Virus record (IMG/VR): IMGVR_UViG_3300025868_000003 | Span: 7,340 to 71,339 of that record | DNA: 64,000 nt | Source of the DNA: a virus | Lineage: Duplodnaviria > Caudoviricetes | Strand: one strand, 5' to 3' | Shown here: piece by piece, positions 1 to 64,000 of the stretch | Position numbering within the stretch: position 1 is the first letter of the stretch | How the letters are laid out: each line of letters starts with the position of its first letter | Position numbers and translations under genes: made by a program | Notes under the pieces: model-generated | Database searches by the model: none | What the model saw: the letters and a program-made list of their open reading frames with translations, nothing else | What the model was told of the DNA's origin: nothing

Positions 1-407
1 TGGGTATCACATAGGAATGGTCTAGACCATATAATGAAATGAGAAACCATGTCTGATATTAAATCACATGTTCCTTGATTCCTAGCCTCAATAACTATTT
101 GAGCAGATCCAGATACAAGAACCATATTAATCCTATCGTCACTACCATTGAGGGTGGCCGGTAGAGCCTCGGCTAGGTTATCTGTTATTCCAACCTTATT
201 AATCTGGTAGTCCCCCCTACCTATCAGAACCCTAGGATTTTTCTGGATAGCTATCTTATGAAAATTATTCAGGTGGTCTACCTCTATAGTTCGTACCTTC
301 TCATCAGAATCCCACACAAGGTCATAGTCTTTAGTATAGTTACTAAAGAAATACCTAAGTGGTTCTATGATTAGTTTTGAAACTAATAGAGGAGAAAAGG
401 ATGACAT
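1..407 (-). CDS. Partial CDS running off the window edge; putative tail terminator/completion protein
   Basis: Not in the ORF track. My translation gives MSSFSPLLVSKLIIEPLRYFF...SRPFLCDT, open to base 1. ATG overlaps the upstream TAA. Function inferred from position after the adaptor and stopper-like genes. Confidence 0.45.
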   Translation of the reverse strand, partial: MSSFSPLLVSKLIIEPLRYFFSNYTKDYDLVWDSDEKVRTIEVDHLNNFHKIAIQKNPRVLIGRGDYQINKVGITDNLAEALPATLNGSDDRINMVLVSGSAQIVIEARNQGTCDLISDMVSHFIIWSRPFLCDT

Positions 408-604
408 TAATTAACCCTAAGAGGGAATTTGCGTAGTGTAGCTAGGCCACCAGTAGGGATATGTCTATCCACCTGTCTCTGGATGATTTTACGGGCCTTA
501 CCTTTGAGCATATCTGACTCTAGCCTACTAGTGGTATTTATACCTTTAATTAGGTTACCGGCCCCTACAGTCATTGCAATTTTTTCCAAATACCTATTAC
601 TCAT
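407..604 (-). CDS. Small basic protein with NKYLEKIA-type leader (putative internal head protein)
   Basis: Starts MSNRYLEKIA; GGAG ribosome-binding site upstream. Confidence 0.65.
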   Translation of the reverse strand: MSNRYLEKIAMTVGAGNLIKGINTTSRLESDMLKGKARKIIQRQVDRHIPTGGLATLRKFPLRVN

Positions 605-614
605 AATATCTCCG

Positions 615-1511
615 TTAAATGTATTGTTGTGGGAAGTCTGGTAGATTTTTAGTCATAAGATTATATTCTACACTATCCTTACCAAGTTGTGTTAAAACCA
701 TTATCTGACTGACGGTGTTAGCCATTAGTTCAGTATTAGTCATTCTTTCTATAACGTATGCATTCCAGTCACCTACACGTATTACTATATCATTTAGTCT
801 GATCTCTGGTATAGATATACATCTAGCCCCTATTTGGTTAGGTTCCATTAGCCCATAGTAAGTACGCTGATCATCATTAGGGGTAGGTTCATACTGAAGG
901 TAGAATGGTACAGCATCAAAGTATCCCCCTTCAAAACTAGTTCCGAAACAGGTAGTGCAATGGTCCTTTATTACCTTCTCAGTCTTAGGATCCCAGCAGT
1001 TAGTACAACGTTTACCATAGTCCCTACGTCTAAATAAGTAGGACTTAACCCCTGAGAACTTGGACAATAGAATATACTGTCTACGCTGTATCTCGTTTGA
1101 GCGCAATGCAACCCAATTAGATTGGTATGTATCCCATGTTACTGAAGGGCTGCGCACCCTATGAGAACCTTTATCTAACAACAAAACTTCGACGGAATAA
1201 AAACCTCTGCTAAACTTAGAGTACTCCTTAGAGTACTCCTCTGTCAAAAAGGTGCCATTAATAGGTGTCGGATTTATAAGATCCCAGGGGCCATCCTCCG
1301 TCTGACTAAAGTATACGTTAAATACACACATGCCCCAAGTAGGAGGAACAGCCCACTCTATTGAAGTATGCTTATACCACCTCGGGAATACCCGTACGGA
1401 TACCGAGCTTGAAGTGTATATGTCATTAGATAAAGTTGAAGGGTATGCCCTAATACCTACGGTATTACCCTGTAATAAGAACCCTATATTAAATGAAGTA
1501 TTTAATGACAT
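615..1511 (-). CDS. Putative head-closure/neck protein with Cys4 Zn finger
   Basis: CTNC...CTTC; beta-rich C-terminal part; lies in the head-tail connector cluster. Confidence 0.5.
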   Translation of the reverse strand: MSLNTSFNIGFLLQGNTVGIRAYPSTLSNDIYTSSSVSVRVFPRWYKHTSIEWAVPPTWGMCVFNVYFSQTEDGPWDLINPTPINGTFLTEEYSKEYSKFSRGFYSVEVLLLDKGSHRVRSPSVTWDTYQSNWVALRSNEIQRRQYILLSKFSGVKSYLFRRRDYGKRCTNCWDPKTEKVIKDHCTTCFGTSFEGGYFDAVPFYLQYEPTPNDDQRTYYGLMEPNQIGARCISIPEIRLNDIVIRVGDWNAYVIERMTNTELMANTVSQIMVLTQLGKDSVEYNLMTKNLPDFPQQYI

Positions 1512-1519
1512 GCTCTATT

Positions 1520-2350
1520 TTAACACTTAGCGTCTAATCTCTCATGAGTTTTACCTAATAAGAGAAAACTCCACCCGGTGTAGTGAGGTGTTTTATTTTT
1601 GTATGACCTTATTACAGAACTTAACCCCAACCCGTGTTCTTTACAGAACCCTCGTATATTTCCCCGTATTAAATACTCATTACCCTCCGGGTCTACGGCA
1701 CTAACGTCTACTGACTTATAATTAACCCAGGAACTTCTATCTTGCCCTTTGAATCTGCTACTAGCATTAGCCTTTAGTACCGCAGCCCTCTCCTCTCCAT
1801 ATAAATCTTTGTAGGTTTTCCCTATTCTAAAGTTGTCTGGACTAGTCATAAGCTTACTCTTTTCCTCCCGTAGCTTTCTAGATAGTTCTACTCCGTATAC
1901 CTCATCATATGTTTTACCTTTAAGCCTATCGGTTAGCACCTTACTTAGTTGACTCTTTAATACTTTAGCTTTCTCCAAACCATACATCCCTTCAAATGTT
2001 TTCCCTAGGAAGTAGGAGTTATTAGCCCCCCAAAATATCTTACGATCAGTATCTGGGTCTATGTAGGTTCTATTTACACACAAAGGATTTCCCTTGTTTT
2101 CTTTTATCAGTACCTGTTCATACCAATACGATACCTCATGGTCCGTGCTCCTAAAAAGAATATATCCTTTGAAGTTACTTGGGTTCCTTATAATCCTCTT
2201 CTTTAGTGCTCCAGAAGTAAAATATTTAACTAGTAAATCTTGCTCAGGGGTACGCCTGGCTTTTATATTCCCTTTCCTAAATCCTATATAGAACTCCCCG
2301 GAGGTTAAGTCTAATACTTTATAAACATATGAGTAATATAATGCATCCAT
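1520..2350 (-). mobile_element. GIY-YIG (Seg-like) homing endonuclease
   Basis: N-terminal YVY..FYIG..YFTS; three GKT(F/Y)xxxYG NUMOD3-like repeats; C-terminal HTH-like segment. Confidence 0.75.
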
Positions 2351-2388
2351 GTTTATAGTTTAGTACACCCGGTGTGATGGATTAGCTA

Positions 2389-2413
2389 AATAATAAAGTA
2401 TAATTTGGTATAA
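2389..2413 (+). promoter_or_regulatory. Early/middle-type promoter (AATAA-N12-TGGTATAA)
   Basis: Matches the recurrent motif; lies 28 nt before the 2442 ORF. Confidence 0.6.
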
Positions 2414-2441
2414 CTAAACATAGACAATTAGGAGGTGGTAT

Positions 2442-3341
2442 ATGCAACAAGTAAAAGTAAGAGAATACTCAGATATTCATTTAGACCATTACAAACTCGG
2501 TAAACTGTGGTACCCGCCTGTTCTGCCAGACGATGCAGAGACTATATTAATACTAGCTGGTGATTTGTGGATCGGCACCAGGTTCATTGAGTGGGAAGAT
2601 ATATCTCATGAGACTACACTTTTGAAACCAGAAGACCTCAGGCCATCAGAGGTTGAAAGAGGTACTTGGATCGAGAAGGTTGCGTGTAGGTTTAAGCAGG
2701 TACTAATAGTATTGGGTAACCATGACTACTGGCCTATTAACCACGGTGGTTTAACAATCAGAAGGGGTGGGGAGAAGTGTAATGAGCTTTTAGCTGATAG
2801 GGGGCTACACAATGTTAAAGTCCTTGATTGTGATACCTATGTGGATGGTGACTTTCTGTTCATCGGCTGCACTCTGTGGACAGACATGAATAAGAGGGCC
2901 CCCCTCTCCATGATGAATATGAACCGCGTCATGGCATACGATGGGAAAATTGCATATGAAACTGGTCCTAACGGACAGTGGGATAGGTTTACCTCTGAGC
3001 GCTGGGTTCATACTCATTCTAAGCATAGGGAATACATACGCTTGGTGGCTGGACAAAATCCTGACAAGACGGCGGTAGTAATAACCCACCATCTGCCTAT
3101 GTTCAGCCTATGTGATCCGAGGTATAAAGGAGATTCTTCTAACTGCTACTATGCTTCAGACTTGAGTGACTTGATTATGGATAACCCTAATATCAAGAAC
3201 TGGTTCTATGGCCATACTCATTATCAGGATACTGCGGTATTTGGAGAATGTGTGCTGATAAATAACTGTATAGGGTATTCTGGTGAAATGAATGAAGCCA
3301 GAGGATTGGTTAAACATGAGACTTTGGTTCTTAGTAGCTAA
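2442..3341 (+). CDS. Calcineurin-like metallophosphoesterase
   Basis: SDIH, AGD, GNHD, THH and GHTH motifs; inserted against the strand of the structural module with its own promoter and terminator. Confidence 0.9.
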   Translation: MQQVKVREYSDIHLDHYKLGKLWYPPVLPDDAETILILAGDLWIGTRFIEWEDISHETTLLKPEDLRPSEVERGTWIEKVACRFKQVLIVLGNHDYWPINHGGLTIRRGGEKCNELLADRGLHNVKVLDCDTYVDGDFLFIGCTLWTDMNKRAPLSMMNMNRVMAYDGKIAYETGPNGQWDRFTSERWVHTHSKHREYIRLVAGQNPDKTAVVITHHLPMFSLCDPRYKGDSSNCYYASDLSDLIMDNPNIKNWFYGHTHYQDTAVFGECVLINNCIGYSGEMNEARGLVKHETLVLSS

Positions 3342-3344
3342 AGA

Positions 3345-3375
3345 AAAAGCCTGGATAACTCCAGGCCTTTCTTTT
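3345..3375. terminator. Bidirectional intrinsic terminator
   Basis: A-tract GCCTGGA-taac-TCCAGGC T-tract between convergent genes. Confidence 0.75.
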
Positions 3376-3431
3376 AGATTAAGACGGTAAGCATAAACGC
3401 TCAATTGTTTATGTACGGGACATTAATCTAT

Positions 3432-3875
3432 TTACCATATCGGGAAGAGGCTTGCGTCTCCACGAACATTACCCCAACCGGATTCCATATTAACGTGTGT
3501 TTTTAGAATTCTCATTTGGTCATTAAAGTTCTGATGGAAACCGTTAGCCAGAGTTTTATACATCTCCATTTTCTCCTCAATAGGAATCTGTACACCACCA
3601 TCGGAATATGACAGTGTATTTCTTGCAAATTCTGCGGCCTTACCCTCAAACATCTTCCATAGCGTCCCCCATAGTAGAACTGATTTAGAGGGGAAATTAG
3701 CGGTACTATAAGCCGTGAATGGTGGGTTGGTATTATACTCATCCACGGCTAATACCATGCATAGGGAGATACGGGTATCAGAAAACTCCTCACCTTCAAT
3801 TAAGCGGTTGTTCTGGGCATAATCTCCCAGGTACTCTCGTACTTCATCTACGGTTAAAAGTTGTATAGTGGCCAT
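3432..3875 (-). CDS. Putative head-tail adaptor
   Basis: 147 aa, helical; LTVDEVREYLGD start typical of adaptors; downstream of the capsid gene. Confidence 0.55.
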   Translation of the reverse strand: MATIQLLTVDEVREYLGDYAQNNRLIEGEEFSDTRISLCMVLAVDEYNTNPPFTAYSTANFPSKSVLLWGTLWKMFEGKAAEFARNTLSYSDGGVQIPIEEKMEMYKTLANGFHQNFNDQMRILKTHVNMESGWGNVRGDASLFPIW

Positions 3876-3955
3876 GATTGTATTTTAGTTTAGAAGAAAC
3901 AAAAACCGGCCCTAAGGCCGGAAAGTATTCCAAGTTATGTGTAGGACTACTTTGT

Positions 3956-4429
3956 TTACTTAGAAGACCTAGAGGCTTTAGAAGCCTTAGGCGCTGGTGT
4001 AGGAGTAGGCTCAGCCACTACTTCAGCTACCACTTCGGCCACTACTTCAGCGACAGGGGGGGTATTTGTAGACTCTACCGGGGTACCGATAGCAGTGCCT
4101 TCTGCACCGCCTTGAGGAATGCCATCATTTTGACCTAGTTCAGTGGTAGTAGCTGCTGGAACTTCCACTTTGTTAGCTTGCTGAGCTTTTAGCTCATCAA
4201 TAGTCAGGCCACCTTTAGTGCTGTTCACAGTTACTTGGATTGGAGCTACTTCAGCAGCGGCGATAACACCGTCCACGCGTTTTGCCCAACCACGTGAGAT
4301 TGCGTCAGCAATAGAGACTTCTTTGTAATCTTCATCTGTAAGGGGGTTAACGTTTGTTGCGCCAGCAGCCAATTTAAGGTATCCTGCTTTTAGGACTAGA
4401 GTGTGGCTCAGTGTGTTTTGAATGTACAT
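3956..4429 (-). CDS. Hypothetical virion protein with low-complexity tail
   Basis: EVVA x3 and a Pro/Ala/Lys tail; AAGGA ribosome-binding site; hairpin at about 3900-3925. Confidence 0.6.
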   Translation of the reverse strand: MYIQNTLSHTLVLKAGYLKLAAGATNVNPLTDEDYKEVSIADAISRGWAKRVDGVIAAAEVAPIQVTVNSTKGGLTIDELKAQQANKVEVPAATTTELGQNDGIPQGGAEGTAIGTPVESTNTPPVAEVVAEVVAEVVAEPTPTPAPKASKASRSSK

Positions 4430-4498
4430 TTTGTTTCCTTTATGTTATGTAAGAAGACCTAATTCTAATATGTCTCTACAGTTTAGTCAATACATATT

Positions 4499-4852
4499 TT
4501 AGTATACTTGACTATTTTGTGCATTAGATAGTATCTTCCTCATAATTCTCTCATCATTATTCTGTTGGTACTTATGAATACCTAGGTATCCTGCGGTACC
4601 AGTCCCACCCACAGCTAGGGCAGTACGTATACGAGTATTACGGGAAGCAGTAGAGGCGGCATCAGACAGCTCCTTAGCCTTACGCATGGTAGAAGCTGGG
4701 ATGCCGTTGCCGAGATGAGCTGCGTCCTTCAGGGAGTTGTGTATAGTCTTTGCACGACCGGCAGAGTGGCCTATCAGTCTATCTCCAAATCCGAAGATAG
4801 AGTTTATAACTCCGTCAGACTTGGATGCTATCTTTTCTAAGTATTTATTCAT
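4499..4852 (-). CDS. NKYLEKIA-leader protein with Gly-rich hydrophobic helix
   Basis: MNKYLEKIA start at 4852; ALAVGGTGTAGYLGI helix. Confidence 0.75.
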   Translation of the reverse strand: MNKYLEKIASKSDGVINSIFGFGDRLIGHSAGRAKTIHNSLKDAAHLGNGIPASTMRKAKELSDAASTASRNTRIRTALAVGGTGTAGYLGIHKYQQNNDERIMRKILSNAQNSQVY

Positions 4853-4865
4853 AACCATATTTTAC

Positions 4866-4890
4866 ATTAAGAACCGCTTTTTTGGTATAA
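4866..4890 (+). promoter_or_regulatory. ATTAA-N12-TGGTATAA promoter with no downstream ORF
   Basis: Exact consensus match; back-to-back with the TAAAAT motif at 4859-4864 on the minus strand. Confidence 0.6.
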
Positions 4891-5155
4891 GTATATTGCA
4901 GTAGGGTGATTATACCCCACCAGACTACATAGGTGAGGTACATCTTATAATAACAAAAATGATTTGGGAGAATCGAGGTGTTCTATAAACTGTTGGAAGT
5001 TTTCCGTAGTACCAACAATCCCAGATCGTGAATACTACACCGGCGGAAGCCGGGCTTAGTTTATCTAATAAAGCTTTCTGATAACTACTACAATTTATGG
5101 ACGTAAAAAAGCCCAGATTTCTCCAGGCCTTTTAGTGTTACTTTCTAAAAATTTC

Positions 5156-6049
5156 TTAGAAATTGAGAACTTGCACAGCTGATACGTTTCCGAGTGAACT
5201 TCCGATAGCCTCGTAAGTTTGGAACTGGATCATATCCGCTTCTGTCTTGAGGAAAACTGTAGGTTCCTGCAAACTAAAGAAATTTCCGGTGTACTCTTGA
5301 GGGGCAAACACCAGAGCTTGGTTAGTCGGCAAGATGTCAGTCTTATTAGTCGTGATAATTTTGTATCCAAAAAAATTGTCAAGGCTAGCTTGGCCGCGGA
5401 ACAACTCGGAAGCTGCTGCAGAACCAATTTGAGTAGCTGGTTGAGCCAACAGGTCAGCGTACATGCTTTGAGTCATCAAGATGCAACCAACAGGCAGCTT
5501 CTTCTCCAACAGGAACTTGATACCAGCGTTCAGGTTAGCTACGTTGAAACCACCAGAGATGGTGTGAACGTTGCTGTTAGCAGTAGCCACTGTCAAGCAG
5601 TTGTTATAGAAGTTCTTGTCTTCTTGCTCTTGCAGATCCTTAACAGAGTTCTCTTGAAGGATAGTGCGGATGTCGGTACGGTATGTAGCCAACTCGAACT
5701 TAGACTTCTTGAATTCAGCAGAGCTGATCTTCTGGAAAGTTACTGCATAACGAGAACCTGTAAAGTAGCGAATCTCAGCACGAGACAAGAAAGGCAAGTT
5801 TGCAGCAACGCTGTCTGGCTCTTTCTCTACGATTACTTGTGGCTCTTCGCTCAGTTGACGATCTAGCTCGGAAGCAGTGATCGAAACTGGAGTCAGGATC
5901 TTACGTGTGAAACCATCTTCACGCAGTTTTTGACGCACGAATGCGGACATTGCTGCGCCGGCTTCTTTTTCCATACCTTGGTCAATCTTGTCCAGGAAGG
6001 ACTGGTTGATGAATTGGGTATTGATTGTTTCGGTTGTGTAGTTACTCAT
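5156..6049 (-). CDS. Major capsid protein (HK97/encapsulin-like fold)
   Basis: 297 aa; LREDGFTRKIL, spine-helix-like QENSVKDLQEQEDKNF, FFGYKII; follows protease, scaffold and decoration genes. Confidence 0.8.
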   Translation of the reverse strand: MSNYTTETINTQFINQSFLDKIDQGMEKEAGAAMSAFVRQKLREDGFTRKILTPVSITASELDRQLSEEPQVIVEKEPDSVAANLPFLSRAEIRYFTGSRYAVTFQKISSAEFKKSKFELATYRTDIRTILQENSVKDLQEQEDKNFYNNCLTVATANSNVHTISGGFNVANLNAGIKFLLEKKLPVGCILMTQSMYADLLAQPATQIGSAAASELFRGQASLDNFFGYKIITTNKTDILPTNQALVFAPQEYTGNFFSLQEPTVFLKTEADMIQFQTYEAIGSSLGNVSAVQVLNF

Positions 6050-6061
6050 ATCTTTCTCCTA

Positions 6062-6502
6062 TTAAGCTACTTTAACAACGATATGAGCAGTTTCTGTAGT
6101 GCTGGCTGCAACAACATCCAACACCACGCCAACCACAACTTCACCATTATCAGTAGCAGTATCCAAAGTTGCTAGAGTCAGCTTACCCAACTTAACAGTC
6201 ACAGGTGCACCAGGTGCATATGCGCCAGCAGTAAAGTTCGACACTTTAGCAATGAAATTACCCCATAGAACTTCTGCTTTACCAGAGTTCAGTGCGGAAC
6301 CGGAATCACCGTTACCAACAACAACCAAACCAGCGCTACGGTTAGCGTATGTTACATCGCCCGCATCTACTGTACCGTCTGCTTGCTTTACGACCCAGTC
6401 ACCATTAACCAGTGTAGAGCCAGTCTTGATCAGCTCAGCACGATTAAGGGAACCGTCGTATGGCCAGCCACGGATAATTTCTGCCGTTCTTTCCATTTTC
6501 AT
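6062..6502 (-). CDS. Putative head decoration/cement protein
   Basis: 146 aa, Gly/Ala/Val-rich and beta-like; immediately upstream of the capsid gene. Confidence 0.6.
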   Translation of the reverse strand: MKMERTAEIIRGWPYDGSLNRAELIKTGSTLVNGDWVVKQADGTVDAGDVTYANRSAGLVVVGNGDSGSALNSGKAEVLWGNFIAKVSNFTAGAYAPGAPVTVKLGKLTLATLDTATDNGEVVVGVVLDVVAASTTETAHIVVKVA

Positions 6503-6639
6503 GGTTATATTTCCTTTTAGTTAATTATTTAGATCGAACTAATTATTAGATCAACCAAGGACATTTACTGCCCTGAACTTGTAGAACATAAAGTTCTATA
6601 AATGTATTTTAGTATGGAATTACAGAGTAATAACATTTT

Positions 6640-7737
6640 TTATGCATATTGATACTGCACTTGATCCCTATTACCAGATCTTCCAGCCAGTATACCTGCA
6701 CCTAGAGCAGCGCCAGCAGCCGTTAGTGGGTTCCTTTTAATAAGGCCTACTGCTTTACCTAATATACCCTTGACGCCAGTTTTCTCAGCATTTGCAGCTA
6801 TGGTAGCTTTATTAGCTTTGAAATCTTCTAAACGTTTTCCAAGAGACTTGTTTAGAGTAGAGTCGCCAGTCACTTTGATCTTGCCATCAGATATCCTAGT
6901 AGGACTGGTCTTACCTAAACCCATAAAACCAGACTTACCTGGTATAATCTTAGATCCACCAGTTCTGAAAGAGTTAGAGGGTGCTGTAGAAGCATGGGAT
7001 GCCATAATGGAAGCATTACTAGCTCCTCCTGCACGAGAGTCACCGAAGCTCATTCCCTTAGACTCTAGATGCTGTTTATATTTATTAGCAGCAATCTTTT
7101 CTAGGTAAGGGTTACCAAACGAAGCTTGTTTTTCTGAACCATATTTGCCAGCAGCTATATCTTTCTTGAGTTGAGTTTCTAGATTACCACCACGTTTCCA
7201 ATGGTCATAGGCACTTTTATCTGAGCCGACTATTACCCCAACTAGTCCTCCAACCAAGGCTCCAATCAGCCTATTTTCAGGCGTGACTAAAGCTCCAGCA
7301 CCTGCCCCTATAGCAGCTCCACCTAAATTCTGTCCAATATGGGTTTTCCAATCCGTACCATCAAGGGAAGTCTTTGAGACTTTATCTAAGGTGGAGTCAT
7401 AGCCCTTCTCTTTAAGCCTGTTGTTTATACCTACCGCCCCTGTAAAAAATCTATTAGTACCACTACCCATTGCATAGTCTAAGTCTTCTTGGTTAGCCGC
7501 TAGTTTTTCTAAATAAGAGTTACCTAAAACTGAATCAATGTTTATATCTCCATCATCACTATGAGGTCTTACGTTATACGTTAACGCCAATTTTTCTAAG
7601 TACTGGTTATCAAATGAAGCCTGTTTTCCCATATCATCAAACGGGTGGGTAGGATTAGACTTACTTACTGCACCGGTTGCATTTACGAGATTCGTATCGC
7701 TACCTGTAGTAATCCTCTCTATGTATTTATTTCCCAT
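6640..7737 (-). CDS. Putative polyprotein with four NxYLEK(I/L)A-type motifs and Gly-zipper helices
   Basis: NKYIERIT, KQASFDNQYLEKLA, GNSYLEKLA, KQASFGNPYLEKIA. Start moved to 7737 to avoid overlap with the upstream gene. Confidence 0.75.
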   Translation of the reverse strand: MGNKYIERITTGSDTNLVNATGAVSKSNPTHPFDDMGKQASFDNQYLEKLALTYNVRPHSDDGDINIDSVLGNSYLEKLAANQEDLDYAMGSGTNRFFTGAVGINNRLKEKGYDSTLDKVSKTSLDGTDWKTHIGQNLGGAAIGAGAGALVTPENRLIGALVGGLVGVIVGSDKSAYDHWKRGGNLETQLKKDIAAGKYGSEKQASFGNPYLEKIAANKYKQHLESKGMSFGDSRAGGASNASIMASHASTAPSNSFRTGGSKIIPGKSGFMGLGKTSPTRISDGKIKVTGDSTLNKSLGKRLEDFKANKATIAANAEKTGVKGILGKAVGLIKRNPLTAAGAALGAGILAGRSGNRDQVQYQYA

Positions 7738-7750
7738 TTTCTTCACCATA

Positions 7751-8347
7751 TTAAGCAACGCAGAATTCAAGAATAGGATCCGTCTTAGGTCTTGCAACTC
7801 CAGCAGCTTTACCCATCTCCCATGCAGGCTCTAGAGCCGATGCAACCTTATCTAACACAGTAGTGCTGACACCCTGTAGTTCAATCAGATCTTCCTTGGT
7901 CAACATACCGGACTTGGCAACTTTCTCCATAGACTGAGGTAGGTTGAACTCTTTTTCCGGGGTATTAGCTTCAGCAACTTTAACCATGTTTTTCAGGTCA
8001 TGAATTTCTGACTCCAACTCTTCCACATACTCAGCTACTTTAATCAGTAACTCCGCTTCTGGACTAGCAGTAACTTCAGATGCTTCTTTAACCAGAGATA
8101 CACTAGTCAGGTTCTTAACGTTGATATTAGCAGCCTTAACCATTGCCACTGCCTTGTCGATGTCGATACCTGACATGACTAGGTGTTCTGTAGCCTCTTT
8201 TTCCATTTCCATTTGTAGAACTTCTGCACGAGCCACGTCTTCAGAAAGACCTGCTTGTTTCAAAAGTTCAACCGCAGCCTCAGTCTCCGAAACTTCAGGA
8301 GTGTGCAAGATTTCTGCATATGCACGTAATTCTTGTGTTAGTGACAT
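7751..8347 (-). CDS. Scaffold-like acidic helical protein with repeated K-x-A sites
   Basis: LKQAG, EKEAT, VKEAS, IKVAE, VKVAE, EKVAK, DKVAS. Confidence 0.6.
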   Translation of the reverse strand: MSLTQELRAYAEILHTPEVSETEAAVELLKQAGLSEDVARAEVLQMEMEKEATEHLVMSGIDIDKAVAMVKAANINVKNLTSVSLVKEASEVTASPEAELLIKVAEYVEELESEIHDLKNMVKVAEANTPEKEFNLPQSMEKVAKSGMLTKEDLIELQGVSTTVLDKVASALEPAWEMGKAAGVARPKTDPILEFCVA

Positions 8348-8388
8348 TTCATTTATCCTTTTTTCTTTTATTGTCTCTAGTAGACACT

Positions 8389-8739
8389 TTAGCAGCAGCT
8401 ACTCCCGTACCGACAGTAGTGGCCGAGGACACTTCTATTGATAAGTCTTCGGATATGCATAGCTGCCATACGCCCAGCTTCATCAGCTAGTCCAGCCCTC
8501 TTCTCAATACTCCTATTAACCTTAACCGCAGCTACATCACCTACCAAACCTAATGCCCCAACAGTAACACCAGCCTTGAGCCAGCTTGGTGCCTTCCAGC
8601 TAGAAATAGATTTAGTTTTAGATAGCATGTCACCACCTATGCCTGTACCTAGTCCAGTAGTAGCTATGATAGCTGTTTGTTTGATCTCTTTTTTAGCATC
8701 TTCAGAGAGAGCGGCTATTTTGGTTAGGTATTTGTTCAT
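8389..8739 (-). CDS. NKYLTKIA-leader Gly-zipper protein (C-terminus probably frameshifted)
   Basis: MNKYLTKIA; two Gly-rich hydrophobic helices; a neighbouring frame gives a better C-terminus ending at 8349. Confidence 0.65.
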   Translation of the reverse strand: MNKYLTKIAALSEDAKKEIKQTAIIATTGLGTGIGGDMLSKTKSISSWKAPSWLKAGVTVGALGLVGDVAAVKVNRSIEKRAGLADEAGRMAAMHIRRLINRSVLGHYCRYGSSCC

Positions 8740-8954
8740 GATTTCCTAAGCTCGTATTTGCTAATGGTTTCTCTGATAGCACCGAGGTTTCTACCCTTAA
8801 ATTTGCGTATAGCTGCAAGGGACCCGGCCCCGACTAAGGTACCTAGGGCAAAACTGGGGGCTTTACCTTTAAGATCATCATACATCCCGTTAGCCTTAGA
8901 AGCATTTGCACTTATGGTGCTGGCAATCTTCTCTAAATACTTATTGTGTTCCAC
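8736..8954 (-). CDS. Small NKYLEKIA-leader protein
   Basis: Probable GTG start at 8954 (MEHNKYLEKIA), after a terminator-like hairpin at about 8970-9003; FALGTLVGAGSLAAI helix. Confidence 0.65.
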   Translation of the reverse strand: MEHNKYLEKIASTISANASKANGMYDDLKGKAPSFALGTLVGAGSLAAIRKFKGRNLGAIRETISKYELRKS

Positions 8955-9026
8955 AGCTTCGTCCCTAATAAAAAGAGGGCGGGCCAATAGCTCCACCCTC
9001 TTAAGGTATTACTTTAACGATACGTC

Positions 9027-10274
9027 TTACAGTCCGTACAGCTCCATGGACTTAGTAGTGACCAGTTCAGCAGCTTTTTCGAAGTCAACACCAGCGTCAA
9101 CCAAGGCTTCAAAAGCAGCCTTCTTTTCACGGGTCAGAGCATATGCACCACCACCGATAGCAGCAGCAGCTGCAGCAGCTTGGGCAATACGATTACCAGC
9201 GATAGATTGCATAGCAAAACGGGGAGACTTACCTAGACTACCTACCGCACCCCTAAGGTTAGAGGCCTCTGACTTAATAGCGGAGGAGAATAGGCCAGAC
9301 TTAGCTTTAGCTTTTTCTGCTAAGGCAGCAATATCTTCTTTAACCTTGCCGGGTAGAGCTTTTAGACCAGCTTTACGGCTACCAGCACCGAGTTGTCCAT
9401 CACCAAAGTTACGACCACCAGTGGCAATACTCTTCACGGTAGCTCCAGTACCAGCTTCTTTGATCAGATCTACAGCAGTTTCAAAGTCAAAACCTTGACC
9501 AACCAGTTCGCTAACAGCGGCTTGCTTGATTTGTGCGTCTTCTTCGATACAAAGAGCCTCTTCAGCTTCCTTAACCAGATCCACAGCGGAATCAAAGTCC
9601 AGACCATTTTCAACTAAAGTGATAACAGCAGCCATCTTCTCTTGAGACTCATCAGCGTGACCTTGAGCAGTAGTGCCTTGATCAACAGCAGCACCTTCAC
9701 CAGCAGAAGCGCCAGCAGATTGTGTTTGGTCATAAGCAGTTGCGCCTTCACCCATTGCGTCAGCAACGATTGCATCAAAGATTTGGTTCACGGAACCACC
9801 ATTACCTGCACCATCGGTACCAGGAACAGCTTGGATCTTAGCGTCGTCTTGTGCTTTCATTTCAGCGTTATCAACGATATTCTTTTGTGGGACAGTACCT
9901 GGGGTAACGCCGTTTTCAGTGATGACATCACCAGCAGAAGCCAGTTTAGTCAGGATTGCATCGGCCAAAGCCTTGCCAGCTACAGAAGCTTGTTTGCTCA
10001 TTTCAGTATTTTCCTTATTGTTAGTTGCTACTTTTTCCAGAATTTCTTTAGCTAAGTCAGCTCCTTGATCAGATGCAGACTTCTCTTGACCTTCTTTCTT
10101 TTTGGCTTTAGCTTTTTCAGCTTCAGCTTCACTGGTTTCACCAGAATCCTTTTTCTCCGACTCTTTAGCGTCTTCTTTCTTGTCGGCTGCAGAACCTTCG
10201 GTTTCAGCGTCAGAAGCTTGCTTCTCAATTGTAGCCAGAAGGTCTTCTAAAGTGAAGTTATCGTTTTTACTCAT
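9027..10274 (-). CDS. Putative prohead scaffolding/core protein
   Basis: Acidic and Ala-rich; about 10 K-x-A sites (EKQAS, EKSAS, EKVAT, SKQAS, TKLAS, EKMAA, VKEAE, IKQAA, IKEAG, EKKAA); directly downstream of the protease. Confidence 0.7.
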   Translation of the reverse strand: MSKNDNFTLEDLLATIEKQASDAETEGSAADKKEDAKESEKKDSGETSEAEAEKAKAKKKEGQEKSASDQGADLAKEILEKVATNNKENTEMSKQASVAGKALADAILTKLASAGDVITENGVTPGTVPQKNIVDNAEMKAQDDAKIQAVPGTDGAGNGGSVNQIFDAIVADAMGEGATAYDQTQSAGASAGEGAAVDQGTTAQGHADESQEKMAAVITLVENGLDFDSAVDLVKEAEEALCIEEDAQIKQAAVSELVGQGFDFETAVDLIKEAGTGATVKSIATGGRNFGDGQLGAGSRKAGLKALPGKVKEDIAALAEKAKAKSGLFSSAIKSEASNLRGAVGSLGKSPRFAMQSIAGNRIAQAAAAAAAIGGGAYALTREKKAAFEALVDAGVDFEKAAELVTTKSMELYGL

Positions 10275-10346
10275 GTTGAAAGTTTTCCTTATAGTTTAGA
10301 TACGGTATTGAATTGTATCTTTTTAGTAATTCTTCGTCAACCTGTA

Positions 10347-11858
10347 TTAACCCTTCTTTAGACATTTAACCATCGCAGCCTTAGCTAGACGATGAGTTAA
10401 CCTGTAATCAGAAGCAGATTTAACTAGTACTATTTTAACACCATTTCCAGAGTGAGGTAAAGCTTCCCTAATTTTCTGTCCAATTATCCTGGTGATAAAC
10501 CATTTAGCAGCTAACGCCGCTCCCCCTACTGCTAGTAACGTGTTAAGTACACTATTACCCTGTTTCCCTTCATTTGCTGCTTGCCACATTTCGAAGGGAG
10601 TTTTTTGGATCTTAGGCCCATTACCTATATATCCTATATTAGTATTATAATGCCTCCCTTGAAAATCATCACGTTCTCTACTGTTGTCGAATATGAAAGC
10701 ACGCTTTTCTACGAATTCTGGAAGCATAGAGCTACCAAGCAATTCAGGAGCAAACAACTTAAGTATAGATGCCTGTGGACTATTTACCGTCTCAGACATC
10801 TCCTTAGGCACGGCTATCTTAGAAGGATCAACCTGGTGCGCTATAGAGGCTATGGTAGGCCCTGAGCCACTCATGTGATCTCCTACTAGCTTGACGGCTA
10901 TTAACTCCCCTAAGAAGACCAGAGAGGGGCTAATGCCTAGATGACCTAATGCGTACAGGATGTCATTAAGCTTGAAATTTTTTAGTATAGGAATCAGTTC
11001 TAACTTAGGGTCTTTTGTTTTAGCTAAAAGTTTGTCCAGCTCAGGATCAGCATCTACAACTATACCATCGTCAATCTGCTTAATAAGATCAGCTAGCTTA
11101 CTAAGGTCAGCTTGCTTATCCATAGCATCATCAGTCAAGCCTTCAATTTCTGCTAGCTCAGCTGAAGACTGGACTTGTGATAAGGAGTCGTCGCTTGCCA
11201 CCTTTTGCATCACAGCAGACGTAGAATCAGCTGGGATCCGTACTATACTCTGGTCAAAGAACCTTAAAGGGGCTGTGTTTAAGGCCATTACCTTACGTCC
11301 GTCACTATACATCTTACCGAGCTCATTACGTAGATGAGTACAATACTCCTGGCGAGTATGAGCCCTATTATGGCAAATAGAGCATTCATCAAAAGCGGTC
11401 CTGCATGCCATACTAGTAGAGGGGAAGTCTCCAGATTCTATACGCTCTACTATGTCACGACCTTTAACTTTATCTATGCTTGCTACTAGCTCCACCCTCC
11501 TCATGTTGGGGTTGTACGTAGAAAATATTACCTTGCCTATAGCTATTTCAGGCCGCTTATTCACATGGTCTCGAAATATATGTGCCGGGGAAGTGACGAA
11601 GGTGTGGTGGTATTCAATGAGATTACTCTCAGGAAAAAAATCTCCATTTTTATTACCCCCATAGAATTCACCGGCCCCCATAGCTAAAATGTGGACGTAT
11701 ATACTAGTACTGTCAGGGTTCAGTTTGGAAACAAACTCATTAATCTCGGAATAGGCTGCAGATTTTTCCAACCCTAACCTAGTCTTATTAAGGTCCAGTA
11801 TAGTTATGGTAGGCTCATCTTCGTGGAAGAAAGACGCTGAGTCAATAAGTTTATACAT
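10347..11858 (-). CDS. Prohead maturation protease (HK97/assemblin-like) with C-terminal extension
   Basis: NKNGDFFP, FRDH (His), PSTSMAC (Ser), CSICHN..CTH, FFDQSIV.PAD; own K-x-A sites (EKSAA, QKVAS, DKQAD, EKRAF, VKSAS). Confidence 0.8.
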   Translation of the reverse strand: MYKLIDSASFFHEDEPTITILDLNKTRLGLEKSAAYSEINEFVSKLNPDSTSIYVHILAMGAGEFYGGNKNGDFFPESNLIEYHHTFVTSPAHIFRDHVNKRPEIAIGKVIFSTYNPNMRRVELVASIDKVKGRDIVERIESGDFPSTSMACRTAFDECSICHNRAHTRQEYCTHLRNELGKMYSDGRKVMALNTAPLRFFDQSIVRIPADSTSAVMQKVASDDSLSQVQSSAELAEIEGLTDDAMDKQADLSKLADLIKQIDDGIVVDADPELDKLLAKTKDPKLELIPILKNFKLNDILYALGHLGISPSLVFLGELIAVKLVGDHMSGSGPTIASIAHQVDPSKIAVPKEMSETVNSPQASILKLFAPELLGSSMLPEFVEKRAFIFDNSRERDDFQGRHYNTNIGYIGNGPKIQKTPFEMWQAANEGKQGNSVLNTLLAVGGAALAAKWFITRIIGQKIREALPHSGNGVKIVLVKSASDYRLTHRLAKAAMVKCLKKG

Positions 11859-12114
11859 TTTTCATTTCACTTTCTTTGAAGGCCTTAACCAAGGCTTTGG
11901 GTTCAGGGGTTATCTCTGGCATGTCAGGCCATACCTTATTATTCTTACTTATGTTATCTAGTGCCGTTATTATGCTACCACTTCTATTCTTACTACCCTT
12001 AAAACTGATTAGAGGTAAGTCTTTACCACAATGCTTACACGTCTTCAGGCCATCAGGATACTCCCAATGTCCACATGCACCACGCCTATGGTCGGTTACC
12101 CAAATCCCAGCCAT
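11851..12114 (-). pseudogene. Internally deleted HNH endonuclease remnant (open frame)
   Basis: KTCKHCGKDLPLISF and ...KNNKVWPDMPEIT match the two ends of the intact HNH at 12552-13190; the catalytic core is absent. Confidence 0.7.
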
Positions 12115-12374
12115 TATTTACTCACTATCTCAGCCTTAGGCAACTTCTTCAAGTTCCTATTAATAGACTTGAGAGTCTCAAGACTCTGCTCTTCCAGCTT
12201 CTGTTTCTTTTTAGCGGAGTAGTTAGTCTCACCAGCATTCAGGGTACGGGAAGTACCCATAGCAAGCCCAGTAGCACCCATACCAAATCCCAATAAGTCT
12301 AGTACGTCTCGCTCTTTTCTACCGTTAAACTTAGGTAGTGACAAGGCAGCAATTTTTTCTAAGTACTTATTCAT
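12114..12374 (-). CDS. Small NKYLEKIA-leader protein
   Basis: MNKYLEKIA; LLGFGMGATGLAMG helix. Confidence 0.75.
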   Translation of the reverse strand: MNKYLEKIAALSLPKFNGRKERDVLDLLGFGMGATGLAMGTSRTLNAGETNYSAKKKQKLEEQSLETLKSINRNLKKLPKAEIVSK

Positions 12375-12559
12375 ATGCTCTTTATGCCTAATTTCTGATT
12401 ATGCAAAGTTAAACCTGAGTTAGCTTTAATAGTGCTACCGATAGGTTTCTTCTTTATGGTCTTACCTAGAGTATTAAAAATAGAGGGGTTAGTTATACTG
12501 GATTTGAATACGTTCAACCCAGGCAGTCCAGCTATTTTATCAAGGTATATGTTACTCAT
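12371..12559 (-). CDS. Small basic protein with NIYLDKIA leader
   Basis: MSNIYLDKIA start at 12559. Confidence 0.65.
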   Translation of the reverse strand: MSNIYLDKIAGLPGLNVFKSSITNPSIFNTLGKTIKKKPIGSTIKANSGLTLHNQKLGIKSI

Positions 12560-13190
12560 TATTAACATCCAATTTAAATGATTTTACCATAGCTTTTAAT
12601 TCTAATGTTATTTCTGACATATCTGGCCAATGTAAGTTATTCTTTTTAAGGTTCTCTACCGCCTCTATAACTCTCAGGTTATGTTCACTATGGAAACCAC
12701 AAACGTAGTCTGATCTAAGGGGAACAATGTGGTCTACATGGTATATATTACCTGTATCCACGGTTTTATTATAAGCCTCTATATACAACTGCTTTATTAA
12801 TAATTCATCAGCCCATAAGACGTTGGCTTGACGTTCAGATGCTATACGGCGTACTTTAGACCGTTTAACTACATGTGGATTCCTACGGTTATATGCCCTA
12901 CCTACTGCCCTACGTCTTTCTTTCTGCTCTTCAGTTTCAGGAGAATCTTTTGTTTTATCATAGTACCTTTTATATGCCGCCCTAGATTTGTCCCTATTAT
13001 TTCTAGCCCACTCTACCTTACGTATTGTTTCACAAGGCTTACATCTACCACTATAGGTGGTACCGCCACTCTTAGTCTTATATTCATAGAAACTAGAAAT
13101 AGGTAGAAGATTTTCACACCCTACGCATATTTTTGATTCCTTAACGTGTATCGGCCTAGCATCTTCTCCAGTAGAGAAGCCTATATTCAT
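12552..13190 (-). mobile_element. HNH homing endonuclease
   Basis: N-terminal CxxC/CxxC; YHVDHIVPL..VCGFHSEHNL..IEAVENLKKNN. Confidence 0.85.
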
Positions 13191-13729
13191 AGAAAGGTCT
13201 TAGGGCTGAAAGAGGTACTATCTTTATATCTAGCCTCTAGGTCTACTAGAGTTTTTATGGTTAGAGGATCTAAGCCCTCCCCCTGTATACAGTTCGCCAG
13301 AATAGAACTCATTATATTAGGATCAGTAGCCACGCGGGGGGAAAACTTAAAGATCGTATTTCCGTATTGTATCACTTTTTCTCTATTAGCATCACGTAGT
13401 AATGGGTTAGTAGAAATAGCTTGTTGTAAAGCCGCCATGTACTTATTATGGAGTGCACCATTGTTAATAGAATTGGCAGCCATTCCTATAATGCCTACTC
13501 CACCAGCGATAGCAGCACCACCAAGACCCTTACCCATACCCTCCATCATGGATGGCATGAAGCCATGGGAACTCCCCCCGTCCCTAGTTTCAATACGAGT
13601 TGCAAACTGGCTCTTAACCGAATCCCAAATTCCCGCCTCTTTGGCAAAACCCTCAGTAAACTCAGTAGCTTTTTGTTGATCACCGGCAAACTTCTCCAGG
13701 CCCATTGCGTATACATTATCTAGTTTCAT
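13187..13729 (-). CDS. Putative internal head protein with K-x-A sites and Gly zipper
   Basis: Probable start MKLDNV at 13729; EKFAG, AKEAG; GLGGAAIAGGVGIIG. Confidence 0.65.
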   Translation of the reverse strand: MKLDNVYAMGLEKFAGDQQKATEFTEGFAKEAGIWDSVKSQFATRIETRDGGSSHGFMPSMMEGMGKGLGGAAIAGGVGIIGMAANSINNGALHNKYMAALQQAISTNPLLRDANREKVIQYGNTIFKFSPRVATDPNIMSSILANCIQGEGLDPLTIKTLVDLEARYKDSTSFSPKTFL

Positions 13730-13748
13730 TACTTTTCCTTTGGTTGAA

Positions 13749-14819
13749 TTAATATGGACCTGTATGGACCATTTGGTGATATATATCTTTTTCTCTACCT
13801 GGCTGATACATAAGTGCATCACCCCCAGCTAGAGCAGTACTTCCTGCTACCCCAGCTATACCAAGCTTCTTAGGAGTAGATAACTTCTTACCTACAGGTC
13901 TAGTCATGTCGATAGCTGAGTTCTTTAAGTTAGTAGCGGTATTTTTAAATCCTCTGCCGATAGCCTTACCTGGTATTGCAATGGCCTTACCTGCTAAGTA
14001 GCCTAAGCCCTTAGACAGCGCCCCTAGAAAAGACTGCTTAGTCAATTCTGCTTGTTTATGTAACTCTGTACGTTTCTCAACTTCTGCTTGTAGGACATTA
14101 GCTTTTTTAGTTAGCTCAACGACTTGCTTAGCCACCTTAAGGTCAGCCTCTTTGAAGATGAACGAACCCTGCACCTGAGATTCTACACCAGCAACCTTTT
14201 CGATACCAGTCTCAGAAACTCCCAGCATCTCCAGTTTAATAGAGGCCTTAGGATCACGAGCTAGTACAGACGCAGCTTTCTCAAGAGAGTCCTTAGTGAC
14301 TATTAGGTCATCAGTGGCACGAGACAGGAGGTGTTTATTCTCAGCTGCCATCTTGGTTAGGAGGTAAAACATCTCGGTTGGAGATTGGATGGTGATGTTG
14401 GTTTGGTCTAGTTCGGCAGAGGCTTGTTTAGTCATCCGGGCTCTAGATTCGGCTAAGTCACCTTCAATATCAATCCTGCGCATAGAAGTAGTAACTTCTC
14501 CATTAACCAATCTTACTTCAGTGTGGAACTTAGGTACGGCAGAAGCTACTTTCTCGATGTTAGGCAGAGTAATATGAGCCATGACTTCTGCAGTCTTGCA
14601 TAGTGGGAACTCAATAGTGCGATCCTCAGCCACTTTTACCAGTTTTAGGTAGCAGATGCTGTTAGTGGCCTCAACGGCACGCTGAATCTGCTCCGAATTT
14701 AATTCATAAGCAGCAGCCTGTTTAGCCAGACCTTCGCTTAGAGGAACGTGGTCATTCAGAAACCCTTCTACGGTTTTAACCGAGATGGTCTGAAGTTGTT
14801 CTGTTGTTATTGATGGCAT
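13749..14819 (-). CDS. Putative internal head/core protein with about 10 K-x-A sites
   Basis: AKQAA, VKVAE, CKTAE, EKVAS, TKQAS, TKMAA, EKAAS, EKVAG, FKEAD, HKQAE; cationic and hydrophobic C-terminus. Confidence 0.65.
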   Translation of the reverse strand: MPSITTEQLQTISVKTVEGFLNDHVPLSEGLAKQAAAYELNSEQIQRAVEATNSICYLKLVKVAEDRTIEFPLCKTAEVMAHITLPNIEKVASAVPKFHTEVRLVNGEVTTSMRRIDIEGDLAESRARMTKQASAELDQTNITIQSPTEMFYLLTKMAAENKHLLSRATDDLIVTKDSLEKAASVLARDPKASIKLEMLGVSETGIEKVAGVESQVQGSFIFKEADLKVAKQVVELTKKANVLQAEVEKRTELHKQAELTKQSFLGALSKGLGYLAGKAIAIPGKAIGRGFKNTATNLKNSAIDMTRPVGKKLSTPKKLGIAGVAGSTALAGGDALMYQPGREKDIYHQMVHTGPY

Positions 14820-14857
14820 CTTGCATCCTCATAATTATATGGTTATTTTAAGTCAGT

Positions 14858-15325
14858 CTACTTCTTAGGTGGCAAGTGATTTAGTATGGCATCTAAAGAT
14901 TTTTCTGCACTACCGCCAGGGACATGCGCATACGTTCTATCTTTATGTCCAGCACTCCTATGTATGGAGTTAATGGCGTCCCTGTCCACCAGTTCTGGGT
15001 GGCTATTATATCTTTTAAGTTTGGAAAGTCCTCCCGATACCGCACCTACTGCGGCACCCGCTAAACCTAACTTTAACCCCATCTTAGTTTTGCTAGGCAT
15101 TACTCCGCCACCTATAACTGCCCCCAGTCCTGCTCCTGCAGCCCCGAGTATTCCACCGCTGGTTAAAGCTCCTCTACGTATTCCAGAGTTTTTCTGGTCT
15201 CTATGCAATCTATCGTAGGATGATTTATCACTAATCCTAATGACCCCTGACTCATTATGGTACTGTATACCAGGCCTTACCTCACTCCATTTAGCGATCT
15301 TCTCTAAATATTTATTTTCACTCAT
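14858..15325 (-). CDS. NKYLEKIA-leader protein with double Gly zipper
   Basis: MSENKYLEKIA; GGILGAAGAGLGAVIGGG and GLAGAAVGAVSGG. Confidence 0.75.
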   Translation of the reverse strand: MSENKYLEKIAKWSEVRPGIQYHNESGVIRISDKSSYDRLHRDQKNSGIRRGALTSGGILGAAGAGLGAVIGGGVMPSKTKMGLKLGLAGAAVGAVSGGLSKLKRYNSHPELVDRDAINSIHRSAGHKDRTYAHVPGGSAEKSLDAILNHLPPKK

Positions 15326-16044
15326 GATAAACTTTCTATACTTTCAAACGTCATTTTCTCAGGTAGAGTTATATCTACCGGTTCATTCTTTTGTGCAAAC
15401 TCTTCTATCACCTGATCTAATTTATCTAACCCTTGAAAGTCCGGAATGACCTCTCTGAGTGCCATTTCTAGGTCGGCACGGGCCGCCTGAGAATCTAAAA
15501 TCCAAATTTTCAAAAGTCGTGCCAGGTCCATACTGAGTTTCACCCACTTTGTCGACTCACGGCTCGAGTCGCTTACGTTACCGCTAAACAGGGCCTCTTT
15601 AGACTTGAAGATACAAGTACTAAACAGATCTTTAAGACCCTCAACAGGAGAGATGCTAACCTTGTTACCTAGACGCCAAGATACAAATTCCAAGCCCTGA
15701 CTTAGGGCCCAAGTCTTCATACCCTTTTCAGCCTGGTCGGGAATATCTAACAGCTCTAACTTAGATAGCTTATCTAAATCTGTAACGTTGTAGAAAATGT
15801 CACGATACATGGTAACTAAGTCTAGTGGTAGCTCCAGTAATTCAGAAATCTGAAGCATATCTTTACTGGCTAGAAGGGAGGATTCTAGATAGTTTTTCTT
15901 AGTGGGAGACTTATGTAATTCCAAGCTTTGTTTATACAGCTTGAAGTCTATTGAGTCTGCAGAAGCCAGTATGGCGTCGACTATGGGGTCAACGCCAACT
16001 GTTTTATTATTGATTAATGAGGCTCTAAGTTTTGGATTCTCCAT
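15322..16044 (-). CDS. Hypothetical protein
   Basis: 240-aa ORF, tightly packed in the structural operon. Confidence 0.7.
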   Translation of the reverse strand: MENPKLRASLINNKTVGVDPIVDAILASADSIDFKLYKQSLELHKSPTKKNYLESSLLASKDMLQISELLELPLDLVTMYRDIFYNVTDLDKLSKLELLDIPDQAEKGMKTWALSQGLEFVSWRLGNKVSISPVEGLKDLFSTCIFKSKEALFSGNVSDSSRESTKWVKLSMDLARLLKIWILDSQAARADLEMALREVIPDFQGLDKLDQVIEEFAQKNEPVDITLPEKMTFESIESLS

Positions 16045-16062
16045 GCCATGATGAGTATTTAG

Positions 16063-17979
16063 TTATTTACTACCGGCTTTAACTTTAGAGCCGGCCTCCT
16101 CTGGCTTCATTGCTATCATCTCCTCCAGTTTCATATAGTTATCACCTAACATACGATAGACTGCTTTTAGATTAGCTAAGAACGCAAATACATTATCTGA
16201 GTCATTACCATCAGCGAGCTTCTCAATATTCACCCTGGATAATAGCAAAATACGACCTAGTCTGTCAATGCACTCTTCTATGTCTGGGAGATACTCACTA
16301 ATCATCTCAAACATATCTGGGGTTTGTAATAGCTCAGAGATAATCGTAGCTTCAACAGATTGAGCATCATTAGTCTTTAGAGCACTCTGTACATTAGGTA
16401 CAAAAGACCCATTCAAACCTGGTTTAGGCTGAGAAGGTAGCTGAGCACCATACTGAGGAATCTCGGCTGGAGCAGCAGCCTCAGCAGCAGACTTAGATAG
16501 ATATATTTTTACGAATCTATTTTCCCTAGCTTGCTTAATGAAGTGCGCGGCTTGAACAGGATCTATACCCTCTTCAACTACCAACCGCTTCATTACATTA
16601 GCTTCTTTACCCATAGGTTTACGGCCTATGAAGAATTCGATGCCATCAAATCCTACATCTACTTGATGACCTAGTAAGCTACCGGCTTCGCTGATTTCAC
16701 GCTTCTTAAATGCGGAGTTAACGCTCTTCTCCATGTTCCCCGTTACATCCTTACCTAGCATAAGGACTAGCGATGCATACGGAACATACAATTCATTGCG
16801 ATGTCTATCTGAGGTATCCAGCATGCAAGAACCAGCGAAGTTTCTATATGCATGGATACGAACTGTGGAGAAATTTCCAGACAGAGCTGTTGCAGATATT
16901 TCTACTCCTAAGTTATTAATGCTTACGTCACTAGCCTTAAATACCCCTATCAGCTCTGAGTTAGTGGTGATAAGAGCAAACGTAGCATCCCTAGTTAGAT
17001 CCTTAGGCAACACAGGTGGAGTAAAATCGAATAGGGAAGTTAATACAGCCTTGCGGTTTTTTATATCACCAACACTGATGAAATTATTACCAATAGCATA
17101 ATCTCCATTAGTGAAGATAGCCACGGCTGAACCGGGAGTATTCCCCGAGCAGTCATACCTTTTACGACGGAAATCGACTATTTGTTTAGGAATAAATGCT
17201 TCACGAGAATTCCCGTTAGCAAGCATTAGTTCATAGTCTCTATCACCATCCAAATTGGACACTTGAGTAAATGATCCTGACTTATTATAATCTAGATGTG
17301 ATACTGCAACCTTAGAAGTCGTAGGAGCGCCTTGTACAACATAGCCTACATCCAGAACTGTCTGGATTTCAGAGTCTGTCATCTTTGTACTTGGTACATC
17401 TAGGATGGAAACAGGTGCTTGGTTAGTTACAGCAGCTAACCCACCTGGGGCAGCTTTAAGATGATCAAAGATATCCTTTAGGTTAAACAGGCTGTGTAGA
17501 TTCTCATACATCGACTGTTCAGCAGCAATCTTCTCAATAGTAAAACTCTTAAGAGAGTTAGGCATAGATGACAAGAAGTCACCGAGTCTACTAGAGGATG
17601 CATATACGAACTTACCAGTCCTAGGAGGATTGATGAGCTGAGACAGATCTGGGTTCTTAGTTACAGTATCCGGAATCTTGGTAGCCTTACCTGGTACATT
17701 CTGAGAAATACTAGAGATAAGGTTAAGAGTCTTGCGCGTCAATGGGAAGAACTTCCCTTTAGACGAGATAAAAATAGAGTCTATTGGATAGACGTTGTCA
17801 CCCTTGGATACAGTAGGTACAAACATATACTCTGTTCCGGCTTTAAGAATAAAGATACCTACTTGAACCCCATTATCGTCTGACAGTTCTTCAGATACAT
17901 CTTTAAATGTAACTATGTAATTTCCCAGTTCTGGCAAAGTCTGTAAAAGTTTAGCCAGAGCGATATCGTAGAACTCCAT
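16063..17979 (-). CDS. Large hypothetical virion protein
   Basis: 638 aa; EKIAA and SKSAA sites; GAGG ribosome-binding site; in the head module. Confidence 0.65.
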   Translation of the reverse strand: MEFYDIALAKLLQTLPELGNYIVTFKDVSEELSDDNGVQVGIFILKAGTEYMFVPTVSKGDNVYPIDSIFISSKGKFFPLTRKTLNLISSISQNVPGKATKIPDTVTKNPDLSQLINPPRTGKFVYASSSRLGDFLSSMPNSLKSFTIEKIAAEQSMYENLHSLFNLKDIFDHLKAAPGGLAAVTNQAPVSILDVPSTKMTDSEIQTVLDVGYVVQGAPTTSKVAVSHLDYNKSGSFTQVSNLDGDRDYELMLANGNSREAFIPKQIVDFRRKRYDCSGNTPGSAVAIFTNGDYAIGNNFISVGDIKNRKAVLTSLFDFTPPVLPKDLTRDATFALITTNSELIGVFKASDVSINNLGVEISATALSGNFSTVRIHAYRNFAGSCMLDTSDRHRNELYVPYASLVLMLGKDVTGNMEKSVNSAFKKREISEAGSLLGHQVDVGFDGIEFFIGRKPMGKEANVMKRLVVEEGIDPVQAAHFIKQARENRFVKIYLSKSAAEAAAPAEIPQYGAQLPSQPKPGLNGSFVPNVQSALKTNDAQSVEATIISELLQTPDMFEMISEYLPDIEECIDRLGRILLLSRVNIEKLADGNDSDNVFAFLANLKAVYRMLGDNYMKLEEMIAMKPEEAGSKVKAGSK

Positions 17980-18040
17980 TAAATATCCTCTATAAATGTA
18001 TATGACTGTATTTTAACGCAGTATCTGTTTGCTGTAAAGG

Positions 18041-18889
18041 TTAAGCTGTACAACCTAGGGCTTTTCTAGTAGTTTCTGTTAGGCTAACTATAGCAGGAGC
18101 TTCATTAGTCAGCACCTCAAAGGATGATGATACTAAATTACTACCAAACCCATTAGCCTCTCTATAATTAGGACCCACTATCGAAGCGACGTATCCTGCT
18201 GCAGTACTACCAACTTTATCCTTACCACCATATCCTAGATACGATCCCATGGCTACCAGTAATCTACTATGATTAATATATTCAGTGCCATTAAAAGACC
18301 TGTACCATCTCACACCGTCTTTATATCTAAGCACATTATGCCACTTATCATTCAGGATAATTAACCCAGACATTATTTGGTTAGTTAAGATGTCATCCGT
18401 AAATTCTTTACCATTAACACCCATTACCTTACCTATTGAGTCTCCAGGGTTTATTGTTAACCTCACTGCCCAGGATGCATCAAACCCATACTTCAACACT
18501 AGTCTCTCTATTTCACATTGTGTGGTGGAGCTCCAAGGGGATATTCCCCTAACATGGTTGTAACCCATGCTTTGAGCTAACCCATATGCCTTGGTACATT
18601 CATTAATATTGGCAGTTAAATTTACATCGTTAAGTTTAGTTACCTGTACCACCTTAGGATGTAATAGGAACCTACCGGCTGCATTACCAGGGGTAGTACC
18701 AGAAGTATCTGGACCGGTATTATCTGGATGCATTGAGCTCTCTTTTCTCATTAGAGCCATGAACATATTCTCTAAGTCTGTCTCCTTACTAACCATCCCT
18801 TGGAATCTGCTATTTTTAAGGAGATAGCGTAGTATGTCTCTTATTTTTTCATACTCTCTAGGGCTCTTACCTGGTACTCTAGTAGCCAT
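18041..18889 (-). CDS. Putative lytic transglycosylase/lysozyme-fold protein
   Basis: ALMRKESS (catalytic Glu-Ser), YGLAQ, AMGSYLG; translationally coupled to the beta' C-terminal gene. Confidence 0.5.
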   Translation of the reverse strand: MATRVPGKSPREYEKIRDILRYLLKNSRFQGMVSKETDLENMFMALMRKESSMHPDNTGPDTSGTTPGNAAGRFLLHPKVVQVTKLNDVNLTANINECTKAYGLAQSMGYNHVRGISPWSSTTQCEIERLVLKYGFDASWAVRLTINPGDSIGKVMGVNGKEFTDDILTNQIMSGLIILNDKWHNVLRYKDGVRWYRSFNGTEYINHSRLLVAMGSYLGYGGKDKVGSTAAGYVASIVGPNYREANGFGSNLVSSSFEVLTNEAPAIVSLTETTRKALGCTA

Positions 18890-20718
18890 TAGTATCGCCC
18901 ATGATATCCATCACCGAACTCATTACCTATAAGGAATGGGGTTATAGGGTCTGTACTATGTACATCAGATTCTTGCCCCAGAGCTGCCGCATCCTTTAGG
19001 CTATTTTCTAATTTAGAGAAAGATAACCTAGAGATCCAGTTCTTATCTAACAACTTAGCAGTTTGTAGACCGGGGACCACCGGAGTTATCCTCAGTCTAC
19101 TACCTGTAGTTTTAACCGACTTAACACCTTGGCGATGTAGTTCATCTATGTGATTATCATCCAAGGTAGTACCAGGTGTTAATTCAAATTGGCTACGTGA
19201 TAGCATCTTACCCTTAGCTTGATGTAGGGGGGTGTCCACTTCATCCTGTTGTAGATGCTTAGATATGGAGTTAATAGTAACCTTATCTCCTGGGGTAAAT
19301 CCGGTTTCTCCAGGGCTGTCTACCTGTACGTACTTAACTAGATTACGGGAAATTAACTCGAAGTGTCTAGGATCTAAGCCGCCACCATATATATTCCTTA
19401 GCTCTTCTGCCAAGTATTTACGTCCAGCTCCTATGCCTCTCAAGGAAACTAGTTTCCTAGGGTTAATAACCCCCGTAGATATTGCATATCCCCTCTTTAC
19501 CGCATTCCCTTTCTTTATGGTCAACTGCTGTATTCTAGGAACAAAGTGTTTAACTCCATCTATGAATACGTGATGGTCCTTTAGAGGCGTCAGTATTATA
19601 TCATTAACCTTACCATTGACCTCTGAGATAGTAGCTTCATCCTTGAAGTTCTCTTTAGGGTTGTTAAGAATGTTAGAGGCTTGATCATATATATTACCAC
19701 GACGTTCTCCAACAGTAGCCTTATGTTTAGTTGATAACATAGCTTGTGTAAGAACCTCTGATACTGATTGTGCGGCTATAATACCTACGTTTTCACCTAT
19801 CTCAGGGTTTTTCCCACTACCCATTAGTCCATAACATTTCTTACATACACCCTCGTTAGCCTCACATGTCAATGCGCTGCGGACCACTACCGTAGGGGAG
19901 CGGGACATAGTAAGGTGCTTATAGTACTCCTCGTCTATTACGTGGTTAGTACCGGCTTCGTACCTTCCTAATACAGACTTTTTGTCAGATACCTTTTGGG
20001 TGATACCATTCTTAGTTCCACAGTCATCTACTGTAATAGTCTCATGGAAGACTGTAGGACTTAGGCGTTTAAATAGAGCTCCAGGTAGAGCAGTCGATAG
20101 CTGGGATAGAACCGTAGAACCGCGTCCCATGTAACTCATGGCTAGGTGTTCGGCTGGGGACATACCACTAGCAAAGGAGCTCTTAATTACTAGGGGTATT
20201 AACTCCCCCTTAACGTTTAATGACATAAGTGGAGTAGAGGTACCCGAAGCTAACTGAGCGGGATTACCACGAGCCCCAGTTCTAGCCATCTTAGCAGCGG
20301 TAGACCCCCTACCAGAAAGGTAGTCTAGGTTCTGTTTTTCTATTCGCTTGTTATAGTCGGAAGTTAAACTGCCTAAGCCATCGTTCTTATGGGACTTACT
20401 TCCTGGCCCATGGATTATTTTATTAGCCTTAGTTTCGTATTCCTTAAGGATAGCTGAGCGCTCATCACTTTCATTTATGTAGTCTGATAGGGGGGTAGAG
20501 GCACCTATTTCAGTAGCCTTATTAAAGAACATCTGTCCTAATGTATTTATATGTTCATGGGACTTACTACCACCATGCCTTATAAGCATATTTACCATCC
20601 TAGACATACCCCCCTTATCTAAAGGGGTGTGTATGTCAAATTCCTGTTTAGCCTTTTCGGTAGGCATGGAGTGCTTAATTATAAGGGAGCCAACGGTGGT
20701 TAGTTTAGTATCAGTCAT
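18889..20718 (-). CDS. rpoC: RNA polymerase beta' subunit, C-terminal part
   Basis: TTVG start, GARGN..QL, bridge helix (STALPGALFKRL), DDCGT, VRSALTCEANEGVCKKCYG Zn site, trigger loop AAQSVSEVLTQAMLSTKH, RHFELISR. Confidence 0.93.
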   Translation of the reverse strand: MTDTKLTTVGSLIIKHSMPTEKAKQEFDIHTPLDKGGMSRMVNMLIRHGGSKSHEHINTLGQMFFNKATEIGASTPLSDYINESDERSAILKEYETKANKIIHGPGSKSHKNDGLGSLTSDYNKRIEKQNLDYLSGRGSTAAKMARTGARGNPAQLASGTSTPLMSLNVKGELIPLVIKSSFASGMSPAEHLAMSYMGRGSTVLSQLSTALPGALFKRLSPTVFHETITVDDCGTKNGITQKVSDKKSVLGRYEAGTNHVIDEEYYKHLTMSRSPTVVVRSALTCEANEGVCKKCYGLMGSGKNPEIGENVGIIAAQSVSEVLTQAMLSTKHKATVGERRGNIYDQASNILNNPKENFKDEATISEVNGKVNDIILTPLKDHHVFIDGVKHFVPRIQQLTIKKGNAVKRGYAISTGVINPRKLVSLRGIGAGRKYLAEELRNIYGGGLDPRHFELISRNLVKYVQVDSPGETGFTPGDKVTINSISKHLQQDEVDTPLHQAKGKMLSRSQFELTPGTTLDDNHIDELHRQGVKSVKTTGSRLRITPVVPGLQTAKLLDKNWISRLSFSKLENSLKDAAALGQESDVHSTDPITPFLIGNEFGDGYHGRY

Positions 20719-20801
20719 AGCAGTATTTTAGCTTACCACTATAAATTCCACAAATGCTATTTTTAGGGTATAAGACGGTATACAAGATTTTAATGGAGAA
20801 C

Positions 20802-21035
20802 ATGATGAATGACCAGGTAAGTAATTTAGAACCACATCAACTAAGGGTGGTGCATGAGTTGGAAGAGGTTAAGACCAAGTGGATAGCATTAAATAGTTTT
20901 TTACATACTGAAACTTTCAAATCCCTAGACGTAATAGAGAAATGTTTACTAGTAAGACAGTCAGACATAATGGAAGAATACTGTAGTATCTTAGGACGTA
21001 GGATACAATTATTTACCAGTAAATTGACGGGATAA
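20802..21035 (+). CDS. Small helical phage protein
   Basis: GGAGA ribosome-binding site before ATG 20802; HQLRVVHELEE...Y..IL.RRI pattern. Confidence 0.65.
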   Translation: MMNDQVSNLEPHQLRVVHELEEVKTKWIALNSFLHTETFKSLDVIEKCLLVRQSDIMEEYCSILGRRIQLFTSKLTG

Positions 21036-21038
21036 AGT

Positions 21039-21773
21039 ATGGTTAACTTAGATAAAACGTGGATATGCTCGGATCTCCATTTAAATCACGGGAATATAAT
21101 CAAGTATTGTAATAGACCTTTCAAGTCTGTTAATGATATGAATGAAGAGATAATAAACAGGCATAACTCGGTAGTAGATCCCACTGATACAGTATTCATA
21201 CTCGGAGATTTGGGATGGCCAGATCCCTCTGAGTACGTTAAGAAACTGAATGGAAATAAGATCCTTATCAGAGGGAATCATGATAGTGAAAAGGTAGTAT
21301 CCTCCTTACTGAGGAATAATACTATCATAGGGCCGGTACATGACTATTTTGAGTTGACCCTGAAGGAATACGGGATACTACCGATAGTAATGTGTCACTA
21401 CCCTATAGAGTCCTGGAATCGTAAATACCATGGCGCTATACACTTACATGGTCATACCCACGGTACCTTGGATAACTCAGGATTGATGAGGTTTGACATG
21501 GGTATAGACTGTAACGATTATTATCCATTCAAATTAAAAGATGTACTACGCATGGCTGAAGAGAGGTTAACTGAGCTAGGTGGGAAAGAGGGTATACGAG
21601 GCAACCTGGGAGATAAGGAGACTTATGGGCTGAAAGAGCAGGTACGTCCCATAGCCAGAGACTCTAAAATGCAGGAGTTATATAAATTAGCAGAAGAGGA
21701 TGTAGACAAGTTTCTAGAGGAACATCGTATTTACAAAGAGTTCTACGAATCAAGACAAGTCAATATACCATGA
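21039..21773 (+). CDS. Phage metallophosphoesterase
   Basis: SDLHLNH, ILGD, GNHD, CHYP, HLHGHTH. Confidence 0.9.
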   Translation: MVNLDKTWICSDLHLNHGNIIKYCNRPFKSVNDMNEEIINRHNSVVDPTDTVFILGDLGWPDPSEYVKKLNGNKILIRGNHDSEKVVSSLLRNNTIIGPVHDYFELTLKEYGILPIVMCHYPIESWNRKYHGAIHLHGHTHGTLDNSGLMRFDMGIDCNDYYPFKLKDVLRMAEERLTELGGKEGIRGNLGDKETYGLKEQVRPIARDSKMQELYKLAEEDVDKFLEEHRIYKEFYESRQVNIP

Positions 21774-22127
21774 GCAATCGGTTTTGTGTGGATTCTCGGC
21801 TTCGCATAGTTTATAGTTATTTCCCCATACCGGACTTAATGGAGTCAGGTATATCTTCTGTTCAAAACCGAGTTCTAGAAGCAGTTTTTTCAGGTACGGA
21901 ACTAGCCTACTGAAGTTCCCCCTGCCCCTGCTTAAACTTTTACTGTATAGGTGGGCGTTACCTCTAAACTCCCCTATAGAGTTTAGTATCACACAACCTC
22001 CAGATATAGAGATATCTATTGGTACATCATTAATCCATCCTGTGCCAGGCAGTAATTCTTCATTTTTAAATTGAATACTGCTACCAGAATACTTGGCTAG
22101 ACTTTTTAGGAATTCGGATTCAGTCAT
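21750..22127 (-). CDS. Hypothetical protein, possible GNAT-like fold
   Basis: RGRGNFSRL resembles an acetyl-CoA-binding loop; weak evidence. Confidence 0.4.
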   Translation of the reverse strand: MTESEFLKSLAKYSGSSIQFKNEELLPGTGWINDVPIDISISGGCVILNSIGEFRGNAHLYSKSLSRGRGNFSRLVPYLKKLLLELGFEQKIYLTPLSPVWGNNYKLCEAENPHKTDCSWYIDLS

Positions 22128-22163
22128 TACTATAATTTAGACGAAATTAAGGAGTTATATAGT

Positions 22164-23546
22164 ATGAGCATATTAGACGTAGTGAAAGTACGTGAAGAGA
22201 AAATTTATCCTCCCTTAACTATTGTACCTAGTCTACGGGAAGTATTACATCCCATTAAAGGTAATGTACATGAAGCCACTAGTTACGAGGAGTTTAGCAT
22301 CTGGATGTCAGGAATTAACCGTATAATTAGTAGACAATACTACGAGTTAAAAGACATATGCACCAGGATATCTAGACTAGTATCAGGCTCTAAGATGTTA
22401 CAGGGAGATTTCCAGGTAATGGAAGTAGATAGTCAATATATGGACTTATTTAATTTAAAAATGGTGATGTTTGGATTAAGGGTATCTATCGCCATCAATC
22501 CGGCGGAGGCTACGGAACATATTAGTAATGCTATATCTACCTCTACTAAAGAACAAATTAATACTGTATTTAATCCAACGGGGTTTATCACCAGTAAAAA
22601 AGTGCAGCCCCAGATCAATAATACCCTGTTATACGAAGGTGATTTCTACATACCATTAGTAGATAGTTCTACAAATACTAATGTAGGGTGTGTTCGTATT
22701 AAGGCATACTCAGGCAGATGTATTGTCCCCTATACATCACCGGGAACTATGCTTAGTCCGGAGTCTATATACGGGGGGGGTGCTATAATAGAGGCCCTGA
22801 CGTCCTCATGTATCCCTGTTAAATACGATAAACCCTCTGGGCTACCGTACATTACAGTAGAGGGGTATACAGATATCTCTGATGGAGTAGAGACTATTAA
22901 GAAAACCTTCTTGTCACCGTGGGGACTTAATGATCTAAACGGGGTTCTAGTAACGTCCATACCTAGAACAGTAGCACCTAGTAGTGTCTTAAGGTACCCC
23001 GGGACTACTAATACTATTATAATGATAGTTAAATCATTAAAGTGTTTTACTAAAGAGGAGGGGCTGGATGCGCTATCCTCACTATGCCCTATAAGGAATC
23101 CTTTAGCCCCAGTAATTATGCAAGTTATCAGGGATGGAACTGAAGCAGACTTTAATACTTCAAATTATGCTGCTATAAATAGGTCGGCCATGAGGATGTT
23201 GGCACCGGTTATAGCTAGCATTAAATTAGTTTTCCCTGAGCCAAATTCAACCGAGTTTAAACCAGAGTACTTACCAAAGGGGATTACAAAGAAAGATACT
23301 AAGGATTTCATAGCCAAGTTTCTAACTACTAAGTGCCACGGTATTCCAATAAGAATACTTATAGAGTCGGGGTCCGATGATAAGGTTATAGAAGCCTCTG
23401 AGAAATACTTTGAAGAATTCTTGCTTAATGGAGAAAAGCCTAAGACACCTAAGACGCCTAAGAGAAACATTTCATCAGTTAAGCTTAATCCAGTAAACTT
23501 TTCGGTGGATGGTACTTCAGGACTTCAGGCAACTCGTCAAGTGTAA
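22164..23546 (+). CDS. Hypothetical protein, probably truncated by an 8-bp duplication (restored end 23671)
   Basis: AAGGAG ribosome-binding site; ACTTCAGG duplicated at 23514-23529. Confidence 0.7.
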   Translation: MSILDVVKVREEKIYPPLTIVPSLREVLHPIKGNVHEATSYEEFSIWMSGINRIISRQYYELKDICTRISRLVSGSKMLQGDFQVMEVDSQYMDLFNLKMVMFGLRVSIAINPAEATEHISNAISTSTKEQINTVFNPTGFITSKKVQPQINNTLLYEGDFYIPLVDSSTNTNVGCVRIKAYSGRCIVPYTSPGTMLSPESIYGGGAIIEALTSSCIPVKYDKPSGLPYITVEGYTDISDGVETIKKTFLSPWGLNDLNGVLVTSIPRTVAPSSVLRYPGTTNTIIMIVKSLKCFTKEEGLDALSSLCPIRNPLAPVIMQVIRDGTEADFNTSNYAAINRSAMRMLAPVIASIKLVFPEPNSTEFKPEYLPKGITKKDTKDFIAKFLTTKCHGIPIRILIESGSDDKVIEASEKYFEEFLLNGEKPKTPKTPKRNISSVKLNPVNFSVDGTSGLQATRQV

Positions 23547-23703
23547 CATATGAAGTATCGTCTATTGATCTATCGGCCTCCGCCAGAGCTATCACAGATA
23601 ATGGTGACAGACATAGTACGTATACTATGAACATATCTAACGTCTTTGAGGAGCCTATTAGTATAGCATAACCTGTACTTATGACCAGCGTATCTGCATA
23701 ATT

Positions 23704-23735
23704 AAAACGGGCGCTTTCATAGGCCTGTTTTTTAG
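23704..23735 (+). terminator. Intrinsic terminator
   Basis: AAAACGGGC-loop-GCCTGTTTTTT. Confidence 0.6.
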
Positions 23736-23766
23736 CCTAATCTAGGCTAATGTGGTAAAATAGGAT

Positions 23767-24468
23767 ATGTCCAATTCTACTCAATCTATTCTTTTCACTA
23801 GGCAGCGCCATGACGCTGAACGGGCTGGATTACACTATGACTATAGAATTGTAGTGGGGGATAAAGCTTACTCGTGGGCCACTAAGAGAGAACTTCCAGA
23901 ACCTGGTAAGGCCATAATTCTATGGGAACAACCGGTCCACACCGCAGACTATGCCCTCAGTCAAAGGGTTGAGATTCCTAGTGGCCAATATGGGGCGGGA
24001 ACTACTACCCTTGATTGGATTAAAAAGGGAACTGCAAAGTTCAATGAAGACAAGATTACGGTAGAAACTAAAGGTAGTAAGTTTCTAATCAAGAAAATGC
24101 CCGAACATTATGGGAAGGGTGCGTGGTTATTTAAGAGGGTGGATAGTGTGAGTGAGAATAAGTATTTGGAGAAGATTTCATCTGATCTATCCATCGCATC
24201 TAAGTCTCATGCTGAGGAGACTAAGGCCATACACGATTACACCGAGCTCCTTAAGGATGCTAAATCTCCAGAGCTAAAAAAGGCTATTGAACACGCCCGT
24301 AAGGAGGAGGGGGATCATGCCTCTGATTTCAAGAAGGTTATGAGCAAAGAGGCCGAACTACGAGAAGAGTTAAGGCTGAAGCCTAAACTAAGGGGTAATA
24401 GGTATCTTAAGAAGGCTAAGGCTATTAAGCCTCATAATAATAAAAGTATTATTACTCATAATAAATGA
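23767..24468 (+). CDS. LigD-type 3'-phosphoesterase fused through an NKYLEKIS motif to a half-ferritin-like domain
   Basis: QRHDAERAGLHYDYRI, YSWA, HTADY, IPSGQYGAG (LigD PE motifs); ENKYLEKIS; EETKAIHDY...EEGDH. Confidence 0.85.
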   Translation: MSNSTQSILFTRQRHDAERAGLHYDYRIVVGDKAYSWATKRELPEPGKAIILWEQPVHTADYALSQRVEIPSGQYGAGTTTLDWIKKGTAKFNEDKITVETKGSKFLIKKMPEHYGKGAWLFKRVDSVSENKYLEKISSDLSIASKSHAEETKAIHDYTELLKDAKSPELKKAIEHARKEEGDHASDFKKVMSKEAELREELRLKPKLRGNRYLKKAKAIKPHNNKSIITHNK

Positions 24469-24504
24469 GCATGAGTTTTCCTGATCCAGTGTTAAAATAT
24501 AGTT

Positions 24505-25386
24505 ATGAACTATATTAAAAAACAATTAGACTCTTTATCAGAAGCAGATTTTAAGGACTCATATCTGGTTACGCTGGTGGATGGCAGACAACATACATAC
24601 CTAGGTCAGGATGAGATCCAAATAGTATACCCTGGGTGGAAGGACGGATGGAGGACACTTAAGGTAGCTGAAGTATCCAAATACTTGGAAATGCCTTACA
24701 TGAAATCCAGGTTATACATGCCTCTCCCCAGCCCTAAGGAGTTACCAGAGCAGAAATACTTTATAGACCCTTATCTGTTAGGGGTATTAATAGGGGATGG
24801 CGGTTTAGGATATGGGAGAATGACTATTACTTCTGCTGATGAAGATTTAATACAAAACTGTAATTCCCGCATTCACTTCGGGTTCGAGGTGGTAAAACTT
24901 AGTAGTAAGTACGGGTACGGGTTACGTAGAAATAAAGTAACAGGGTCTAAGGGTAAGCATAATGCTTATACGGATGAAATCAGACGACTAGGTTTAAATG
25001 TTAATTCTGAACTTAAGTTTATACCTGAGAACTACTTAGTTGGATCAATAGAACAGCGTTCATGGTTAATGAAAGGACTTATGGATACCGATGGTACCAT
25101 AGACCTCCAAGGAACTAGCTCTTATTGCTCGACTAGCTATAGGCTAGCATGTGATGTAGTTGAGTTAGCCAGATCCCTCGGACATATAGCATTTATAAGC
25201 GAAAGACACCCATCCTTTACATACCTGGGGGTAAAGAAAAAAGGTAAGACGGCATATCAGGTTAATCTACGGGTTAGAAATCCAAGAAGCCTGTTTAGTA
25301 TATCAAGAAAACTAAGTAGATCCCCGGATAAAAATCAATACTCCGATACTTTAAAATTGCGTATAGAAGACATACAGAGATTATGA
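24505..25386 (+). mobile_element. Free-standing intein-type LAGLIDADG homing endonuclease
   Basis: PYLLGVLIGDG, LMKGLMDTDG, STSYRLACDVVELARSLG; no intein splice-junction residues. Confidence 0.85.
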
Positions 25387-26840
25387 ATAAGTACCTAGTC
25401 AAAATAGCGGGGTCTAAGTCTACACAAACTACTCTAAAACCTCATCAGGAGCGCTCTTTGAGAAAACTGGAGTTAGAAGGAGGTGTCCTACTAGACCACG
25501 GCACAGGTACGGGTAAAACTAAGACCTTTCTTGCAGCCATAGAGCGTGCGCAGAAGAGAGATAAGAAGAACTATGCATTGGCAATAGTTCCAGCCTCTCT
25601 AGTATCCAATATAAATAAAGAGATAAAAAAGCATGGTATGGATATAGATACTAAGCGCCTGCTGGTAACTACCTATAATAAAGCTGTTAATGATGTCGAC
25701 GAATTATCTAATAAGCACTTTTCCATAGCCGTGGCTGATGAGGCCCAGGCTTTGAGAAACCCAACTACCAAACGCCATAAAGCCCTTAGTAAACTTATAA
25801 CAGGGGCTGATCAGCGCCTGCTAGCTACTGCTACCCCTAGGTACAATCATGCTGGTGATCAGGGGCCATTAGTTAATATCGTCGCAGGTAAAAAGGTACT
25901 ACCAGAAGGTAAAGACGCTTTTGAAAAAGAGTTCGTAGTTCGTAAAACAGAACACCCTAATATTCTTAGACGTGTACTCATGGGTGCTACCCCTAAAGAG
26001 ACGGTTGAAATAAAGAATAGCAAGTATCTGGATAAAGTCCTGAATAAATACACCGATCACTACGATGTTAAAAATGATCCTGAACTTCAAAAGCACTTCC
26101 CCACCACTTCGGAGAAGGTGATTGAAGTAGAGATGTCTCCTGAACAGCGTACACTTTACAAGTTTATGGAAGGTAAGCTCCCCTGGGCTATGAAAATGAA
26201 GGTACGTATGGGTATGCCACTAGACAAGCGTGAGAGCCGTGAGTTAAATGCGTTCTCTTCTGGTGTACGTCAGGTATCTAACTCTACTAAACCGCTCCTA
26301 ACCAACTCGTCTCATGTTACTCCTAAAACTATACAGGCAGTAGACAACCTGCATAAAGCCATAAAATCGGATAAGAATTTTAGAGGAGTGGTATACTCTA
26401 ATTTCTTAGAATCTGGGTTACGAGATTACTCTGAAGAACTGACTAAACGTAATATTTCACATGCTATATTCCATGGAGGATTAAGTGCGAAGCAGAAGGA
26501 TGAAATTAAGGATGCATATAATGGCGGCAAGATCAAGGCGATGCTCGTTTCTAGCTCTGGAGCGGAAGGCTTAGACTTAAAAGGTACTAAACTCATGCAG
26601 ATACTTGAGCCTCATTTTAATCAGTCAAAAATAGATCAGGTAGTAGGTAGGGCGGCTAGATATGAATCTCATACTCATCTACCAAAAAGTGAGCGCCATG
26701 TAAACATAGAGCATTACCACTCCATACTACCTAAGGGGTTTATGGGAAATAGGCCGCATAGTATTGATCAATATCTCTATCATAACTCTCAGACTAAAGA
26801 CGACCTTAATGAGAAGATAAAAGCATTGCTCCATGACTAG
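25383..26840 (+). CDS. SNF2-like SF2 helicase/translocase with NKYLVKIA leader
   Basis: HGTGTGKT, DEAQ, ATATP, SGAEGLDL, QVVGRAAR; starts MNKYLVKIA. Confidence 0.88.
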   Translation: MNKYLVKIAGSKSTQTTLKPHQERSLRKLELEGGVLLDHGTGTGKTKTFLAAIERAQKRDKKNYALAIVPASLVSNINKEIKKHGMDIDTKRLLVTTYNKAVNDVDELSNKHFSIAVADEAQALRNPTTKRHKALSKLITGADQRLLATATPRYNHAGDQGPLVNIVAGKKVLPEGKDAFEKEFVVRKTEHPNILRRVLMGATPKETVEIKNSKYLDKVLNKYTDHYDVKNDPELQKHFPTTSEKVIEVEMSPEQRTLYKFMEGKLPWAMKMKVRMGMPLDKRESRELNAFSSGVRQVSNSTKPLLTNSSHVTPKTIQAVDNLHKAIKSDKNFRGVVYSNFLESGLRDYSEELTKRNISHAIFHGGLSAKQKDEIKDAYNGGKIKAMLVSSSGAEGLDLKGTKLMQILEPHFNQSKIDQVVGRAARYESHTHLPKSERHVNIEHYHSILPKGFMGNRPHSIDQYLYHNSQTKDDLNEKIKALLHD

Positions 26841-26853
26841 TCATAAATAGTTA

Positions 26854-26878
26854 ATTAATTACCCTCTATTTGGTATAA
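26854..26878 (+). promoter_or_regulatory. ATTAA-N12-TGGTATAA promoter
   Basis: Exact consensus match upstream of 26922. Confidence 0.65.
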
Positions 26879-26921
26879 GTATCTTGTAAGGATATCCCTT
26901 ACATAACCAAAGGAGACAATC

Positions 26922-27200
26922 ATGAAACAAATCATCCCGGTAGTACTCGTGGCATTGTTTTCAGCAAATTCCTTTGCTGACTCCGGTACTGATGCATTGC
27001 GTGCTCAGAAGGAACGGGATTCCATATATTCCAGCAATAGTGGTTCTTATTGCTATCGTGCAAACCAACGTGCCAATGCCGCCGAGAACTACATGTATCA
27101 AGACATCAATCGCCAACAGCAGCAGCGTGTTGAGCGTGACCATGAAATCCTCCGTGATGAACAGTTGCGCCAATCGGTACGTCGCCAGAACGGCTGGTAA
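26922..27200 (+). CDS. Small exported protein
   Basis: Signal peptide MKQIIPVVLVALFSANSFA; AAGGAG ribosome-binding site. Confidence 0.75.
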   Translation: MKQIIPVVLVALFSANSFADSGTDALRAQKERDSIYSSNSGSYCYRANQRANAAENYMYQDINRQQQQRVERDHEILRDEQLRQSVRRQNGW

Positions 27201-27265
27201 CTACTAAACTATAGGGGTGTGAAACTACATCCCTCAGTTTAACTTACACACAACAGGAAAACGTC

Positions 27266-27751
27266 ATGTCAAACAAAAACCAAACCTCAATGCCCCACCT
27301 ATCTCCAAGTAACATAATGGAGCTGCTGGGCGAAGAAACCGTTGAAAGAATATCCTCGATAGTTGATGATTGGGTGAAAGCAAATTCAACTAAAGAGCCT
27401 ACAGAAGAACAGTTGGCCGCCATCAGAGACATGAACGTGGATGGGGAATACCGAATGCGTCTACTCACTATTCTGGACTCCATGTTTGCGGGCATGACTG
27501 CCACTAATTGGGACCCTGATGCCTGCAAAGGTATCATGAGTATGGTGATGAATGGTTCACTGGAAGCCATACGTGACCATGCTAGAAAGCTGGAAAAGTT
27601 TGAGATGGAGTCCAGGGGCATCGACTTGGATAGCTTTGCCAAGAAAAGAGCTGAGGTGGAAGAAGAGATAAAGGGATTAGTGGCCAAGGTCACTGAGGAA
27701 AGTGATATAAATACACCTTCACCAGCTTCAACCAACCACATCGTCCATTAG
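27266..27751 (+). CDS. Hypothetical acidic protein
   Basis: AGGA ribosome-binding site; followed by a terminator hairpin at about 27765-27793. Confidence 0.7.
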   Translation: MSNKNQTSMPHLSPSNIMELLGEETVERISSIVDDWVKANSTKEPTEEQLAAIRDMNVDGEYRMRLLTILDSMFAGMTATNWDPDACKGIMSMVMNGSLEAIRDHARKLEKFEMESRGIDLDSFAKKRAEVEEEIKGLVAKVTEESDINTPSPASTNHIVH

Positions 27752-27810
27752 TAGTAACTACAACAACACCCCGGACATCAGGGTGTTTTTTTAATTAAGA
27801 CAGGATAACG

Positions 27811-28707
27811 ATGTTTACTAGACATAAGTATATAGACTCTAGCAAAGTAGATTGGACTACTATAGAAAACCCAGCCGCATCTATTAAAAGAGATGGGGCC
27901 CATTTCTTCCTCAGTTTTGACTCCAAAGGAGCACCATCTTTTATATCGAGGAGACCTTCAGTTAAAGGTGGATTTCCCGATAAAACAAATAGGGTTCCTC
28001 ACCTAGCCTCTTTTAAAGCTCAGGAATTGGCCGGACATACATATTCGGTGGAGTTAGTCCATACAGGTAAGGTTAAAACTGAAGATGATAACCATGCTAG
28101 GGTATCTGGAATACTTAACTCATTACCAGCTAAAGCTATTGAATCTCAGAAAGAGCATGGCCCAGTCCGAGCAGTTCTTTTAGATACTATTAACCCACCC
28201 TTACAGACTTACGCTCAGAAGATGGAACACCTGAACAAGGTGGAAAGGATTATAGGGAAATCTGATTTAATCTTCTCCCCAAAAGTATATACAGATTTAC
28301 CCAGTATAGTTAAGTTAATAGATCATACTAAAAATACAGGCAAAGAGGGGGTTATAGTTACTAGTTGGACTAAGCCTGAACTACATAACCCTCGTGTTAA
28401 GATTAAACACATAGATACTTATAATCTACGTGTAGTTGGTATGGAGGAAGAACACCATATACATGGTAAGCCTAAAGGATCTATGGGGGCACTAATACTG
28501 GCCGATGCTACTGGTAAGATCGTAGGTAAGATGGGTACTGGATTTACCAGGGACATGAGGATAGACATGTGGGCCCATAAGAGTAGGGTTATGAACAGCC
28601 TGATACAGGGTAAAACCTTTGGTCAAGGTGGGGTGGATCGCTCTGGAAAACTTAGGGTGCTCGTATATAACGGGGCAGCCGATGGGGAGTGCGATACTAT
28701 TTCGTAA
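27811..28707 (+). CDS. ATP-dependent DNA ligase (minimal NTase + OB)
   Basis: Motif I IKRDG, VEL, EGVIV, KIK; OB domain GSMGAL..GKMGTGF. Confidence 0.88.
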   Translation: MFTRHKYIDSSKVDWTTIENPAASIKRDGAHFFLSFDSKGAPSFISRRPSVKGGFPDKTNRVPHLASFKAQELAGHTYSVELVHTGKVKTEDDNHARVSGILNSLPAKAIESQKEHGPVRAVLLDTINPPLQTYAQKMEHLNKVERIIGKSDLIFSPKVYTDLPSIVKLIDHTKNTGKEGVIVTSWTKPELHNPRVKIKHIDTYNLRVVGMEEEHHIHGKPKGSMGALILADATGKIVGKMGTGFTRDMRIDMWAHKSRVMNSLIQGKTFGQGGVDRSGKLRVLVYNGAADGECDTIS

Positions 28708-28721
28708 ATAAGTACCATATA

Positions 28722-28751
28722 AAAGAAAGCCGGAGTACATCTGGCTTTTTT
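28722..28751. terminator. Intrinsic terminator
   Basis: AAAGCCGGA-gtaca-TCTGGCTTTTTT. Confidence 0.65.
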
Positions 28752-28839
28752 AGGCTAAAGGTAATTACACTTGTTGTTTTAATTAAATTAAAAGACGTAG
28801 TTTGGTATAATATAAATACATAACTTTAGTAGGTATACC

Positions 28840-30765
28840 ATGGTCACATCATATAACCCGATACCGGGATTGAAAGAGCAACACCCTAATCTGGATTTCC
28901 ATAACTCCATATATAATGGTAACCTGATACCGATTGAGTTCGAGTGTAAAATACACCCTGGTGAGAAGCAGTTTAGAACCCCTAAGTCTATGAAGCTAGG
29001 AGCTGGATGTGAATCCTGTAAGAGAGAGTCACTTAGAAATAGGTACTCTACTACACAAGACTCTTTCATAGAGAAACTGAGAGTATTATACGGAGATTCA
29101 GTAGGATACGAGAAAGTATATTACGTAAACTCGGATACCAACGTAATACTAGTATGTCCTGAGCATGGGGATTTTTCAGTAAGACCGACTATTTTACTTA
29201 ATAAGAAACAAGGTGTACCGGCCTGTACGAAATGCTCAAAGTTAAGCTCTGGGAGAAAATTAGCTTTAACTCAAACCATATTTCTGGAAAGGCTGAATGA
29301 AATTCATGGCGGGTCAGTGCAGCTATGTAAAGGTTCTACTTATCATAACTACAACACTGAAGTAGAGGTTAATTGTACTACGTGCGGCCATGTCTGGGAA
29401 GTTACTCCTATAAACCTAATAGGTGGGGAATCTGGATGCCCTCAGTGCGCCGGGAATACTAGGCTAACTCTAGATAGGATAATTGAAGCTGCAAGGCGTA
29501 CACAAAAAACACCAGACCAATTTGATTATAGTTTAGTGGATACATCCAACTTGAGTAGACACGGTAAGATTACTCTAGTATGTAAACACCATCCAGACAC
29601 GCCATTCCTCCAGGAAACTGGAGATCACATGAGGGGCGTTGGATGCTCAGTATGTTCAGGTAAACTACGCAAAGATATCCCATCATTAGTAAAAGGTATA
29701 GAGGAGAAGTTTGGAGTAGGAGTTATAACCTGTATTTCAGATACCTATACTAATAATCATGCCTACTATGATTTTGTATGTACGGCTAATGGACACGCTT
29801 TTAAATCCACTGCCAATAACATATTGAGAAGAGATAGGACTAACGCCTGCCCGGTATGTCAGGGGTCTAACCAGCAGGCTGAATTGGTAGAATTTATCAA
29901 AAGGTTAGGGGTGGAGATTACAGTTAATGATAGAACATTAATATCCCCGTTGGAGTTAGACATAGTTATACCTAACTTAAGGATAGCTATAGAATATAAT
30001 GGTGTGTACTTTCATTCTGATGCATTTAATAATGGGTTCGCAGATACGACGGCTCATAAAGACCCCAAGGCTAGACACTTACATAAAACCCTATTATGCG
30101 CTGAGAAAGAATATAGGTTGATTCATATATTTGAAGATGAATGGGTTCATAAAAAAGACTTGGTTAAAAATAAGCTAACTCATATTCTTAATGCAAATTT
30201 TAGGAAGGTGTATGCTAGACTCACTACCGTAGGGGTGGTGGATTTTAATAATAGCACAGAGTTCTTTAACAAGAATCATTTACAGGGTGTGGCTAAAGGT
30301 GCATCCGTGACGTACGGTCTGTACTCTAATGGTGAATTAGTGGCATGTATGTCATTTTGTAAACCTAGATTTAACAAGAGTAATGATGTGGAGATACTTA
30401 GGTATGCTACTACCATGTCTGTAGTAGGTGGATTCAGCAAACTACTTAAACATTTTATAAGGGCTAACCCGACTGTTACCTCGGTAGTTAGCTATTCAGA
30501 TAAAAGATGGTCGGTGGGTGGGGTGTATAAGAAGGCCGGGTTTACCCTATCTGGCTCATCTTCTCCAGGATATTTCTATGTAGATAATACATCCAATAGA
30601 TATAATAGGATGTTGTTTATGAAAAGTAAATTATCGGGGAAACTTAAGAAGTTTGACCCAAGCCTTTCAGAAGCCGATAACTGTAGGAATAATGGTCTAT
30701 ACCGAATATGGGACTGCGGCATGGACGTATGGGAACTAAAGCTAAATACACCTAGCCTATCTTGA
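28840..30765 (+). mobile_element. Hef-like homing endonuclease: Cys/His Zn repeats, Vsr-like nuclease, GNAT-like C-terminal domain
   Basis: About five C-x2-(H/C)...GC-x2-C repeats; ELDIVIP..IAIEYNGVYFH; IHIFEDEW; VVGGFSKLL..SYSDKRWS..RIWDCG. Confidence 0.75.
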
Positions 30766-31903
30766 TAGGCGTATTTTCTCTTATTAACCCCTTTTTATAT
30801 GCAGATATAGCCTCTTCCTCTGTTTTAAAATTAACTGTCTTCTGAGTAGTATCAGGTTCAGTCATGTATACCGATCCAATCACTGCTTCATGTCCTGGGG
30901 TAACCATTGAATTATTAAGCCCTTTACGATAGTCATGGATATGGTGCTCAGGTAATAACTTAGCTTTAGCCTCTTCCACGGCTCCTGGAGTCATTGGCAC
31001 AAATACACTCAATGCGTCACCATCGTAGTCGCCTGCGTATAGAGGCAAGTGTAAAGGGTTAATCCCAATTGTTTTCCCCTTGATAGGAACGGGATAATGG
31101 GCAGTAATGTTAGTCCTCATCAAGGTAGGTGCCCGGTTTAGAATAACGGGCACTTGCTTAATTACTTTGTTAAAGGCATTAATCGCTGCTGGGCTACGAC
31201 TATCTATGGCTTTCTTAGCACTGACGTAGTCGAATCCCTGCTTAACTAAGCTTCTAAGAATATGGAACTCATACATTGTCCATAACATATCCTCAGGTAT
31301 AGCAGCCTCGTTAAATCCCAGGTTAGGTTCAGCATAGATGGTAGCCCTACCGGAGAAGTCTTGTTTCTTACTTAGAATTTTACTATGGAAGAACCCACCT
31401 TTAGGCCCAGAGTCTCCACTTATTTGATGCAAGAAACCCTTAAGTTGTTTGCCACGACTAGATCCGGTGATAGCTGGACCTAATCCCATAACAGCCTTAG
31501 CGCCCTCGTATAGGGCCTTACGCTCGTTAATTAGTTGGTCGTTAGGCAACATATCCTTAACGTCCTTCAACGAGTTGTTGACCAGCATATGATCCCTGTA
31601 TAAGGTATTAACGTCTGCATACTCTATACGGTTACCTCCCATAGGTATTACAGGCCTGGATATAGGTGGAATAACTGGCATATTTCTCAAGATGTATGCA
31701 TTCTCAGCCTTTATCCCCATCCTGTTTAAACCGTCCAGGTATTTCACCTTTTTAATTAGGTTGTCTTTTTTAGATACAGAGCGAGTACCGGGTAGGGCAT
31801 CTTTTATACTTTTAATCTGTTTACTAACGTCAACGTCAGTAAGCATGTGTATCAATGCTTCACCACCAGATAGTAAGTCTTCTGTATTAATTTTATTAGT
31901 CAT
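30752..31903 (-). CDS. rpoC: RNA polymerase beta' subunit, catalytic middle part
   Basis: PVIPPISRP, SKKQDFSGRATI, LNRAPTL, AGDYDGD (counterpart of NADFDGD), PGHEAVIGSVYMT. Confidence 0.93.
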   Translation of the reverse strand: MTNKINTEDLLSGGEALIHMLTDVDVSKQIKSIKDALPGTRSVSKKDNLIKKVKYLDGLNRMGIKAENAYILRNMPVIPPISRPVIPMGGNRIEYADVNTLYRDHMLVNNSLKDVKDMLPNDQLINERKALYEGAKAVMGLGPAITGSSRGKQLKGFLHQISGDSGPKGGFFHSKILSKKQDFSGRATIYAEPNLGFNEAAIPEDMLWTMYEFHILRSLVKQGFDYVSAKKAIDSRSPAAINAFNKVIKQVPVILNRAPTLMRTNITAHYPVPIKGKTIGINPLHLPLYAGDYDGDALSVFVPMTPGAVEEAKAKLLPEHHIHDYRKGLNNSMVTPGHEAVIGSVYMTEPDTTQKTVNFKTEEEAISAYKKGLIRENTPIKIG

Positions 31904-31907
31904 GTGT

Positions 31908-32096
31908 TTATTTTAGCTTTAAGAAGTTAACTGCTGATAGCAGGCCCTTCACCCACTCCCCTATAGAGCCAGAAGAAACTATGTTAGTCTTGGGTCTATT
32001 CCATACAGCATCAGCAATCTCTTCTGCAGATGGTATCACAATTGCACTTAAATCTCCAGTAACAACTGGGACTGTGGTTTGTACTGTATTAACTGT
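31908..32096 (-). pseudogene. Start-less C-terminal fragment of a structural gene
   Basis: 63-codon open frame TVNTVQ...AEEIADAVWNRP...FLKLK* with no start codon. Confidence 0.55.
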
Positions 32097-32802
32097 CGCA
32101 AGCTGCGCCGAAACCTATAGTCATCAACCCTTTCCACTGATAACCCCCTTGGACGCCTTGTATCAATCCCCATCTTGCAGTTTGAGCATCATTAGCAGTA
32201 GCAAATCCAGCGAATGTTGCATATCCATTAGCTAAGTCTCCTCCAGAGAATCTAGCTTCTGCTCTACCATAACGAATCATATCAACAACGTGTGGTTGTC
32301 CTTTAGCCACAGCTTGCGTTAGCTGACAGATACTGCCTACACCATATACGTTGGTTCCTCCTGTAGGGGGTGTGCCGTTTGATGTGTCTGCCGTTATAGT
32401 TGGGTCAACTGGATTATTCGCCCATTTACCGTAAGGGAAGGGGGGAACGTCATATCCGCCAACGGTATATCCTTTCCAGTTAGCTAAGGAAGACCCTAAT
32501 ATAGCTACTTGTAAACCGTTATTTGCATAAGCTTGTAACGCCGTCGCAACACCGTGACCGTGCCACACTAAGAATACTTGTCCTGTTGTAAGAGTAACCG
32601 GTGTGCCTAATATACGAGCTATACCGCAAGCACCAGTTGTATTCGTAGCTTGGGAAGTGGTATTAGTACCCTGAAGAGCAGACTCAGTATCTGCTTCATC
32701 TGGTAAAGCACCTGCGTTAGCTCCAGTTAACTCACCCCATGCAGCTGTGTCATTATCCGCAATCCAGTCAGTTAAGTCATGGGTGTATATTGGAGCAGCC
32801 AT
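32089..32802 (-). CDS. Putative virion/tail-associated protein, apparently C-terminally truncated
   Basis: Thr/Gly/Ala-rich; stops abruptly at GAACDS where the orphan fragment begins. Confidence 0.55.
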   Translation of the reverse strand: MAAPIYTHDLTDWIADNDTAAWGELTGANAGALPDEADTESALQGTNTTSQATNTTGACGIARILGTPVTLTTGQVFLVWHGHGVATALQAYANNGLQVAILGSSLANWKGYTVGGYDVPPFPYGKWANNPVDPTITADTSNGTPPTGGTNVYGVGSICQLTQAVAKGQPHVVDMIRYGRAEARFSGGDLANGYATFAGFATANDAQTARWGLIQGVQGGYQWKGLMTIGFGAACDS

Positions 32803-32803
32803 A

Positions 32804-33187
32804 TTATGCTAGGATTTCTGCTACACGAGCATTTGTGATTAGTCCTATCATTGCGCAGTAACCCACTAACATCTGTGTGAGCATATCTGCAACATCTATG
32901 AACTCTGCCGCCTGTATAAGGGCCAGTCCTTGCTGGATATTTATATCAGTAGAAGTGGTAGCTGCAGCCCATTCTATTGCTGTAAATCGTAGAATAAAGT
33001 CTACACGTGATAGCTTCTGCTGAACAGTCTGCACCCAGCTTTGATTAATAAAGTCCCAGGTATTAAATTTCAAGTCAGGGATATCCGTATCATACTTAAA
33101 TATAGTATACCCTTCAGTAGATTTGAAGTTAGAGTCTATTGTGGAAACACCGAACCAATTATCCTTTGTTATCACCCAGTAAGTCAT
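32804..33187 (-). CDS. Hypothetical protein, possibly tail-fibre assembly-like
   Basis: 127 aa; WDFINQSW then a helical RVAEIL C-terminus; coupled to its neighbours. Confidence 0.5.
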   Translation of the reverse strand: MTYWVITKDNWFGVSTIDSNFKSTEGYTIFKYDTDIPDLKFNTWDFINQSWVQTVQQKLSRVDFILRFTAIEWAAATTSTDINIQQGLALIQAAEFIDVADMLTQMLVGYCAMIGLITNARVAEILA

Positions 33188-33468
33188 TATCTGTTTATCC
33201 TCCTCTGTTCTAACAACATTTGACGGATCAGCTGTTGAGTTTCTTTTTGTTCATCTAACATTAGCTTTGTACGTTCATTTAACGTAGCCTGCCCCTCTTT
33301 TAGTTGAATGATTTCCTGTTGTACTATAGCTTGAGATTTGACGTTATCTTCTAATGACTGAATTTTAGTAGTATTCTCAGCCTAGGCCATACCAGATACT
33401 ACTAGGAATGAGCCTATAAACCAGTACTCCTTTAACCACTTTAAAACTGCTTCTTTTTCAATTGCCAT
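33187..33468 (-). pseudogene. Membrane-anchored coiled-coil protein interrupted by an in-frame TAG
   Basis: MAIEKEAVLKWLKEYWFIGSFLVVSGMA*AENTTKIQ...RRINR; TAG at 33382-33384; the final TAA overlaps the next ATG. Confidence 0.7.
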
Positions 33469-33477
33469 AATCCCGCC

Positions 33478-33570
33478 TTAAATCCTAGCCCCACAGTTAA
33501 AGCATCTCCTGTTATTACCTGTGTATTGCCAAACTTTACAGGTGCTACATTGAATTTGAACTAATAACAT
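33478..33570 (-). CDS. 30-aa Zn-ribbon peptide
   Basis: MLLVQIQCSTCKVWQYTGNNRRCFNCGARI; fills the gap between its neighbours. Confidence 0.5.
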   Translation of the reverse strand: MLLVQIQCSTCKVWQYTGNNRRCFNCGARI

Positions 33571-33573
33571 ATC

Positions 33574-33951
33574 TTACACATACGTCAATGACGCCCTATT
33601 ATTCCATATCTGATTAAACTCTGCAAGCCCCGCCCACAGCTGAGTTATTTCACCGTTTACATCCGTTAAGACCTTCTGAATCTGCCATACCGCTGCACTA
33701 GTAGCTGAACCCGGGACTGCTCTACCTACATATGCTACTGAGTAGGAGACTACATCGGAGAGCCCCTCCGTAACTACACCACCTCCTCCGGTGGCACCCG
33801 TCCCTACTACTACCCAGGTACCACCATCCCAATATAAAGGTTTACCCTCAGAGGTAGACCATATAAAGCAGTTAGTACCTGGGTCTGGTGTAGTTTGCCC
33901 TTCTGATATGGCTAAGGAGGGTAACCCCCTATAGGATAGATCCTTGCGCAT
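33574..33951 (-). CDS. Hypothetical virion-associated protein
   Basis: YWDGGTW; YVGRAVPGS..AVWQIQK..W..RASLTY pattern typical of phage fibre-associated modules. Confidence 0.55.
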   Translation of the reverse strand: MRKDLSYRGLPSLAISEGQTTPDPGTNCFIWSTSEGKPLYWDGGTWVVVGTGATGGGGVVTEGLSDVVSYSVAYVGRAVPGSATSAAVWQIQKVLTDVNGEITQLWAGLAEFNQIWNNRASLTYV

Positions 33952-33956
33952 TATCC

Positions 33957-34896
33957 CTACCCTATTACTACAACTCTAATGGTGCTAGCTCCAGGTGGTA
34001 CTGCAAATCCTATAGTTACTGTATTAGAGCCGGATATAGTAACATCAGCATCTACGACGGTGTTAGTAGCTATATCCCTCAGAGAGGTTATAATGTCTAC
34101 ATTACCCAACCCATGAGTAACTACGATACTGGTCGATAGGCCATCCCCAATAGTGGTGGCGTATTTCCTGGCTACAACCGTAGTATCTATTTTTAGCCCA
34201 GTACCAGAGGTTATTAGTCCTGAACCAGTATCCAACTTAACGCTGAAAGTAGCACCAGTAAGGTCAAGTCCATTACCGGCACTATACGCAGATGCAGCAC
34301 CAAATTGAACAATGATAATACTGGTAGTACCGATAAGTATAGTACCGGTATTATTACATCTCCACTGGGTACGTTGATACGTTGTACCCTCTTCTACAAA
34401 CCAAAAGGCTCCTGACGTTATAGTATCGGCAGAATCAGTAGGCCTAGTCCAGGAACCAGAAGAGGCAATCCACGTTCCATTTTGGGTAGCATTAGTTTGA
34501 CCAGTCAGTAAAACCCTGTCGTTGGCTACGAGGGTGACACCGTCTATAGCCAGTGAAGGTAACGTTTCCTATCGGGGCAGCGAACTCATTTAGAGCATAG
34601 CCTTTTACTACTGTAGCTAAGTCACTTACAGTTGATGCCGGTTGAGTACCTGTATGATTACTTCTGTTAAGTGGGTTAACAGACAGCTTAGTTATAGGGA
34701 TATACCCGTCAGGGACTTTAGCCGCATCTAGTATAATCCAAGTAGCTCCATTATATATCTTGATAGCTTCAGAAGATGTATCCCAATAAGGCATACCGGG
34801 CAGTGGTGATCCTGGTGCTGTACCCAGGTTCTGTAGCCTAAAGTTGAGTAACTCATTTTTAGTTAGATCAACGGAGGTTAAAAATTTACGACTCAT
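33957..34896 (-). pseudogene. Fibre/decoration-like gene split by a frameshifting deletion near 34546
   Basis: Frame [12 protein letters not shown]...NVTFTGY; frame B open from 34568 to 33957 ([34 protein letters not shown]) with no upstream start. Confidence 0.7.
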
Positions 34897-34905
34897 GGTT
34901 ATTCC

Positions 34906-35391
34906 TTAATTAAGTATTGCTTGCCCGCTAAAGGCATACGAAAAAGTAACTACTATATTGTTTACATCTACATACTGTATGTCACCCTCTACTACTGTAC
35001 CTGCTGAATCTACAATAGTTATGGAAGGCATCTTGTTCAAATTATGTGTTAAAGACCAGCTAGTAGAGGGTACCGGTTGGTTATATACGAAATTAGAATC
35101 TACTCCAGGTATCCCCTGAGGACCTTGAGTACCCATCTCCCCCTGAGGACCGGCCGGACCTGTAGCCCCATTATCCCCCGGGTCCCCCTTAGCTCCGGTA
35201 GCCCCCTTGGGGCCTATACGTATATCTACCTGAGCCCTAGGACTAAGCTTCTCTACTGGTACGTTTACTACGGGCGACGGAGGTGAACTCACTGAAGGTG
35301 AGAGACTTTGTATAGGAGATGGTATTACGGCAGGCTGACTGCCTACACCAACGCTATAATTACTATCCGAGTTACTGACCGTTATGCCCAT
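34906..35391 (-). CDS. Collagen-repeat virion protein
   Basis: About 12 G-X-Y triplets, then WSLTHNLNKMPSITIVDSAG. Confidence 0.75.
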   Translation of the reverse strand: MGITVSNSDSNYSVGVGSQPAVIPSPIQSLSPSVSSPPSPVVNVPVEKLSPRAQVDIRIGPKGATGAKGDPGDNGATGPAGPQGEMGTQGPQGIPGVDSNFVYNQPVPSTSWSLTHNLNKMPSITIVDSAGTVVEGDIQYVDVNNIVVTFSYAFSGQAILN

Positions 35392-35428
35392 TGCACTATT
35401 TTAATGCAATGGACATATTACTAGGAGG

Positions 35429-38400
35429 TTAGTGTTTGTTTATGTCAATGGTCTTAATTAGAGTACCCGACAGAATATCATGTAGGTGGAATTTACCGTC
35501 AGATACCCTTTTAATACCTATAGACCCACTTGATATACCATTAAATTCCCCCGTAGTCAATCCTAGTATTGACTTAATAGGGCGCTCAAATACCGGATTA
35601 GCTATAGGTTCTGCAAGACTATAGTGATTCCACCTAGTACCTCTAAGTCCTCCGGTTAGGGAGGCGTCAAATAACCCCCCCTTATCAGCATCCAGGTTTT
35701 TAGCGTTAAGCATTAATGGCTCTCTGATTTCACTATGAGATATAGCCATGATGTCCTTATCTGTTAATGGAGAAGCAGTTAATTTACCGTCCCTTACAGA
35801 TGTCTTAATACCGGATGCCGTCAAGTAGTCAAGGAATTTCTTAGTAGCAAACGTAGTATTTGGCTTTGGTAACGGTTGACCAGTTACGAACTTAGACCAG
35901 TATTCTGAGCTATCCTCAGACTTTACCGTAGCAATATCTTTTAGATTCTTACGGGCATCAGAACCCAGTAGACCTAGCATCTCCATGTAACCAACACTCT
36001 TACTACCAGTATCCCCACCTTTAGTAGGCTGCAACACATTATCATACCCGCCTACATTACGTGCTGACCAGTTCTGGTCAGAAGTTTTGTATAGTTTGAT
36101 AAAGTACTGGGGTCCGGTCAATACCTTGGATAGCTCCTTACCGGTCTTAGGATCGATGAATGTCTCCGAATCAGAGATACCTTTCTTCTTCAATTCTGCG
36201 TTAAGTTCACCTATGTTAGACGCCTTAGAGAAATTATGTACTAAGTAGGGTTTACCCTCTTTCTTGGCAATTTTACCAGCCATAGTCTCCATAAGCTGAC
36301 CTAGGTTAACTCGGGATGTAACCGAGGCTGGGTTCAGCAGAATATCCACAGGTTTACCAGTAGACTTATTAAATGGCATTTCATTATCATCTAGTACTAA
36401 GGATACAATACCCTTGTTACCGTGCATACCTGTCAGTTTATCCCCAACCTCTAGATGTTTAATAGAGCGTATCAATAGTCTGAAGTCTTTACCCTCAGTG
36501 TGAGAATCAACTATGATACCGTTCTCTTCATGGTTCCATACTTCAGTTACCGCACGATAAGGGTTAACTAAAGTCTTATGAAGTCTACCCAGCATCTTAT
36601 CCTCTGGGGTAGGCTCTCGTTTCTCTAGAACTACATATACAGGGTCACCATGATGTAACGTAACTCCTACTTTAGCAAACCCCATATCATCAAGATTGTC
36701 CAGTTGACTTTTAGTGAACTTACCCGGGAAGTACCTATTGATCATAGATTTTTTAAGCATAGAGATAGGCTGGACTGAATAATCTACTTTATAAGCGTGG
36801 TGGCTAGATAGGCCTTCCGCACAAGATTTGCTTATTACCAGACCATCTTCGTGGTTGTATCCCTTATATGGTAGATATGCTACTTCCAGGTTCTTACCCA
36901 AAGCCAACTTACCATTCCTAGTATAGTTATTCTCAAATAACGGGTGACCGGCCTTAACCTTATCCCCTACCTTATATAGTGAGTGCTCATCGTCAAAGAA
37001 CCCCTTCATATTAAAAGGTAGGTTCTTAACTCCTGAAAATTTATAGGTAACCCCGTCTACCCCCTTAAGTTCTATGTTAGTACCGTGTAACTTAGTTACT
37101 GTAGCATTAACGGGGGAGAAATTTTGGGTTATTACCTTACCTATTTCTTCGACAAAAGAGGTTCCTTTTCTAGCAGTCTGCACTAAGGGCTCTTCCCTAT
37201 CTACTAAGGATAGTGCTTGAGGGATAGCTTTACCAGCCATGGTTAAGCGACCTGGGTGGTTACTATTAAGAAATGGGACCAGGTTGGTAGTAATGGTGTA
37301 CATACTGGAGGAATCATCTACCCAGTACTGTACTTTATCAACGGTAGTTTCCCCTAGCTCCCCACGTATCTGTGCCTGTACTTTTCTCTTACCCTCCTGG
37401 TGTGGAAATCCTATAACAGAATCCATCATCTCATGTACAGATAAGTACACATGCTTACCCTTTCGGTCTATAACCTTAGAGTACATGTTACCATCCCTAT
37501 CACGCATAGCTGTAATAGTGAACCTTTGATCAATACCAGCATGACTAGATTCGGGGGTACGGCTAGGGTCTATAATCCCTAAGTGAGATGGATCAATATC
37601 TCTGGCGGCCATAGGCACTCCCCTCTCAGAGGTAATACCTCCCTCTAATCCGCCCAGTACAGTTACTTTGGCTACATTCTCTAGACTCTCCACAGGATTA
37701 GTTTCAGATGGTGTAGACACTAGATTACTATCTAAGATATAGCTGGAAAACACTTTATTAAAAGGCTTACTTGGGATTATATTCTTAATCTTAGGAGCCT
37801 TACCCTCACGGTCAGACTTATCAAAGGAATATGTAATACGGCTCTTAAGGTTACCCATAAGTAACTTCTCTTTTTTAAATCTAGTCGCTATAAAGTCTGG
37901 TAAATTCTGCACAGACTTAAATTGTAGTGAGTCCCTATTGTCTTCTTTCTTTACTCCGGAGTGTATGTCTACTAGGTTCTTCATAGAACGAAGAATAGCT
38001 TCATGAGTTACTGATGAAATAGCCTTACCAAGAGTAACTATAGTAGTAGATACATTAAGCTGAGAGCTCTCCAAGGCAAGCCTTAAGGCCGCTATTTTTT
38101 CAGATTCAGTAGCTGTAGGGGACTGCTTACTAGTCATCTTACGGTAAAGATCATTTATAACCTTAGACTCTTTTCCAGCACTAGCGCGTAAGTTATCATC
38201 CCAAACAGAGTCGGGCACATACATACCTACTTCTTTACGATTGATATTGAATACTCTATCCAGTAGAGGGGCTAATAGAATCTTAGATGATTCTACCTCT
38301 AAGTAGAAAAGGCCAGATTGCGGTTCCAGGGTTATATGAAAACTTCTACCGGTACCAGTGTTAAAGTGGGACTCCAGCTCTCCATTCTCCCTACTACGAG

Positions 38401-38788
38401 TATATACCCCGGGACGCAGCTGTAACTGATTAGACACAGAGTAGTTATTACCCTTGTACATAAGAGTATGTTTACCAGTAAGGTAGAACGAGTCCAGTAG
38501 GGAGAAGTCTCTGTGACTATCCAGAACTTTACCAGTGGCTTTATCAAGTAACTCTAAATCCCCTTTTACCGGGTAGTTCAGTGACTTAGATTTAAGGATA
38601 GCGTCCTTCTCGTCCTTATGAGTAAACTCTTTACGTTCAGCTCTAACATTTTTAAGGGTGATAATGTAGTTCTTAGTTTCCATGGGAAACTGAGATAATA
38701 CCCCTTCAATAAGGGATTCATCCACCCTATCATTAATAACTTTAGGGGTTGAGAATATACCCTGTAGTTCCTGTTCTAACTTAGGCAT
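35429..38788 (-). CDS. rpoB: RNA polymerase beta subunit fused to the first segment of beta'
   Basis: RDIDPSHLGIIDP..TPES, GKNLEVAYLPYKGYNHEDG, GDKLTGMHGNKG, DILLNP..SRVNLGQ, GPQYFIKL; then SPLTDKDI..GGLFD..LAEPIANP (beta' N-terminus). Confidence 0.95.
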   Translation of the reverse strand: MPKLEQELQGIFSTPKVINDRVDESLIEGVLSQFPMETKNYIITLKNVRAERKEFTHKDEKDAILKSKSLNYPVKGDLELLDKATGKVLDSHRDFSLLDSFYLTGKHTLMYKGNNYSVSNQLQLRPGVYTRSRENGELESHFNTGTGRSFHITLEPQSGLFYLEVESSKILLAPLLDRVFNINRKEVGMYVPDSVWDDNLRASAGKESKVINDLYRKMTSKQSPTATESEKIAALRLALESSQLNVSTTIVTLGKAISSVTHEAILRSMKNLVDIHSGVKKEDNRDSLQFKSVQNLPDFIATRFKKEKLLMGNLKSRITYSFDKSDREGKAPKIKNIIPSKPFNKVFSSYILDSNLVSTPSETNPVESLENVAKVTVLGGLEGGITSERGVPMAARDIDPSHLGIIDPSRTPESSHAGIDQRFTITAMRDRDGNMYSKVIDRKGKHVYLSVHEMMDSVIGFPHQEGKRKVQAQIRGELGETTVDKVQYWVDDSSSMYTITTNLVPFLNSNHPGRLTMAGKAIPQALSLVDREEPLVQTARKGTSFVEEIGKVITQNFSPVNATVTKLHGTNIELKGVDGVTYKFSGVKNLPFNMKGFFDDEHSLYKVGDKVKAGHPLFENNYTRNGKLALGKNLEVAYLPYKGYNHEDGLVISKSCAEGLSSHHAYKVDYSVQPISMLKKSMINRYFPGKFTKSQLDNLDDMGFAKVGVTLHHGDPVYVVLEKREPTPEDKMLGRLHKTLVNPYRAVTEVWNHEENGIIVDSHTEGKDFRLLIRSIKHLEVGDKLTGMHGNKGIVSLVLDDNEMPFNKSTGKPVDILLNPASVTSRVNLGQLMETMAGKIAKKEGKPYLVHNFSKASNIGELNAELKKKGISDSETFIDPKTGKELSKVLTGPQYFIKLYKTSDQNWSARNVGGYDNVLQPTKGGDTGSKSVGYMEMLGLLGSDARKNLKDIATVKSEDSSEYWSKFVTGQPLPKPNTTFATKKFLDYLTASGIKTSVRDGKLTASPLTDKDIMAISHSEIREPLMLNAKNLDADKGGLFDASLTGGLRGTRWNHYSLAEPIANPVFERPIKSILGLTTGEFNGISSGSIGIKRVSDGKFHLHDILSGTLIKTIDINKH

Positions 38789-39077
38789 TAGTGTTTAATT
38801 CCAAGTATGTTACTACTATGAAGTACTTATCCATGAATACGAATTTATCTTTGTTAAGGACGATAGTACTATTACCCTTTAGTCCTCTAGTCTCAAGTAT
38901 TTCTAACTCTGCCCTAGAACCCATATCGTCTAAATCTATCTTAGCATACTTGACGCTATACTTAGCTATATCCATAGGGCCTGAAGACTTAGATCCACCA
39001 AACCCTGGTAACTCTATGGTTTCTAGTTTCTGTATTCCTGAAGCCTGTATAGCAGCACTACTTGTTCCATCAGCCAT
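38781..39077 (-). CDS. Hypothetical protein between portal and rpoB
   Basis: 98 aa; overlaps both neighbours. Confidence 0.7.
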   Translation of the reverse strand: MADGTSSAAIQASGIQKLETIELPGFGGSKSSGPMDIAKYSVKYAKIDLDDMGSRAELEILETRGLKGNSTIVLNKDKFVFMDKYFIVVTYLELNTNA

Positions 39078-40873
39078 TATTTAGCACCTTCATTATTAGG
39101 TTGTTCAGTGGTGGTCTCTTTATTATCAGTCCCACCTTCAGATGGGGATTGTTTAGAGGGATCTTCCCCCCCAGGTTCCTCTACGCCTGTTGCCATCTCA
39201 CTTAGAAGTTTAGTTACCAATAGGAATGTAGGATAATCCTCTAACATCAACCCATTCAAGGCTTGTTGCTGGGATTGAGGGTCGGCACCAGCAAGCTGCT
39301 GGGCTATCTGATGAGCATTAACCAATGCTGCCTTATATCCGTCATCCTTATCAAAATGATCAGCAGCCTTCTTAGAGGCTATGAATACTGCACGATCAAC
39401 CTCCATCCTAGTCTTCATATCATTAACCGCCTTAGCTATGGCGTCATCTTTTTGTTTCTTCAGTTGCTCCCCATAATCCATACCTAAGGACTCGTACATA
39501 GTAGACATGGAGGCGTTATTTGACCCCGCCAGATTTAGCAATAGCTGGCGTAAGTTATCATCATCAGTTAGCCTAAATGGTGATAGTGATATCTCCGCTA
39601 CCTCTAGTGCTAAATACCTAGCAACTTTAGCCATAACCCAGTTAACAAACCCTTCTATCTGTGAGGTGTAAGTTAACATGGTGTTTTCTAACAGACGTAA
39701 CCCGACTGTAGAGCTAGTCCAATTAGTAGTACCAGATAGAAGTTCCCTGGATACCCCTAAACTAAGTAAGATGCTTTCTTCGGCCTGTAGTATTTCCTGG
39801 GATACTAGTAGGTTTCTACCTTCTCCGCTAACAGCTTCGTACCCCACTGGTACGGGGGCTATGACTACATGACTCTTATCTCTCTTTTGTTTAATAACTG
39901 CATCGGTCATATTAGCTACGAAGTTCCTCATAGAAATAGACACTACCGGATCAGAGTTACCAGTTTGAGCCTGGGGATAGATAATTCGTAAGGGGGTCAT
40001 GAAATCATTAGAGATTGACTCATTAGCCTTACGAAGGGTGGCTTGATAGTATACAAGAGAGAATAATGAAATAACGGGAGGTACCGCTATACCATTGATT
40101 TCATGCCCCGCTGAGATATTCTTAAGGTGGTATATACTCCCATTGTCAATCTTGTAATCCTGATTATTCTTAATGGCATCAATGAGGCTCCATTGAACGG
40201 AGTTTACGAACAGCTTATCCCCCTCTTTAACCTTACGTTTAATGTCATTAGGGATCTTATAGTAATATTCGCTCTCCCCCGTTATAGGGTTATGGTTTAC
40301 GGCAATATGAGTAGGATCCCACTTAATGATGTTCATATCATCGATATTGGTGGATTTAGTATCAGTGACCGTAAACACGCCATTCTTCCCACACTTAGGG
40401 CATACACCCTCGAAAGAGTATTTTTTAAACTTAGTGAACTCAGCAGTTTTAGCGTTATAGTTAGATCCACAGTGGGGGCATGTTAGGGTTCGTTGCACAG
40501 GAAAATACACTGATAAGAACACATTGCCTATAGAGTAGTACTCAAACCCTATACTATGTAGGGTAGTTTTTAACCTGAAGCTCTTAAATACTTCACGATA
40601 TTTTTCTCTAAGCTTATCAGAGGATGTATCAATAATAAACTCGGTTATTGGGTAAGTAGAGAGCTTGCGTAAAACCTCCGTGGTTACGGGGCTCTGTATT
40701 GTTATGTACCTAGACCACCTTATTACATCATGCAGATTCCTCGGCATGAACTGATTGGCCATAGTGAAATATGGATTAGATGATGGGGCGAAGTTACCGG
40801 CTAGAGGGTTACCGTTTCCTCCATAACCACCCATACCTGGGGCTAATGGGGCTTGGAATAGATCAGACATCAA
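39077..40873 (-). CDS. Portal protein with Zn-ribbon insertion
   Basis: 598 aa; portal-like layout (YYSIGNVFL, IYHLK..GIAVPP..LRKAN, SLGVSRELLSG); CPHC/CPKC insert; acidic tail. Confidence 0.75.
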   Translation of the reverse strand: MMSDLFQAPLAPGMGGYGGNGNPLAGNFAPSSNPYFTMANQFMPRNLHDVIRWSRYITIQSPVTTEVLRKLSTYPITEFIIDTSSDKLREKYREVFKSFRLKTTLHSIGFEYYSIGNVFLSVYFPVQRTLTCPHCGSNYNAKTAEFTKFKKYSFEGVCPKCGKNGVFTVTDTKSTNIDDMNIIKWDPTHIAVNHNPITGESEYYYKIPNDIKRKVKEGDKLFVNSVQWSLIDAIKNNQDYKIDNGSIYHLKNISAGHEINGIAVPPVISLFSLVYYQATLRKANESISNDFMTPLRIIYPQAQTGNSDPVVSISMRNFVANMTDAVIKQKRDKSHVVIAPVPVGYEAVSGEGRNLLVSQEILQAEESILLSLGVSRELLSGTTNWTSSTVGLRLLENTMLTYTSQIEGFVNWVMAKVARYLALEVAEISLSPFRLTDDDNLRQLLLNLAGSNNASMSTMYESLGMDYGEQLKKQKDDAIAKAVNDMKTRMEVDRAVFIASKKAADHFDKDDGYKAALVNAHQIAQQLAGADPQSQQQALNGLMLEDYPTFLLVTKLLSEMATGVEEPGGEDPSKQSPSEGGTDNKETTTEQPNNEGAK

Positions 40874-41045
40874 TATTATACCTATGTAATTATATGGTGT
40901 ATTTTAGAACTAAATCAGGCGGAAGTCAAATAGAATAGGGGATTAGAAATTCAATAATCACTATACTATTTTGGTATAAGTATTGTAGAGTGGATAATTA
41001 TAAGTTATTCATTCTAATCTTACTAATCCATCACAGGAGAATATC

Positions 41046-41252
41046 ATGAACCAAGTTACCAATGCAACAAAAACACCAGAACAGATCAAAGCAGATCGTG
41101 AAGATGTATTGCACCGTATCGGTGTTGCTAAGGACCTGGCTTCAATTACCATCAGTGTGGCAATTGCTACCCTAATTGGCAGTATGATTTACAAAGTCAT
41201 TACTACTAAGGATCAGGTGAAGAATGATGAAACGGCACCGGCCCGGTCCTAA
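41046..41252 (+). CDS. Small single-pass membrane protein
   Basis: ITISVAIATLIGSMIYKVI; AGGAG ribosome-binding site; TGGTATAA at 40972. Confidence 0.7.
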   Translation: MNQVTNATKTPEQIKADREDVLHRIGVAKDLASITISVAIATLIGSMIYKVITTKDQVKNDETAPARS

Positions 41253-41361
41253 CGGTGAACTTCGGGGGGGATTAGATATCCTCCCCGTCATCAGAGAGAA
41301 ACTGCGTGAACTTAATCATCAGCAGTTAAATGAAATTACAACAACGACGAAAGGAATCATC

Positions 41362-41703
41362 ATGGAACTGAAATCCAACGCATCCACGCAAACCTCTGCT
41401 ACAATGGCAGCAGCACAAACCCCAGTTGAAGCGTCTGGGGCACAGGCCTCTCCCACATTCAAAGCAGCCGTTCAGAACACGGCTCATACCATGACAATGG
41501 AGGAGCGTCGCACTATGGAGGCCGAAGCCCGTATAGCCAAGGATAGTGCTGTGCAACGTGCAGCCAACGCATTCACATTGTTGGCAGCCAGTACAGTAGT
41601 AGCGGTTATCGGAGTAATGATCGTCAACGGCGTACGTGTTTATATGGCCGACGGGGGTCAGGGGGGCTTGGAGGGCTTGGAGGGCTTGGAGAGCCACCCA
41701 TAA
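41362..41703 (+). CDS. Small membrane protein with GLE x3 tail
   Basis: Probable start MELKSN at 41362 (AAGGA); TM FTLLAASTVVAVIGVMIV; GGCTTGGAG x3. Confidence 0.7.
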   Translation: MELKSNASTQTSATMAAAQTPVEASGAQASPTFKAAVQNTAHTMTMEERRTMEAEARIAKDSAVQRAANAFTLLAASTVVAVIGVMIVNGVRVYMADGGQGGLEGLEGLESHP

Positions 41704-41793
41704 GGTATGGTAAGGTTACACGGTTAACACGAGGGTATATACTTGTGTTAACATGTGTAACGGGGGATAGCACATATCCCTGTTTTTATATTA

Positions 41794-42141
41794 ATGGAGA
41801 ATACCTTGGACTTTACTATAGCTAACAACACCCAGATACGTGATTACTTTAATGGGTCAGACTCATACATACCAAGTTCTGAACTTATATATTTGCATGA
41901 GCACCCCTTAATACAAACCACTTTTTTTAGGGAGATTGAGGTGTTGGTGAATAAGTCAGCCTTATGTATATCTAAAAATAACGTACGTGGAGTGATTATA
42001 GATAAGTACATTACCCTGACTAAAAATTTAGGGACGCTCTTGGATAATGTAAACCAAGATAGCGCCCCTAAGATTCTTTTTGAGCTACGAGAGATTTATA
42101 AACTAAGTAATTCCCTACTGAAACAATTCAACTTCAAATAG
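41794..42141 (+). CDS. Hypothetical protein
   Basis: 115-aa ORF convergent with 42115. Confidence 0.55.
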   Translation: MENTLDFTIANNTQIRDYFNGSDSYIPSSELIYLHEHPLIQTTFFREIEVLVNKSALCISKNNVRGVIIDKYITLTKNLGTLLDNVNQDSAPKILFELREIYKLSNSLLKQFNFK

Positions 42142-43293
42142 ATTCATAGTGCCTGCATTGGTGTCAGCACCATCGGCACCAACCCTTTCCAGGACTGCTA
42201 TCAACCTCTCCTTATTAATAATCCAATTACCATTAACGAACCCAGCAAATTCTGTGTTAGGTATAACGGCAGTAGTAGTAACAATGGACTGAACGGCATT
42301 GGCAGCAGCTGTAACTGCTGCTGCTTCAATGTCTGAAGAAGTTCTTGCAGTAGTAATTAAATCATCTTCAGCTAACCCTATGTACTTCAACCTTAGTGCC
42401 CAATTACCATTAGTAACAGTAGGAGCTACTGTAAGTTTCAATTTAACGGGTAGATACGGGTTCAGAGGTTCGGAGCCCACTGCCACAGAGAACACTACGT
42501 TAGAGGATATAGAGTCAGCAAATGTAAATGCAGAGGAATCTTCCAAGGTTACTTGAGTTGCCCCTAAAGTTCCGTGAGGTGTTATTGAGACTGATTTCTT
42601 AATACCACCCATATCTGGTGCACTAGCATGAGCTGAAATAACAGGATTAGCTACACCCTGAGTGAATGTCACATTATACAAGGGGAACCACCCTGAAGTA
42701 GTAGCAGGAGCAACTTCAGTTCCAGTCAATGCTGGGGTAGATGATACGTTAGCCTGTAGCAACAGTTCGCCAGGCATGAGGGTGGAGGGTAGGTATTGAT
42801 TGGTTTCGTCCAGGTATGGAAGGGTAGATGCAGCCATAACTACACTAGTCAATTCCTGGAACTTACCCTCTATAGTAAATACTTGGGAGAATCCTGCGCT
42901 GGCAGGTGGAGTAAACGAGAAATCAGAATCCACCAACTTGATAGCCTGCTTAATTACTGAGGTAGTAGACCCGGAAGAAACTAGCTTATTCTCATATACA
43001 GAGCCTTGGGATACCCTAATGGAGTTAACAGATGGGGAAGATACTTCTAGTCCGGTTACAAATCTAGTTGTTCCAGGTTTAATCAGATACTTCTGCAGCA
43101 TGCTTTGTGCTAGTGAAGATACCAGTACGCCCCTTCTAGCAGCATCCCCGCCGCCAGAACGTATGTCTTTAAGATTAGTTTCAATGTCTTGTAGAGGGCG
43201 GTTATCTACGGTATAGAAGTACGGGTCAAACTGAGTGTAGAACCTGATTGCTGTGAAGTTAGAATCACTCTGTGCTACGAAGTCTTGTGTCAT
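42115..43293 (-). CDS. Putative virion structural protein
   Basis: 392 aa, Ser/Thr/Ala/Val-rich; FDPYFYTVDNRPL N-terminus. Confidence 0.55.
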   Translation of the reverse strand: MTQDFVAQSDSNFTAIRFYTQFDPYFYTVDNRPLQDIETNLKDIRSGGGDAARRGVLVSSLAQSMLQKYLIKPGTTRFVTGLEVSSPSVNSIRVSQGSVYENKLVSSGSTTSVIKQAIKLVDSDFSFTPPASAGFSQVFTIEGKFQELTSVVMAASTLPYLDETNQYLPSTLMPGELLLQANVSSTPALTGTEVAPATTSGWFPLYNVTFTQGVANPVISAHASAPDMGGIKKSVSITPHGTLGATQVTLEDSSAFTFADSISSNVVFSVAVGSEPLNPYLPVKLKLTVAPTVTNGNWALRLKYIGLAEDDLITTARTSSDIEAAAVTAAANAVQSIVTTTAVIPNTEFAGFVNGNWIINKERLIAVLERVGADGADTNAGTMNLFEVELFQ

Positions 43294-43307
43294 TACGGAT
43301 CCTTTTG

Positions 43308-43332
43308 ATTAAATACCATATTATTGGTATAA
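43308..43332 (+). promoter_or_regulatory. ATTAA-N12-TGGTATAA promoter
   Basis: Exact consensus match heading the 43403-45853 operon. Confidence 0.65.
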
Positions 43333-43402
43333 TGAAATTATATAGGTAGTTTAGTGTTTTTTCAGTGTGCGAATAATACACAATTTAAATAGGTGACACA
43401 AG

Positions 43403-43789
43403 ATGTTTAGAGTAATTTTATTTTATTTTAGATTATTAAACCGGGGATTAAGGGCCTTTAGTTTAGTATGGTCTGCTGGTAAGATCGTATCTGATAGGGT
43501 AACAGGCCTAAGTATGGAGGAGGTTATTTCTCTGTGGCTATCCATTTATAGACCCCCTGGATACAGCATAGTTATGACTGATATTAACTTTTCAGAAAGG
43601 GGGATAGACTTCTGGATTGGCATGCCAAAGGAAATAACTAAGAAGTTCATTTTTAGCGATGTACTAGTACTATCAGTCAAAGACTACAGATCAGCTACTA
43701 CAATAATGGACTCTATACATCCGGGGTTCGCCAAAGCCTCTTTATTCAAAGGCAGTAATGTACAGTACAACAATGTTAATAGGGGTTGA
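43403..43789 (+). CDS. Hypothetical protein
   Basis: 128-aa ORF at the operon start. Confidence 0.6.
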   Translation: MFRVILFYFRLLNRGLRAFSLVWSAGKIVSDRVTGLSMEEVISLWLSIYRPPGYSIVMTDINFSERGIDFWIGMPKEITKKFIFSDVLVLSVKDYRSATTIMDSIHPGFAKASLFKGSNVQYNNVNRG

Positions 43790-44058
43790 GTATGAAAGGT
43801 TACGTGTATCTGGATTATGACAAATTTTTAACCAGAAAAGATGCTTACTACATAGAGTCAGTATACCCTCAGTTCTTTGAGGACAACAGACATCTAATAG
43901 TACGTAAGTGGGTATTTGATACTGAAAATAGGTCCTGTATGATAACTATTCTTAAAGCATTGAAGGACCTAGAGGTACCAACAGATAGGGTGCTACTATT
44001 CCTTAAGGACATAAACTTCGATATAGAATCACTAAAGAAAAATGCAAATAGGGTTTAA
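43786..44058 (+). CDS. Hypothetical protein
   Basis: 90 aa; overlaps both neighbours. Confidence 0.65.
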   Translation: MSMKGYVYLDYDKFLTRKDAYYIESVYPQFFEDNRHLIVRKWVFDTENRSCMITILKALKDLEVPTDRVLLFLKDINFDIESLKKNANRV

Positions 44059-45853
44059 CCAAGATAGATCACTAATAGTAGTATCGTGTGATAGGGCTAC
44101 AGATTACTCAGGCTTATATAAATTCCCCGGTCTTGTAAAGAGTGGCTCAGTATATGCCATGCCAGCCAAGACCCATATAGCTTATAACGTCATAGGCAGG
44201 CTACTTAAGAGATTTAAGGGGGTGATGGTAGCTAGGGATGTGGTGGAGTTTATACAATCTAGTATGAAACTGAGGGAGCTACCCCCTGAATTTATATTTA
44301 AAACAACTCCTCTTAAACATCAATTAATAGCTCTGAGGTACATGTACACAGTTGGTAGTGGGGGGCTGTTATTAGATCCTGGCATGGGTAAGTCTAAAGT
44401 AGTACTGGATTACATAAAATTGATGGGGTTTAAGAGAACACTCATAGTGTGTCCCAAACCATTACTATTTGTATGGGAAGACGAGGTTGAGACGCATCGT
44501 AATGACCTAACCATACATGTTATAGGGGATACCTTAAAAGTCCCAGTTAGGGATGAAACCGGTAAAAGGACTGGATATAGGGTAGACCTACATGCTACTT
44601 GGGAACGTGAAAAAGTAGGTATAAAGTCCAATGATGTTACGGTAATAAACTACAACAAAGCCTTAACTTTCAAGGAACAGCTTAAGACAGCTGGGTTTGA
44701 ATTTATACACCTAGATGAGTTCCTTATTAAGGATAACTCTACTGAAAGGACTAAGGCTTTAACCGATATAAGCAAGTCTATACCCTATAGATGTGGAGGC
44801 TCAGGTACTTTGATAAATAACTCTGTACTTGATATGTACTCCCCCGTGAGGTATTTAGAGCCATCTTTAGTAGGTACCAACTATTTCCACTTCAAAGACA
44901 GGTACACTATAAGTAGGGGATCCAAGGACTCCAATATTAAATTCGTCGTAGGGTATAGGGAGATAGATGAGGCTAGGGCGATATTGGAGTCGTGTTGTAT
45001 AGTCATGACTAAAGAGGAGTGGCTAGAGCTACCACAAAAGACCTTTCATAAGAGGTATGTCCAATTATCTGATGAACAGAGAAGGCTTTATAGTGAGCTA
45101 TCCCGTAACTACACAACCGAAATAGCGGGTGAAACCTTAGATATAGATAACCCCCTAGTTATGATAAGTAAGCTATATCAGATAGCCAATGGGTTCATGT
45201 ACATCTCTAAAGACCGGGAAGAGGCTTTAGAACTTCTCCCGGAGATTGGGGATGTAAAGACTAAGAAGGCTAAAGATAGGAAGACTGTGTTCATGCCTGA
45301 ACAGCCTAAGATAGCCACACTTAACGACTTATTGGATAACGAACTAAAATCTAAGAAAGCTATAATTTGGTTCAACATGCAGGCCGAGTACATCTTAATC
45401 CAATCCCTATTGGAATCTAGGGGGGAGAAATTTTCCACTATAAAGGGTGGAGAGAAACACATAGGGGACAAGGTCCGAGAGTTTAATAGGGACCCGTCTA
45501 TACGATGGTTAGTATGTCAGGCTAAGTCTGTTAATTACGGAATTACAGTGTTGGGTAGTAGTCCAGAAAAATTGGAATCTATGAATGTGGAGGTATTACC
45601 AGATATATCTCCAGAGGTTTTCACGGAAGTCTTTTATAGTCTCAACTACAGCTTAGAGATATTTATGCAGCAACAGGATAGAATACATCGTTTAGGCCAG
45701 AAGCATAAATGTGAGTATTATCTAATCCTTACCAATACAGCTGTTGAGAGAAGCATTGAGCAAACACTTAGCGATAAGGTATCAGTACGTGCAGACATGC
45801 TGGTCGATATAGCTGGTAAACTAATTGCAGAATATAAGGATTTCGTGGTATAA
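44042..45853 (+). CDS. SNF2-like SF2 helicase
   Basis: LKHQ, DPGMGKS, HLDE, SGT, QDRIHRLGQ. Confidence 0.88.
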   Translation: MQIGFNQDRSLIVVSCDRATDYSGLYKFPGLVKSGSVYAMPAKTHIAYNVIGRLLKRFKGVMVARDVVEFIQSSMKLRELPPEFIFKTTPLKHQLIALRYMYTVGSGGLLLDPGMGKSKVVLDYIKLMGFKRTLIVCPKPLLFVWEDEVETHRNDLTIHVIGDTLKVPVRDETGKRTGYRVDLHATWEREKVGIKSNDVTVINYNKALTFKEQLKTAGFEFIHLDEFLIKDNSTERTKALTDISKSIPYRCGGSGTLINNSVLDMYSPVRYLEPSLVGTNYFHFKDRYTISRGSKDSNIKFVVGYREIDEARAILESCCIVMTKEEWLELPQKTFHKRYVQLSDEQRRLYSELSRNYTTEIAGETLDIDNPLVMISKLYQIANGFMYISKDREEALELLPEIGDVKTKKAKDRKTVFMPEQPKIATLNDLLDNELKSKKAIIWFNMQAEYILIQSLLESRGEKFSTIKGGEKHIGDKVREFNRDPSIRWLVCQAKSVNYGITVLGSSPEKLESMNVEVLPDISPEVFTEVFYSLNYSLEIFMQQQDRIHRLGQKHKCEYYLILTNTAVERSIEQTLSDKVSVRADMLVDIAGKLIAEYKDFVV

Positions 45854-45894
45854 GGATATTGTGCACATACGCAACCTATTTAAGGAGAAATAAA

Positions 45895-46461
45895 ATGCGT
45901 AAGATATTACTAAGTTGTATCGTCTTTTTAATTGCCAGCTGTTCCCCCGTGTATGCTGATAACAGGTCTCAGTCCTCCGTAGGGGACGTCATAGCAACAC
46001 AGGTAGAGTCTACCAGAGTAAATAGAGTGGGGGTTATGACGGAATTCCTCTATCGCAGCATGAATAAAAGGCAGTCTAGAGAATTTATAAGGGGGGTGGT
46101 TATGAATTCCATCAAACTAGCCGGTAGGCATAATATCCTAGACCATGAAATGATTCTGGCTATTATATCAGTGGAATCCCACTTTAAGCCTAATGCTGAA
46201 AACAACGGGTCTTTCGGATTAATGCAGGTAGAAGGGAAATCTCACCCTGAGAAAATACGAGGCAGGGATATATTTAATGTGTATATCAATATGGAAGTTG
46301 GCTCCGCAATATACCTAGAATACTATAAAAAGTATCCTGACAAAAGGTCAGCACTGTTGTCCTATAATGCAGGCCCTGCTAACTTTAGGAAAGGTAACTT
46401 CAATGAAGAATACTATACTAAAGTTATAACAGTATACAACTCCTTAATGGCTCTCCGTTAG
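45895..46461 (+). CDS. Exported lytic transglycosylase (SLT domain)
   Basis: Signal peptide from MRKILL (45895); ISVES, GLMQV, SYNAG. Confidence 0.9.
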   Translation: MRKILLSCIVFLIASCSPVYADNRSQSSVGDVIATQVESTRVNRVGVMTEFLYRSMNKRQSREFIRGVVMNSIKLAGRHNILDHEMILAIISVESHFKPNAENNGSFGLMQVEGKSHPEKIRGRDIFNVYINMEVGSAIYLEYYKKYPDKRSALLSYNAGPANFRKGNFNEEYYTKVITVYNSLMALR

Positions 46462-46465
46462 ATCA

Positions 46466-46490
46466 ATTAACAGCCCTCATATTGGTATAA
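46466..46490 (+). promoter_or_regulatory. ATTAA-N12-TGGTATAA promoter
   Basis: Exact consensus match upstream of 46534. Confidence 0.65.
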
Positions 46491-46533
46491 GTATATTGTA
46501 ACTAGGTACTTATACTCACATAGGAGAATAGTC

Positions 46534-46749
46534 ATGGAAACGTTAAAAGCAATAGGGGTGGCGTTACTTGGGGCAGCGGTATTTCTGGGAGTTATATTAG
46601 TCCAACCTGAGGTGCCCGATACTCCAGTATGTATGGGTGATCAACCTAAGAATGTCCAGCATGGTTCAAATGTAGTATGGACTGACTGTGATCATCCTCC
46701 TACTAAAGCTGCAGAACGGTGGGACCCTATATCTAGGGTCACGAGATAA
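46534..46749 (+). CDS. Small membrane-anchored protein
   Basis: N-terminal TM helix; AGGAG ribosome-binding site. Confidence 0.65.
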   Translation: METLKAIGVALLGAAVFLGVILVQPEVPDTPVCMGDQPKNVQHGSNVVWTDCDHPPTKAAERWDPISRVTR

Positions 46750-46758
46750 GGGGTAATC

Positions 46759-46869
46759 ATGTCCATACTCATAGGGTCTATAGTAATACTGGTATCCTTG
46801 CTGGTAGTTCCTATAGTGGTATTAGGGGTGGTAATATCCATATTTGATGGGGTTACTAAGTCCGAGTAG
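46759..46869 (+). CDS. 36-aa hydrophobic peptide
   Basis: MSILIGSIVILVSLLVVPIVVLGVVISIFDGVTKSE; AAGGGG upstream. Confidence 0.5.
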   Translation: MSILIGSIVILVSLLVVPIVVLGVVISIFDGVTKSE

Positions 46870-46919
46870 GATAGACGAAAGGGGTTTACTTACCCTTTTG
46901 TTTAGGCTAATATATCTGC

Positions 46920-47279
46920 ATGGATACTCTACCACTACAAGCTGTCGTACCTACAACCCCTGTCCTTAATAGTGTATCACCCCCTGGGAGGATAGATGTA
47001 CTAGGGAAGAAGTTTAAAATAAAAGTCATGCCCACAGAATTAGAACCGGATGCGGATGGGCTGATGGAACTGGATAAGCAAAACATTTGGTATAGAGATA
47101 AGGAAGCTCTATCCTATAATCAAGATACCGTGTTACATGAGTTAGTCCACGCCGTTGATGAAACTCTACGCTTAGGTATGAAAGAGCAACAGGTACATCA
47201 ATTAGCCTCAGCGCTATTAGCCGTAATTAAACATAATCCAGCTCTAGTGAACTGGCTTTTAGTAGAAGACCCTCACTAA
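46920..47279 (+). CDS. HEXXH zincin-like protein
   Basis: DTVLHELVHAV. Confidence 0.65.
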   Translation: MDTLPLQAVVPTTPVLNSVSPPGRIDVLGKKFKIKVMPTELEPDADGLMELDKQNIWYRDKEALSYNQDTVLHELVHAVDETLRLGMKEQQVHQLASALLAVIKHNPALVNWLLVEDPH

Positions 47280-47329
47280 CCAAAAGTTTTACATAATCCC
47301 CGGCCTTTATTAATAATCCATAAATTAAT

Positions 47330-48142
47330 GTGGAGGTATCAGTGTCAATCAAAGAACTAGAACGATTACATCCTGGATATACAGCACTCAGGTATAAATG
47401 TATGTATGGGGGGGGTGGAGTTTCTGGTAGGCCTACCTGGATGAGAACCATGGATAGGGAGATATTACACAGAGCCCGGAGTGATACGGGCGGGAGTGTT
47501 CACGGTAGAAGGCCATCGATTTTATCTCCCATAGCGGATCTGTTGCAATGTATAAAACTCAGGATACCTTTTATGTCTAAGACATTAAGGCTAGACGTAA
47601 ACAGCGATGGCATATATGGACACCTATTTATACGTGGTACTTACTTATTATCTATTGATCTAATATGGGGGGTGGTCACCAGATTCACTATCCCGGATAC
47701 AGATAGGGAGACTGTTAAGTATGGGGTGTACTTACTTAGGCATCTAGGAGTATACACAGTATTAGACTTGAGTAATGCTAGAAGAAAGAATAGGGAAGAA
47801 GTATCCGTGTTATATCATTTCATAAATGATGATCTTCAAATTGAACACATGAAACTATCCAAAGGATCTCATTGTGGTACCCCAAGCAAGATACGATTTA
47901 GGGATAGTCCTGTTGCAATCGGCGGTATGTACTTCATGGAAATGATTAGGGATACTATTAAAACTCGCATAGAGATATACACTTCTCAACCTCGGGATGA
48001 AAACTTGAATCTGCATCCGCTCTATCACGTCCTGGGGGTAACAACTACTCTATATGAACAGTACGCTAAGCATCTATCTGATAATGGCCCATATAAGAAT
48101 ATATTGGGGTGTGAACATCCTTTAGTCAACACCGGGGGGTAA
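47330..48142 (+). CDS. Hypothetical protein
   Basis: 270-aa ORF. Confidence 0.6.
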   Translation: MEVSVSIKELERLHPGYTALRYKCMYGGGGVSGRPTWMRTMDREILHRARSDTGGSVHGRRPSILSPIADLLQCIKLRIPFMSKTLRLDVNSDGIYGHLFIRGTYLLSIDLIWGVVTRFTIPDTDRETVKYGVYLLRHLGVYTVLDLSNARRKNREEVSVLYHFINDDLQIEHMKLSKGSHCGTPSKIRFRDSPVAIGGMYFMEMIRDTIKTRIEIYTSQPRDENLNLHPLYHVLGVTTTLYEQYAKHLSDNGPYKNILGCEHPLVNTGG

Positions 48143-48251
48143 CACAGTTGTACACGTAGAACCTGCTCCATCAGCTATAACTAATCTGATAAATCCAATC
48201 AATCAGATGCCCTGAATGCCCCTGTAAATTAATGTATAAGGAGAATACTAA

Positions 48252-48842
48252 ATGGTATCTAATGAATCTACCTATGACATAGTGCTATCGTCCCAACTTG
48301 TTACAGAGTTTAATGAAGAAAAGTTTACCTATAACGAAGAAGTATTATCAAATTGCATTAACTCCATGATATTGGCCAGTAGTGATATACTAGCTGATAT
48401 TCATGCGTATACTTATCATGAAGTGACTGGCGAGTCTGGCGAGTGTTCCCCTGTTGAAGATATTACTTTTGAAAGCTGTAAGGAGAGCCTAGAGGATATA
48501 GTACTACATTTATTCAGCATCCTAAATAAGATTAAGGTAGATGCTCCTACCTATGCTGAAATAATGGATATTCGTAATAGTATACCGATGACGGCTAGGG
48601 CAGATAGGGCGCTATCAGTAATATCATTACTGCAGAGCATTACGGACCTGTCTACGTGTATATGGAAGGACTTAGATTCAGGTAATAGCAATTTAATGCA
48701 AGTTGCTTTGAAGAAGGGAGGGGGGGTAGATGAGGAGCTATCGGATATAGAAGATGAAATCCTTTCTATATCAGGAGCTATTCTAGCCTTAGTGGATACT
48801 ATATGCCAACATGTTGGTAAGTCTCTCAGGGACGTGCTTTAA
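48252..48842 (+). CDS. Hypothetical acidic helical protein
   Basis: AAGGAG ribosome-binding site; 196 aa. Confidence 0.65.
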   Translation: MVSNESTYDIVLSSQLVTEFNEEKFTYNEEVLSNCINSMILASSDILADIHAYTYHEVTGESGECSPVEDITFESCKESLEDIVLHLFSILNKIKVDAPTYAEIMDIRNSIPMTARADRALSVISLLQSITDLSTCIWKDLDSGNSNLMQVALKKGGGVDEELSDIEDEILSISGAILALVDTICQHVGKSLRDVL

Positions 48843-48857
48843 ATATAATCTAATTGG

Positions 48858-50498
48858 TTGAAACAGACCGGAGGAACAATGATATATAACGGAAGGGACC
48901 TAATGGACTATTTCCCATTAGAGTCCCCTCGTTCAGGACAAGTAGCAGTCCTGAATGAAATAGATAGGGTATTTTCAGAAGGCAAGAAGTTTATTATACT
49001 GGAAGGGCCCGTAGGGTGTGGTAAGTCAGCAATAGCTATGACTTTGGCAAAGGCCTTTGGCAATGCTCATTTAATAACACCTAGGAAGAGCCTACAGAAT
49101 CAGTATTTTGATGATTTTACAGATGATGTAGTATTGATGAAAGGTAGGGGATCATACCCCTGTACTAAGTACTCCAGCCCCTCCAGGTATAAAGCTGTTA
49201 TAAGGCATGTTGAGAGTGGTAGTATACCCTCGCCTGGAGTAGATGAAACTAACTGTAGTAATGCCCCGTGTAGAACTAATAGTAACATAGTAGCTAGATG
49301 CGCAGCAGACGTAGGAGTATGCCCCTACATACGGGCTATGGAGATTGCCCAGGATAACAACATAGTCGTACATAACTTGCATTCATTTATATACCAGACT
49401 AACTTCTCGGCTAAGTTTGAAAAGCGGCCCCTAATGGTAATAGATGAAGCTCATGAAATAGAAGGGATAATGCGTGATTTCGTAACTAAAAAGATCACGA
49501 CCGCCCGCAGAATACGAGAGGCCGATCTTCCTGTAGGTTTAAACACTTTAGATGGGTGGTGTGATTTCCTTTTAGACACTAAATGTGTACCTACGGTATC
49601 CAACTCTCAGGCTAGAGCTAAAGAGGTTAACCCTGAATATAGGACTAACTTAGATGTATACATAGATCAAGTACAGTCTCTCAGAGCCTATTCAGAGTTC
49701 TTAGAGGATAAGTTCACGGTTAAACATAACGTATTAGGTGGGTCAACTACACCCACATTTGAGTTTATCCCCCACAAGTTAGGTAACTCGGTATATAATA
49801 ATCTCTTCTCTTTTGGAGATAGGATAGTACTTATGTCTGGTACTATATACGACAAGGTTCTGTTTTGTAGGAACCTAGGTATAAACCCAAATGATGCATA
49901 CTTAATACGTATCCCATCAACATTCCCTATAGGTAATAGGCCGATATACCTCAAGGAGAAATACCAGGCTGATACTTCATACGTAGGGTGGAATGAAAAC
50001 TTCAGAGACATAATTGAAAAAGTAGAAAGTATCATGGGTATATTCTCAGATGTTAAGGGTCTTATACATGCCCCATCGTACGAAGCCGCTGAACAACTAC
50101 TTAATGCTCTACCTGAAGACAGGGTCATGAGTCATGATAAAACCAACTTTCAAGAGAGACTGTCAGAGTTCTATGGCTCAGAAGGCAACATGGTATTCAT
50201 ATCTCCTGTGTGTCAGCAAGGTGTGGACTTCCGGGAAGACAGGGCTAGATTCCAGATAGTCCTCAGGGTTCCCTATGCTAACACTAGTGATGAGTTTATT
50301 AGATCTAAGGTAGAGAATGACTTCAATTGGTACAACTATCAGGCCTTGATAGTATTTGGCCAGCAGATAGGTCGTATAAACAGATCTGAAAACGACTTCG
50401 GAGCCACGTTCTTAATGGATACAAGGTTTAACAGGTTTATATCTAGAAACTCAGGTAGGTTACCTAAGTGGTTACAAAATGCGATTATTTGGAGGTAG
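48858..50498 (+). CDS. DinG/XPD-family helicase
   Basis: EGPVGCGKS, Cys cluster (FeS-like), IDEAH, MSGT, QGVDF, QQIGRINR. Confidence 0.88.
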   Translation: MKQTGGTMIYNGRDLMDYFPLESPRSGQVAVLNEIDRVFSEGKKFIILEGPVGCGKSAIAMTLAKAFGNAHLITPRKSLQNQYFDDFTDDVVLMKGRGSYPCTKYSSPSRYKAVIRHVESGSIPSPGVDETNCSNAPCRTNSNIVARCAADVGVCPYIRAMEIAQDNNIVVHNLHSFIYQTNFSAKFEKRPLMVIDEAHEIEGIMRDFVTKKITTARRIREADLPVGLNTLDGWCDFLLDTKCVPTVSNSQARAKEVNPEYRTNLDVYIDQVQSLRAYSEFLEDKFTVKHNVLGGSTTPTFEFIPHKLGNSVYNNLFSFGDRIVLMSGTIYDKVLFCRNLGINPNDAYLIRIPSTFPIGNRPIYLKEKYQADTSYVGWNENFRDIIEKVESIMGIFSDVKGLIHAPSYEAAEQLLNALPEDRVMSHDKTNFQERLSEFYGSEGNMVFISPVCQQGVDFREDRARFQIVLRVPYANTSDEFIRSKVENDFNWYNYQALIVFGQQIGRINRSENDFGATFLMDTRFNRFISRNSGRLPKWLQNAIIWR

Positions 50499-50501
50499 TA
50501 T

Positions 50502-50780
50502 ATGGGAGTATTCTTTGAGAATCATAAGGTTAAAGAGGATCCTCCTAAAGAGGATGGCACCAATAATGTCGGTAATTTCCGTATGGGTATAGACCCTAGG
50601 GATGGGTCACTAGTGATAGATGGAGTATGCATAGACGGCACTTGTTTAATAAAAGAGGTGCTAGACGATAAATCACTGTCTGTAAGTCAACTATACATGA
50701 TTCATCCCCTGGGGTTAATCGACTATAATGACTATATAGATAAGGTAACTAAGACTGCTAAGGGGGCTGAGAATGAGTGA
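50502..50780 (+). CDS. Hypothetical protein
   Basis: 92-aa ORF in the operon. Confidence 0.6.
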   Translation: MGVFFENHKVKEDPPKEDGTNNVGNFRMGIDPRDGSLVIDGVCIDGTCLIKEVLDDKSLSVSQLYMIHPLGLIDYNDYIDKVTKTAKGAENE

Positions 50781-51150
50781 CATATATGGGAAGTCCTACA
50801 CCTTAACTAAGGATATCCTAGAGGACAGGTATGGTAGACCTACCAGGGTAGCCATAGATCTATGCAGAGAATTAGAATCGGAGAACTCTTTACTTAAAAG
50901 TATACACGGCGCTACCTCAGGCCTTAATGAGGTTAAGGAGCTTCGTAAGACTACCAGATATCTACCCCTACTTCTGATGGCTAACGCCGTAATATTCTTA
51001 GCTATGGGTGCCTGGATGGGTCTGACTCTAGGATACTTGGAGGTTATTAATAGTTGTAGTAAAAATGGTAGAGTAATACTAACGTACTCTGTATTCAATA
51101 AACCAGTAGATATACTCTGCAATACAGAAGTGCCCCATGTTAACAAATGA
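50773..51150 (+). CDS. Hypothetical membrane protein
   Basis: TM LPLLLMANAVIFLAMGAWMGLTLGYL. Confidence 0.6.
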   Translation: MSDIYGKSYTLTKDILEDRYGRPTRVAIDLCRELESENSLLKSIHGATSGLNEVKELRKTTRYLPLLLMANAVIFLAMGAWMGLTLGYLEVINSCSKNGRVILTYSVFNKPVDILCNTEVPHVNK

Positions 51151-51679
51151 AAAAGCCATGAAGTTCATGGAAGTGGCTAAGTCTATCGCTGAACAATTCA
51201 GTAAGGACACTTCCACTAAGGTAGGGGCACTAGTCACTTCTTTGGATGGGTCCCCACTGAGTTGGGGATACAACGGTATGCCTCGTGAGGTAAATGATGA
51301 CGTTGCAGAACGGATGATCAGACCCGAGAAGTACCTATGGATGGAACATGCTGAAAGAAATGCCATATTCAATGCCTGCCGTTCAGGGACTAGTCTTATG
51401 GGATCACGTATATTCGTGACGGGGCTAGTTCCGTGTATTGAATGTGCGAGAGGCATTATTCAGTCAGGAATAAGGGAAATATACCTTGAGAAGAGGGCAT
51501 TTGATAATAGGGAGCAGGCCCACATTTGGGCTGAAGGATTCCCTACGACTATGGAGATGCTAGCTGAAGCCGACGTAAAAGTAGCTGTATGTGGCCCCCT
51601 ACAAATGTATATGAACCCGATATTTTCCATGGTCTCTCTCAGCCACCCAGACCATCTATTCTTCTTACGTGATACGTAG
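51137..51679 (+). CDS. dCMP deaminase
   Basis: SKD.STKVGA, GYNG, HAERNAI, PCIEC. Confidence 0.92.
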   Translation: MLTNEKAMKFMEVAKSIAEQFSKDTSTKVGALVTSLDGSPLSWGYNGMPREVNDDVAERMIRPEKYLWMEHAERNAIFNACRSGTSLMGSRIFVTGLVPCIECARGIIQSGIREIYLEKRAFDNREQAHIWAEGFPTTMEMLAEADVKVAVCGPLQMYMNPIFSMVSLSHPDHLFFLRDT

Positions 51680-51752
51680 TTCAATTCTGACAAGGGACTG
51701 TGGTATAAGGGTAATGTAGTAGAAGTATTATTATCTTAACGGGGGAAATCCT

Positions 51753-52508
51753 ATGAGCATAACGAGCATAGCAAATAGTGAACCCAAGTATTTAGGCTGT
51801 AAAGTAAGTAACACCACAGATAAGAAGATTCACCATGATGAGTACTATTTCCTTTCAGTTAAAGATGGGAGGGGAAGGTTTTTAAAGTATATAGCGTATC
51901 CGTTATGGTGTAGGGCTTCTGATGTATCAGATCTTTTAGATGTTTCTAAACCTGTCTCAGATAATATATTAGAGGAGGTACATTCATTCATCTTAGGTAA
52001 GCTGCTTATAGAAATAACGCCTAAAAAACGGGGTAGATCTGAGAAGATCGTGAAAACTAATTTGGGAGCAACTAATAATGTCAATAATATACGAAGATCT
52101 GTCGGAAGTATTATCAATGTATCCACCGAGTCACTTGGAAATGGGGGAGGTGGAAGTATTGATGGGGAAGTCAGGATTGAGAACAGACTATCAGAACCGG
52201 GAAGTGGAAGTAGTAACTTACCACAAAGACGTGGTAAGCCCATTGCTAAGAATGCGTCCCGAGCACCACATGACAAAGAGGTCCAACAGCCTACTAGCAG
52301 GGAGAAAACCAAAGATCCAGGCACTGTATGGGTGAAATCAATACCAATCATTACAACCTATGCACCACCAGCTGTAGCAGTAGTAGAGAGGCAAAAGAGA
52401 GTAAGACGTACTAAGTTGCAAATGGAGGAGGCACGAAGGGCCGAAACTATGGCACAAATGCCTCAGGTAGTTAAACCTGTAAAAACAAAAGGGAAACGAA
52501 ATAAGTGA
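51753..52508 (+). CDS. Hypothetical protein with basic disordered C-terminus
   Basis: TGGTATAA at 51701; 251 aa. Confidence 0.6.
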   Translation: MSITSIANSEPKYLGCKVSNTTDKKIHHDEYYFLSVKDGRGRFLKYIAYPLWCRASDVSDLLDVSKPVSDNILEEVHSFILGKLLIEITPKKRGRSEKIVKTNLGATNNVNNIRRSVGSIINVSTESLGNGGGGSIDGEVRIENRLSEPGSGSSNLPQRRGKPIAKNASRAPHDKEVQQPTSREKTKDPGTVWVKSIPIITTYAPPAVAVVERQKRVRRTKLQMEEARRAETMAQMPQVVKPVKTKGKRNK

Positions 52509-52554
52509 AAAAAGCTCCGTCTTGGAATTGGGATTCTTGGAAATACTATAAAGA

Positions 52555-53361
52555 CTAAGAACCGCTACGTAAAGCCGGAGTTAACATTATCTTAAGGGAG
52601 GCTAGACCCTCTTTTCTATACTGGCGAACCTGCTCTTTTGATAGTCGAAGTTCCTCAGCTATACTAGCATTACTCATTTCTTCATCAGAGTTTACAGACA
52701 ATCCGTAGTAGAGTTCTATAACTTCCCGTTGGGGAGATGGAAGCTCTTGTATAATTGCATATAGCCTCTCCTTATCTAATCTTGACTCCACTTCAGTTCC
52801 GATTGGGTCTATTTGAAAGGAGGGGTCCTCACTATTCATATCCTCAAGGTAGAATGTAAGATACTTTGTTTTATGTAGGTCTTCTAAGTGTTTTTCTGGG
52901 GTTTCTGGGAATGCTTCTTTTAGCTCCACCATAAGTGGTTCATGGTCTAACTTGCTTGCAAATTTTTCTATCCTAGCTGCTAGTTGTTGCTTCCATATTG
53001 GTAGGGATACTATCCTCATATGGGACATATGGTTTTTTATTCTCTGATCAATCCAGAATCCAGCGTATGAGAGGAATTTAACATCCGTACTCGGTATATA
53101 TTTATGCAGGCCTACGAGTAAACCCTCATTACCTGCGGCTATAAGTTCTTTAAACAAGTTAGGCTTGTTTTTAGAGAAGTACTTAGCCCTTTTAAATACG
53201 AATCTTAAGTTGGCCTTAATTATCTTCTCTCTAATTTTTTCCTTTTGGGATTCTGGTACACCATCATCCTGTAACTCTAGAAATAGATCATACTCTTCTT
53301 CCCGTTTAAGCATCGAGGCTTTACATATTTGTTCATAGTAGGATGATAGGTGATTTGTCAT
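52555..53361 (-). CDS. Sigma70-family sigma factor
   Basis: Region 1.2 LKREEEYDL; region 2 ANLRFVF..GNEGL..KFLSYAGFWI; region 4 QREVIELYYGL..IAEELRLSKEQVRQ. Confidence 0.9.
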   Translation of the reverse strand: MTNHLSSYYEQICKASMLKREEEYDLFLELQDDGVPESQKEKIREKIIKANLRFVFKRAKYFSKNKPNLFKELIAAGNEGLLVGLHKYIPSTDVKFLSYAGFWIDQRIKNHMSHMRIVSLPIWKQQLAARIEKFASKLDHEPLMVELKEAFPETPEKHLEDLHKTKYLTFYLEDMNSEDPSFQIDPIGTEVESRLDKERLYAIIQELPSPQREVIELYYGLSVNSDEEMSNASIAEELRLSKEQVRQYRKEGLASLKIMLTPALRSGS

Positions 53362-53490
53362 GAATCCGATTCTACCATATGATTTTTTAAATTACAACTG
53401 AAATAACAGGAGGTTATATGAGATTCTTGACCTATCTAACAAGAGGGAGTAAACTCTCATCTTAGTCGTTAAATAAGGGTTTTTATAGCT

Positions 53491-54090
53491 ATGAGAAAAA
53501 CAATAGTAACACTAACCGGACCTAGTGGGAGCGGTAAATCTACATTAGCTAATAAGTTAATGGATGAACATGGGTTCAGGAATATAACCAGTCATACTAC
53601 TCGTAAGCCTCGTGCAGGGGAAGAGCCCGGTAAGGATTACCACTTCATATCTGAACAAGAGTTTAAGCAGATGCTAAAGGAATGGAAGTTCGTTGAGCAT
53701 GTTACTTTTAATAATTGCTATTACGGGCTCTCTACAGAAGAGGTTGATGCCATTCATAGTAGTAAAGCCACACCCGTAATTGTAGTTGAGCCTAATGGAC
53801 TTAAGCAGATAAGCCAATACTGTAATGATAATGAGATACGTCTCATATCCATTTACATTGGTGGAAGCCTAGAGACGTTAGCCGGTAGGATGTTGAGAAG
53901 AGATATGGTTGGTGTGCCTATAACCCATAACCTGATAGATTACATGGCTAAACGCATATCTTCATTAGGTTCTGAGATAGAGTATTGGCCTTCAGCATTC
54001 GCATACATGTACTCGTATGATAAATATGACCATGAGACAGAGGATATGATCCTCTCCAAAATATTAGAAGAGGTGTATGATACGGTATGA
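53491..54090 (+). CDS. gmk: Guanylate kinase-like protein
   Basis: GPSGSGKS, TSHTTRKPRAGE..GKDYHF, YYG. Confidence 0.88.
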   Translation: MRKTIVTLTGPSGSGKSTLANKLMDEHGFRNITSHTTRKPRAGEEPGKDYHFISEQEFKQMLKEWKFVEHVTFNNCYYGLSTEEVDAIHSSKATPVIVVEPNGLKQISQYCNDNEIRLISIYIGGSLETLAGRMLRRDMVGVPITHNLIDYMAKRISSLGSEIEYWPSAFAYMYSYDKYDHETEDMILSKILEEVYDTV

Positions 54091-54620
54091 GCATAGAAAT
54101 AGAGCGTAAATTTATATTACCTAGTAACTTCATGGAAGACAAGCCCTACATGCGTTCTAGAGAAATATCTCAAGGGTATTTAAATGAGGGGCCTAGGTCT
54201 GTAATAAGGGTAAGGCTATGTAGGACTTCCGGGGGTAGTCGCACTACCTCAGGGGGATACTTAACTATAAAGACTAATAGGGGGGAAGGATTACCTGGGT
54301 TAAACGAGTATGAGTATTTAATACCTTACTTTCACGCTGTAGAGCTGTTTAACTCGTGTAGTTCTACTATTTCCAAGGTTAGGTATGATATAATCCTAGG
54401 TCAGGAAGGCCATATCCTGGAAGTAGATGTATTTAAGGGTAGGCATGAAGGACTGGTGGTCGGGGAAGTGGAATTTAAATCTGAAGAGGATTTCACTAAT
54501 TTCAAGACACCAGTCTTTGCGATTAAGGAGGTAACAGATGATAAGAGATTTTCTAATTTCTATTTGTCTAATACTCTTCAGGAGAATGTAGATAATATAA
54601 TTAGAGAAGCATACAGTTAA
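54087..54620 (+). CDS. CYTH-domain (triphosphate tunnel) protein
   Basis: EIERKF, QGYL, RVR, EYEY, KVR, EVDVF..GLVVGEVE. Confidence 0.88.
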   Translation: MSIEIERKFILPSNFMEDKPYMRSREISQGYLNEGPRSVIRVRLCRTSGGSRTTSGGYLTIKTNRGEGLPGLNEYEYLIPYFHAVELFNSCSSTISKVRYDIILGQEGHILEVDVFKGRHEGLVVGEVEFKSEEDFTNFKTPVFAIKEVTDDKRFSNFYLSNTLQENVDNIIREAYS

Positions 54621-54638
54621 CTAATGAGGTAATACAAG

Positions 54639-54887
54639 ATGCACTATAGAAATTTTAGAGAAGCAAAGAATGGCGACGAAATAGTTCAGATTAACGACAT
54701 AGGGCAGATAACTAATACTGGGGTATTAATTAGAGCGGTGCCCGGTAACGACTACTGTAATGGCATGATAGCCAACGATAGGACACAGTCGTTTACTGGA
54801 GCATGTCTATGCGACTGTCTTCATATGGATGACATAGCAGCAATGCTTAAAGAAAAAGGGTTGGACAAACGTCCAGCAGGGAAGTAA
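54639..54887 (+). CDS. Hypothetical phage protein
   Basis: MHYRNFREAKNGD; Cys-rich C-terminus. Confidence 0.65.
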   Translation: MHYRNFREAKNGDEIVQINDIGQITNTGVLIRAVPGNDYCNGMIANDRTQSFTGACLCDCLHMDDIAAMLKEKGLDKRPAGK

Positions 54888-54889
54888 TC

Positions 54890-55090
54890 ATGGTTAAAGT
54901 AGAAATGCAGGAAGACGAAAAGACTGGTAAGCTGGCATTTTCATTCGAGTCTAGTAACGGTAGCAAAGAGGACTTGAATGTTATAGATAACCTACGAGTC
55001 ATGATTATGGGTACTCACCCTAAGCGTGGGGGTTATGTAGATAGCAAGCGTATGGTTATTGAAGTCAATGCTAAGGAGAGTGCAGTATGA
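54890..55090 (+). CDS. Hypothetical protein
   Basis: 66 aa; packed in the operon. Confidence 0.6.
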   Translation: MVKVEMQEDEKTGKLAFSFESSNGSKEDLNVIDNLRVMIMGTHPKRGGYVDSKRMVIEVNAKESAV

Positions 55091-55368
55091 ATGCCCATTA
55101 TAGAGTAACGGATTCAGTAGCACATGAGTTAGACTCCATGATCAGTTCCCTCGGTTCTGACAGTGGGGTAAGCGAAACCGCTAGCGTTAAAGTACTAAAA
55201 GATGCTATAGTGGTGGTATCGGTAATGAGGGTAGAAAGCAACAAGGAAGATACCCTTAAAGACATGGTGGCGGTAATCTTGACCCCCATGCTAGAAACTC
55301 CTGTTAGTAATAACGTCAGGATTTCTAAGGTAGAAATACCAGAGTATCTAGGTTCATTAAATACCTAG
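55087..55368 (+). CDS. Hypothetical protein
   Basis: 93 aa; ATGA overlap with the upstream gene. Confidence 0.6.
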   Translation: MNAHYRVTDSVAHELDSMISSLGSDSGVSETASVKVLKDAIVVVSVMRVESNKEDTLKDMVAVILTPMLETPVSNNVRISKVEIPEYLGSLNT

Positions 55369-55380
55369 TCTTTGGTATAA
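55356..55380 (+). promoter_or_regulatory. ATTAA-N12-TGGTATAA promoter
   Basis: Exact consensus match heading the SSB-nuclease operon. Confidence 0.65.
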
Positions 55381-55398
55381 CAGATTGGGAAGAGTATC

Positions 55399-55551
55399 AT
55401 GATTGAAAAAAACGGTACTATTACCTTGACAGATGGTGATTTGGAAGAGTACAATTCTGGCAATGTATCACAAAGGATTTACGACAATTGGGGTTTGACA
55501 TTTAGTGAACTCCGGGAGATTGTTGAGAGTAAGTCATATATAAAACTATAA
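55399..55551 (+). CDS. 50-aa hypothetical protein
   Basis: MIEKNGTITL...SKSYIKL, translated by eye; directly after the promoter. Confidence 0.5.
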   Translation: MIEKNGTITLTDGDLEEYNSGNVSQRIYDNWGLTFSELREIVESKSYIKL

Positions 55552-55568
55552 CTATAAAGAGAAATAAC

Positions 55569-56432
55569 ATGACATCAAATGTAGAAAACCTGAAAGCCCT
55601 GGCCGCATCCCTACCACGTGACGTACAAGCAAATGCAGTTGCTTTAGTGGAGAAAATGACCTCTGTAATTGAAGGTCTGGGTGATGATCCGGAGCGTGCT
55701 CGTTGGAGGCCTACTAACGTTAAGTTGGTACAAGCAACTACAGATCGTAGCAAATTGCCTAAGGGGGCATCAATAGGTAGTCTAGTACTAGGAGACTCCG
55801 TGGTATCCCAACCATTGGACGTTATCCCTATGGGGGTATGGAATGGCCGTCAATTTTGGTCCCCCGACCAAAATGAGGCAAAATTGATTTGTTCTAGCCC
55901 CGATGCTAAAGTAGGATACCTCGGTTATGACTGCAAAACGTGTCCTCATTCACGGTGGAACGAGGAAACTAGGCGTTCTGAGTGCGGAATGACCTATGAA
56001 TTCATGGTCATCAAAGCAGATTTGAGCGATGTGTTCAAAATCTCTTTCTCCAAGACTAACTATGCTATTGGTAAAGAGTGGTTTGGTAAGATTAAGGATT
56101 CGGGAAAACAGCTGTATTCTAGGAAATACGGTGTAAGTACTAAGACTAACGCTAAGTACAAGCAGGTGGAATCCTTCAACATAGAGTACTATAACGAAGC
56201 TAGTCAGCGTGATGTACCGGAAGAGAATAAGGCATTTGTCTATGAAATCTTCAAGGGTATTAACAGTGACCGTAAGGAAATGCTAGACGTATTCCATAAG
56301 AACATCATGGATAAACGTGCACGAGGAGACATTGCTCCAGTTCTACTGAGTGACAATGCTTCAGCTACTCCTGCTATCACAGTGTCGGTAGAGGGCGTAG
56401 TTTCTGATTCGGCTAAGAAGTATTCAGTGTAA
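55569..56432 (+). CDS. Putative single-stranded DNA-binding/recombination protein
   Basis: CSS.D..G...CKTCP..W...C pattern; next to the nuclease and primase genes. Confidence 0.5.
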   Translation: MTSNVENLKALAASLPRDVQANAVALVEKMTSVIEGLGDDPERARWRPTNVKLVQATTDRSKLPKGASIGSLVLGDSVVSQPLDVIPMGVWNGRQFWSPDQNEAKLICSSPDAKVGYLGYDCKTCPHSRWNEETRRSECGMTYEFMVIKADLSDVFKISFSKTNYAIGKEWFGKIKDSGKQLYSRKYGVSTKTNAKYKQVESFNIEYYNEASQRDVPEENKAFVYEIFKGINSDRKEMLDVFHKNIMDKRARGDIAPVLLSDNASATPAITVSVEGVVSDSAKKYSV

Positions 56433-56479
56433 CTGTCAGGGGGTCGCTAAATGCGGCCCTCATTATAATAATAACAATA

Positions 56480-56986
56480 ATGAATATGGCTACTAGGAAC
56501 GAAGTAAACTTTGATAATCTACCACTTCATATGAAGCAGGTTATTGAATTAACGGATAATTTTCAAAGTGACAAGTACCCCAAGTGTAGATGCTTCTATC
56601 TAGTTGATGGTAAGGTAGTTTTCGGAGTTTCTATTATAGAAACCGAAGACTCTTTTTTAGTTGGAGCTCCGGCTAGAATGGTAAGATCTACCCCGGGTAG
56701 TGATATAGTGGTTGACCCCATCTATGATTTACCTATTATTAGGATACTTAAGGCTTCTGTGGCCTTAGTCACAGTGGTATCTCATAAGTTCAGGTTCTTA
56801 TACCTGGACTACCTGTCTGAAACCGGGGTAAAACTGCTACCGGAATACATGACGGAAGAAAGAGTTGAAGGAGTGCTGGAGTTGATGGCGGCTTTAACGG
56901 GGCAAACATTAATCTATAGTACTCCTAAGAACAGCACAATAAGTTCCACCGAGTTACATGGAACTGGAAATATAGTGATACATTAA
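56480..56986 (+). CDS. Hypothetical protein
   Basis: 168 aa; coupled to the nuclease gene. Confidence 0.6.
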   Translation: MNMATRNEVNFDNLPLHMKQVIELTDNFQSDKYPKCRCFYLVDGKVVFGVSIIETEDSFLVGAPARMVRSTPGSDIVVDPIYDLPIIRILKASVALVTVVSHKFRFLYLDYLSETGVKLLPEYMTEERVEGVLELMAALTGQTLIYSTPKNSTISSTELHGTGNIVIH

Positions 56987-57945
56987 TGAATACTACCTTA
57001 ACTAATACAAATAGGCTTTTGAACGATATTAGTGTAGCAGAATCCAAATGCTCAGATATAGTACTGGATAGATACGCTCTAGGCCCCTGGTCATTCTCCA
57101 AGCTAAAAATGCTTAAGCAGTGTCCGTATCAGTTTTATCTAAAGTATATTCTAAAGGTAAAGCGTGATTACATGGTACGTGATACCTTGATATCAGATGT
57201 AGGTACTAGTGCCCATAGGATCCTAGAGCTGATAATGAAGGGTAGGGACATAACAACTGCGTTTAAGGAAGCGGAGAGGGAAATAGTAGGTGCTAAGGCT
57301 GGAGGTTTCGGTAAAGCATCTCTGACTCAAGAACAATGGGATGAGCGTATCAAGACCTTAATTGGAACTATTAGTGATTTCTCCAGAAGGATGGATACTA
57401 TGCATACTAACCTTAAGGTTAAACGTATCCATACTGAGTTGAAGATCGGCATCACTAAAGACTATGAACCTACTGGATTCTTCGGTGAGGACGTATACTT
57501 TAGAGGTATCATTGACTTGATTATTCAATTAGAAGTTGCTTATCATAAATCATCTGACCTACTTATCATTGACCATAAGCACGGTGGTGGTGAGTTTAAT
57601 AACACTACTAAGAACTACCAGCCTCAGCTAGATACATATAAGGTATTGTTCCATCACGGCATTGAGCCGGTTACTGGAGCACAATCGGGTATTCACTTCA
57701 TCAAAGAGGGTAAAGTAGTTTGGGGGGATTATAAAGACCGTGCTACCATCGAAAAAGATCTCCGTGTGGATTTGGATTGGAGAATTAACGGGGCAATTGA
57801 TACTACTAAAGAGCGTGGGTTTTTTAAGCACGTAAGAGGTAACCCCTGTCAGTATTGTGAATTTGATGAAGAATGTAAAGCTGGACTTCTAAAAGAAAAT
57901 GAATTGAGTACTAAAAAGTACTTTACTATCAAGAAGGTAGACTAA
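56986..57945 (+). CDS. PD-(D/E)xK (RecB/Cas4-like) exonuclease
   Basis: WSFSKL..CP..F; RGIIDL; IIDHK; C-terminal CQYC..C. Confidence 0.85.
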   Translation: MNTTLTNTNRLLNDISVAESKCSDIVLDRYALGPWSFSKLKMLKQCPYQFYLKYILKVKRDYMVRDTLISDVGTSAHRILELIMKGRDITTAFKEAEREIVGAKAGGFGKASLTQEQWDERIKTLIGTISDFSRRMDTMHTNLKVKRIHTELKIGITKDYEPTGFFGEDVYFRGIIDLIIQLEVAYHKSSDLLIIDHKHGGGEFNNTTKNYQPQLDTYKVLFHHGIEPVTGAQSGIHFIKEGKVVWGDYKDRATIEKDLRVDLDWRINGAIDTTKERGFFKHVRGNPCQYCEFDEECKAGLLKENELSTKKYFTIKKVD

Positions 57946-58029
57946 CTACTCAGTTAGTCTATCTTCCTCTTTACCTCAGACCCTGACCCTGCTAGAATTG
58001 GGTTAGCAAAACCAATTAGGGAACAAACA

Positions 58030-60933
58030 ATGTTTAACACCATAAAGTCAAAAGTTGACTTGTTAGAAGTCATCTCCAAAGATTTAGATTTAGATTTAAA
58101 AGAAGCCGGTACAGACACTTTTGCTATAGTTGATGAGCAGGATCAGGGTGGCTGTCCATTCTGTGGACACATGGATTGCTTCAAAATTAAGAGTAGTCGC
58201 AACCCCGAAGACTATTCAGACAACATTTACCACTGTTTCAGTTGTGACTCGCATGGTGATGTGATCCAGTGGAGGTCAGAACGTAAGAAGATATCTTTAG
58301 TAGAAGCTGCTAGGGAATTAGCTAAGGAATACTCTATAGAGTTACCTAGGGACTTTAACCCAACTCAGGATGTATTTACTGCCGCAGCTAATTACTATAG
58401 AACTTGCTTTTTAGGGTCTTGTAATTCCCCTCAGAAGAAACTTAGTGGGATGACTCCTATGGAGTATCAGACAAGGGTCCGTAAACACTCTGTAGAGGCC
58501 CTAGAACACTTCCAAGTTGGTTGGTCGGATGGTGGCCTCATAGAGTTCCTGGAGAGCCTAGGATACGATCCTGAGCTATTACTAGAGGCTGGCCTTAAAC
58601 ACAACAAGACAGGTAAGGATTTCCTACCTAATGATTGTTTCATCTACCCCCACATCTGTAAGGGTAAGGTTAGCCATTTTACATTTAAAGATCCAAACAA
58701 GAAGATTGCGTATCAACTACCTAATAAATTTGTGCTTAACGGCACAACGTTTTATGGTCAGGATTCCACTCGCTTGGCGGATTCTATTCTTATAGTTGAA
58801 GGTGAGAATGATGTAATTAGTTCTTGGGAAAACTCTGACCCATCAAAGCTATCAGTAATAGGTACTATAGGCCAAATTAGCGGTAGTCAGTTGGACTGGC
58901 TTAGAGAGAACCTAAGTTCTAAGCACATAGTAACCGCGTTTGATCCTGATGCTGCGGGTGATAAGTACCGTGAAAAAATGGAGAAGATTAAAGGTAACTT
59001 TAAGAGCCTCACTCATGTACTTCCCCCTGAAGGTAAGGATATAGATGATCACCTATCACTGGGCGGGGTTGATATTGTTAAATTCTTGAATGACAACGTA
59101 ACTACGGTCAAGGCAAGCTCGTCAATTATCATCTCATCCGGCATTACATCTACAACGGCTATACCGTTGGTAGGTCAGACAATAGAATCAATGAATAGGT
59201 CCGTGAAAGTAGAGGGTGAAGGTGAAGGGGCTCTTACTAATAACTCCATTATCGAGAAGAACGGATGTTATTACAAACTAGTATTCAAAGATGGTGAACC
59301 ATCTTATCGTAAGATAAGCAACTGTGTTATTCGCCTTCTTAACGTATTTGTAGACGATGAAGGCCATCGTACCAGGGAGATTCGTGTAATTAAGGAGACT
59401 GGTAAGACCAGTGAATCCATACACGTTAACTCTGATACCAAGACGTCCATACGCTCCTTTAGGTCATTATTGGCTGAAGCTGCAGACGCAGATTTTGGTG
59501 GTACAGATGCTGACCTTTCAGCTACTTGGGAGTTAGTATTCTCCAAGGGTAATAATGAGGTTAGGACTACACGTATGGTAGGCAGGGTAGATAGGCAGCG
59601 TGGTTGGATATTTAGAAATATGTTCGTGTCTGATACTGGTTCTGTGATTAAACCCGATGATACTGGTATTACGTGGTTAAGCGGTAAGTTAACGGGGCTG
59701 AAGCCTGAGTCCCTTAACACTAGTAACCATTTAGATGGTGAAGACATGAACATCCCTAGGCTGAATGATGGGCTTACAGAAGAGGAGCGAGAAGAGCTTA
59801 CTGGTAATGTAGTTAGACACTTAGTAGCTAACTTGAATGATCCTGGTGAAGCCTTGATAATGTTAGGGTGGATGAATGCCTGTGCGTATTCTAATACTAT
59901 CTTCAAGATGAATCGAAACTTCCCCATGTTATTTGTGTGGGGAACGGCTGGACAAGGTAAGGGATCAGTATGTTCATGGATAATGGACTTGTATGACTTG
60001 GCTAGAACTCGTACGGCTGTGGCGCAGATTAAGTCTGGAGTAGGTTTAGCCCTTAAGGCTGGTTATTACGCATCTTTACCCCTATGGGTTGATGAGATAC
60101 GTGCTGATAAGGAGACTGCAGAGCACCAAAGTGCATTGCGTGACTTCTTTGATAGGGGTAGTAGACCGTTAGGTACTAAAGATGGACATACTATTAAGGA
60201 ACGTGTGATTAGATGTTGTATGATGTTCTCTGGGGAAGACCAGTTCACTGACCCCGCTACTAAAGAACGTTGTTTAGTGGTAAGACTTAAGAATATGGAG
60301 GGAGCAGGTCGTGAAACAGATAATTCTTTCAGGTGGTTTGATGAGAATAGGGAGTTACTGTCAGCGGTGGGGTATAAATGGATCCTTGAGTCAGTAAGAG
60401 AAGACCATGAGGTATTAAGGAACGAGATACGCAAGCTAGACAAAGAGATTCATGAAGCTACGAAAGGCTCTGCCCGTAAGTCTAAGAGTTGGGCTATAGT
60501 AGGTATATTCGCAATACGTCTGGCTAATAAGTATCTCCCTGGATTCGACATGCGTAAGTACTTATACGAAACCTCCACTATGGATAGCTCGGTTCAAAAA
60601 AGTGAGTCTACTGTAGCTCAGTTTTTTGAGGAGGTTGAACACCTCATGGTTAAGGAGGGTAATGCTAGAACTGTTAATGAGAATCATATTAGTGTTACCG
60701 GCACTACTTTAAGCATATGGTTTTCAGCAGTGTATAAAGCAGTATCTGATTCGTGTAGAGGAACATTCCCATTTTCCAGGAATGCCGTACTAGCTGCCAT
60801 AAGGGATGAGCCTTACTATCTAAAGGACAGAGTTACTGCTATCTTAGGGCTACATAGACGAGAGGTATTACAGATAGATGTTAGTAAGGCCCCTAGTTAC
60901 ATTAAGAGCATAGCAGGATACGAAGATAGGTAA
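58030..60933 (+). CDS. DnaG-type primase (CHC2 Zn finger + Toprim) fused to a P-loop ATPase/helicase-like domain
   Basis: CPFCGH..CFSC..GDVI; IVEGEND; AFDPDAAG; KDIDD; C-terminal GTAGQGKGS and VDE. Confidence 0.85.
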   Translation: MFNTIKSKVDLLEVISKDLDLDLKEAGTDTFAIVDEQDQGGCPFCGHMDCFKIKSSRNPEDYSDNIYHCFSCDSHGDVIQWRSERKKISLVEAARELAKEYSIELPRDFNPTQDVFTAAANYYRTCFLGSCNSPQKKLSGMTPMEYQTRVRKHSVEALEHFQVGWSDGGLIEFLESLGYDPELLLEAGLKHNKTGKDFLPNDCFIYPHICKGKVSHFTFKDPNKKIAYQLPNKFVLNGTTFYGQDSTRLADSILIVEGENDVISSWENSDPSKLSVIGTIGQISGSQLDWLRENLSSKHIVTAFDPDAAGDKYREKMEKIKGNFKSLTHVLPPEGKDIDDHLSLGGVDIVKFLNDNVTTVKASSSIIISSGITSTTAIPLVGQTIESMNRSVKVEGEGEGALTNNSIIEKNGCYYKLVFKDGEPSYRKISNCVIRLLNVFVDDEGHRTREIRVIKETGKTSESIHVNSDTKTSIRSFRSLLAEAADADFGGTDADLSATWELVFSKGNNEVRTTRMVGRVDRQRGWIFRNMFVSDTGSVIKPDDTGITWLSGKLTGLKPESLNTSNHLDGEDMNIPRLNDGLTEEEREELTGNVVRHLVANLNDPGEALIMLGWMNACAYSNTIFKMNRNFPMLFVWGTAGQGKGSVCSWIMDLYDLARTRTAVAQIKSGVGLALKAGYYASLPLWVDEIRADKETAEHQSALRDFFDRGSRPLGTKDGHTIKERVIRCCMMFSGEDQFTDPATKERCLVVRLKNMEGAGRETDNSFRWFDENRELLSAVGYKWILESVREDHEVLRNEIRKLDKEIHEATKGSARKSKSWAIVGIFAIRLANKYLPGFDMRKYLYETSTMDSSVQKSESTVAQFFEEVEHLMVKEGNARTVNENHISVTGTTLSIWFSAVYKAVSDSCRGTFPFSRNAVLAAIRDEPYYLKDRVTAILGLHRREVLQIDVSKAPSYIKSIAGYEDR

Positions 60934-60972
60934 AGTCGTTATAGCGAAATCGAAGAAGTATCTAGATTTCGC

Positions 60973-61001
60973 TTGACTTCTTTTTTAAATTAATCCATAA
61001 T
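60973..61001 (+). promoter_or_regulatory. Host sigma70-type promoter
   Basis: TTGACT-N17-CATAAT upstream of 61035. Confidence 0.65.
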
Positions 61002-61034
61002 TCAACCTTCATTAACAACACCGGAGACGGGAAA

Positions 61035-61340
61035 ATGAGTGAAGTAAATAGTGTAGTACCAGTAGTGGCAGTAACTGTAGCAAAGAAGAAGGCTTGGATT
61101 AACCGCAAACCACAAGGTCTTCAGAATTACCGTAACTTCTATGGTCACGGTAATGCAAGATTTTACATTTATCCTGATTCAGGATGGGATATTAAAAAAT
61201 GGGGCCATAAACCCTCTTTAGGTATAGTGTATGCAGATGATGAATTCTATGCAGTACGTGAAGCCTACAGTAAACAACTGGCTCCGGTTAATCAGACATT
61301 CGGTTTGATGGCAGTTCTAAAGCCTTTGAAACATCAATAA
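61035..61340 (+). CDS. Hypothetical protein
   Basis: GGAG ribosome-binding site; 101 aa. Confidence 0.65.
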   Translation: MSEVNSVVPVVAVTVAKKKAWINRKPQGLQNYRNFYGHGNARFYIYPDSGWDIKKWGHKPSLGIVYADDEFYAVREAYSKQLAPVNQTFGLMAVLKPLKHQ

Positions 61341-61366
61341 CATAACAATAATAAGAGAGAAGAAAC

Positions 61367-61630
61367 ATGAATAAACAAGCAATCATAGAGGCATTGGCAA
61401 CAACAAGTGGTATTTCTAAGGCTCAAGCTGAGCGTAATCTGGATGCACTCCTGATAGTAATGCGTAGAGGTCTAACTGATAATGGAGAATTCACATTCTC
61501 TGGAATCGGCAAGCTAAAGGTTATCAACCGCCAAGCCAGGACTGGTCGTAACCCCAACACTGGCGCGGCCCTGCAAATTCCAGCCAGGAAGACCGTTCGC
61601 TTCCGCCAGTCTAGTAACTTGGAAGTCTAA
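61367..61630 (+). CDS. hup: HU/IHF-family DNA-binding protein
   Basis: MNKQAII..A..SGISKAQAE; FSGIGKL..RQARTGRNPNTG..IPARKTVRF; hairpin at about 61658-61676. Confidence 0.93.
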   Translation: MNKQAIIEALATTSGISKAQAERNLDALLIVMRRGLTDNGEFTFSGIGKLKVINRQARTGRNPNTGAALQIPARKTVRFRQSSNLEV

Positions 61631-61686
61631 ACAACTCCAAGTAGTGTTTTATAGTTAGGGCCTCTTCGGAGGCCTTAATTATTTGT

Positions 61687-61875
61687 ATGTTTTCTTGGTA
61701 TAAGACTAATATGAATCAGTATGTATTTCAATTGGTAGGAAGTGACGGTAACGTCAAGCTGTCGGTTCGAGTCCGACCATACGCCCGAAAGGGCTTTGAT
61801 TTAGGTAAACATATATGGGACATAATTCTTCAAAATGGGACGCCGATGCACACTATGCCAGTAAGACGTACCTAG
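61687..61875 (+). CDS. Hypothetical protein (start uncertain)
   Basis: Short ORF overlapping the TGGTATAA at 61696. Confidence 0.35.
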   Translation: MFSWYKTNMNQYVFQLVGSDGNVKLSVRVRPYARKGFDLGKHIWDIILQNGTPMHTMPVRRT

Positions 61876-62024
61876 AGATTGAGTCGGAACTTAAGCATGC
61901 TAGGGAGTCCCTGGATAACCTTAGCGAGGAGAGTAGGGTACGAATGGCGTCCTTTTACTCAAACTGGATAGGCAGACTTGAACTTGAAAGAGCCAATAGA
62001 GTAGGGATGAAGGGGGTGAAATGA
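61815..62024 (+). CDS. Hypothetical protein
   Basis: 69 aa; ATGA overlap with the next gene. Confidence 0.5.
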   Translation: MGHNSSKWDADAHYASKTYLEIESELKHARESLDNLSEESRVRMASFYSNWIGRLELERANRVGMKGVK

Positions 62025-62488
62025 ACTCAGAACAACAACGTATAGCATTCATAGAAGATCGTGACGGAAGTCAGGCTGCTATGGACTTCGTTAAAACTAC
62101 GTATGCCACGTATCGCCGTAGCCTTATGCAGAGTAGGAAGCGTGGTCACCAAAAGCCTCATCATACATCACTACCTGAATATCGTCCAAGGTTTATTCGA
62201 AGCTGTGTTGAGTTCCGAGCATATATGTACCGTAAGGCTGAAAGGCTTGGCCCTAATTGTGATACTTGTGATTACAAAAGGATGAACGTAAACGGGGATG
62301 GTCACTGCTACATGTTCAAGGAACAGCCGGAGGACTGTGGACAGTATAAGTCTGTGAACGTTATGAATGTGGGGACCATAGCTCATATAGGGCATGGTAG
62401 AACTGGATTGGCGTTGGCCATGTTAAATATGTTAAGTAGGTATCCAGTCATAGAGGGGAAAAATGAAGACAGAAACAGTGGAAGTTAA
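62021..62488 (+). CDS. Hypothetical protein with Cys motif
   Basis: CDTC..C..C. Confidence 0.6.
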   Translation: MNSEQQRIAFIEDRDGSQAAMDFVKTTYATYRRSLMQSRKRGHQKPHHTSLPEYRPRFIRSCVEFRAYMYRKAERLGPNCDTCDYKRMNVNGDGHCYMFKEQPEDCGQYKSVNVMNVGTIAHIGHGRTGLALAMLNMLSRYPVIEGKNEDRNSGS

Positions 62489-62855
62489 CGTCCAAGAAGT
62501 AGAAGGGATATTACTAGCTTACCTAGTGGCCCAGGCTCAGGGTAAGAGAGTAGGCATGTGTGTAGGTAGACTCTGTTACTTCTATACGACTTGGGAAGAT
62601 GGTAATGAGCCATTCTTTATTCCCTCCCATGTTAATACCCGGGAGCTTATTAACCTTATTGAAAGTGAGTTTATTCAAAGTACCGTAGTTTACACTAACG
62701 GAGTAAAATCCTGGCAGTGTTTTTATAACTCCACCTCTCTACCCATAGGAGATGGTCCTACTATGGTGGTGGCTGCTATGCGTTGTCTTATAGCTAGTAA
62801 ACTGGGTTATAAAATCAAAGTACCGAAGGAGATATTTGATGCAGCAAAGAACTAA
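62463..62855 (+). CDS. NinX/DUF2591-like phage protein
   Basis: GPT...AAMRCLIASKLG C-terminal motif. Confidence 0.6.
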   Translation: MKTETVEVNVQEVEGILLAYLVAQAQGKRVGMCVGRLCYFYTTWEDGNEPFFIPSHVNTRELINLIESEFIQSTVVYTNGVKSWQCFYNSTSLPIGDGPTMVVAAMRCLIASKLGYKIKVPKEIFDAAKN

Positions 62856-63672
62856 ACAGAGCCTATACTTTGACAGTCTAGGTGATAAACATAAGAAGTT
62901 CGAGGGTATCTATGCTGGGCAGATCCTTATCCCTGGAGTCCCGGTAATAGCTAGGCTAGACGGCAGAGCGTTTCATACCTTCACTAAGAACGCTATCAAA
63001 CCTTTCGATATCGATATTAACATAGGGATGACTTCAACAGCTAAACACTTATTGGGATCATTCCACCCAGACCTGGTGTATACACAGAGTGATGAGATCT
63101 CCCTTGTTTGGGGCAAAGGTACAGACATGTTTGATGGCAATGTACTTAAGCTTACTTCAACCCTATCCTCTATGGCATCTGTAGTATTCTATGACTGGAT
63201 ACAACAATTCCGCGATCGGTTTGGTAAGGTAATGCCAACCTTTGATTGCCGCATTTGGCAAGTTCCTGATGAGGAGACTGCTGCTGAAAACCTCATGTGG
63301 AGAGAAATGGATGCTACTAAGAACAGTATATCCATGTTGGCATCCTGTCATTTCAGTGTAGCCGAGTTACATGGTAAGAGTACCAAAGATCGTCTGGCTA
63401 TGTTAGAATCCAAGGGTATTCATTGGGAGAACTTGGATCACTGGCTGAAGAAGGGTGCATACTTCCGCAAGGAAGAACAGTTGAGAAACTTGACCAAGGA
63501 AGAGTTATCAAAGATACCGGAGAAGTATCACCCCGAGGGACCGATCCTTCGTTCAGAAGTGAAGATGTTGAGCATACCTAAAGCCACTTCAATAATGAAC
63601 TTGGCCGGTGTACTTTTCCACGGTGAGGATCCAACTGTATTTCCAACTACGGTACCGCCTATTTGGAAGTAG
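62836..63672 (+). CDS. thg1: tRNA(His) guanylyltransferase Thg1-like protein (3'-5' polymerase)
   Basis: IARLDGRAFHTFT, YTQSDEISL, FDCR, WREMDA..NS. Confidence 0.9.
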   Translation: MMQQRTKQSLYFDSLGDKHKKFEGIYAGQILIPGVPVIARLDGRAFHTFTKNAIKPFDIDINIGMTSTAKHLLGSFHPDLVYTQSDEISLVWGKGTDMFDGNVLKLTSTLSSMASVVFYDWIQQFRDRFGKVMPTFDCRIWQVPDEETAAENLMWREMDATKNSISMLASCHFSVAELHGKSTKDRLAMLESKGIHWENLDHWLKKGAYFRKEEQLRNLTKEELSKIPEKYHPEGPILRSEVKMLSIPKATSIMNLAGVLFHGEDPTVFPTTVPPIWK

Positions 63673-63763
63673 ATTGGGTCAATTATCCTTAACCTCAGTG
63701 GTATAAGATAATTGTAAGCCTATAAGACTTGCAAAACCAATACATTAATTTCAGGAGAAAGCT

Positions 63764-63940
63764 ATGAAGTCTGTACGACAAAAGTACGATGAAGCTGCCA
63801 AACGTAACGCTGCCAGGTTCTTTGGCAAAGGTGGAATTGCTGCTGTAATTAAAGAGCGCTCCAGCAAGGGTCAACAGATTGACCAGATGCGCGGCAAGCC
63901 CCGCCGTTCAGGGCGGGGAAGGATAGCGCGGATGCCGTAG
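63764..63940 (+). CDS. 58-aa basic hypothetical protein
   Basis: MKSVRQKY...RIARMP; AGGAG ribosome-binding site; TGGTATAA at 63699. Confidence 0.55.
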   Translation: MKSVRQKYDEAAKRNAARFFGKGGIAAVIKERSSKGQQIDQMRGKPRRSGRGRIARMP

Positions 63941-64000
63941 GCATCCTTGCCTTTGGTTGTTTCCTAAATTGGTGTTTGCTGTTGCTCGATATATTGCTTG

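Follow-up and report, generated by a model that had tools for sequence, protein, structure and literature searches.

In phage T4, unrelated head-internal proteins (IPI-III) carry an N-terminal peptide of about 10 residues, the capsid-targeting sequence (CTS, MKTYQEFIAE), which gp21 removes at an (L/I)-x-E site. Targeting depends on positions 4 and 7 of the CTS and processing on positions 8 and 10 (PMC9026906). Giant phages of the phiKZ type carry a virion RNA polymerase and numerous ejection proteins in their particles, and their prohead protease (phiKZ gp175, SPN3US gp245), which has auto-processing sites, removes N-terminal propeptides thought to target the prohead (PMC5694885). These propeptides are mostly 80-160 residues long rather than one common short tag, and they are cut after Glu, at (S/A/G)-x-E or A-x-E. 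Herpesvirus assemblins have the protease fold of T4 gp21, cleave after a P1 Ala followed by a small P1' residue (e.g., PrV YLQA-T, VQA-S), and use such sites to cut themselves out of their flanking domains (PMC4498786). In Staphylococcus phage 80alpha, a conserved 13-14-residue N-terminal peptide on non-homologous capsid and scaffold proteins mimics ribosomal protein L27 and is cut at a fixed bond between F and A by the host cysteine protease Prp (PMC5744158).

The DNA analyzed here (64,000 nucleotides of a 71,339-bp virus record, hereafter the window) encodes a peptide of comparable kind. The pattern N-x-Y-[LI]-x-[KR]-[IL]-[ATS] is encoded in frame 13 times in the window (Table 1), and every copy listed in the preliminary description was found in frame and in its place. 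Nine begin 1-3 codons past a start codon (604, 4852, 7737, 8739, 8954 (GTG), 12374, 12559, 15325, and 25383), and four are internal, three of them in ORF 6640-7737 and one in ORF 23767-24468. M1, Y4, E6, I8, and A9 of the tag are identical in register to the T4 CTS (PMC8442874; PMC9026906), so the likeness noted earlier is real, although nine residues cannot establish homology. On these patterns we lean, by a modest margin over doubt, toward a T4-CTS-like two-part propeptide that would be cut after K-x-A, with a tag-specific N-terminal part followed, as in T4, by a protease site in a P3-x-P1 arrangement; in both systems, cargo genes have been exchanged behind a constant tag. The T4 rule of cleavage after Glu does not describe the tag: just 16% of tags have E at the variable position 10, and the conserved pattern is hydrophobic-x-K-x-A. 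Also unlike T4, an SNF2 helicase and a DNA ligase are among the cargo, there are internal and polyprotein copies, and the capsid protein is a small HK97-type one of 297 aa rather than gp23-like.

Table 1. Tag copies and head-module genes in the window, ordered by position.
Feature	Position	Strand	Remarks
NRYLEKIA	575-598	-	N-terminus (M-S-N...) of ORF 407-604, 65 aa
NKYLEKIA	4826-4849	-	N-terminus of ORF 4499-4852, 117 aa
Major capsid protein	5156-6049	-	phrog_2522; 55% identical to Arash gp226
NPYLEKIA	7090-7113	-	internal tag, ORF 6640-7737
NSYLEKLA	7498-7521	-	internal tag, ORF 6640-7737
NQYLEKLA	7585-7608	-	internal tag, ORF 6640-7737
NKYIERIT	7708-7731	-	N-terminal tag of ORF 6640-7737
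NKYLTKIA	8713-8736	-	N-terminus of ORF 8389-8739, 116 aa
NKYLEKIA	8922-8945	-	ORF 8736-8954; N-terminal (M-E-H-N...) if start is GTG 8954
Scaffold-like repeat protein	9027-10274	-	six E-K-x-A sites; homologue of Arash gp223
Prohead protease candidate	10347-11858	-	catalytic domain about residues 35-222
NKYLEKIA	12348-12371	-	N-terminus of ORF 12114-12374, 86 aa
NIYLDKIA	12530-12553	-	N-terminus of ORF 12371-12559, 62 aa
Scaffold-like helical head protein	13749-14819	-	homologue of Arash gp220
NKYLEKIA	15293-15316	-	M-S-E-N... start of ORF 14858-15325, 155 aa; cargo-swap site vs. L001
Head-module structural protein	16063-17979	-	homologue of Arash gp218; I-E-K-I-A and I-E-K-L-A
NKYLEKIS	24157-24180	+	internal, ORF 23767-24468
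NKYLVKIA	25386-25409	+	N-terminus of SNF2-type helicase 25383-26840
Portal	39077-40873		

A degenerate DNA pattern for N-x-Y-L-x-K-I-A has nine matches in the window, compared to 0.00 in 100 dinucleotide shuffles, and the remaining 7.3 kb of the record contain no tag copy. The sole other regular-expression hit in the window, the weak and internal NDYIDKVT at 50727-50750, was put down to chance. All synonymous positions vary among the copies (Leu is TTA, TTG, CTA, or CTT, and Ala is GCA, GCT, GCC, or GCG); because every wobble position varies, selection acts on the tag peptide, and a DNA-level element such as a promoter or recombination site is ruled out. The same variation weighs against an expression-level signal spread by recombination, which would act on translation initiation or protein stability through an A/T-rich 5' coding region or the N-terminal residues. 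The motif does adjoin the start codon directly and is spelled in A/T-rich codons, but internal and C-terminal copies occur and the motif is missing from all early and replication genes, so that we consider such a signal very improbable. The small tagged proteins had no Pfam matches, and none of the papers in the collection searched contained the string NKYLEKIA.

Relatives in IMG/VR provide the evidence that the tag is portable. Across 98 loci, 210 of 237 tag copies sit 1-3 codons from a start codon, and these N-terminal tags are spread over 80 loci. Another 14 loci have internal copies only, mostly on small contigs and with one recurring internal context, and were read as probably unrelated. 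The 169 tagged cargos fall into 78 clusters, and within the window the sequences behind the tag likewise belong to separate BLAST clusters, which bears out the earlier statement that they are unrelated. In the family of ORF 12114-12374 the tag is invariant in the alignment, while the remainder averages 37% column identity. ORF 407-604 has a tagged orthologue in one relative (L047), and the orthologue of ORF 4499-4852 in the close relative L001 is tagged and 91% identical. L001 also retains the tag in front of a different cargo, exchanged exactly at the 3' end of the tag: DNA homology to the window ends at 15293, the last codon of the tag, and picks up again at 14851, past the cargo gene. In silico, the evidence supports a portable module under peptide-level selection. 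In all five related records the tags gather near the protease gene, and in a complete 185-kb record all eight lie inside 40 kb. The early and replication side of the genome has none. Distant loci whose protease is 38% identical (L002-L004) have no tag.

The tag divides into two halves. The N-x-Y prefix is present in 122 N-terminal and 17 other copies and absent from 6 N-terminal and 61 other copies (odds ratio 73, p 2e-29), and its tie to the N-terminal position parallels the split between targeting and processing residues in the T4 CTS and would fit a separate function of the prefix. The second half, L-E-K-I-A, fits a hydrophobic-x-K-x-A motif that is strongly over-represented in head proteins. 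In nine head-module proteins, [LIVMF]-x-K-x-A was observed 46 times vs. 7.4 expected; in the RNA polymerase pieces it was observed 0 times vs. 2.75 expected, and elsewhere counts were near expectation. The dense K-x-A sites reported earlier are also real, with 25 occurrences of [LIVFM]-E-K-x-A vs. 1.8 expected and 54 of K-x-A-[SAG] vs. 25. Two cultured relatives, Salmonella phage Arash and Vibrio phage D69, lack the N-x-Y tag, but hydrophobic-[ED]-K-x-A-[SA] sites crowd their head genes. When the head module was compared to cultured phages by megablast, there was no match.

As to gene identity, 5156-6049 encodes the major capsid protein and 9027-10274 the scaffold-like repeat protein. The capsid protein carries G-M-E-K-E-A|G at residues 25-31; the sequence upstream of this putative site is highly conserved, so cleavage may not occur there. 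In 9027-10274, a repeated helical unit begins with some of the E-K-x-A-A sites, which could have a structural role instead of being cut. The sites of 13749-14819 are E-K-V-A, K-Q-A, E-K-A-A, and E-K-V-A; three of the four lie in low-confidence linkers, which carries little weight given a weak model (mean pLDDT 54.9). The scaffold-like proteins had no Pfam matches.

Because the K-x-A half is the part common to all other head proteins, the tag could instead be a cleavable leader only, removed by the prohead protease and not the cause of encapsidation. It would be a pro-sequence that, e.g., holds enzymes and membrane-active Gly-zipper proteins inactive up to the maturation of the head, with N-x-Y as an extended recognition element for substrates without upstream residues. 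The N-terminal leaders of D69 and Arash, which are short and varied and have K-x-A only, fit such a role. Against it, N and Y are conserved as strongly as K and A and are nearly restricted to N-terminal copies, and the internal tags of the polyprotein retain N-x-Y too. Moreover, a prohead protease works inside the shell, and any substrate has to reach that place beforehand. We consider a leader without a loading role unlikely. Two further observations count against the two-part propeptide: no single residue follows the tag Ala (S in 21%, E in 16%, A in 14%, and G in 11%), and K-x-A is not depleted in tagged cargos (26 vs. 18 expected; 63 vs. 50).

The protease candidate matches phrog_18299 (head maturation protease), and its gene adjoins the scaffold and capsid genes in an order that matches Arash gp218-gp226. 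Sequence and profile searches against the PDB gave nothing real, and there were no Pfam matches. The modeled residues 35-222 (block pLDDT mostly 73-92) matched T4 gp21 (5jbl) with Z 11.5 (132 residues, rmsd 3.0). Matches to herpesvirus proteases had Z 7-10.8, with those of VZV, PrV, and HSV at 8-10.8. Judged from this model, 10347-11858 has the T4 gp21/herpesvirus assemblin protease fold, in agreement with its earlier designation as the protease. H56, H98, S149, and H175 are invariant in the family, and with the assemblin-like His-Ser-His spacing of H98, S149, and H175, these three may be catalytic. The family has at least 464 members. An alignment of 34 homologues (46-78% identity) shows K-x-A in every sequence at residues 32-34 and 219-221, and the K-x-A sites at about 248-250, 385-387, and 480-482 are conserved; all five lie in low-pLDDT linkers, which flank the folded domain, and would be candidate auto-processing sites. 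In a complex prediction of residues 35-222 with the tagged 86-aa family, the control scored equally high.

A two-part propeptide would work as follows. N-x-Y, sharing a face with E and I, would be the tag-specific half and most likely docks the cargo to a component of the assembling prohead, in which the cargo would then be enclosed. L-E-K-I-A would be what the prohead protease encoded by the phage itself recognizes, the same K-x-A site being present in the scaffold-like proteins, the N-terminus of the capsid protein, and the protease's own linkers. The 10347-11858 protease would clip the tag, most likely just after Ala, and free the cargo inside the head. That cargo would include small Gly-zipper proteins and the SNF2 helicase, and in relatives also a DNA ligase and a ferritin-like mini-protein. 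ORF 6640-7737 is polyprotein-like, with four tags and Gly-zipper segments; K-Q-A-S-F precedes two of its internal tags, and EKQASFD-NPYLEKIA is kept in the L001 homologue. The preliminary description had proposed just such a head-loading tag cut after K-x-A. Its portability, the K-x-A motif of the head proteins, the protease fold, and the absence of the tag from the early and replication side have held up; the loading into the capsid, the cleavage, and the exact bond are what we infer from them.

With phiKZ-like phages, the phage of the window would have in common the packaging of a virion RNA polymerase and of numerous ejection proteins, as well as the removal of N-terminal propeptides by a prohead protease with auto-processing sites. 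Herpesvirus sites require a hydrophobic P3, which here is Lys, and herpesviruses are without an N-terminal cargo tag; the window is from a bacterial virus. The tag has neither the F-A bond nor the L27-like sequence of the 80alpha leader, and a phage-encoded gp21-fold protease with a head-wide K-x-A motif is implicated instead of Prp. Encapsulins also use a short terminal peptide to load varied cargo, including ferritin-like proteins, into an HK97-fold shell; their peptides are usually C-terminal and uncleaved, and their sequences are other than that of the tag.

More tentatively, and with more doubt than belief, one eight-residue code may load up to a dozen cargos per virion into an HK97-type head, to be released by an assemblin-like, Ala-specific cut, throughout a large uncultured clade with genomes up to about 190 kb. 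On the same doubtful footing, the cargo would include an RNA-polymerase-associated SNF2 helicase, DNA ligase, 3'-phosphoesterase, and a ferritin-like mini-protein, and the helicase tag may bring in the whole virion RNA polymerase. The Y4-E6-I8-A9 register common with T4 would then reflect an ancient pairing of CTS and gp21-fold protease whose cleavage rule drifted. If the two-part propeptide is right, the internal and ejected protein cargo of this clade would be readable directly from sequence, and the tag would offer a short natural encapsidation signal for HK97-type capsids. The variability of the cargo clusters is as expected for phage-host interface proteins. K-x-A would be a third cleavage rule beside the Glu-specific rules of T4 and phiKZ; its resemblance to that of herpesvirus assemblins bears on how a single protease fold came to have different specificities.

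All six genomes examined for it (the window and G001-G005) have the tag on the SNF2 helicase. Its orthologue in Arash (gp217), encoded in the head module, is abundant in purified virions, with 1148 spectra, about equal to the beta' subunit (PMC10585845), which lends indirect support to encapsidation of the tagged helicases. This orthologue is packaged without a tag or leader; the tag is therefore not the sole possible route into the head, a point that also favors the leader-only role discussed above. In relatives, the ligase consists of the tag, an N-domain, I-Q-K-Q-A|S, and the ligase core, and the window has a separate ligase gene that begins directly after the position of this I-Q-K-Q-A|S site. 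In relatives, a single tagged operon encodes the helicase, the ligase, and the ferritin-like protein, which could mean co-assembly rather than packaging. The tag would then be an uncleaved amphipathic docking helix, with Y, L, I, and A on one face, that stays on the mature protein and binds a common hub such as the scaffold, portal, RNA polymerase, or a chaperone. C-terminal or interdomain copies (L024, L060, L027, and 24157 in the window), which would survive any cut, are consistent with this. However, the exact overlap of the second half of the tag with the head-wide K-x-A motif would be a coincidence, and most tagged genes are enclosed by the protease, scaffold, and capsid genes; we think a permanent docking helix improbable, and hold to the cleaved two-part propeptide. 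The copy at 24157 separates a LigD 3'-phosphoesterase domain from an EncFtn/rubrerythrin-like mini-domain. It directly follows GTG-S-E, the same residues that precede the tag in MSE-NKYLEKIA at 15325.

The preliminary description proposed that a peptide of the NKYLEKIA type (the tag) recurs in the window, and a regular-expression search of the six-frame translation bears this out. Thirteen in-frame copies of N-x-Y-[LI]-x-[KR]-[IL]-[ATS] lie between positions 575 and 25409, nine with a start codon 1–3 codons before the tag and four internal. Eleven are on the minus strand, all within the head module, and the other two lie among DNA-repair-type genes that form a divergent plus-strand cluster; the same scan found none in the rest of the 71,339-bp virus record, of which the window is the larger part. 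A degenerate DNA pattern of the tag gave 9 matches in the window vs. 0.00 in 100 shuffles. All wobble positions vary among the window tags (AAT/AAC, AAA/AAG, TAT/TAC, four Leu, three Ile, and four Ala codons), so the conserved object is the peptide, not the DNA; that the tag is an expression signal seems highly improbable.

Scans of the whole record and of relatives, also proposed in that description, found tags to be clade-wide, N-terminal, and clustered around the protease gene. An exact scan with the back-translated NKYLEKIA pattern matched 94 IMG/VR stretches, and 98 IMG/VR loci examined by regular expression hold 237 copies, 210 of them (spread over 80 loci) no more than 1–3 codons from ATG, GTG, or TTG. 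Whole-record scans of five relatives gave 5–12 copies per record and none for the reversed-pattern control, with the protease gene inside the tag cluster every time; in a complete 185-kb record, all 8 copies are confined to 40 kb. A few proteins (loci L024, L060, and L027/L042/L064) carry the tag or a near-copy at the C-terminus, e.g., ...K-Q-A-S-NRYLEKIA-stop, and the phosphoesterase protein of the last three loci terminates ...NKYLEKLS-H-Y-A-stop.

The clade is uncultured except for Salmonella phage Arash (181 kb) and Vibrio phages D69, D181, and D148 (about 187 kb), and the window gene order agrees with Arash gp216–gp226. The record has no terminal repeats, and it probably represents part of a larger phage genome, since related records of 77–85 kb are rated only 42–67% complete. 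Three homing-endonuclease-type genes have inserted in or beside the head and helicase modules.

Features of the window, with Arash counterparts where matched
Feature	Position	Remark
Homing endonuclease	1520-2350	homing-endonuclease-type
Major capsid protein	5156-6049	gp226, 55% identity; phrog_2522
Internal tag copies	6640-7737	three copies
Head-module gene	7751-8347	gp225
Scaffold-like protein	9027-10274	gp223
Protease	10347-11858	gp222, 41% identity
Endonuclease VII/HNH-like	12552-13190	homing-endonuclease-type
Head-module gene	13187-13822	gp221
Head-module gene	13749-14819	gp220; predicted structure weak
Head-module gene	15322-16044	gp219
Structural protein	16063-17979	gp218
RNA polymerase beta' piece	18889-20718	within gp216-gp226 gene-order match
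Internal tag copy	23767-24468	one copy
LAGLIDADG gene	24505-25386	homing-endonuclease-type
SNF2 helicase	25383-26840	tagged
ATP-dependent ligase	27811-28707	untagged
Portal	39077-40873	

The protease identity claimed earlier holds at the level of fold. Residues 70–212 match phrog_18299 (head maturation protease), and the modeled domain 35–222 aligns best with T4 gp21 (5jbl; Z 11.5, rmsd 3.0, 132 residues), followed by herpesvirus proteases (VZV, Z 10.8; PrV, 10.4; HSV-2, 8.4). The family has at least 464 homologues. Across 34 of them H98, S149, and H175 are invariant and spaced like a His-Ser-His triad, and we infer that these residues are catalytic. A Cys/His cluster at residues 152–175 of the domain (C152, C159, C162, C173, H175), invariant or nearly so, looks like a zinc-binding insert beside the putative catalytic Ser149.

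In the same 34 homologues the motif K-x-A is invariant at G-L-x-K-Q-A↓A-D (32–34) and V-L-Q-K-V-A↓S (219–221; arrows mark putative cuts) and conserved near residues 248, 385, and 480, all in low-pLDDT linkers flanking the well-modeled domain. The T4 gp21 cleavage rule is (L/I)-x-E, with the P3-x-P1 geometry known for enzymes of this fold. Phages of the phiKZ-like group, with the same protease fold, follow (S/A/G)-x-E (PMC5694885), and the herpesvirus rule is V/L-x-A↓S, with PrV examples YLQA-T and VQA-S (PMC4498786). K-x-A shares the P3-x-P1 geometry of the gp21-fold enzymes, here with P1 = Ala, and the putative cut is therefore most likely after Ala. An uncleaved docking helix is an improbable reading of the tag.

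Judging from sequence, the tag's second half represents a special case of the more general K-x-A motif. [LIVFM]-E-K-x-A occurs 25 times in this genome (1.8 expected). The dense K-x-A sites reported for head proteins are confirmed, with 46 [LIVMF]-x-K-x-A vs. 7.4 expected in nine head-module proteins; three RNA polymerase pieces have 0 vs. 2.75, and the remaining protein classes are near expectation. The N-x-Y tag is absent from the Arash and D69 regions examined, and head genes of both are rich in hydrophobic-[ED]-K-x-A-[SA] at corresponding sites (e.g., protease residues about 26–34 and 384–388). Among [LIVM]-E-K-[LIVM]-A sites in the loci, 122 with the N-x-Y prefix are N-terminal and 17 lie elsewhere, vs. 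6 and 61 without it (odds ratio 73, p 2e-29). In one small tagged-protein orthologue family, N, Y, L, E, K, I, and A of the tag are invariant, vs. a whole-alignment mean column identity of 37%. The scaffold-like protein has three ~35-residue repeats (E-K-x-A-A...L-V..G.D-F..A-V.L-[IV]-K-E-A), each opening with a K-x-A site, a unit shared with D69 and with gp223 and gp225 of Arash; some E-K-x-A-A sites, opening a repeated helical unit, may be structural.

On balance, we favor the tag as a propeptide that would load cargo (the protein behind it) into the head and then be clipped off. N-x-Y, plus the same-face E and I, would dock cargo onto a component of the assembling prohead, and the protease would cut after K-I-A, as it would at its many sites in scaffold-like proteins, at the N-terminus of the capsid protein, and in the linkers of the protease itself. 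This resembles the capsid-targeting sequence of T4 internal proteins, which has a targeting part (residues 4 and 7) and a processing part (residues 8 and 10; PMC9026906). M-N-K-Y-L-E-K-I-A shares M1 with MKTYQEFIAE (PMC8442874) in addition to the previously claimed Y4, E6, I8, and A9. The targeting-sequence idea is established, so in kind this system is not new. The literature searched did not contain the NKYLEKIA string; new relative to it are the consensus itself, a gp21-fold enzyme with a putative K-x-A rule, the wide use (at least 464 homologues of the protease and dozens of contigs carrying the tag), enzymes as cargo, and tag copies at internal sites and in a polyprotein.

The sequences after the tag are unrelated, as had been claimed: 169 distinct cargos form 78 BLAST clusters, 55 with a single member. 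When the window is compared with its closest relative (L001; protease 77–78% identical), ~81% DNA homology runs through the upstream gene, ends exactly at the tag's last codon (window 15293), and restarts just beyond the cargo gene's end (14851), with a 441-bp cargo in the window vs. an unrelated 1048-bp cargo behind the same tag. The ligase in relatives (e.g., L013:1381-2745) consists of tag, ~150-residue N-domain, I-Q-K-Q-A↓S, and ligase core; the window ligase is a separate gene beginning directly after the equivalent of that site. A ferritin-like mini-protein (62–72 residues) is stand-alone and tagged in relatives (L018:2637-2855, L036:5655-5870, L069:9969-10187), its gene flanked by those of the tagged helicase and the tagged ligase. 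The window instead has one fused protein (23767-24468) of LigD 3'-phosphoesterase domain, internal tag, and EncFtn/rubrerythrin-like mini-domain (Pfam matches at or slightly under threshold).

The SNF2 helicase is also tagged in 5 of 5 related records. Purified Arash virions yielded 38 peptides and 1148 spectra of its orthologue gp217, on a par with 1210 spectra for beta' gp216, 1149 for gp218, and 1333 for the capsid protein (PMC10585845). A protein always tagged in tag-bearing lineages is thus an abundant virion component in this cultured relative. Arash gp217 itself has no tag, so the tag is not the sole route into the virion; a cleavable leader with no loading role is nonetheless an unlikely reading. 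In Arash (gp216 and gp217, L099:7705-10943) the helicase gene comes straight after that for RNA polymerase beta', and the virion spectral counts of the two proteins are near-equal. We speculate that the helicase may partner the virion RNA polymerase in a RapA-like way and that the helicase tag could load the whole enzyme.

An SNF2-type helicase also lies within the head module of the unrelated cyanophage Pseudanabaena phage PA-SR01 (MT234670; region 19578-23108). Gly-rich neighboring proteins there begin with another short recurrent motif (M-K-H-F-A-N-F, M-R-K-S-A-N-F, M-E-H-F-A-N-F), which is also found just ahead of the helicase core and may be an analogous tag system.

Follow-up and report, generated by a model that had tools for sequence, protein, structure and literature searches.

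The polymerase genes and their neighbours

The window, that is, the whole 64,000-nucleotide stretch of DNA analysed here, is part of a metagenomic contig that is 39% complete, and it is a fragment of an Arash-like myophage with a genome of ~180 kb. A megablast search of positions 30000-39000 against phage records returned no match; relatives are found at the protein level only. Three intact genes, all on the minus strand, encode the core of one cellular-type RNA polymerase (RNAP) and lie between the portal and capsid genes, both as originally predicted. Read from the portal side, with the sigma factor gene last, the features are:

39077..40873, minus: portal protein gene (PHROG portal match; 46% identity to Arash gp204)
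38781..39077, minus: gene of a conserved 98-aa protein, overlapping the portal stop and the beta gene start
35429..38788, minus: RNAP chain A (P0001), 1119 aa, complete beta (residues ~1-1005) followed in frame by the start of beta'
35432..35776, minus: beta' N-terminal stub within chain A (residues ~1005-1119, ~115 aa), ending at fission site 1
31901..31915, minus: TAAAAT-N6-ATG, promoter-like start of chain B, without a Shine-Dalgarno sequence
30752..31903, minus: RNAP chain B (P0002), 383 aa, beta' from ~E. coli 177-550 (Pfam Rpb1 domains 1 and 2)
20716..20730, minus: TAAAAT-N6-ATG, promoter-like start of chain C
18889..20718, minus: RNAP chain C (P0003), 609 aa, C-terminal half of beta' with the second zinc site
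5156-6049: major capsid homologue
52555..53361, minus: sigma-70-family factor with regions 2 and 4 (Pfam Sigma70_r2 and r4), homologue of Arash gp196

Chain A matches a full-length bacterial (cyanobacterial) beta over residues 77-988 (E = 2e-67), contains PF00562 (E = 1.4e-57) as well as PF04565 (Rpb2 domains), and carries the beta active-site motif GDKLTGMHGNKG with its GDK...HGNKG segment. Beyond beta the protein continues ...KGGLFDASLTGGLRGTRWNHYSLAEPIANPVF..., without cysteines. A profile of this stub, built from 12 family members and searched against the PDB, gave 76 matches, to beta' N-termini only; Taq beta' 16-53 corresponds to profile positions 12-49 and Taq 89-130 to positions 53-90, so that three residues stand in for the zinc-ribbon segment, Taq 54-88. 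The loss of the zinc ribbon is family-wide, the cysteines of the beta' N-terminal Cys4 zinc-binding domain being absent in 14/14 family members. The PDB matches thus bear out the original prediction that beta runs on into a first segment of beta' devoid of the Cys4 domain.

Chain B aligns to beta' of Bacillus subtilis (170-538) and E. coli (177-547, E = 1e-51), and to residues 187-549 of the 624 residues of cyanobacterial gamma. It holds the conserved clamp coiled-coil, the part of beta' that binds sigma in bacterial RNAP, and the catalytic Mg-binding DYDGD loop, here YAGDYDGD, in which D292, D294, G295 and D296 are invariant in 16 family members. Chain C aligns to B. subtilis beta' 610-1157 and E. 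coli beta' 723-943, while its residues 32-335 align to cyanobacterial beta' 13-343; the cysteines of the second zinc site are retained (...DDCGT... and ...LTCEANEGVCKKCYG...). The layout described at the outset holds throughout: the catalytic piece, which ends ...PIKIG, starts 3525 nt after the beta gene (~3.5 kb had been stated), and the last piece, which starts MTDTKLTTVG, follows a further gap of 10,033 nt (10 kb). The start motif reported for both beta' pieces, putatively late-type, is likewise present, enriched and conserved in relatives. TAAAAT-N6-ATG occurs 9 times in the window against 2.0 expected, a count that 0/100 shuffles reached; it is also found at the chain B start in the related contigs L005 and L009, and at the chain C start the sequence GCTAAAATA is conserved in L005, L007 and L010, with TTTAAAATA in L011.

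No match to alpha (PF01000, PF01193) or omega (PF01192) was obtained at E <= 1 in the record from which the window is taken, nor in Arash, Vibrio phage D69 and a 100%-complete relative of 184.9 kb, in agreement with the predicted absence of recognisable alpha and omega. The search was positive in 14/14 control genomes and covers recognisable Pfam homologues, a divergent functional substitute being possible. The three complete relatives each encode one RNAP set, and sigma-70-type factors are present. Sigma region 2 was matched in 5/5 related records searched; four single-chain contigs and the two-piece contig L034, all only 29-67% complete, gave no sigma match. The factor at 52555..53361 is likely the specificity subunit of the phage RNAP.

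A portal gene upstream of the RNAP gene is the arrangement across the family; in L007, L010, L012-L015 and L023-L033, 0.3-3 kb separate the portal homologue from the RNAP ORF that follows it. The 98-aa protein between the two has homologues in Arash (gp205), D69, L007 and L010; in L007 the homologue still adjoins the portal gene, and a separate ORF lies between it and beta. The protein has no match in Pfam, PHROG or the Atlas, its Atlas model has a pLDDT of 0.36 and its homologue is not in the Arash virion table. No evidence ties it to the polymerase, and it is not claimed as an RNAP subunit.

Two cut sites and their contents

Fission site 1, between chains A and B, is a loop of variable length in beta'. 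Residue 9 of chain B aligns to E. coli beta' 177 and Thermus beta' 453, and site 1 adjoins the point of a large non-conserved insertion in Thermus beta'. When the fused Arash protein is used for comparison, chain A is matched except for its final 3 residues, and the match to chain B begins with its opening residues; the break loses no sequence relative to Arash gp206 or D69, and the stop and the start are clean. The material in the gap between chains A and B, and in the gap between chains B and C that marks site 2, is as follows:

31904..35428, minus: site-1 cargo, collagen-like and fibre/decoration-like ORFs, some of them fragments (Pfam Collagen; PHROG fibre/head-decoration)
20754..30765, plus: divergent 10-kb block between chains B and C (Pfam and PHROG matches), which contains
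24505-25386, plus: LAGLIDADG endonuclease
25383-26840, plus: SNF2 helicase
28840-30765, plus: HNH endonuclease
and, also on the plus strand, genes for a metallophosphoesterase, a LigD-phosphoesterase/EncFtn-like protein and a ligase-like protein

Within the clade that shares the three-gene layout the site-1 gap ranges from 69 nt to >10 kb. The cut, with a chain A of 1137 aa, is seen directly in L007 (spacer of 69 nt), L010 (232 nt) and L006 (8.2 kb), and L008 has the same 69-nt junction, its chain A being cut by the contig end; the gap is >10 kb in L009 and L011 and >3.8 kb in L005. Homologues of the window's cargo occupy the same gap in L006 and L011, and the cargo has a GC content of 0.434-0.437 versus ~0.40-0.41 in the flanks. 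The site-1 gap became a landing place for cargo genes after fission. Of the block between chains B and C, the ligase-like and LigD-phosphoesterase genes have equally placed and oriented homologues in L006-L011; SNF2 homologues occur in L005, L010 and L011, and the ligase is lacking in L005.

Fusion of beta and beta' followed by fission

The relatives reveal how the subunit boundaries of the window arose. A single ORF that spans both A and B, with the C-terminal part of beta' separate, is found in Arash (gp206, 1525 aa), in D69 (1527 aa) and in four metagenomic contigs, the lengths running from 1451 to 1805 aa. In more distant relatives the whole of beta and beta' is one chain of 2062-2124 aa (11 IMG/VR contigs, 10 of which have a detectable upstream portal homologue). 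The original prediction had treated an intact beta' in relatives as a sign of an assembly artefact: the intact beta' does exist in distant relatives, while the artefact is contradicted by seven independent contigs from different samples that share the exact site-1 cut, and by the tree.

The phylogeny that the prediction had called for (43 rows by 1317 columns, with 16 bacterial rpoBC loci as the root) supports the phage family at 100/100 and, within it, the three-piece clade of seven independent contigs, also at 100/100. The latter is nested within the fused forms, as sister to Arash and D69 (100/100) and then to L012-L015 (99/98). An AU test rejects placement of the three-piece clade outside the other forms (lnL difference 205.6, p = 1.35e-6), and the site-1 cut is therefore a single, derived fission. 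In other words, the subunit boundaries arose by fusion of beta with beta' and subsequent fission, the beta' stub having stayed on beta as a result of where the fused gene was cut. On the question of which came first, the full fusion or the two-piece form, the relevant nodes have supports of 83/80 and 87/57. What is new here is this history of the split, i.e. a fusion followed by a derived, clade-wide fission.

Beyond the clade, two proteins of other sub-lineages, P0028 and P0050, start at the same residue as site 1, and the loop may thus have been cut more than once across the family, to judge from these protein starts; no locus for P0028 turned up in viral or metagenome contigs. A search of representative sequences at E <= 1e-30 gave >1300 matches, bacterial beta' among them; the 150 best (E <= 1.8e-53) have phage-type lengths. 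Four stand-alone matches of this search (P0012, P0014, P0055 and P0067, 383-488 aa) were discarded as probable truncations, their contigs measuring only 1.3-1.8 kb.

A candidate virion-borne polymerase among known systems

The reading that we favour, at a probability of roughly 80%, is that the three genes encode a three-polypeptide, bacterial-type RNAP core without alpha or omega, derived from a fused and then re-cut beta-beta', which would be packaged and would use sigma-70. Chains A, B and C would assemble without covalent links, as the split beta' of cyanobacteria does, and the tether from beta to beta' provided by the stub may serve as the assembly scaffold in place of the alpha dimer. 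For each of the beta' pieces a separate TAAAAT element, 6 nt ahead of the ATG, would drive transcription and yield leaderless mRNAs, and the enzyme would rely on phage sigma-70-type factors. Packed in the head and injected, it could start early transcription independently of the host RNAP and would probably be rifampicin-insensitive.

Packaging, which had been predicted as probable, draws support from the Arash homologues. In mass spectrometry of purified Arash virions Gp206 gave 3516 spectra, the highest number, and Gp216 gave 1210, alongside 467 for the sigma factor Gp10 and 1148 for the SNF2 protein Gp217 (PMC10585845). By analogy, the three-chain RNAP is probably packaged in the virion. 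An unlikely alternative is that the enzyme is real but unpackaged, being made after infection for middle or late transcription only while the host RNAP serves the early genes with a phage sigma. The Arash virion proteome comprises 116/252 proteins, among them evident non-structural enzymes such as ribonucleotide reductases, and its authors caution that abundant enzymes may merely co-purify with virions (PMC10585845). In the window, an NKYLEKIA-type N-terminal tag is present on ten other ORFs, putative head cargo that includes the SNF2 helicase, and is missing from the RNAP chains; a TGGTATAAT-like extended -10 element, not TAAAAT, precedes the portal-p98-beta unit. Against this stand the abundance of Gp216 and Gp10 and the first rank of Gp206 in the Arash virion, the family-wide position of the RNAP genes next to the portal gene within the structural module, and the single RNAP set per genome. 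The window, as part of a genome, contains no homologue of Gp10.

It is far less probable that RNA splicing or a split intein puts chains A and B back together, so that the enzyme would keep the two-chain architecture of Arash. Selfish elements are common in the RNAP genes of the family, with a group I intron in the beta gene of D181 and in-frame LAGLIDADG inserts in L014, L031 and L034. However, an Rfam scan of 18000-41000 at E <= 1 matched no family, group I introns included, and the intron explanation was therefore dropped; a split intein was rejected, since both chain ends align fully with the undivided protein of Arash and intein halves would have no space. The 69-nt spacer of L007 contains stops in all frames and a hairpin-plus-T-run, and chain B starts at an ATG of its own, with a promoter-like motif. 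Least credible of all is a chimeric assembly or a set of decaying pseudogenes, which the incompleteness of the contig and the broken ORFs within the site-1 cassette might suggest but which is disfavoured by the recurrence of the same cut in independent contigs, the clean stop and start, the intact catalytic motifs and a pN/pS of ~0.08-0.09 between the window and L005 (pN 0.059-0.068; pS ~0.75, with synonymous sites saturated), a ratio that indicates strong purifying selection on all three pieces.

A bacterial-type core of this kind raises the questions of how an RNAP assembles without the alpha scaffold, which beta' loops can accommodate a break (site 1 falls at the insertion point of Thermus beta'), and how gene fission opens landing sites for cargo and selfish elements. 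The nearest known enzymes are those of Arash (gp206 + gp216) and Vibrio phages D69, D148 and D181, which belong to the same lineage, with 50-53% identity to the window. They share with it the portal-p98-RNAP synteny, the loss of the zinc ribbon, the split at site 2 and the encoded sigma factors, and the window has the marks of the lineage, namely an RNAP downstream of the portal, an in-frame beta-beta' N-terminus and a deleted zinc ribbon. Unlike the Arash type, in which A and B form one polypeptide of 1525-1527 aa, the window's clade has the extra fission at site 1 and large inter-gene cargo. The fused Arash-type chain is annotated only as 'subunit beta', and the fusion goes unmentioned in the Arash paper. 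Since these phages are cultured, the two-chain form is open to bench study; the three-chain form is known so far from metagenomes only. We consider it conceivable, at slightly less than even odds, that Arash-like phages and many uncultivated relatives make up a large unrecognised RNAP lineage that derives from rpoBC, has replaced alpha-dependent assembly by fusion, uses sigma-70, is virion-borne and has been repeatedly re-cut at permissive loops, in which case the family would be a natural map of where RNAP can be divided.

Cellular precedents exist for both fusion and division. In Helicobacter and Wolbachia, rpoB and rpoC join beta and beta' in one reading frame at the canonical boundary. These enzymes retain alpha, omega and the zinc ribbon, and the fused chains are not known to be re-cut, whereas the phage family has a short fusion junction, no alpha or omega, and a beta' re-cut at one or two new sites. 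The split beta' of cyanobacteria and plastids (gamma/rpoC1 and beta'/rpoC2) demonstrates that an RNAP works with a two-chain beta'; site 2 lies in the same inter-domain region, near the cyanobacterial gamma/beta' boundary but some tens of residues upstream of it, and site 1 has no known cellular counterpart.

The analogy to phiKZ-like phages drawn in the original prediction holds for function only. Like the window's enzyme, the RNAPs of phiKZ-like phages (Chimalliviridae) and AR9 are phage-encoded double-psi beta-barrel (DPBB) enzymes that lack alpha and omega, and one enzyme is packaged there; their beta' is split after the catalytic barrel, roughly in the region of site 2 as judged from PHROG profile ends, and a SNF2 helicase is linked to their RNAP genes as well (PMC7824862). 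In these phages two or three chains make up beta and two make up beta', two paralogous sets serve as virion and non-virion RNAP, and there is no sigma-70 (PMC7824862, PMC13282480). The window's beta, in contrast, is whole and fused to beta', with one set per genome and sigma-70-family genes, which places it outside the phiKZ/AR9 type, and it is much closer to bacterial RNAP, from which the phiKZ/AR9 enzymes are far more divergent (the bacterial beta match of chain A being the measure). Reviews describe two phage strategies, either a fragmented, sigma-less RNAP as in phiKZ and AR9 or sigma factors that act with the host enzyme (PMC7824862, PMC13282480). The lineage described here fits neither, combining a near-bacterial core without alpha or omega, sigma-70-type genes, and a beta-beta' that was fused and then re-cut.

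RNAP genes of the window and their relatives

The RNAP of the window is encoded by three separate minus-strand ORFs with homology to beta and beta', as had been predicted from the sequence alone. The end sequences quoted in the original prediction were all recovered from these ORFs, and its interpretation is essentially supported. The genes do lie between portal and head genes, the portal gene forming one flank and the capsid gene the other.

RNAP genes and associated features of the window
5156-6049: capsid gene
18889-20718, minus: chain C (P0003), 609 aa; cysteines of the second zinc site kept
30752-31903, minus: chain B (P0002), 383 aa; contains YAGDYDGD
35429-38788, minus: chain A (P0001), 1119 aa; Pfam Rpb2 domains 3 and 6
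39077-40873: portal gene
52555-53361: sigma factor; regions 2 and 4 present

A full-length cyanobacterial beta aligns with chain A residues 77-988 (E = 2e-67). The counterparts of chain B are B. subtilis beta' 170-538 and E. coli beta' 177-547 (about E = 1e-51), those of chain C B. subtilis beta' 610-1157 and E. coli beta' 723-943. Chain A was thought to run on into the N-terminus of beta' and to lack its Cys4 domain, and both points hold. A profile of P0001 residues 1000-1119 and 11 relatives (A1), searched against the PDB, matched beta' chains exclusively (76 of 76); Taq beta' 16-53 is matched by its positions 12-49 and Taq beta' 89-130 by positions 53-90, so that three residues stand in place of the 35 that make up the Cys4 zinc ribbon. 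Since none of the 14 aligned family members has a cysteine in this region, loss of the ribbon is, on this alignment, a family trait and not peculiar to the window phage.

The IMG/VR record holding the window comprises 71 kb and is an estimated 39% complete. Salmonella phage Arash (180.8 kb) is syntenic with the window in inverted orientation and has the portal, beta, beta', structural and major capsid proteins in common with it at 33-55% identity; Vibrio phages D69, D148 and D181 are also similar to the window. The window RNAP is a new architectural variant in a poorly described phage RNAP lineage: within the literature searched, the lineage comes up in the Arash paper alone, where gp206 is annotated merely as 'subunit beta' and its fusion goes unmentioned (PMC10585845).

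Fused and split forms

Chains A and B form a single ORF in Arash (gp206, 1525 aa) and D69 (1527 aa), in which P0001 residues 1-1116 and P0002 1-383 map to adjoining stretches three codons apart. The break between them (site 1) is clean and falls in a loop that varies in length and is poorly conserved. Further relatives form a graded series. The break is common to the contigs with at least 60% identity to P0002: in L007 and L010 chain A is 1137 aa long with its own stop and chain B is separate (390 or 383 aa), and L008 has the same junction with a 390-aa chain B, its chain A being interrupted by the contig end. The site 1 spacer is shortest in L007 and L008 (69 nt) and measures 232 nt in L010 and 8.2 kb in L006; it exceeds 3.8 kb in L005, and 10 kb in both L009 and L011. 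In the contigs L012, L013 and L015 the two chains are fused (1451-1462 aa), as they are in L014, where an in-frame LAGLIDADG insert lengthens the ORF to 1805 aa.

A search of P0002 against 1.84 billion representative proteins gave more than 1300 matches at E <= 1e-30; among the best 150 of these, many are about 1450-1530 or about 2000-2100 aa long, the matching region lying at about residues 1080-1460. Beta and the whole of beta' form one ORF of 2062-2124 aa in 11 viral contigs (found via protein P0054), with a portal homologue detectable upstream in 10 of them. Single-ORF forms also occur on contigs binned into MAGs of Phycisphaerae (L042), Thermoguttaceae (L063) and Aenigmatarchaeota (L046). 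These three and L035, contigs of 4-200 kb with phage-type fused RNAPs and MAG assignments that include proteobacterial ones, are probably mis-binned phage contigs, so the assignments are not host evidence.

The order of events was addressed with the concatenated phylogeny suggested alongside the original prediction. Segments of beta, mid-beta' and C-terminal beta', aligned by tblastn, were concatenated for 27 phage rows and 16 bacterial rpoBC loci (1317 columns) and analysed under LG+G4 with careful search and bacteria as root; several rows have long branches. The phage RNAP family is one clade (100/100), and the seven rows cut at both sites form another (100/100), nested inside fused phage forms. 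Arash and D69 are its sister (100/100), L012-L015 branch next (99/98), followed by L034 and L063 (87/57); the single-chain forms group weakly (83/80). Uniting all phage rows intact at site 1 to the exclusion of the three-piece clade cost 205.6 lnL (AU p = 1.35e-6), the group tested being defined by architecture and named after the tree was seen. Because of this placement and the AU test, the site 1 cut is taken to be one derived event. The beta' stub on beta requires a fused intermediate whatever the tree.

Integrity, gaps and expression signals

Several observations bear on whether the split is genuine and functional. RNA families including group I introns had no match in window 18000-41000 at E <= 1, and a genuine group I intron in the D181 beta gene was easily picked up, scoring 100.7 bits. 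A split intein at site 1 is rejected, the chain ends leaving no room for intein halves. Between the window and L005, pN is 0.068 for chain B and 0.059 for chain C against a pS of about 0.75, which indicates strong purifying selection on both chains.

Relatives carry insertions of their own. The D181 intron (RF00028; L003:15533-15813 and 15827-16444) splits the fused beta-beta'N gene at about residue 510 and encodes an I-HmuI-like HNH homing endonuclease; D69, a close relative of D181, is without this intron. In-frame LAGLIDADG inserts of 328-416 aa in the beta part (L014:8066-9049, L031:10347-11366, L034:10725-11972) are probably inteins, two of them at the same position (P0001 residue ~786-789) in distant relatives. 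L031 has in-frame TGA codons at 8178 and 8544 in the conserved beta N-terminal region of an ORF of some 2360 codons that is otherwise open, and table 11 yields few long ORFs; TGA may be a sense codon in this phage.

The site 1 gap of the window holds collagen- and fibre-like ORFs, some fragmented, with homologues in the same gap of L006 and L011 and none in L007 or L010. Two minus-strand ORFs here, 34492-34896 (N-terminal third of phrog_8309) and 33957-34235 (C-terminal quarter), appear to be parts of a single fibre or decoration gene disrupted by frameshifts (33957-34896). The gap between chains B and C (site 2) is occupied by a divergent block found repeatedly in the clade, with ligase-like and LigD-phosphoesterase genes in L006-L011, SNF2 in L005, L010 and L011, and HNH and LAGLIDADG endonucleases as variable additions; just ~640 nt separate the two RNAP genes of D69. 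In the window, ORF 23767-24468 (+) joins a LigD 3'-phosphoesterase domain to a segment resembling EncFtn/rubrerythrin, with NKYLEKIS as an internal motif; LigD-phosphoesterase homologues also lie between the RNAP genes of L012-L015. A free-standing LAGLIDADG homing endonuclease gene (24505-25386, +) overlaps the SNF2 gene start. A second free-standing homing endonuclease gene, HNH/Mom-like (28840-30765, +; 641 aa), runs towards the chain B gene and overlaps its end by 14 nt; L009 has a homologue of it in the corresponding position, and L005 a remnant.

The putative late-type motif attributed to both beta' pieces was found at their starts. TAAAAT-N5/6-ATG occurs nine times in the window against 2.0 expected, three of these sites being the starts of chain B, chain C and the first cassette gene. 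Ahead of chain C, GCTAAAATA is present in L005, L007 and L010 and TTTAAAATA in L011, and a similar element lies ahead of chain B in L005 and L009. No Shine-Dalgarno sequence was found at the chain B and C starts compared, which together with the motif makes leaderless transcription units plausible. The motif is missing from the chain A start; the chain A gene overlaps the 98-aa gene, which in turn overlaps the portal gene. Ahead of this portal-p98-beta unit (38788-40920, minus), the extended -10-like element GGTATAATA stands in place of TAAAAT, and chain A may thus belong to another promoter class than chains B and C.

Probable virion association, subunits and comparison with other RNAPs

Gp206 gave more spectra than any other protein of purified Arash virions (3516), and the counts were 1210 for Gp216, 467 for the sigma factor Gp10 and 1148 for the SNF2 helicase Gp217; 116 of 252 proteins were detected, and the authors warn of possible co-purification of abundant enzymes (PMC10585845). 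By our calculation the counts per residue approximate those of the portal protein. None of the RNAP chains carries an NKYLEKIA-like tag, which is found on the window SNF2-family helicase (25383-26840, +; NKYLVKIA at residues 2-9) and nine other ORFs. The Arash homologue of this helicase, Gp217, is abundant in virions and encoded next to beta'C.

Exactly one beta and one beta' barrel, along with sigma-70 region 2 matches, are present in each of Arash, D69 and a 184.9-kb contig with a completeness rating of 100%. The absence of recognisable alpha and omega subunits extends to these three, with no match at E <= 1 (positive controls, 14 of 14 genomes). In the rifampicin pocket of chain A, read from the cyanobacterial beta alignment, the substitutions Q513S, D516S, H526N and S531T (E. 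coli numbering) predict that the phage RNAP would be insensitive to the drug.

Next to site 1, P0002 residue 9 is equivalent to E. coli beta' 177 and Thermus beta' 453 (162 in an insertion-deleted Taq construct). The cut thus falls just after the point of the large lineage-specific Thermus insertion, at a permissive surface position. A hint that this cut may be recurrent comes from two representative proteins of other sub-lineages, P0028 (977 aa, with four same-length members) and P0050 (1384 aa): both have their initial Met no more than a few residues from site 1 and extend to the end of beta'. Site 2 is near, and not identical to, the boundary in the split cyanobacterial enzyme: the end of P0002 corresponds to about residue 558 of the 624-residue gamma, and P0003 starts about 20 residues ahead of cyanobacterial beta'. 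PHROG profile ends, which are approximate, suggest that the phiKZ-type beta'N/beta'C division lies in roughly the same region. The SNF2-RNAP gene linkage in the window and Arash parallels that reported for phiKZ-like phages, where a RapA-like role was proposed (PMC7824862). According to reviews, jumbo phages with an RNAP lack sigma and those with sigma lack an RNAP (PMC7824862, PMC13282480); the Arash-like lineage differs in encoding both.

Follow-up and report, generated by a model that had tools for sequence, protein, structure and literature searches.

In a large, uncultured phage of the Arash-like clade (roughly 130-210 kb, with a multisubunit virion RNA polymerase), the genes for a predicted LigD-type 3'-phosphoesterase (PE), a SWI2/SNF2 helicase and a minimal ATP-dependent DNA ligase belong to a real conserved unit. 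The PE and the helicase carry a short peptide, the tag, that elsewhere in the contig is restricted to small proteins of the head module. The unit may be an accessory cargo module, in which a capsid-tagged "heal-and-seal" pair (PE and ligase) and a translocase are ejected with the genome for nick repair; we give this reading an even chance. The gene block lies in a 71-kb contig, of which a stretch of 64,000 nucleotides (the window) was analysed; its features are collected in Table 1. The PE with ENKYLEKIS, the helicase starting MNKYLVKIA and the ligase are all present where a first-pass annotation of the same DNA had placed them. Co-occurrence was scored in 50 related viral genomes, a separate tblastn set comprised 80 related loci, and the proteomics comparison is with phage Arash alone among the relatives (PMC10585845).

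Table 1. Features of the PE-helicase-ligase block and its surroundings (window coordinates)
Feature	Position	Strand	Remarks
Head module with other tag copies	407..15325	-	N-terminal tags at 604, 4852, 7737, 8739, 8954, 12374, 12559, 15325
RNA polymerase beta' piece	18889..20718	-	divergent neighbour of PE-helicase-ligase block
TAAAAT-N5-ATG promoter-like motif, PE start	23756..23769	+	
PE fusion gene	23767..24468	+	233 aa: LigD-type 3'-phosphoesterase (predicted), tag, EncFtn-like hairpin, second tag-like motif
PE domain, aa 1-127	23767..24147	+	putative catalytic H15, H23, D25, R27, H58, Y62
Internal tag NKYLEKIS, aa 131-138	24157..24180	+	domain junction
EncFtn-like two-helix hairpin, aa 139-203	24181..24375	+	E151-x6-Y158, E181-x2-H184
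Second, degenerate tag NRYLKKAK, aa 211-218	24397..24420	+	
Free-standing two-motif LAGLIDADG homing endonuclease	24505..25386	+	Pfam LAGLIDADG_3, Hom_end; own TAAAAT-N6-ATG 24493-24507
Minimal SWI2/SNF2 ATPase	25383..26840	+	485 aa, starts MNKYLVKIA
N-terminal tag NKYLVKIA of helicase	25386..25409	+	
Two small genes	26922..27751	+	92 aa (signal-peptide-like N-terminus) and 161 aa
Terminator-like hairpin and T-run	27766..27795	+	directly upstream of ligase; read directly from sequence
Minimal ATP-dependent DNA ligase	27811..28707	+	298 aa, untagged; phrog_114 5e-14

The N-terminal domain of the PE gene product scores 37.5 bits against Pfam LigD_N (cut-off 31.1; residues 13-105) and is matched by phmmer to the solved LigD and archaeal PE structures 3p43, 5dmp, 3n9b and 3p4h. 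An AF2 model (mean pLDDT 82.5) gave seven significant Foldseek matches, all seven to LigD PE structures, with TM-target values of 0.77-0.81 against archaeal PE. The six putative catalytic residues align to conserved residues of solved structures (3p43, 3n9b) and are invariant in an alignment of 13 homologs. Judged from sequence and model, the protein is a LigD-type 3'-phosphoesterase with an intact active site. ENKYLEKIS (aa 130-138) is followed by the hairpin, with modelled helices at 132-164 and 168-203, which scores 25.8 bits against Pfam EncFtn-like and 21.7 bits against Rubrerythrin, both slightly under cut-off; its metal-site residues E151, Y158, E181 and H184 are invariant in 13 aligned sequences. 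PE homologs have NKYL or NRYLEKIA at the site of the second tag, and then more sequence. The PE-tag-hairpin architecture recurs in at least 10 protein clusters (46-96% identity). In relative P0009 the PE stretch is all but the same (96% identity across the aligned half), and an unrelated module comes after the tag; in L008 the PE terminates in the tag.

The helicase is recognized by Pfam (SNF2-rel_dom, 2.3e-21; Helicase_C, 2.6e-14) and has a Walker A motif (aa 40-46), a DEAQ box (119-122) and motif VI (419-427). Its AF2 model (mean pLDDT 90.3) matches Chd1, CSB, Mot1 and Snf2h at a Foldseek E of about 1e-22. The tag forms a low-confidence, free N-terminal segment of the model ahead of the core: pLDDT is below 50 for residues 1-13, with a short helix at 3-9, and the confident core starts from about residue 20. 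A second SNF2 gene (44042-45853), untagged, sits among replication genes.

The ligase gene starts 971 nt past the helicase stop and is preceded by a Shine-Dalgarno sequence; the stem of the hairpin upstream was flagged by a scan on the minus strand only. The encoded protein has the motifs KRDG (aa 26-29), EGV (179-181) and KIK (197-199), and K26-x-D28-G29, E179-G180 and K197/K199 are invariant among 12 homologs, by which alignment its catalytic motifs are intact. It has a weak match to the OB region of Chlorella virus ligase, just 23-28% identity to other phage ligases, and no DNA-binding domain. As the first-pass annotation had observed, the window's ligase lacks a leader; it has neither the tag nor a TAAAAT motif, and it lies downstream of a TGGTATAA motif (near 26871, upstream of the two small genes), a different promoter class. 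The small genes are untagged, and homologs of them were not found in the related loci. The endonuclease (LAGLIDADG motifs at aa 91-100 and 188-197), whose stop overlaps the helicase ATG, had no tblastn match in the 80 related loci and is a selfish insert outside the module.

The window has nine TAAAAT-N5/6-ATG sites where 1.97 would be expected, and none of 100 shuffles gave as many; eight of the nine fall at a long ORF's ATG, among them those of the PE, the endonuclease and two RNA polymerase pieces (beta', 20718; beta C-terminal, 31903). The annotation's placing of this motif on PE, endonuclease and structural genes was borne out, the motif being common to RNAP and virion genes. At the PE start, some relatives have TAAAAT and others TGGTATAA.

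The co-occurrence that had been proposed as a check is clear. Among the 50 genomes, PE and ligase were found in the same 15, with none discordant, and within about 3.5 kb of each other in every one; in the subset with a completeness of 90% or more, 7 carry the two genes and 21 lack them both. The helicase is joined to them in fusions. PE-SNF2 fusions are present in L016, L018, L020, L023, L025 and L027, a PE-ligase fusion in L065 (Pfam), PE and ligase matches sharing one frame in G039 and G041, and PE-ligase-pyrophosphatase-SNF2 as one chain of 1300 aa in L083. At least four distinct fusion architectures link PE, or PE and ligase, to the helicase. Neither Ku nor a LigD Prim-Pol was found in the contig, as the annotation had stated, and Ku, the LigD polymerase domain and NAD ligase are all absent from the complete relatives. 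The module resembles bacterial Ku-LigD end joining and archaeal PE (3p43, 3p4h, 5dmp) in the PE fold, in the six active-site residues and in the pairing of PE with an ATP-dependent ligase. It differs in lacking Ku and a primase-polymerase, in its minimal ligase, in partnering the PE with an SNF2 translocase, an EncFtn-like domain and a head-protein tag, and in being encoded within a virion/RNAP gene region.

The tag is present in 12 copies in the contig against 0.12 expected; its codons vary freely at synonymous positions, and selection acts on the protein level. The head module, which has an internal copy within 6640-7797 besides the N-terminal ones, is syntenic with Arash gp218-gp226 (protease, scaffold-like protein, major capsid protein). 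In G002, a complete genome, the tag copies on ORFs that have a start codon are confined to two places, the PE-helicase-ligase block and the interval from scaffold to capsid genes, and several G006 proteins carry a lineage variant, DE-x-x-KIA. Conservation of the tag in relatives, another check that had been proposed, was found in part: the ligase itself has an N-terminal tag in L010-13, L016, L018 and L020, but Arash lacks the tag, as well as the PE and such a ligase.

The EncFtn proteins that have been characterised reside as cargo in encapsulin shells with the HK97 fold. The PE gene product is similar in that an EncFtn-like E...Y / E-x-x-H hairpin is joined by a short peptide in a phage with an HK97-type shell; it is dissimilar in its Pfam score slightly under cut-off, in the shell being the phage capsid and in a tag unrelated to known encapsulin loading peptides. 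The T4 internal proteins IPI-III bear a capsid-targeting sequence (CTS), MKTYQEFIAE (PMC8442874, PMC3012670), to which the tag matches in register at M, Y, E, I and A, a likeness over no more than nine residues. Both are short N-terminal peptides common to unrelated proteins, with diverse, swapped cargo behind them; here, however, packaging and cleavage are putative, the tag is also internal or C-terminal (the L008 PE), and DNA-repair enzymes are among the cargo. Because no Glu comes after the tag, it departs from the T4 gp21 rule.

The helicase ortholog of Arash, gp217, is found in virions with 38 unique peptides and 1148 spectra, compared with 40 and 1210 for the beta' ortholog gp216 and 30 and 1333 for the major capsid protein; gp216, gp217 and gp218 are near-equal in amount (PMC10585845). 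In phage PhiPA3, the SNF2 helicase gp233 localises with virion bouquets (PMC10643120). Virion delivery of the PE and the helicase, as claimed in the first-pass annotation, is plausible because the tag is on head proteins, resembles the T4 CTS, and the Arash ortholog is in virions; for the window's ligase, which is untagged, the case is weaker. Since the enzymes are conserved together, with PE fused to this helicase in relatives, and since the tag of head proteins is on PE, on the helicase and on the ligase of some relatives, the three probably enter the virus particle and reach the host along with the genome.

The helicase might instead assist the virion RNA polymerase as a cofactor, similar to RapA, CSB or NPH-I, and release or restart the polymerase on injected DNA, which we consider possible but doubtful. 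On that view it would be linked to PE and ligase only through a shared cargo train of head-cut polyproteins, with PE and ligase acting without it, and in G007 the PE-ligase operon is indeed kept 25 kb away from the helicase. Vaccinia NPH-I is packaged in virions alongside the viral RNAP, and the C-terminal lobe of the phage helicase matches it at 7.9e-8; the best Foldseek matches include Pol II-bound CSB, but Foldseek is unable to tell RNAP-linked SNF2 proteins from others. In the tag-less, Arash-type loci the gene immediately after that for beta' encodes the helicase (gp216 being directly upstream of gp217), and the virion abundance of gp217 equals that of RNAP pieces. A RapA-like role has been proposed for an RNAP-linked SNF2 helicase of phiKZ-group phages, a putative homolog (Iyer et al. 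2021, PMC7824862). Unlike such proteins, the helicase here is a bare core with a cargo tag and repeated fusion to end-repair enzymes, and the several fusion architectures argue against a purely transcriptional role, although, if tags are cleavage sites, fusions may reflect shared packaging and not joint action. It is rather improbable that nothing is packaged and that the block serves ordinary repair and replication inside the cell, sealing nicks and cleaning 3' ends, with NKYLEKIA serving, for example, in docking to a common hub or as a head-protease mark. The replication region has its own untagged SNF2 gene, Arash virions contain the helicase ortholog as a major protein, and the tag is otherwise a feature of small head-module proteins. 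An ordinary replicative role for the ligase is possible, since it is the sole DNA ligase found in 5 complete relatives; the window's copy is untagged and may be transcribed from signals of its own, and promoter class at the PE differs across relatives. Yet the 21 complete clade members without such a ligase indicate that it is dispensable for replication in the clade.

The first-pass annotation had viewed the injected enzymes as a counter-defence that rejoins double-strand breaks made by restriction or Cas nucleases, or genome ends, a reading that we find very improbable. Restriction and Cas9 breaks have 3'-OH and 5'-phosphate ends, so the PE would be superfluous there; in the absence of Ku and the polymerase domain, ends would be neither bridged nor filled, and the ligase is minimal. 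Mycobacteriophages use Ku and host LigD for circularisation, and direct terminal repeats are present in relatives of this phage, but genomes with terminal redundancy can become circular through recombination. A precedent is DarB, a head component of P1 with a packaged methylase and SNF2-type ATPase that shields incoming DNA from restriction (Iyer et al. 2017, PMC5512222). Like DarB and the polyvalent proteins, which are delivered with invading DNA, L083 is a multi-enzyme polypeptide with a SWI2/SNF2 ATPase; the genes in the window are separate, Pfam scans of the module proteins gave no methylase domain, and keyword searches of that paper found no combination of PE and DNA ligase. Repair of restriction or Cas9 breaks as first stated is unlikely, and this part of the claim is unsupported.

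In the cargo-module reading that we prefer, the NKYLEKIA peptide, whose other bearers are small proteins encoded between the head protease/scaffold genes and the capsid gene, most likely serves to dock cargo in the prohead during assembly, in the manner of the T4 CTS or an encapsulin loading peptide. It is also the point where one cargo module is exchanged for another. We infer the packaging of the PE and, especially, of the ligase, as well as any cleavage of the tag and the substrate and timing of repair. Ejected with the genome, the PE would take off 3'-phosphates or 3'-ribonucleotides, and the minimal ligase would seal the cleaned nicks, the pair being tied to a putative dsDNA translocase by adjacency and repeated gene fusion. 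In this way, 3'-blocked nicks in the incoming DNA may be repaired before the virion polymerase begins early transcription or while it is under way.

The source record is a 71.3-kb virus contig, about 39% complete by CheckV, of which the window is the final 64 kb. It belongs to a clade of phages of ~130-210 kb with a split multisubunit RNA polymerase (RNAP), whose cultured members found here are Salmonella phage Arash and three Vibrio phages; a block megablast against 50,697 phage records gave no match. A first-pass annotation had recognized in the block a LigD-type 3'-phosphoesterase (PE), a SNF2-like helicase and a minimal ATP-dependent ligase, and all three assignments were borne out.

Coordinates of the PE-helicase-ligase block and of other window features
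Feature	Position	Strand	Placement
385-aa multi-tag protein	6640-7797	-	head module
PE fusion gene	23767-24468	+	first gene of block
EncFtn/rubrerythrin-like tail	24181-24375		within PE fusion gene
LAGLIDADG endonuclease	24505-25386	+	between PE fusion gene and helicase
SNF2 ATPase	25383-26840	+	upstream of two small genes
TGGTATAA motif	near 26871		
Two small non-conserved genes		+	between SNF2 ATPase and ligase
Ligase	27811-28707	+	after two small genes
HNH/Mom-like gene	28840-30765	+	after ligase
Second SNF2-family ATPase	44042-45853		near replication-type genes

The PE domain matches the LigD 3'-phosphoesterase profile PF13298 at 37.5 bits (curated cut-off 31.1). Residues H15, H23, D25, R27, H58 and Y62 align with conserved residues of the structures 3p43 and 3n9b and are unchanged across 13 homologs; from Pseudomonas aeruginosa LigD, we take the first two histidines and the aspartate to be metal-binding, and the arginine, third histidine and tyrosine to bind phosphate. 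An AF2 model has pLDDT >90 across most of residues 5-125, and the seven significant Foldseek matches to its beta-barrel fold are all PE structures. The predicted activity is Mn-dependent 3'-phosphatase and 3'-ribonucleoside resection. A tblastn search of the 50,697 phage records found no PE in cultured phages, and a literature search found no report of LigD PE in phages. The physiological role of LigD PE is still debated.

The PE protein ends in a two-helix hairpin resembling encapsulated ferritin (EncFtn) and rubrerythrin, in which E151-x6-Y158 and E181-x2-H184 are unchanged in 13 homologs; the two glutamates are 30 residues apart, the spacing of encapsulated ferritin. The hairpin is a candidate metal-binding cargo domain of the phage head. 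The PE-tag-EncFtn-like architecture is kept in at least 10 protein clusters, which rules out a sequencing frameshift as the origin of the fusion. Three codons upstream of the tag in this gene, a GTG preceded by GAGG could be an internal start.

The helicase is a bare SWI2/SNF2 core (AF2 mean pLDDT 90.3). It matches the profiles of both the SNF2 N-lobe and Helicase_C, retains Walker A, DExx and motif VI, and has the fold of the family, with Foldseek E values of ~1e-22 to Chd1, CSB, Mot1 and Snf2h. The phage has a second SNF2-family ATPase of 603 aa (phrog_62, 2e-82), without the tag and with a counterpart in the complete relative G002 at 48% identity; thus one SNF2 protein lies in the virion/RNAP region and another near replication genes.

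The ligase retains motifs I (KxDG), IV (EG) and V (KxK). In an alignment with 12 homologs, K26, D28, G29, E179, G180 and K197 are unchanged and K199 nearly so. It matches phrog_114 (5e-14), scores 19.2 bits to DNA_ligase_OB_2, under the cut-off of 28, and has a weak match to the OB region of Chlorella virus ligase. It was said to lack a leader, and indeed it has no tag: the N-terminal RHKYI was rejected as one, being a conserved part of the ligase (Y7 is nearly invariant). The ligases of seven related loci (L010:9454-10827, L011-13, L016, L018 and L020) are 455-465 aa long and start with the tag; ahead of the ligase core they have an extra domain of ~160 aa, for which a Pfam search gave no match.

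Whether the three genes travel together, a question raised by the first-pass annotation, was addressed in relatives. The helicase sequence alone retrieved no related loci and an alignment query was needed; a profile built from four helicases gave 308 matching stretches in viral contigs, from which 80 loci were kept. Where the helicase is at least 47% identical, about 20 of 26 loci have PE upstream and ligase downstream on one strand. Whole-record searches of 50 genomes placed PE in 15 and the ligase family (E <1e-48) in the identical 15, with no discordant case; among records at least 90% complete, seven have both and 21 neither. Arash has neither PE nor this ligase family. PE and ligase lie within ~3.5 kb of each other in every located case; in one genome (G007) they share an operon 25 kb away from the helicase. 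Fusions join all three enzymes: PE, tag and SNF2 form a single frame in six loci (L016, L018, L020, L023, L025 and L027), PE and ligase are fused in L065 (Pfam), and their matches share one frame in G039 and G041. In L083:5496-9395, from genome G006, a single 1300-aa frame comprises PE, ATP ligase, an InPase-type inorganic pyrophosphatase (PF18823, 1.3e-26) and SNF2; the pyrophosphatase could drive ligase adenylation. This chain of four enzyme domains is reminiscent of polyvalent proteins, in which several unrelated enzyme domains are delivered as one polypeptide, whereas the window fuses just PE and the EncFtn-like domain.

The linkage of PE to an ATP-dependent ligase, co-occurring in 15 of 15 genomes, resembles Ku-LigD non-homologous end joining, but the window phage differs in lacking both Ku and the LigD primase-polymerase. 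As had been claimed for the window, Ku (PF02735) and the primase-polymerase domain (PF21686) are absent from the contig, and they are absent from five complete relatives also; NAD ligase was likewise absent from the five relatives, and the primase of the window is DnaG-type.

The endonuclease gene encodes a pair of LAGLIDADG motifs and is precisely flanked by the PE fusion gene and the helicase tag codons; since no counterpart occurs across the 80 related loci, it is a selfish insert. Its N-terminal part resembles intein regions of terminase genes (phrog_19299, 6.9e-23). An intein was ruled out: the gene starts and stops with codons of its own (the start being ATG), neither neighbouring gene shares its reading frame, no His-Asn or nucleophile junction is present, and all relatives lack it. 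The 641-aa product of the gene after the ligase matches HNH/homing-endonuclease PHROGs 559 and 3339 and has a Mom-like region and zinc ribbons; homologs in just two related loci (L028 and L060) suggest a second element that is mobile or serves DNA modification.

The motif TAAAAT-N5/6-ATG, which had been noted at the PE and endonuclease genes, is indeed at both and also heads two RNAP pieces; nine sites occur against 1.97 expected, eight of them on start codons. In relatives, PE is headed by TAAAAT or, in some genomes, by TGGTATAA in its place. The TGGTATAA motif, an apparent second promoter class, also recurs just upstream of window genes and, in many relatives, at the PE-ligase block ends. 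A sigma-70 promoter scan of the block gave fewer sites than shuffled sequence.

The peptide common to PE (NKYLEKIS) and the helicase N-terminus (NKYLVKIA) is not confined to these proteins. Motifs of the type N-[KR]-Y-L-x-K-I-A number 12 in the contig, where codon-block shuffles give 0.12, and synonymous codons vary at every tag position, so selection acts on the peptide; the same variation rules out that the tag works at the nucleotide level, for instance as a promoter or downstream box. The other copies all lie in the head module, syntenic with Arash gp218-gp226, at the N-termini of small proteins or within a 385-aa protein. The latter has several internal tags, two of them after KQASF, together with a segment that matches Pfam Gly-zipper families (E ~1e-4), and has the appearance of small tagged cargo units strung together. 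In complete genome G002, tags on start-codon ORFs occur only in the PE-helicase-ligase block or between scaffold-like and capsid genes. The more distant G006 has a variant, DE-x-x-KIA, on several proteins including the helicase region. The tag may be N-terminal, internal or C-terminal (the PE of locus L008 ends with it), and in the helicase model it is predicted as a low-confidence segment that contains a short helix and precedes the confident core. In one relative (P0009), the aligned half corresponds to the PE domain and is 96% identical to the window protein, and an unrelated module follows the tag; P0003 is a further near-identical relative. The helicase ortholog of Pseudanabaena phage PA-SR01 (L002, 5578-7374) is extended at its N-terminus by 140 aa in which R-R-x-F-L-K-N occurs twice, and this motif may be a cyanophage tag of the same kind. 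The T4 capsid-targeting sequence MKTYQEFIAE is likewise a short terminal peptide common to unrelated proteins, and its M, Y, E, I and A match the tag in register (PMC8442874, PMC3012670); the resemblance is suggestive, not proof.

Direct evidence of virion delivery is limited to the helicase ortholog of Arash, gp217, which is 38% identical to the window helicase and itself untagged. Purified Arash virions gave 38 unique peptides and 1148 spectra for gp217, as compared with 40 and 1210 for RNAP β' and 30 and 1333 for the major capsid protein; two other helicases gave 2 peptides each (PMC10585845). Arash virion proteins have no convincing tag, and their proteomics therefore cannot validate the tag itself. 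In PhiPA3, a helicase of the SNF2 class localises with virion bouquets and the ligase is nuclear (PMC10643120). In relatives where PE is fused to helicases like gp217 it would, by inference, be packaged with them, and the tagged ligases of some relatives point to packaging too. Packaging of the window ligase is less supported, as it has no tag and follows a hairpin and T-run and, farther upstream, a TGGTATAA motif. Should cleavage occur at the tags, the fusions would indicate co-delivery and not joint catalysis.

What the delivered enzymes might do can be read in several ways. The first-pass annotation proposed repair of restriction or CRISPR breaks or joining of genome ends, yet breaks made by restriction enzymes or Cas9 are unlikely to be rejoined in this way, because such ends need no PE and Ku is absent. 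In the favored reading, PE and ligase would act on 3'-blocked nicks as a heal-and-seal pair like that of LigD, coupled to, or at minimum shipped with, an RNAP-linked double-stranded DNA translocase, and the common peptide would target these proteins to the prohead. Alternatively or in addition, the helicase may be a RapA/NPH-I-like polymerase cofactor: in Arash the gene of its ortholog (gp217) directly follows that of β' (gp216) and the two proteins are equally abundant in virions. On fold, Foldseek did not separate RapA-, NPH-I- or CSB-like proteins from other SNF2 cores.

The most complete form of the nick-repair reading, a pre-loaded and translocase-guided machine whose tag is both capsid address and recombination joint, is tentative and, taken whole, rather unlikely. 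The SNF2 motor would be ejected with the genome beside the virion RNA polymerase, track the DNA and stall at strand breaks, delivering PE to unblock the 3' end and a pre-adenylated ligase to seal the nick. In this way a genome that had been damaged or nicked inside the particle, or while entering the cell, would be made transcribable before phage gene expression. NKYLEKIA would serve as a general capsid-loading address and as a joint at which cargo cassettes are swapped between phages, and the ferritin-like cassette might keep iron-driven DNA damage in the head in check.

Phages inject RNA polymerases, anti-restriction proteins and pore formers, and packaged DNA repair enzymes are reported for large eukaryotic viruses; our literature search for DNA repair enzymes packaged in phage particles found no report. 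Delivered multi-enzyme proteins are already known as polyvalent proteins and DarB (PMC5512222). The parts (LigD PE and ligase domains, SNF2, cargo of the T4 type) are known as well, and the combination of a PE-ligase pair with a virion SNF2 motor and a head-protein tag appears to be new. If the tag is a loading signal, it would constitute a second, T4-independent capsid address system for arbitrary proteins, with engineering use; a Ku-less PE-ligase pair could then be mobile, exchangeable virion cargo, and the LigD PE domain would have a new biological setting. The link between the repair pair and an RNAP-associated SNF2 motor would offer a testable phage analogue of transcription-coupled repair.
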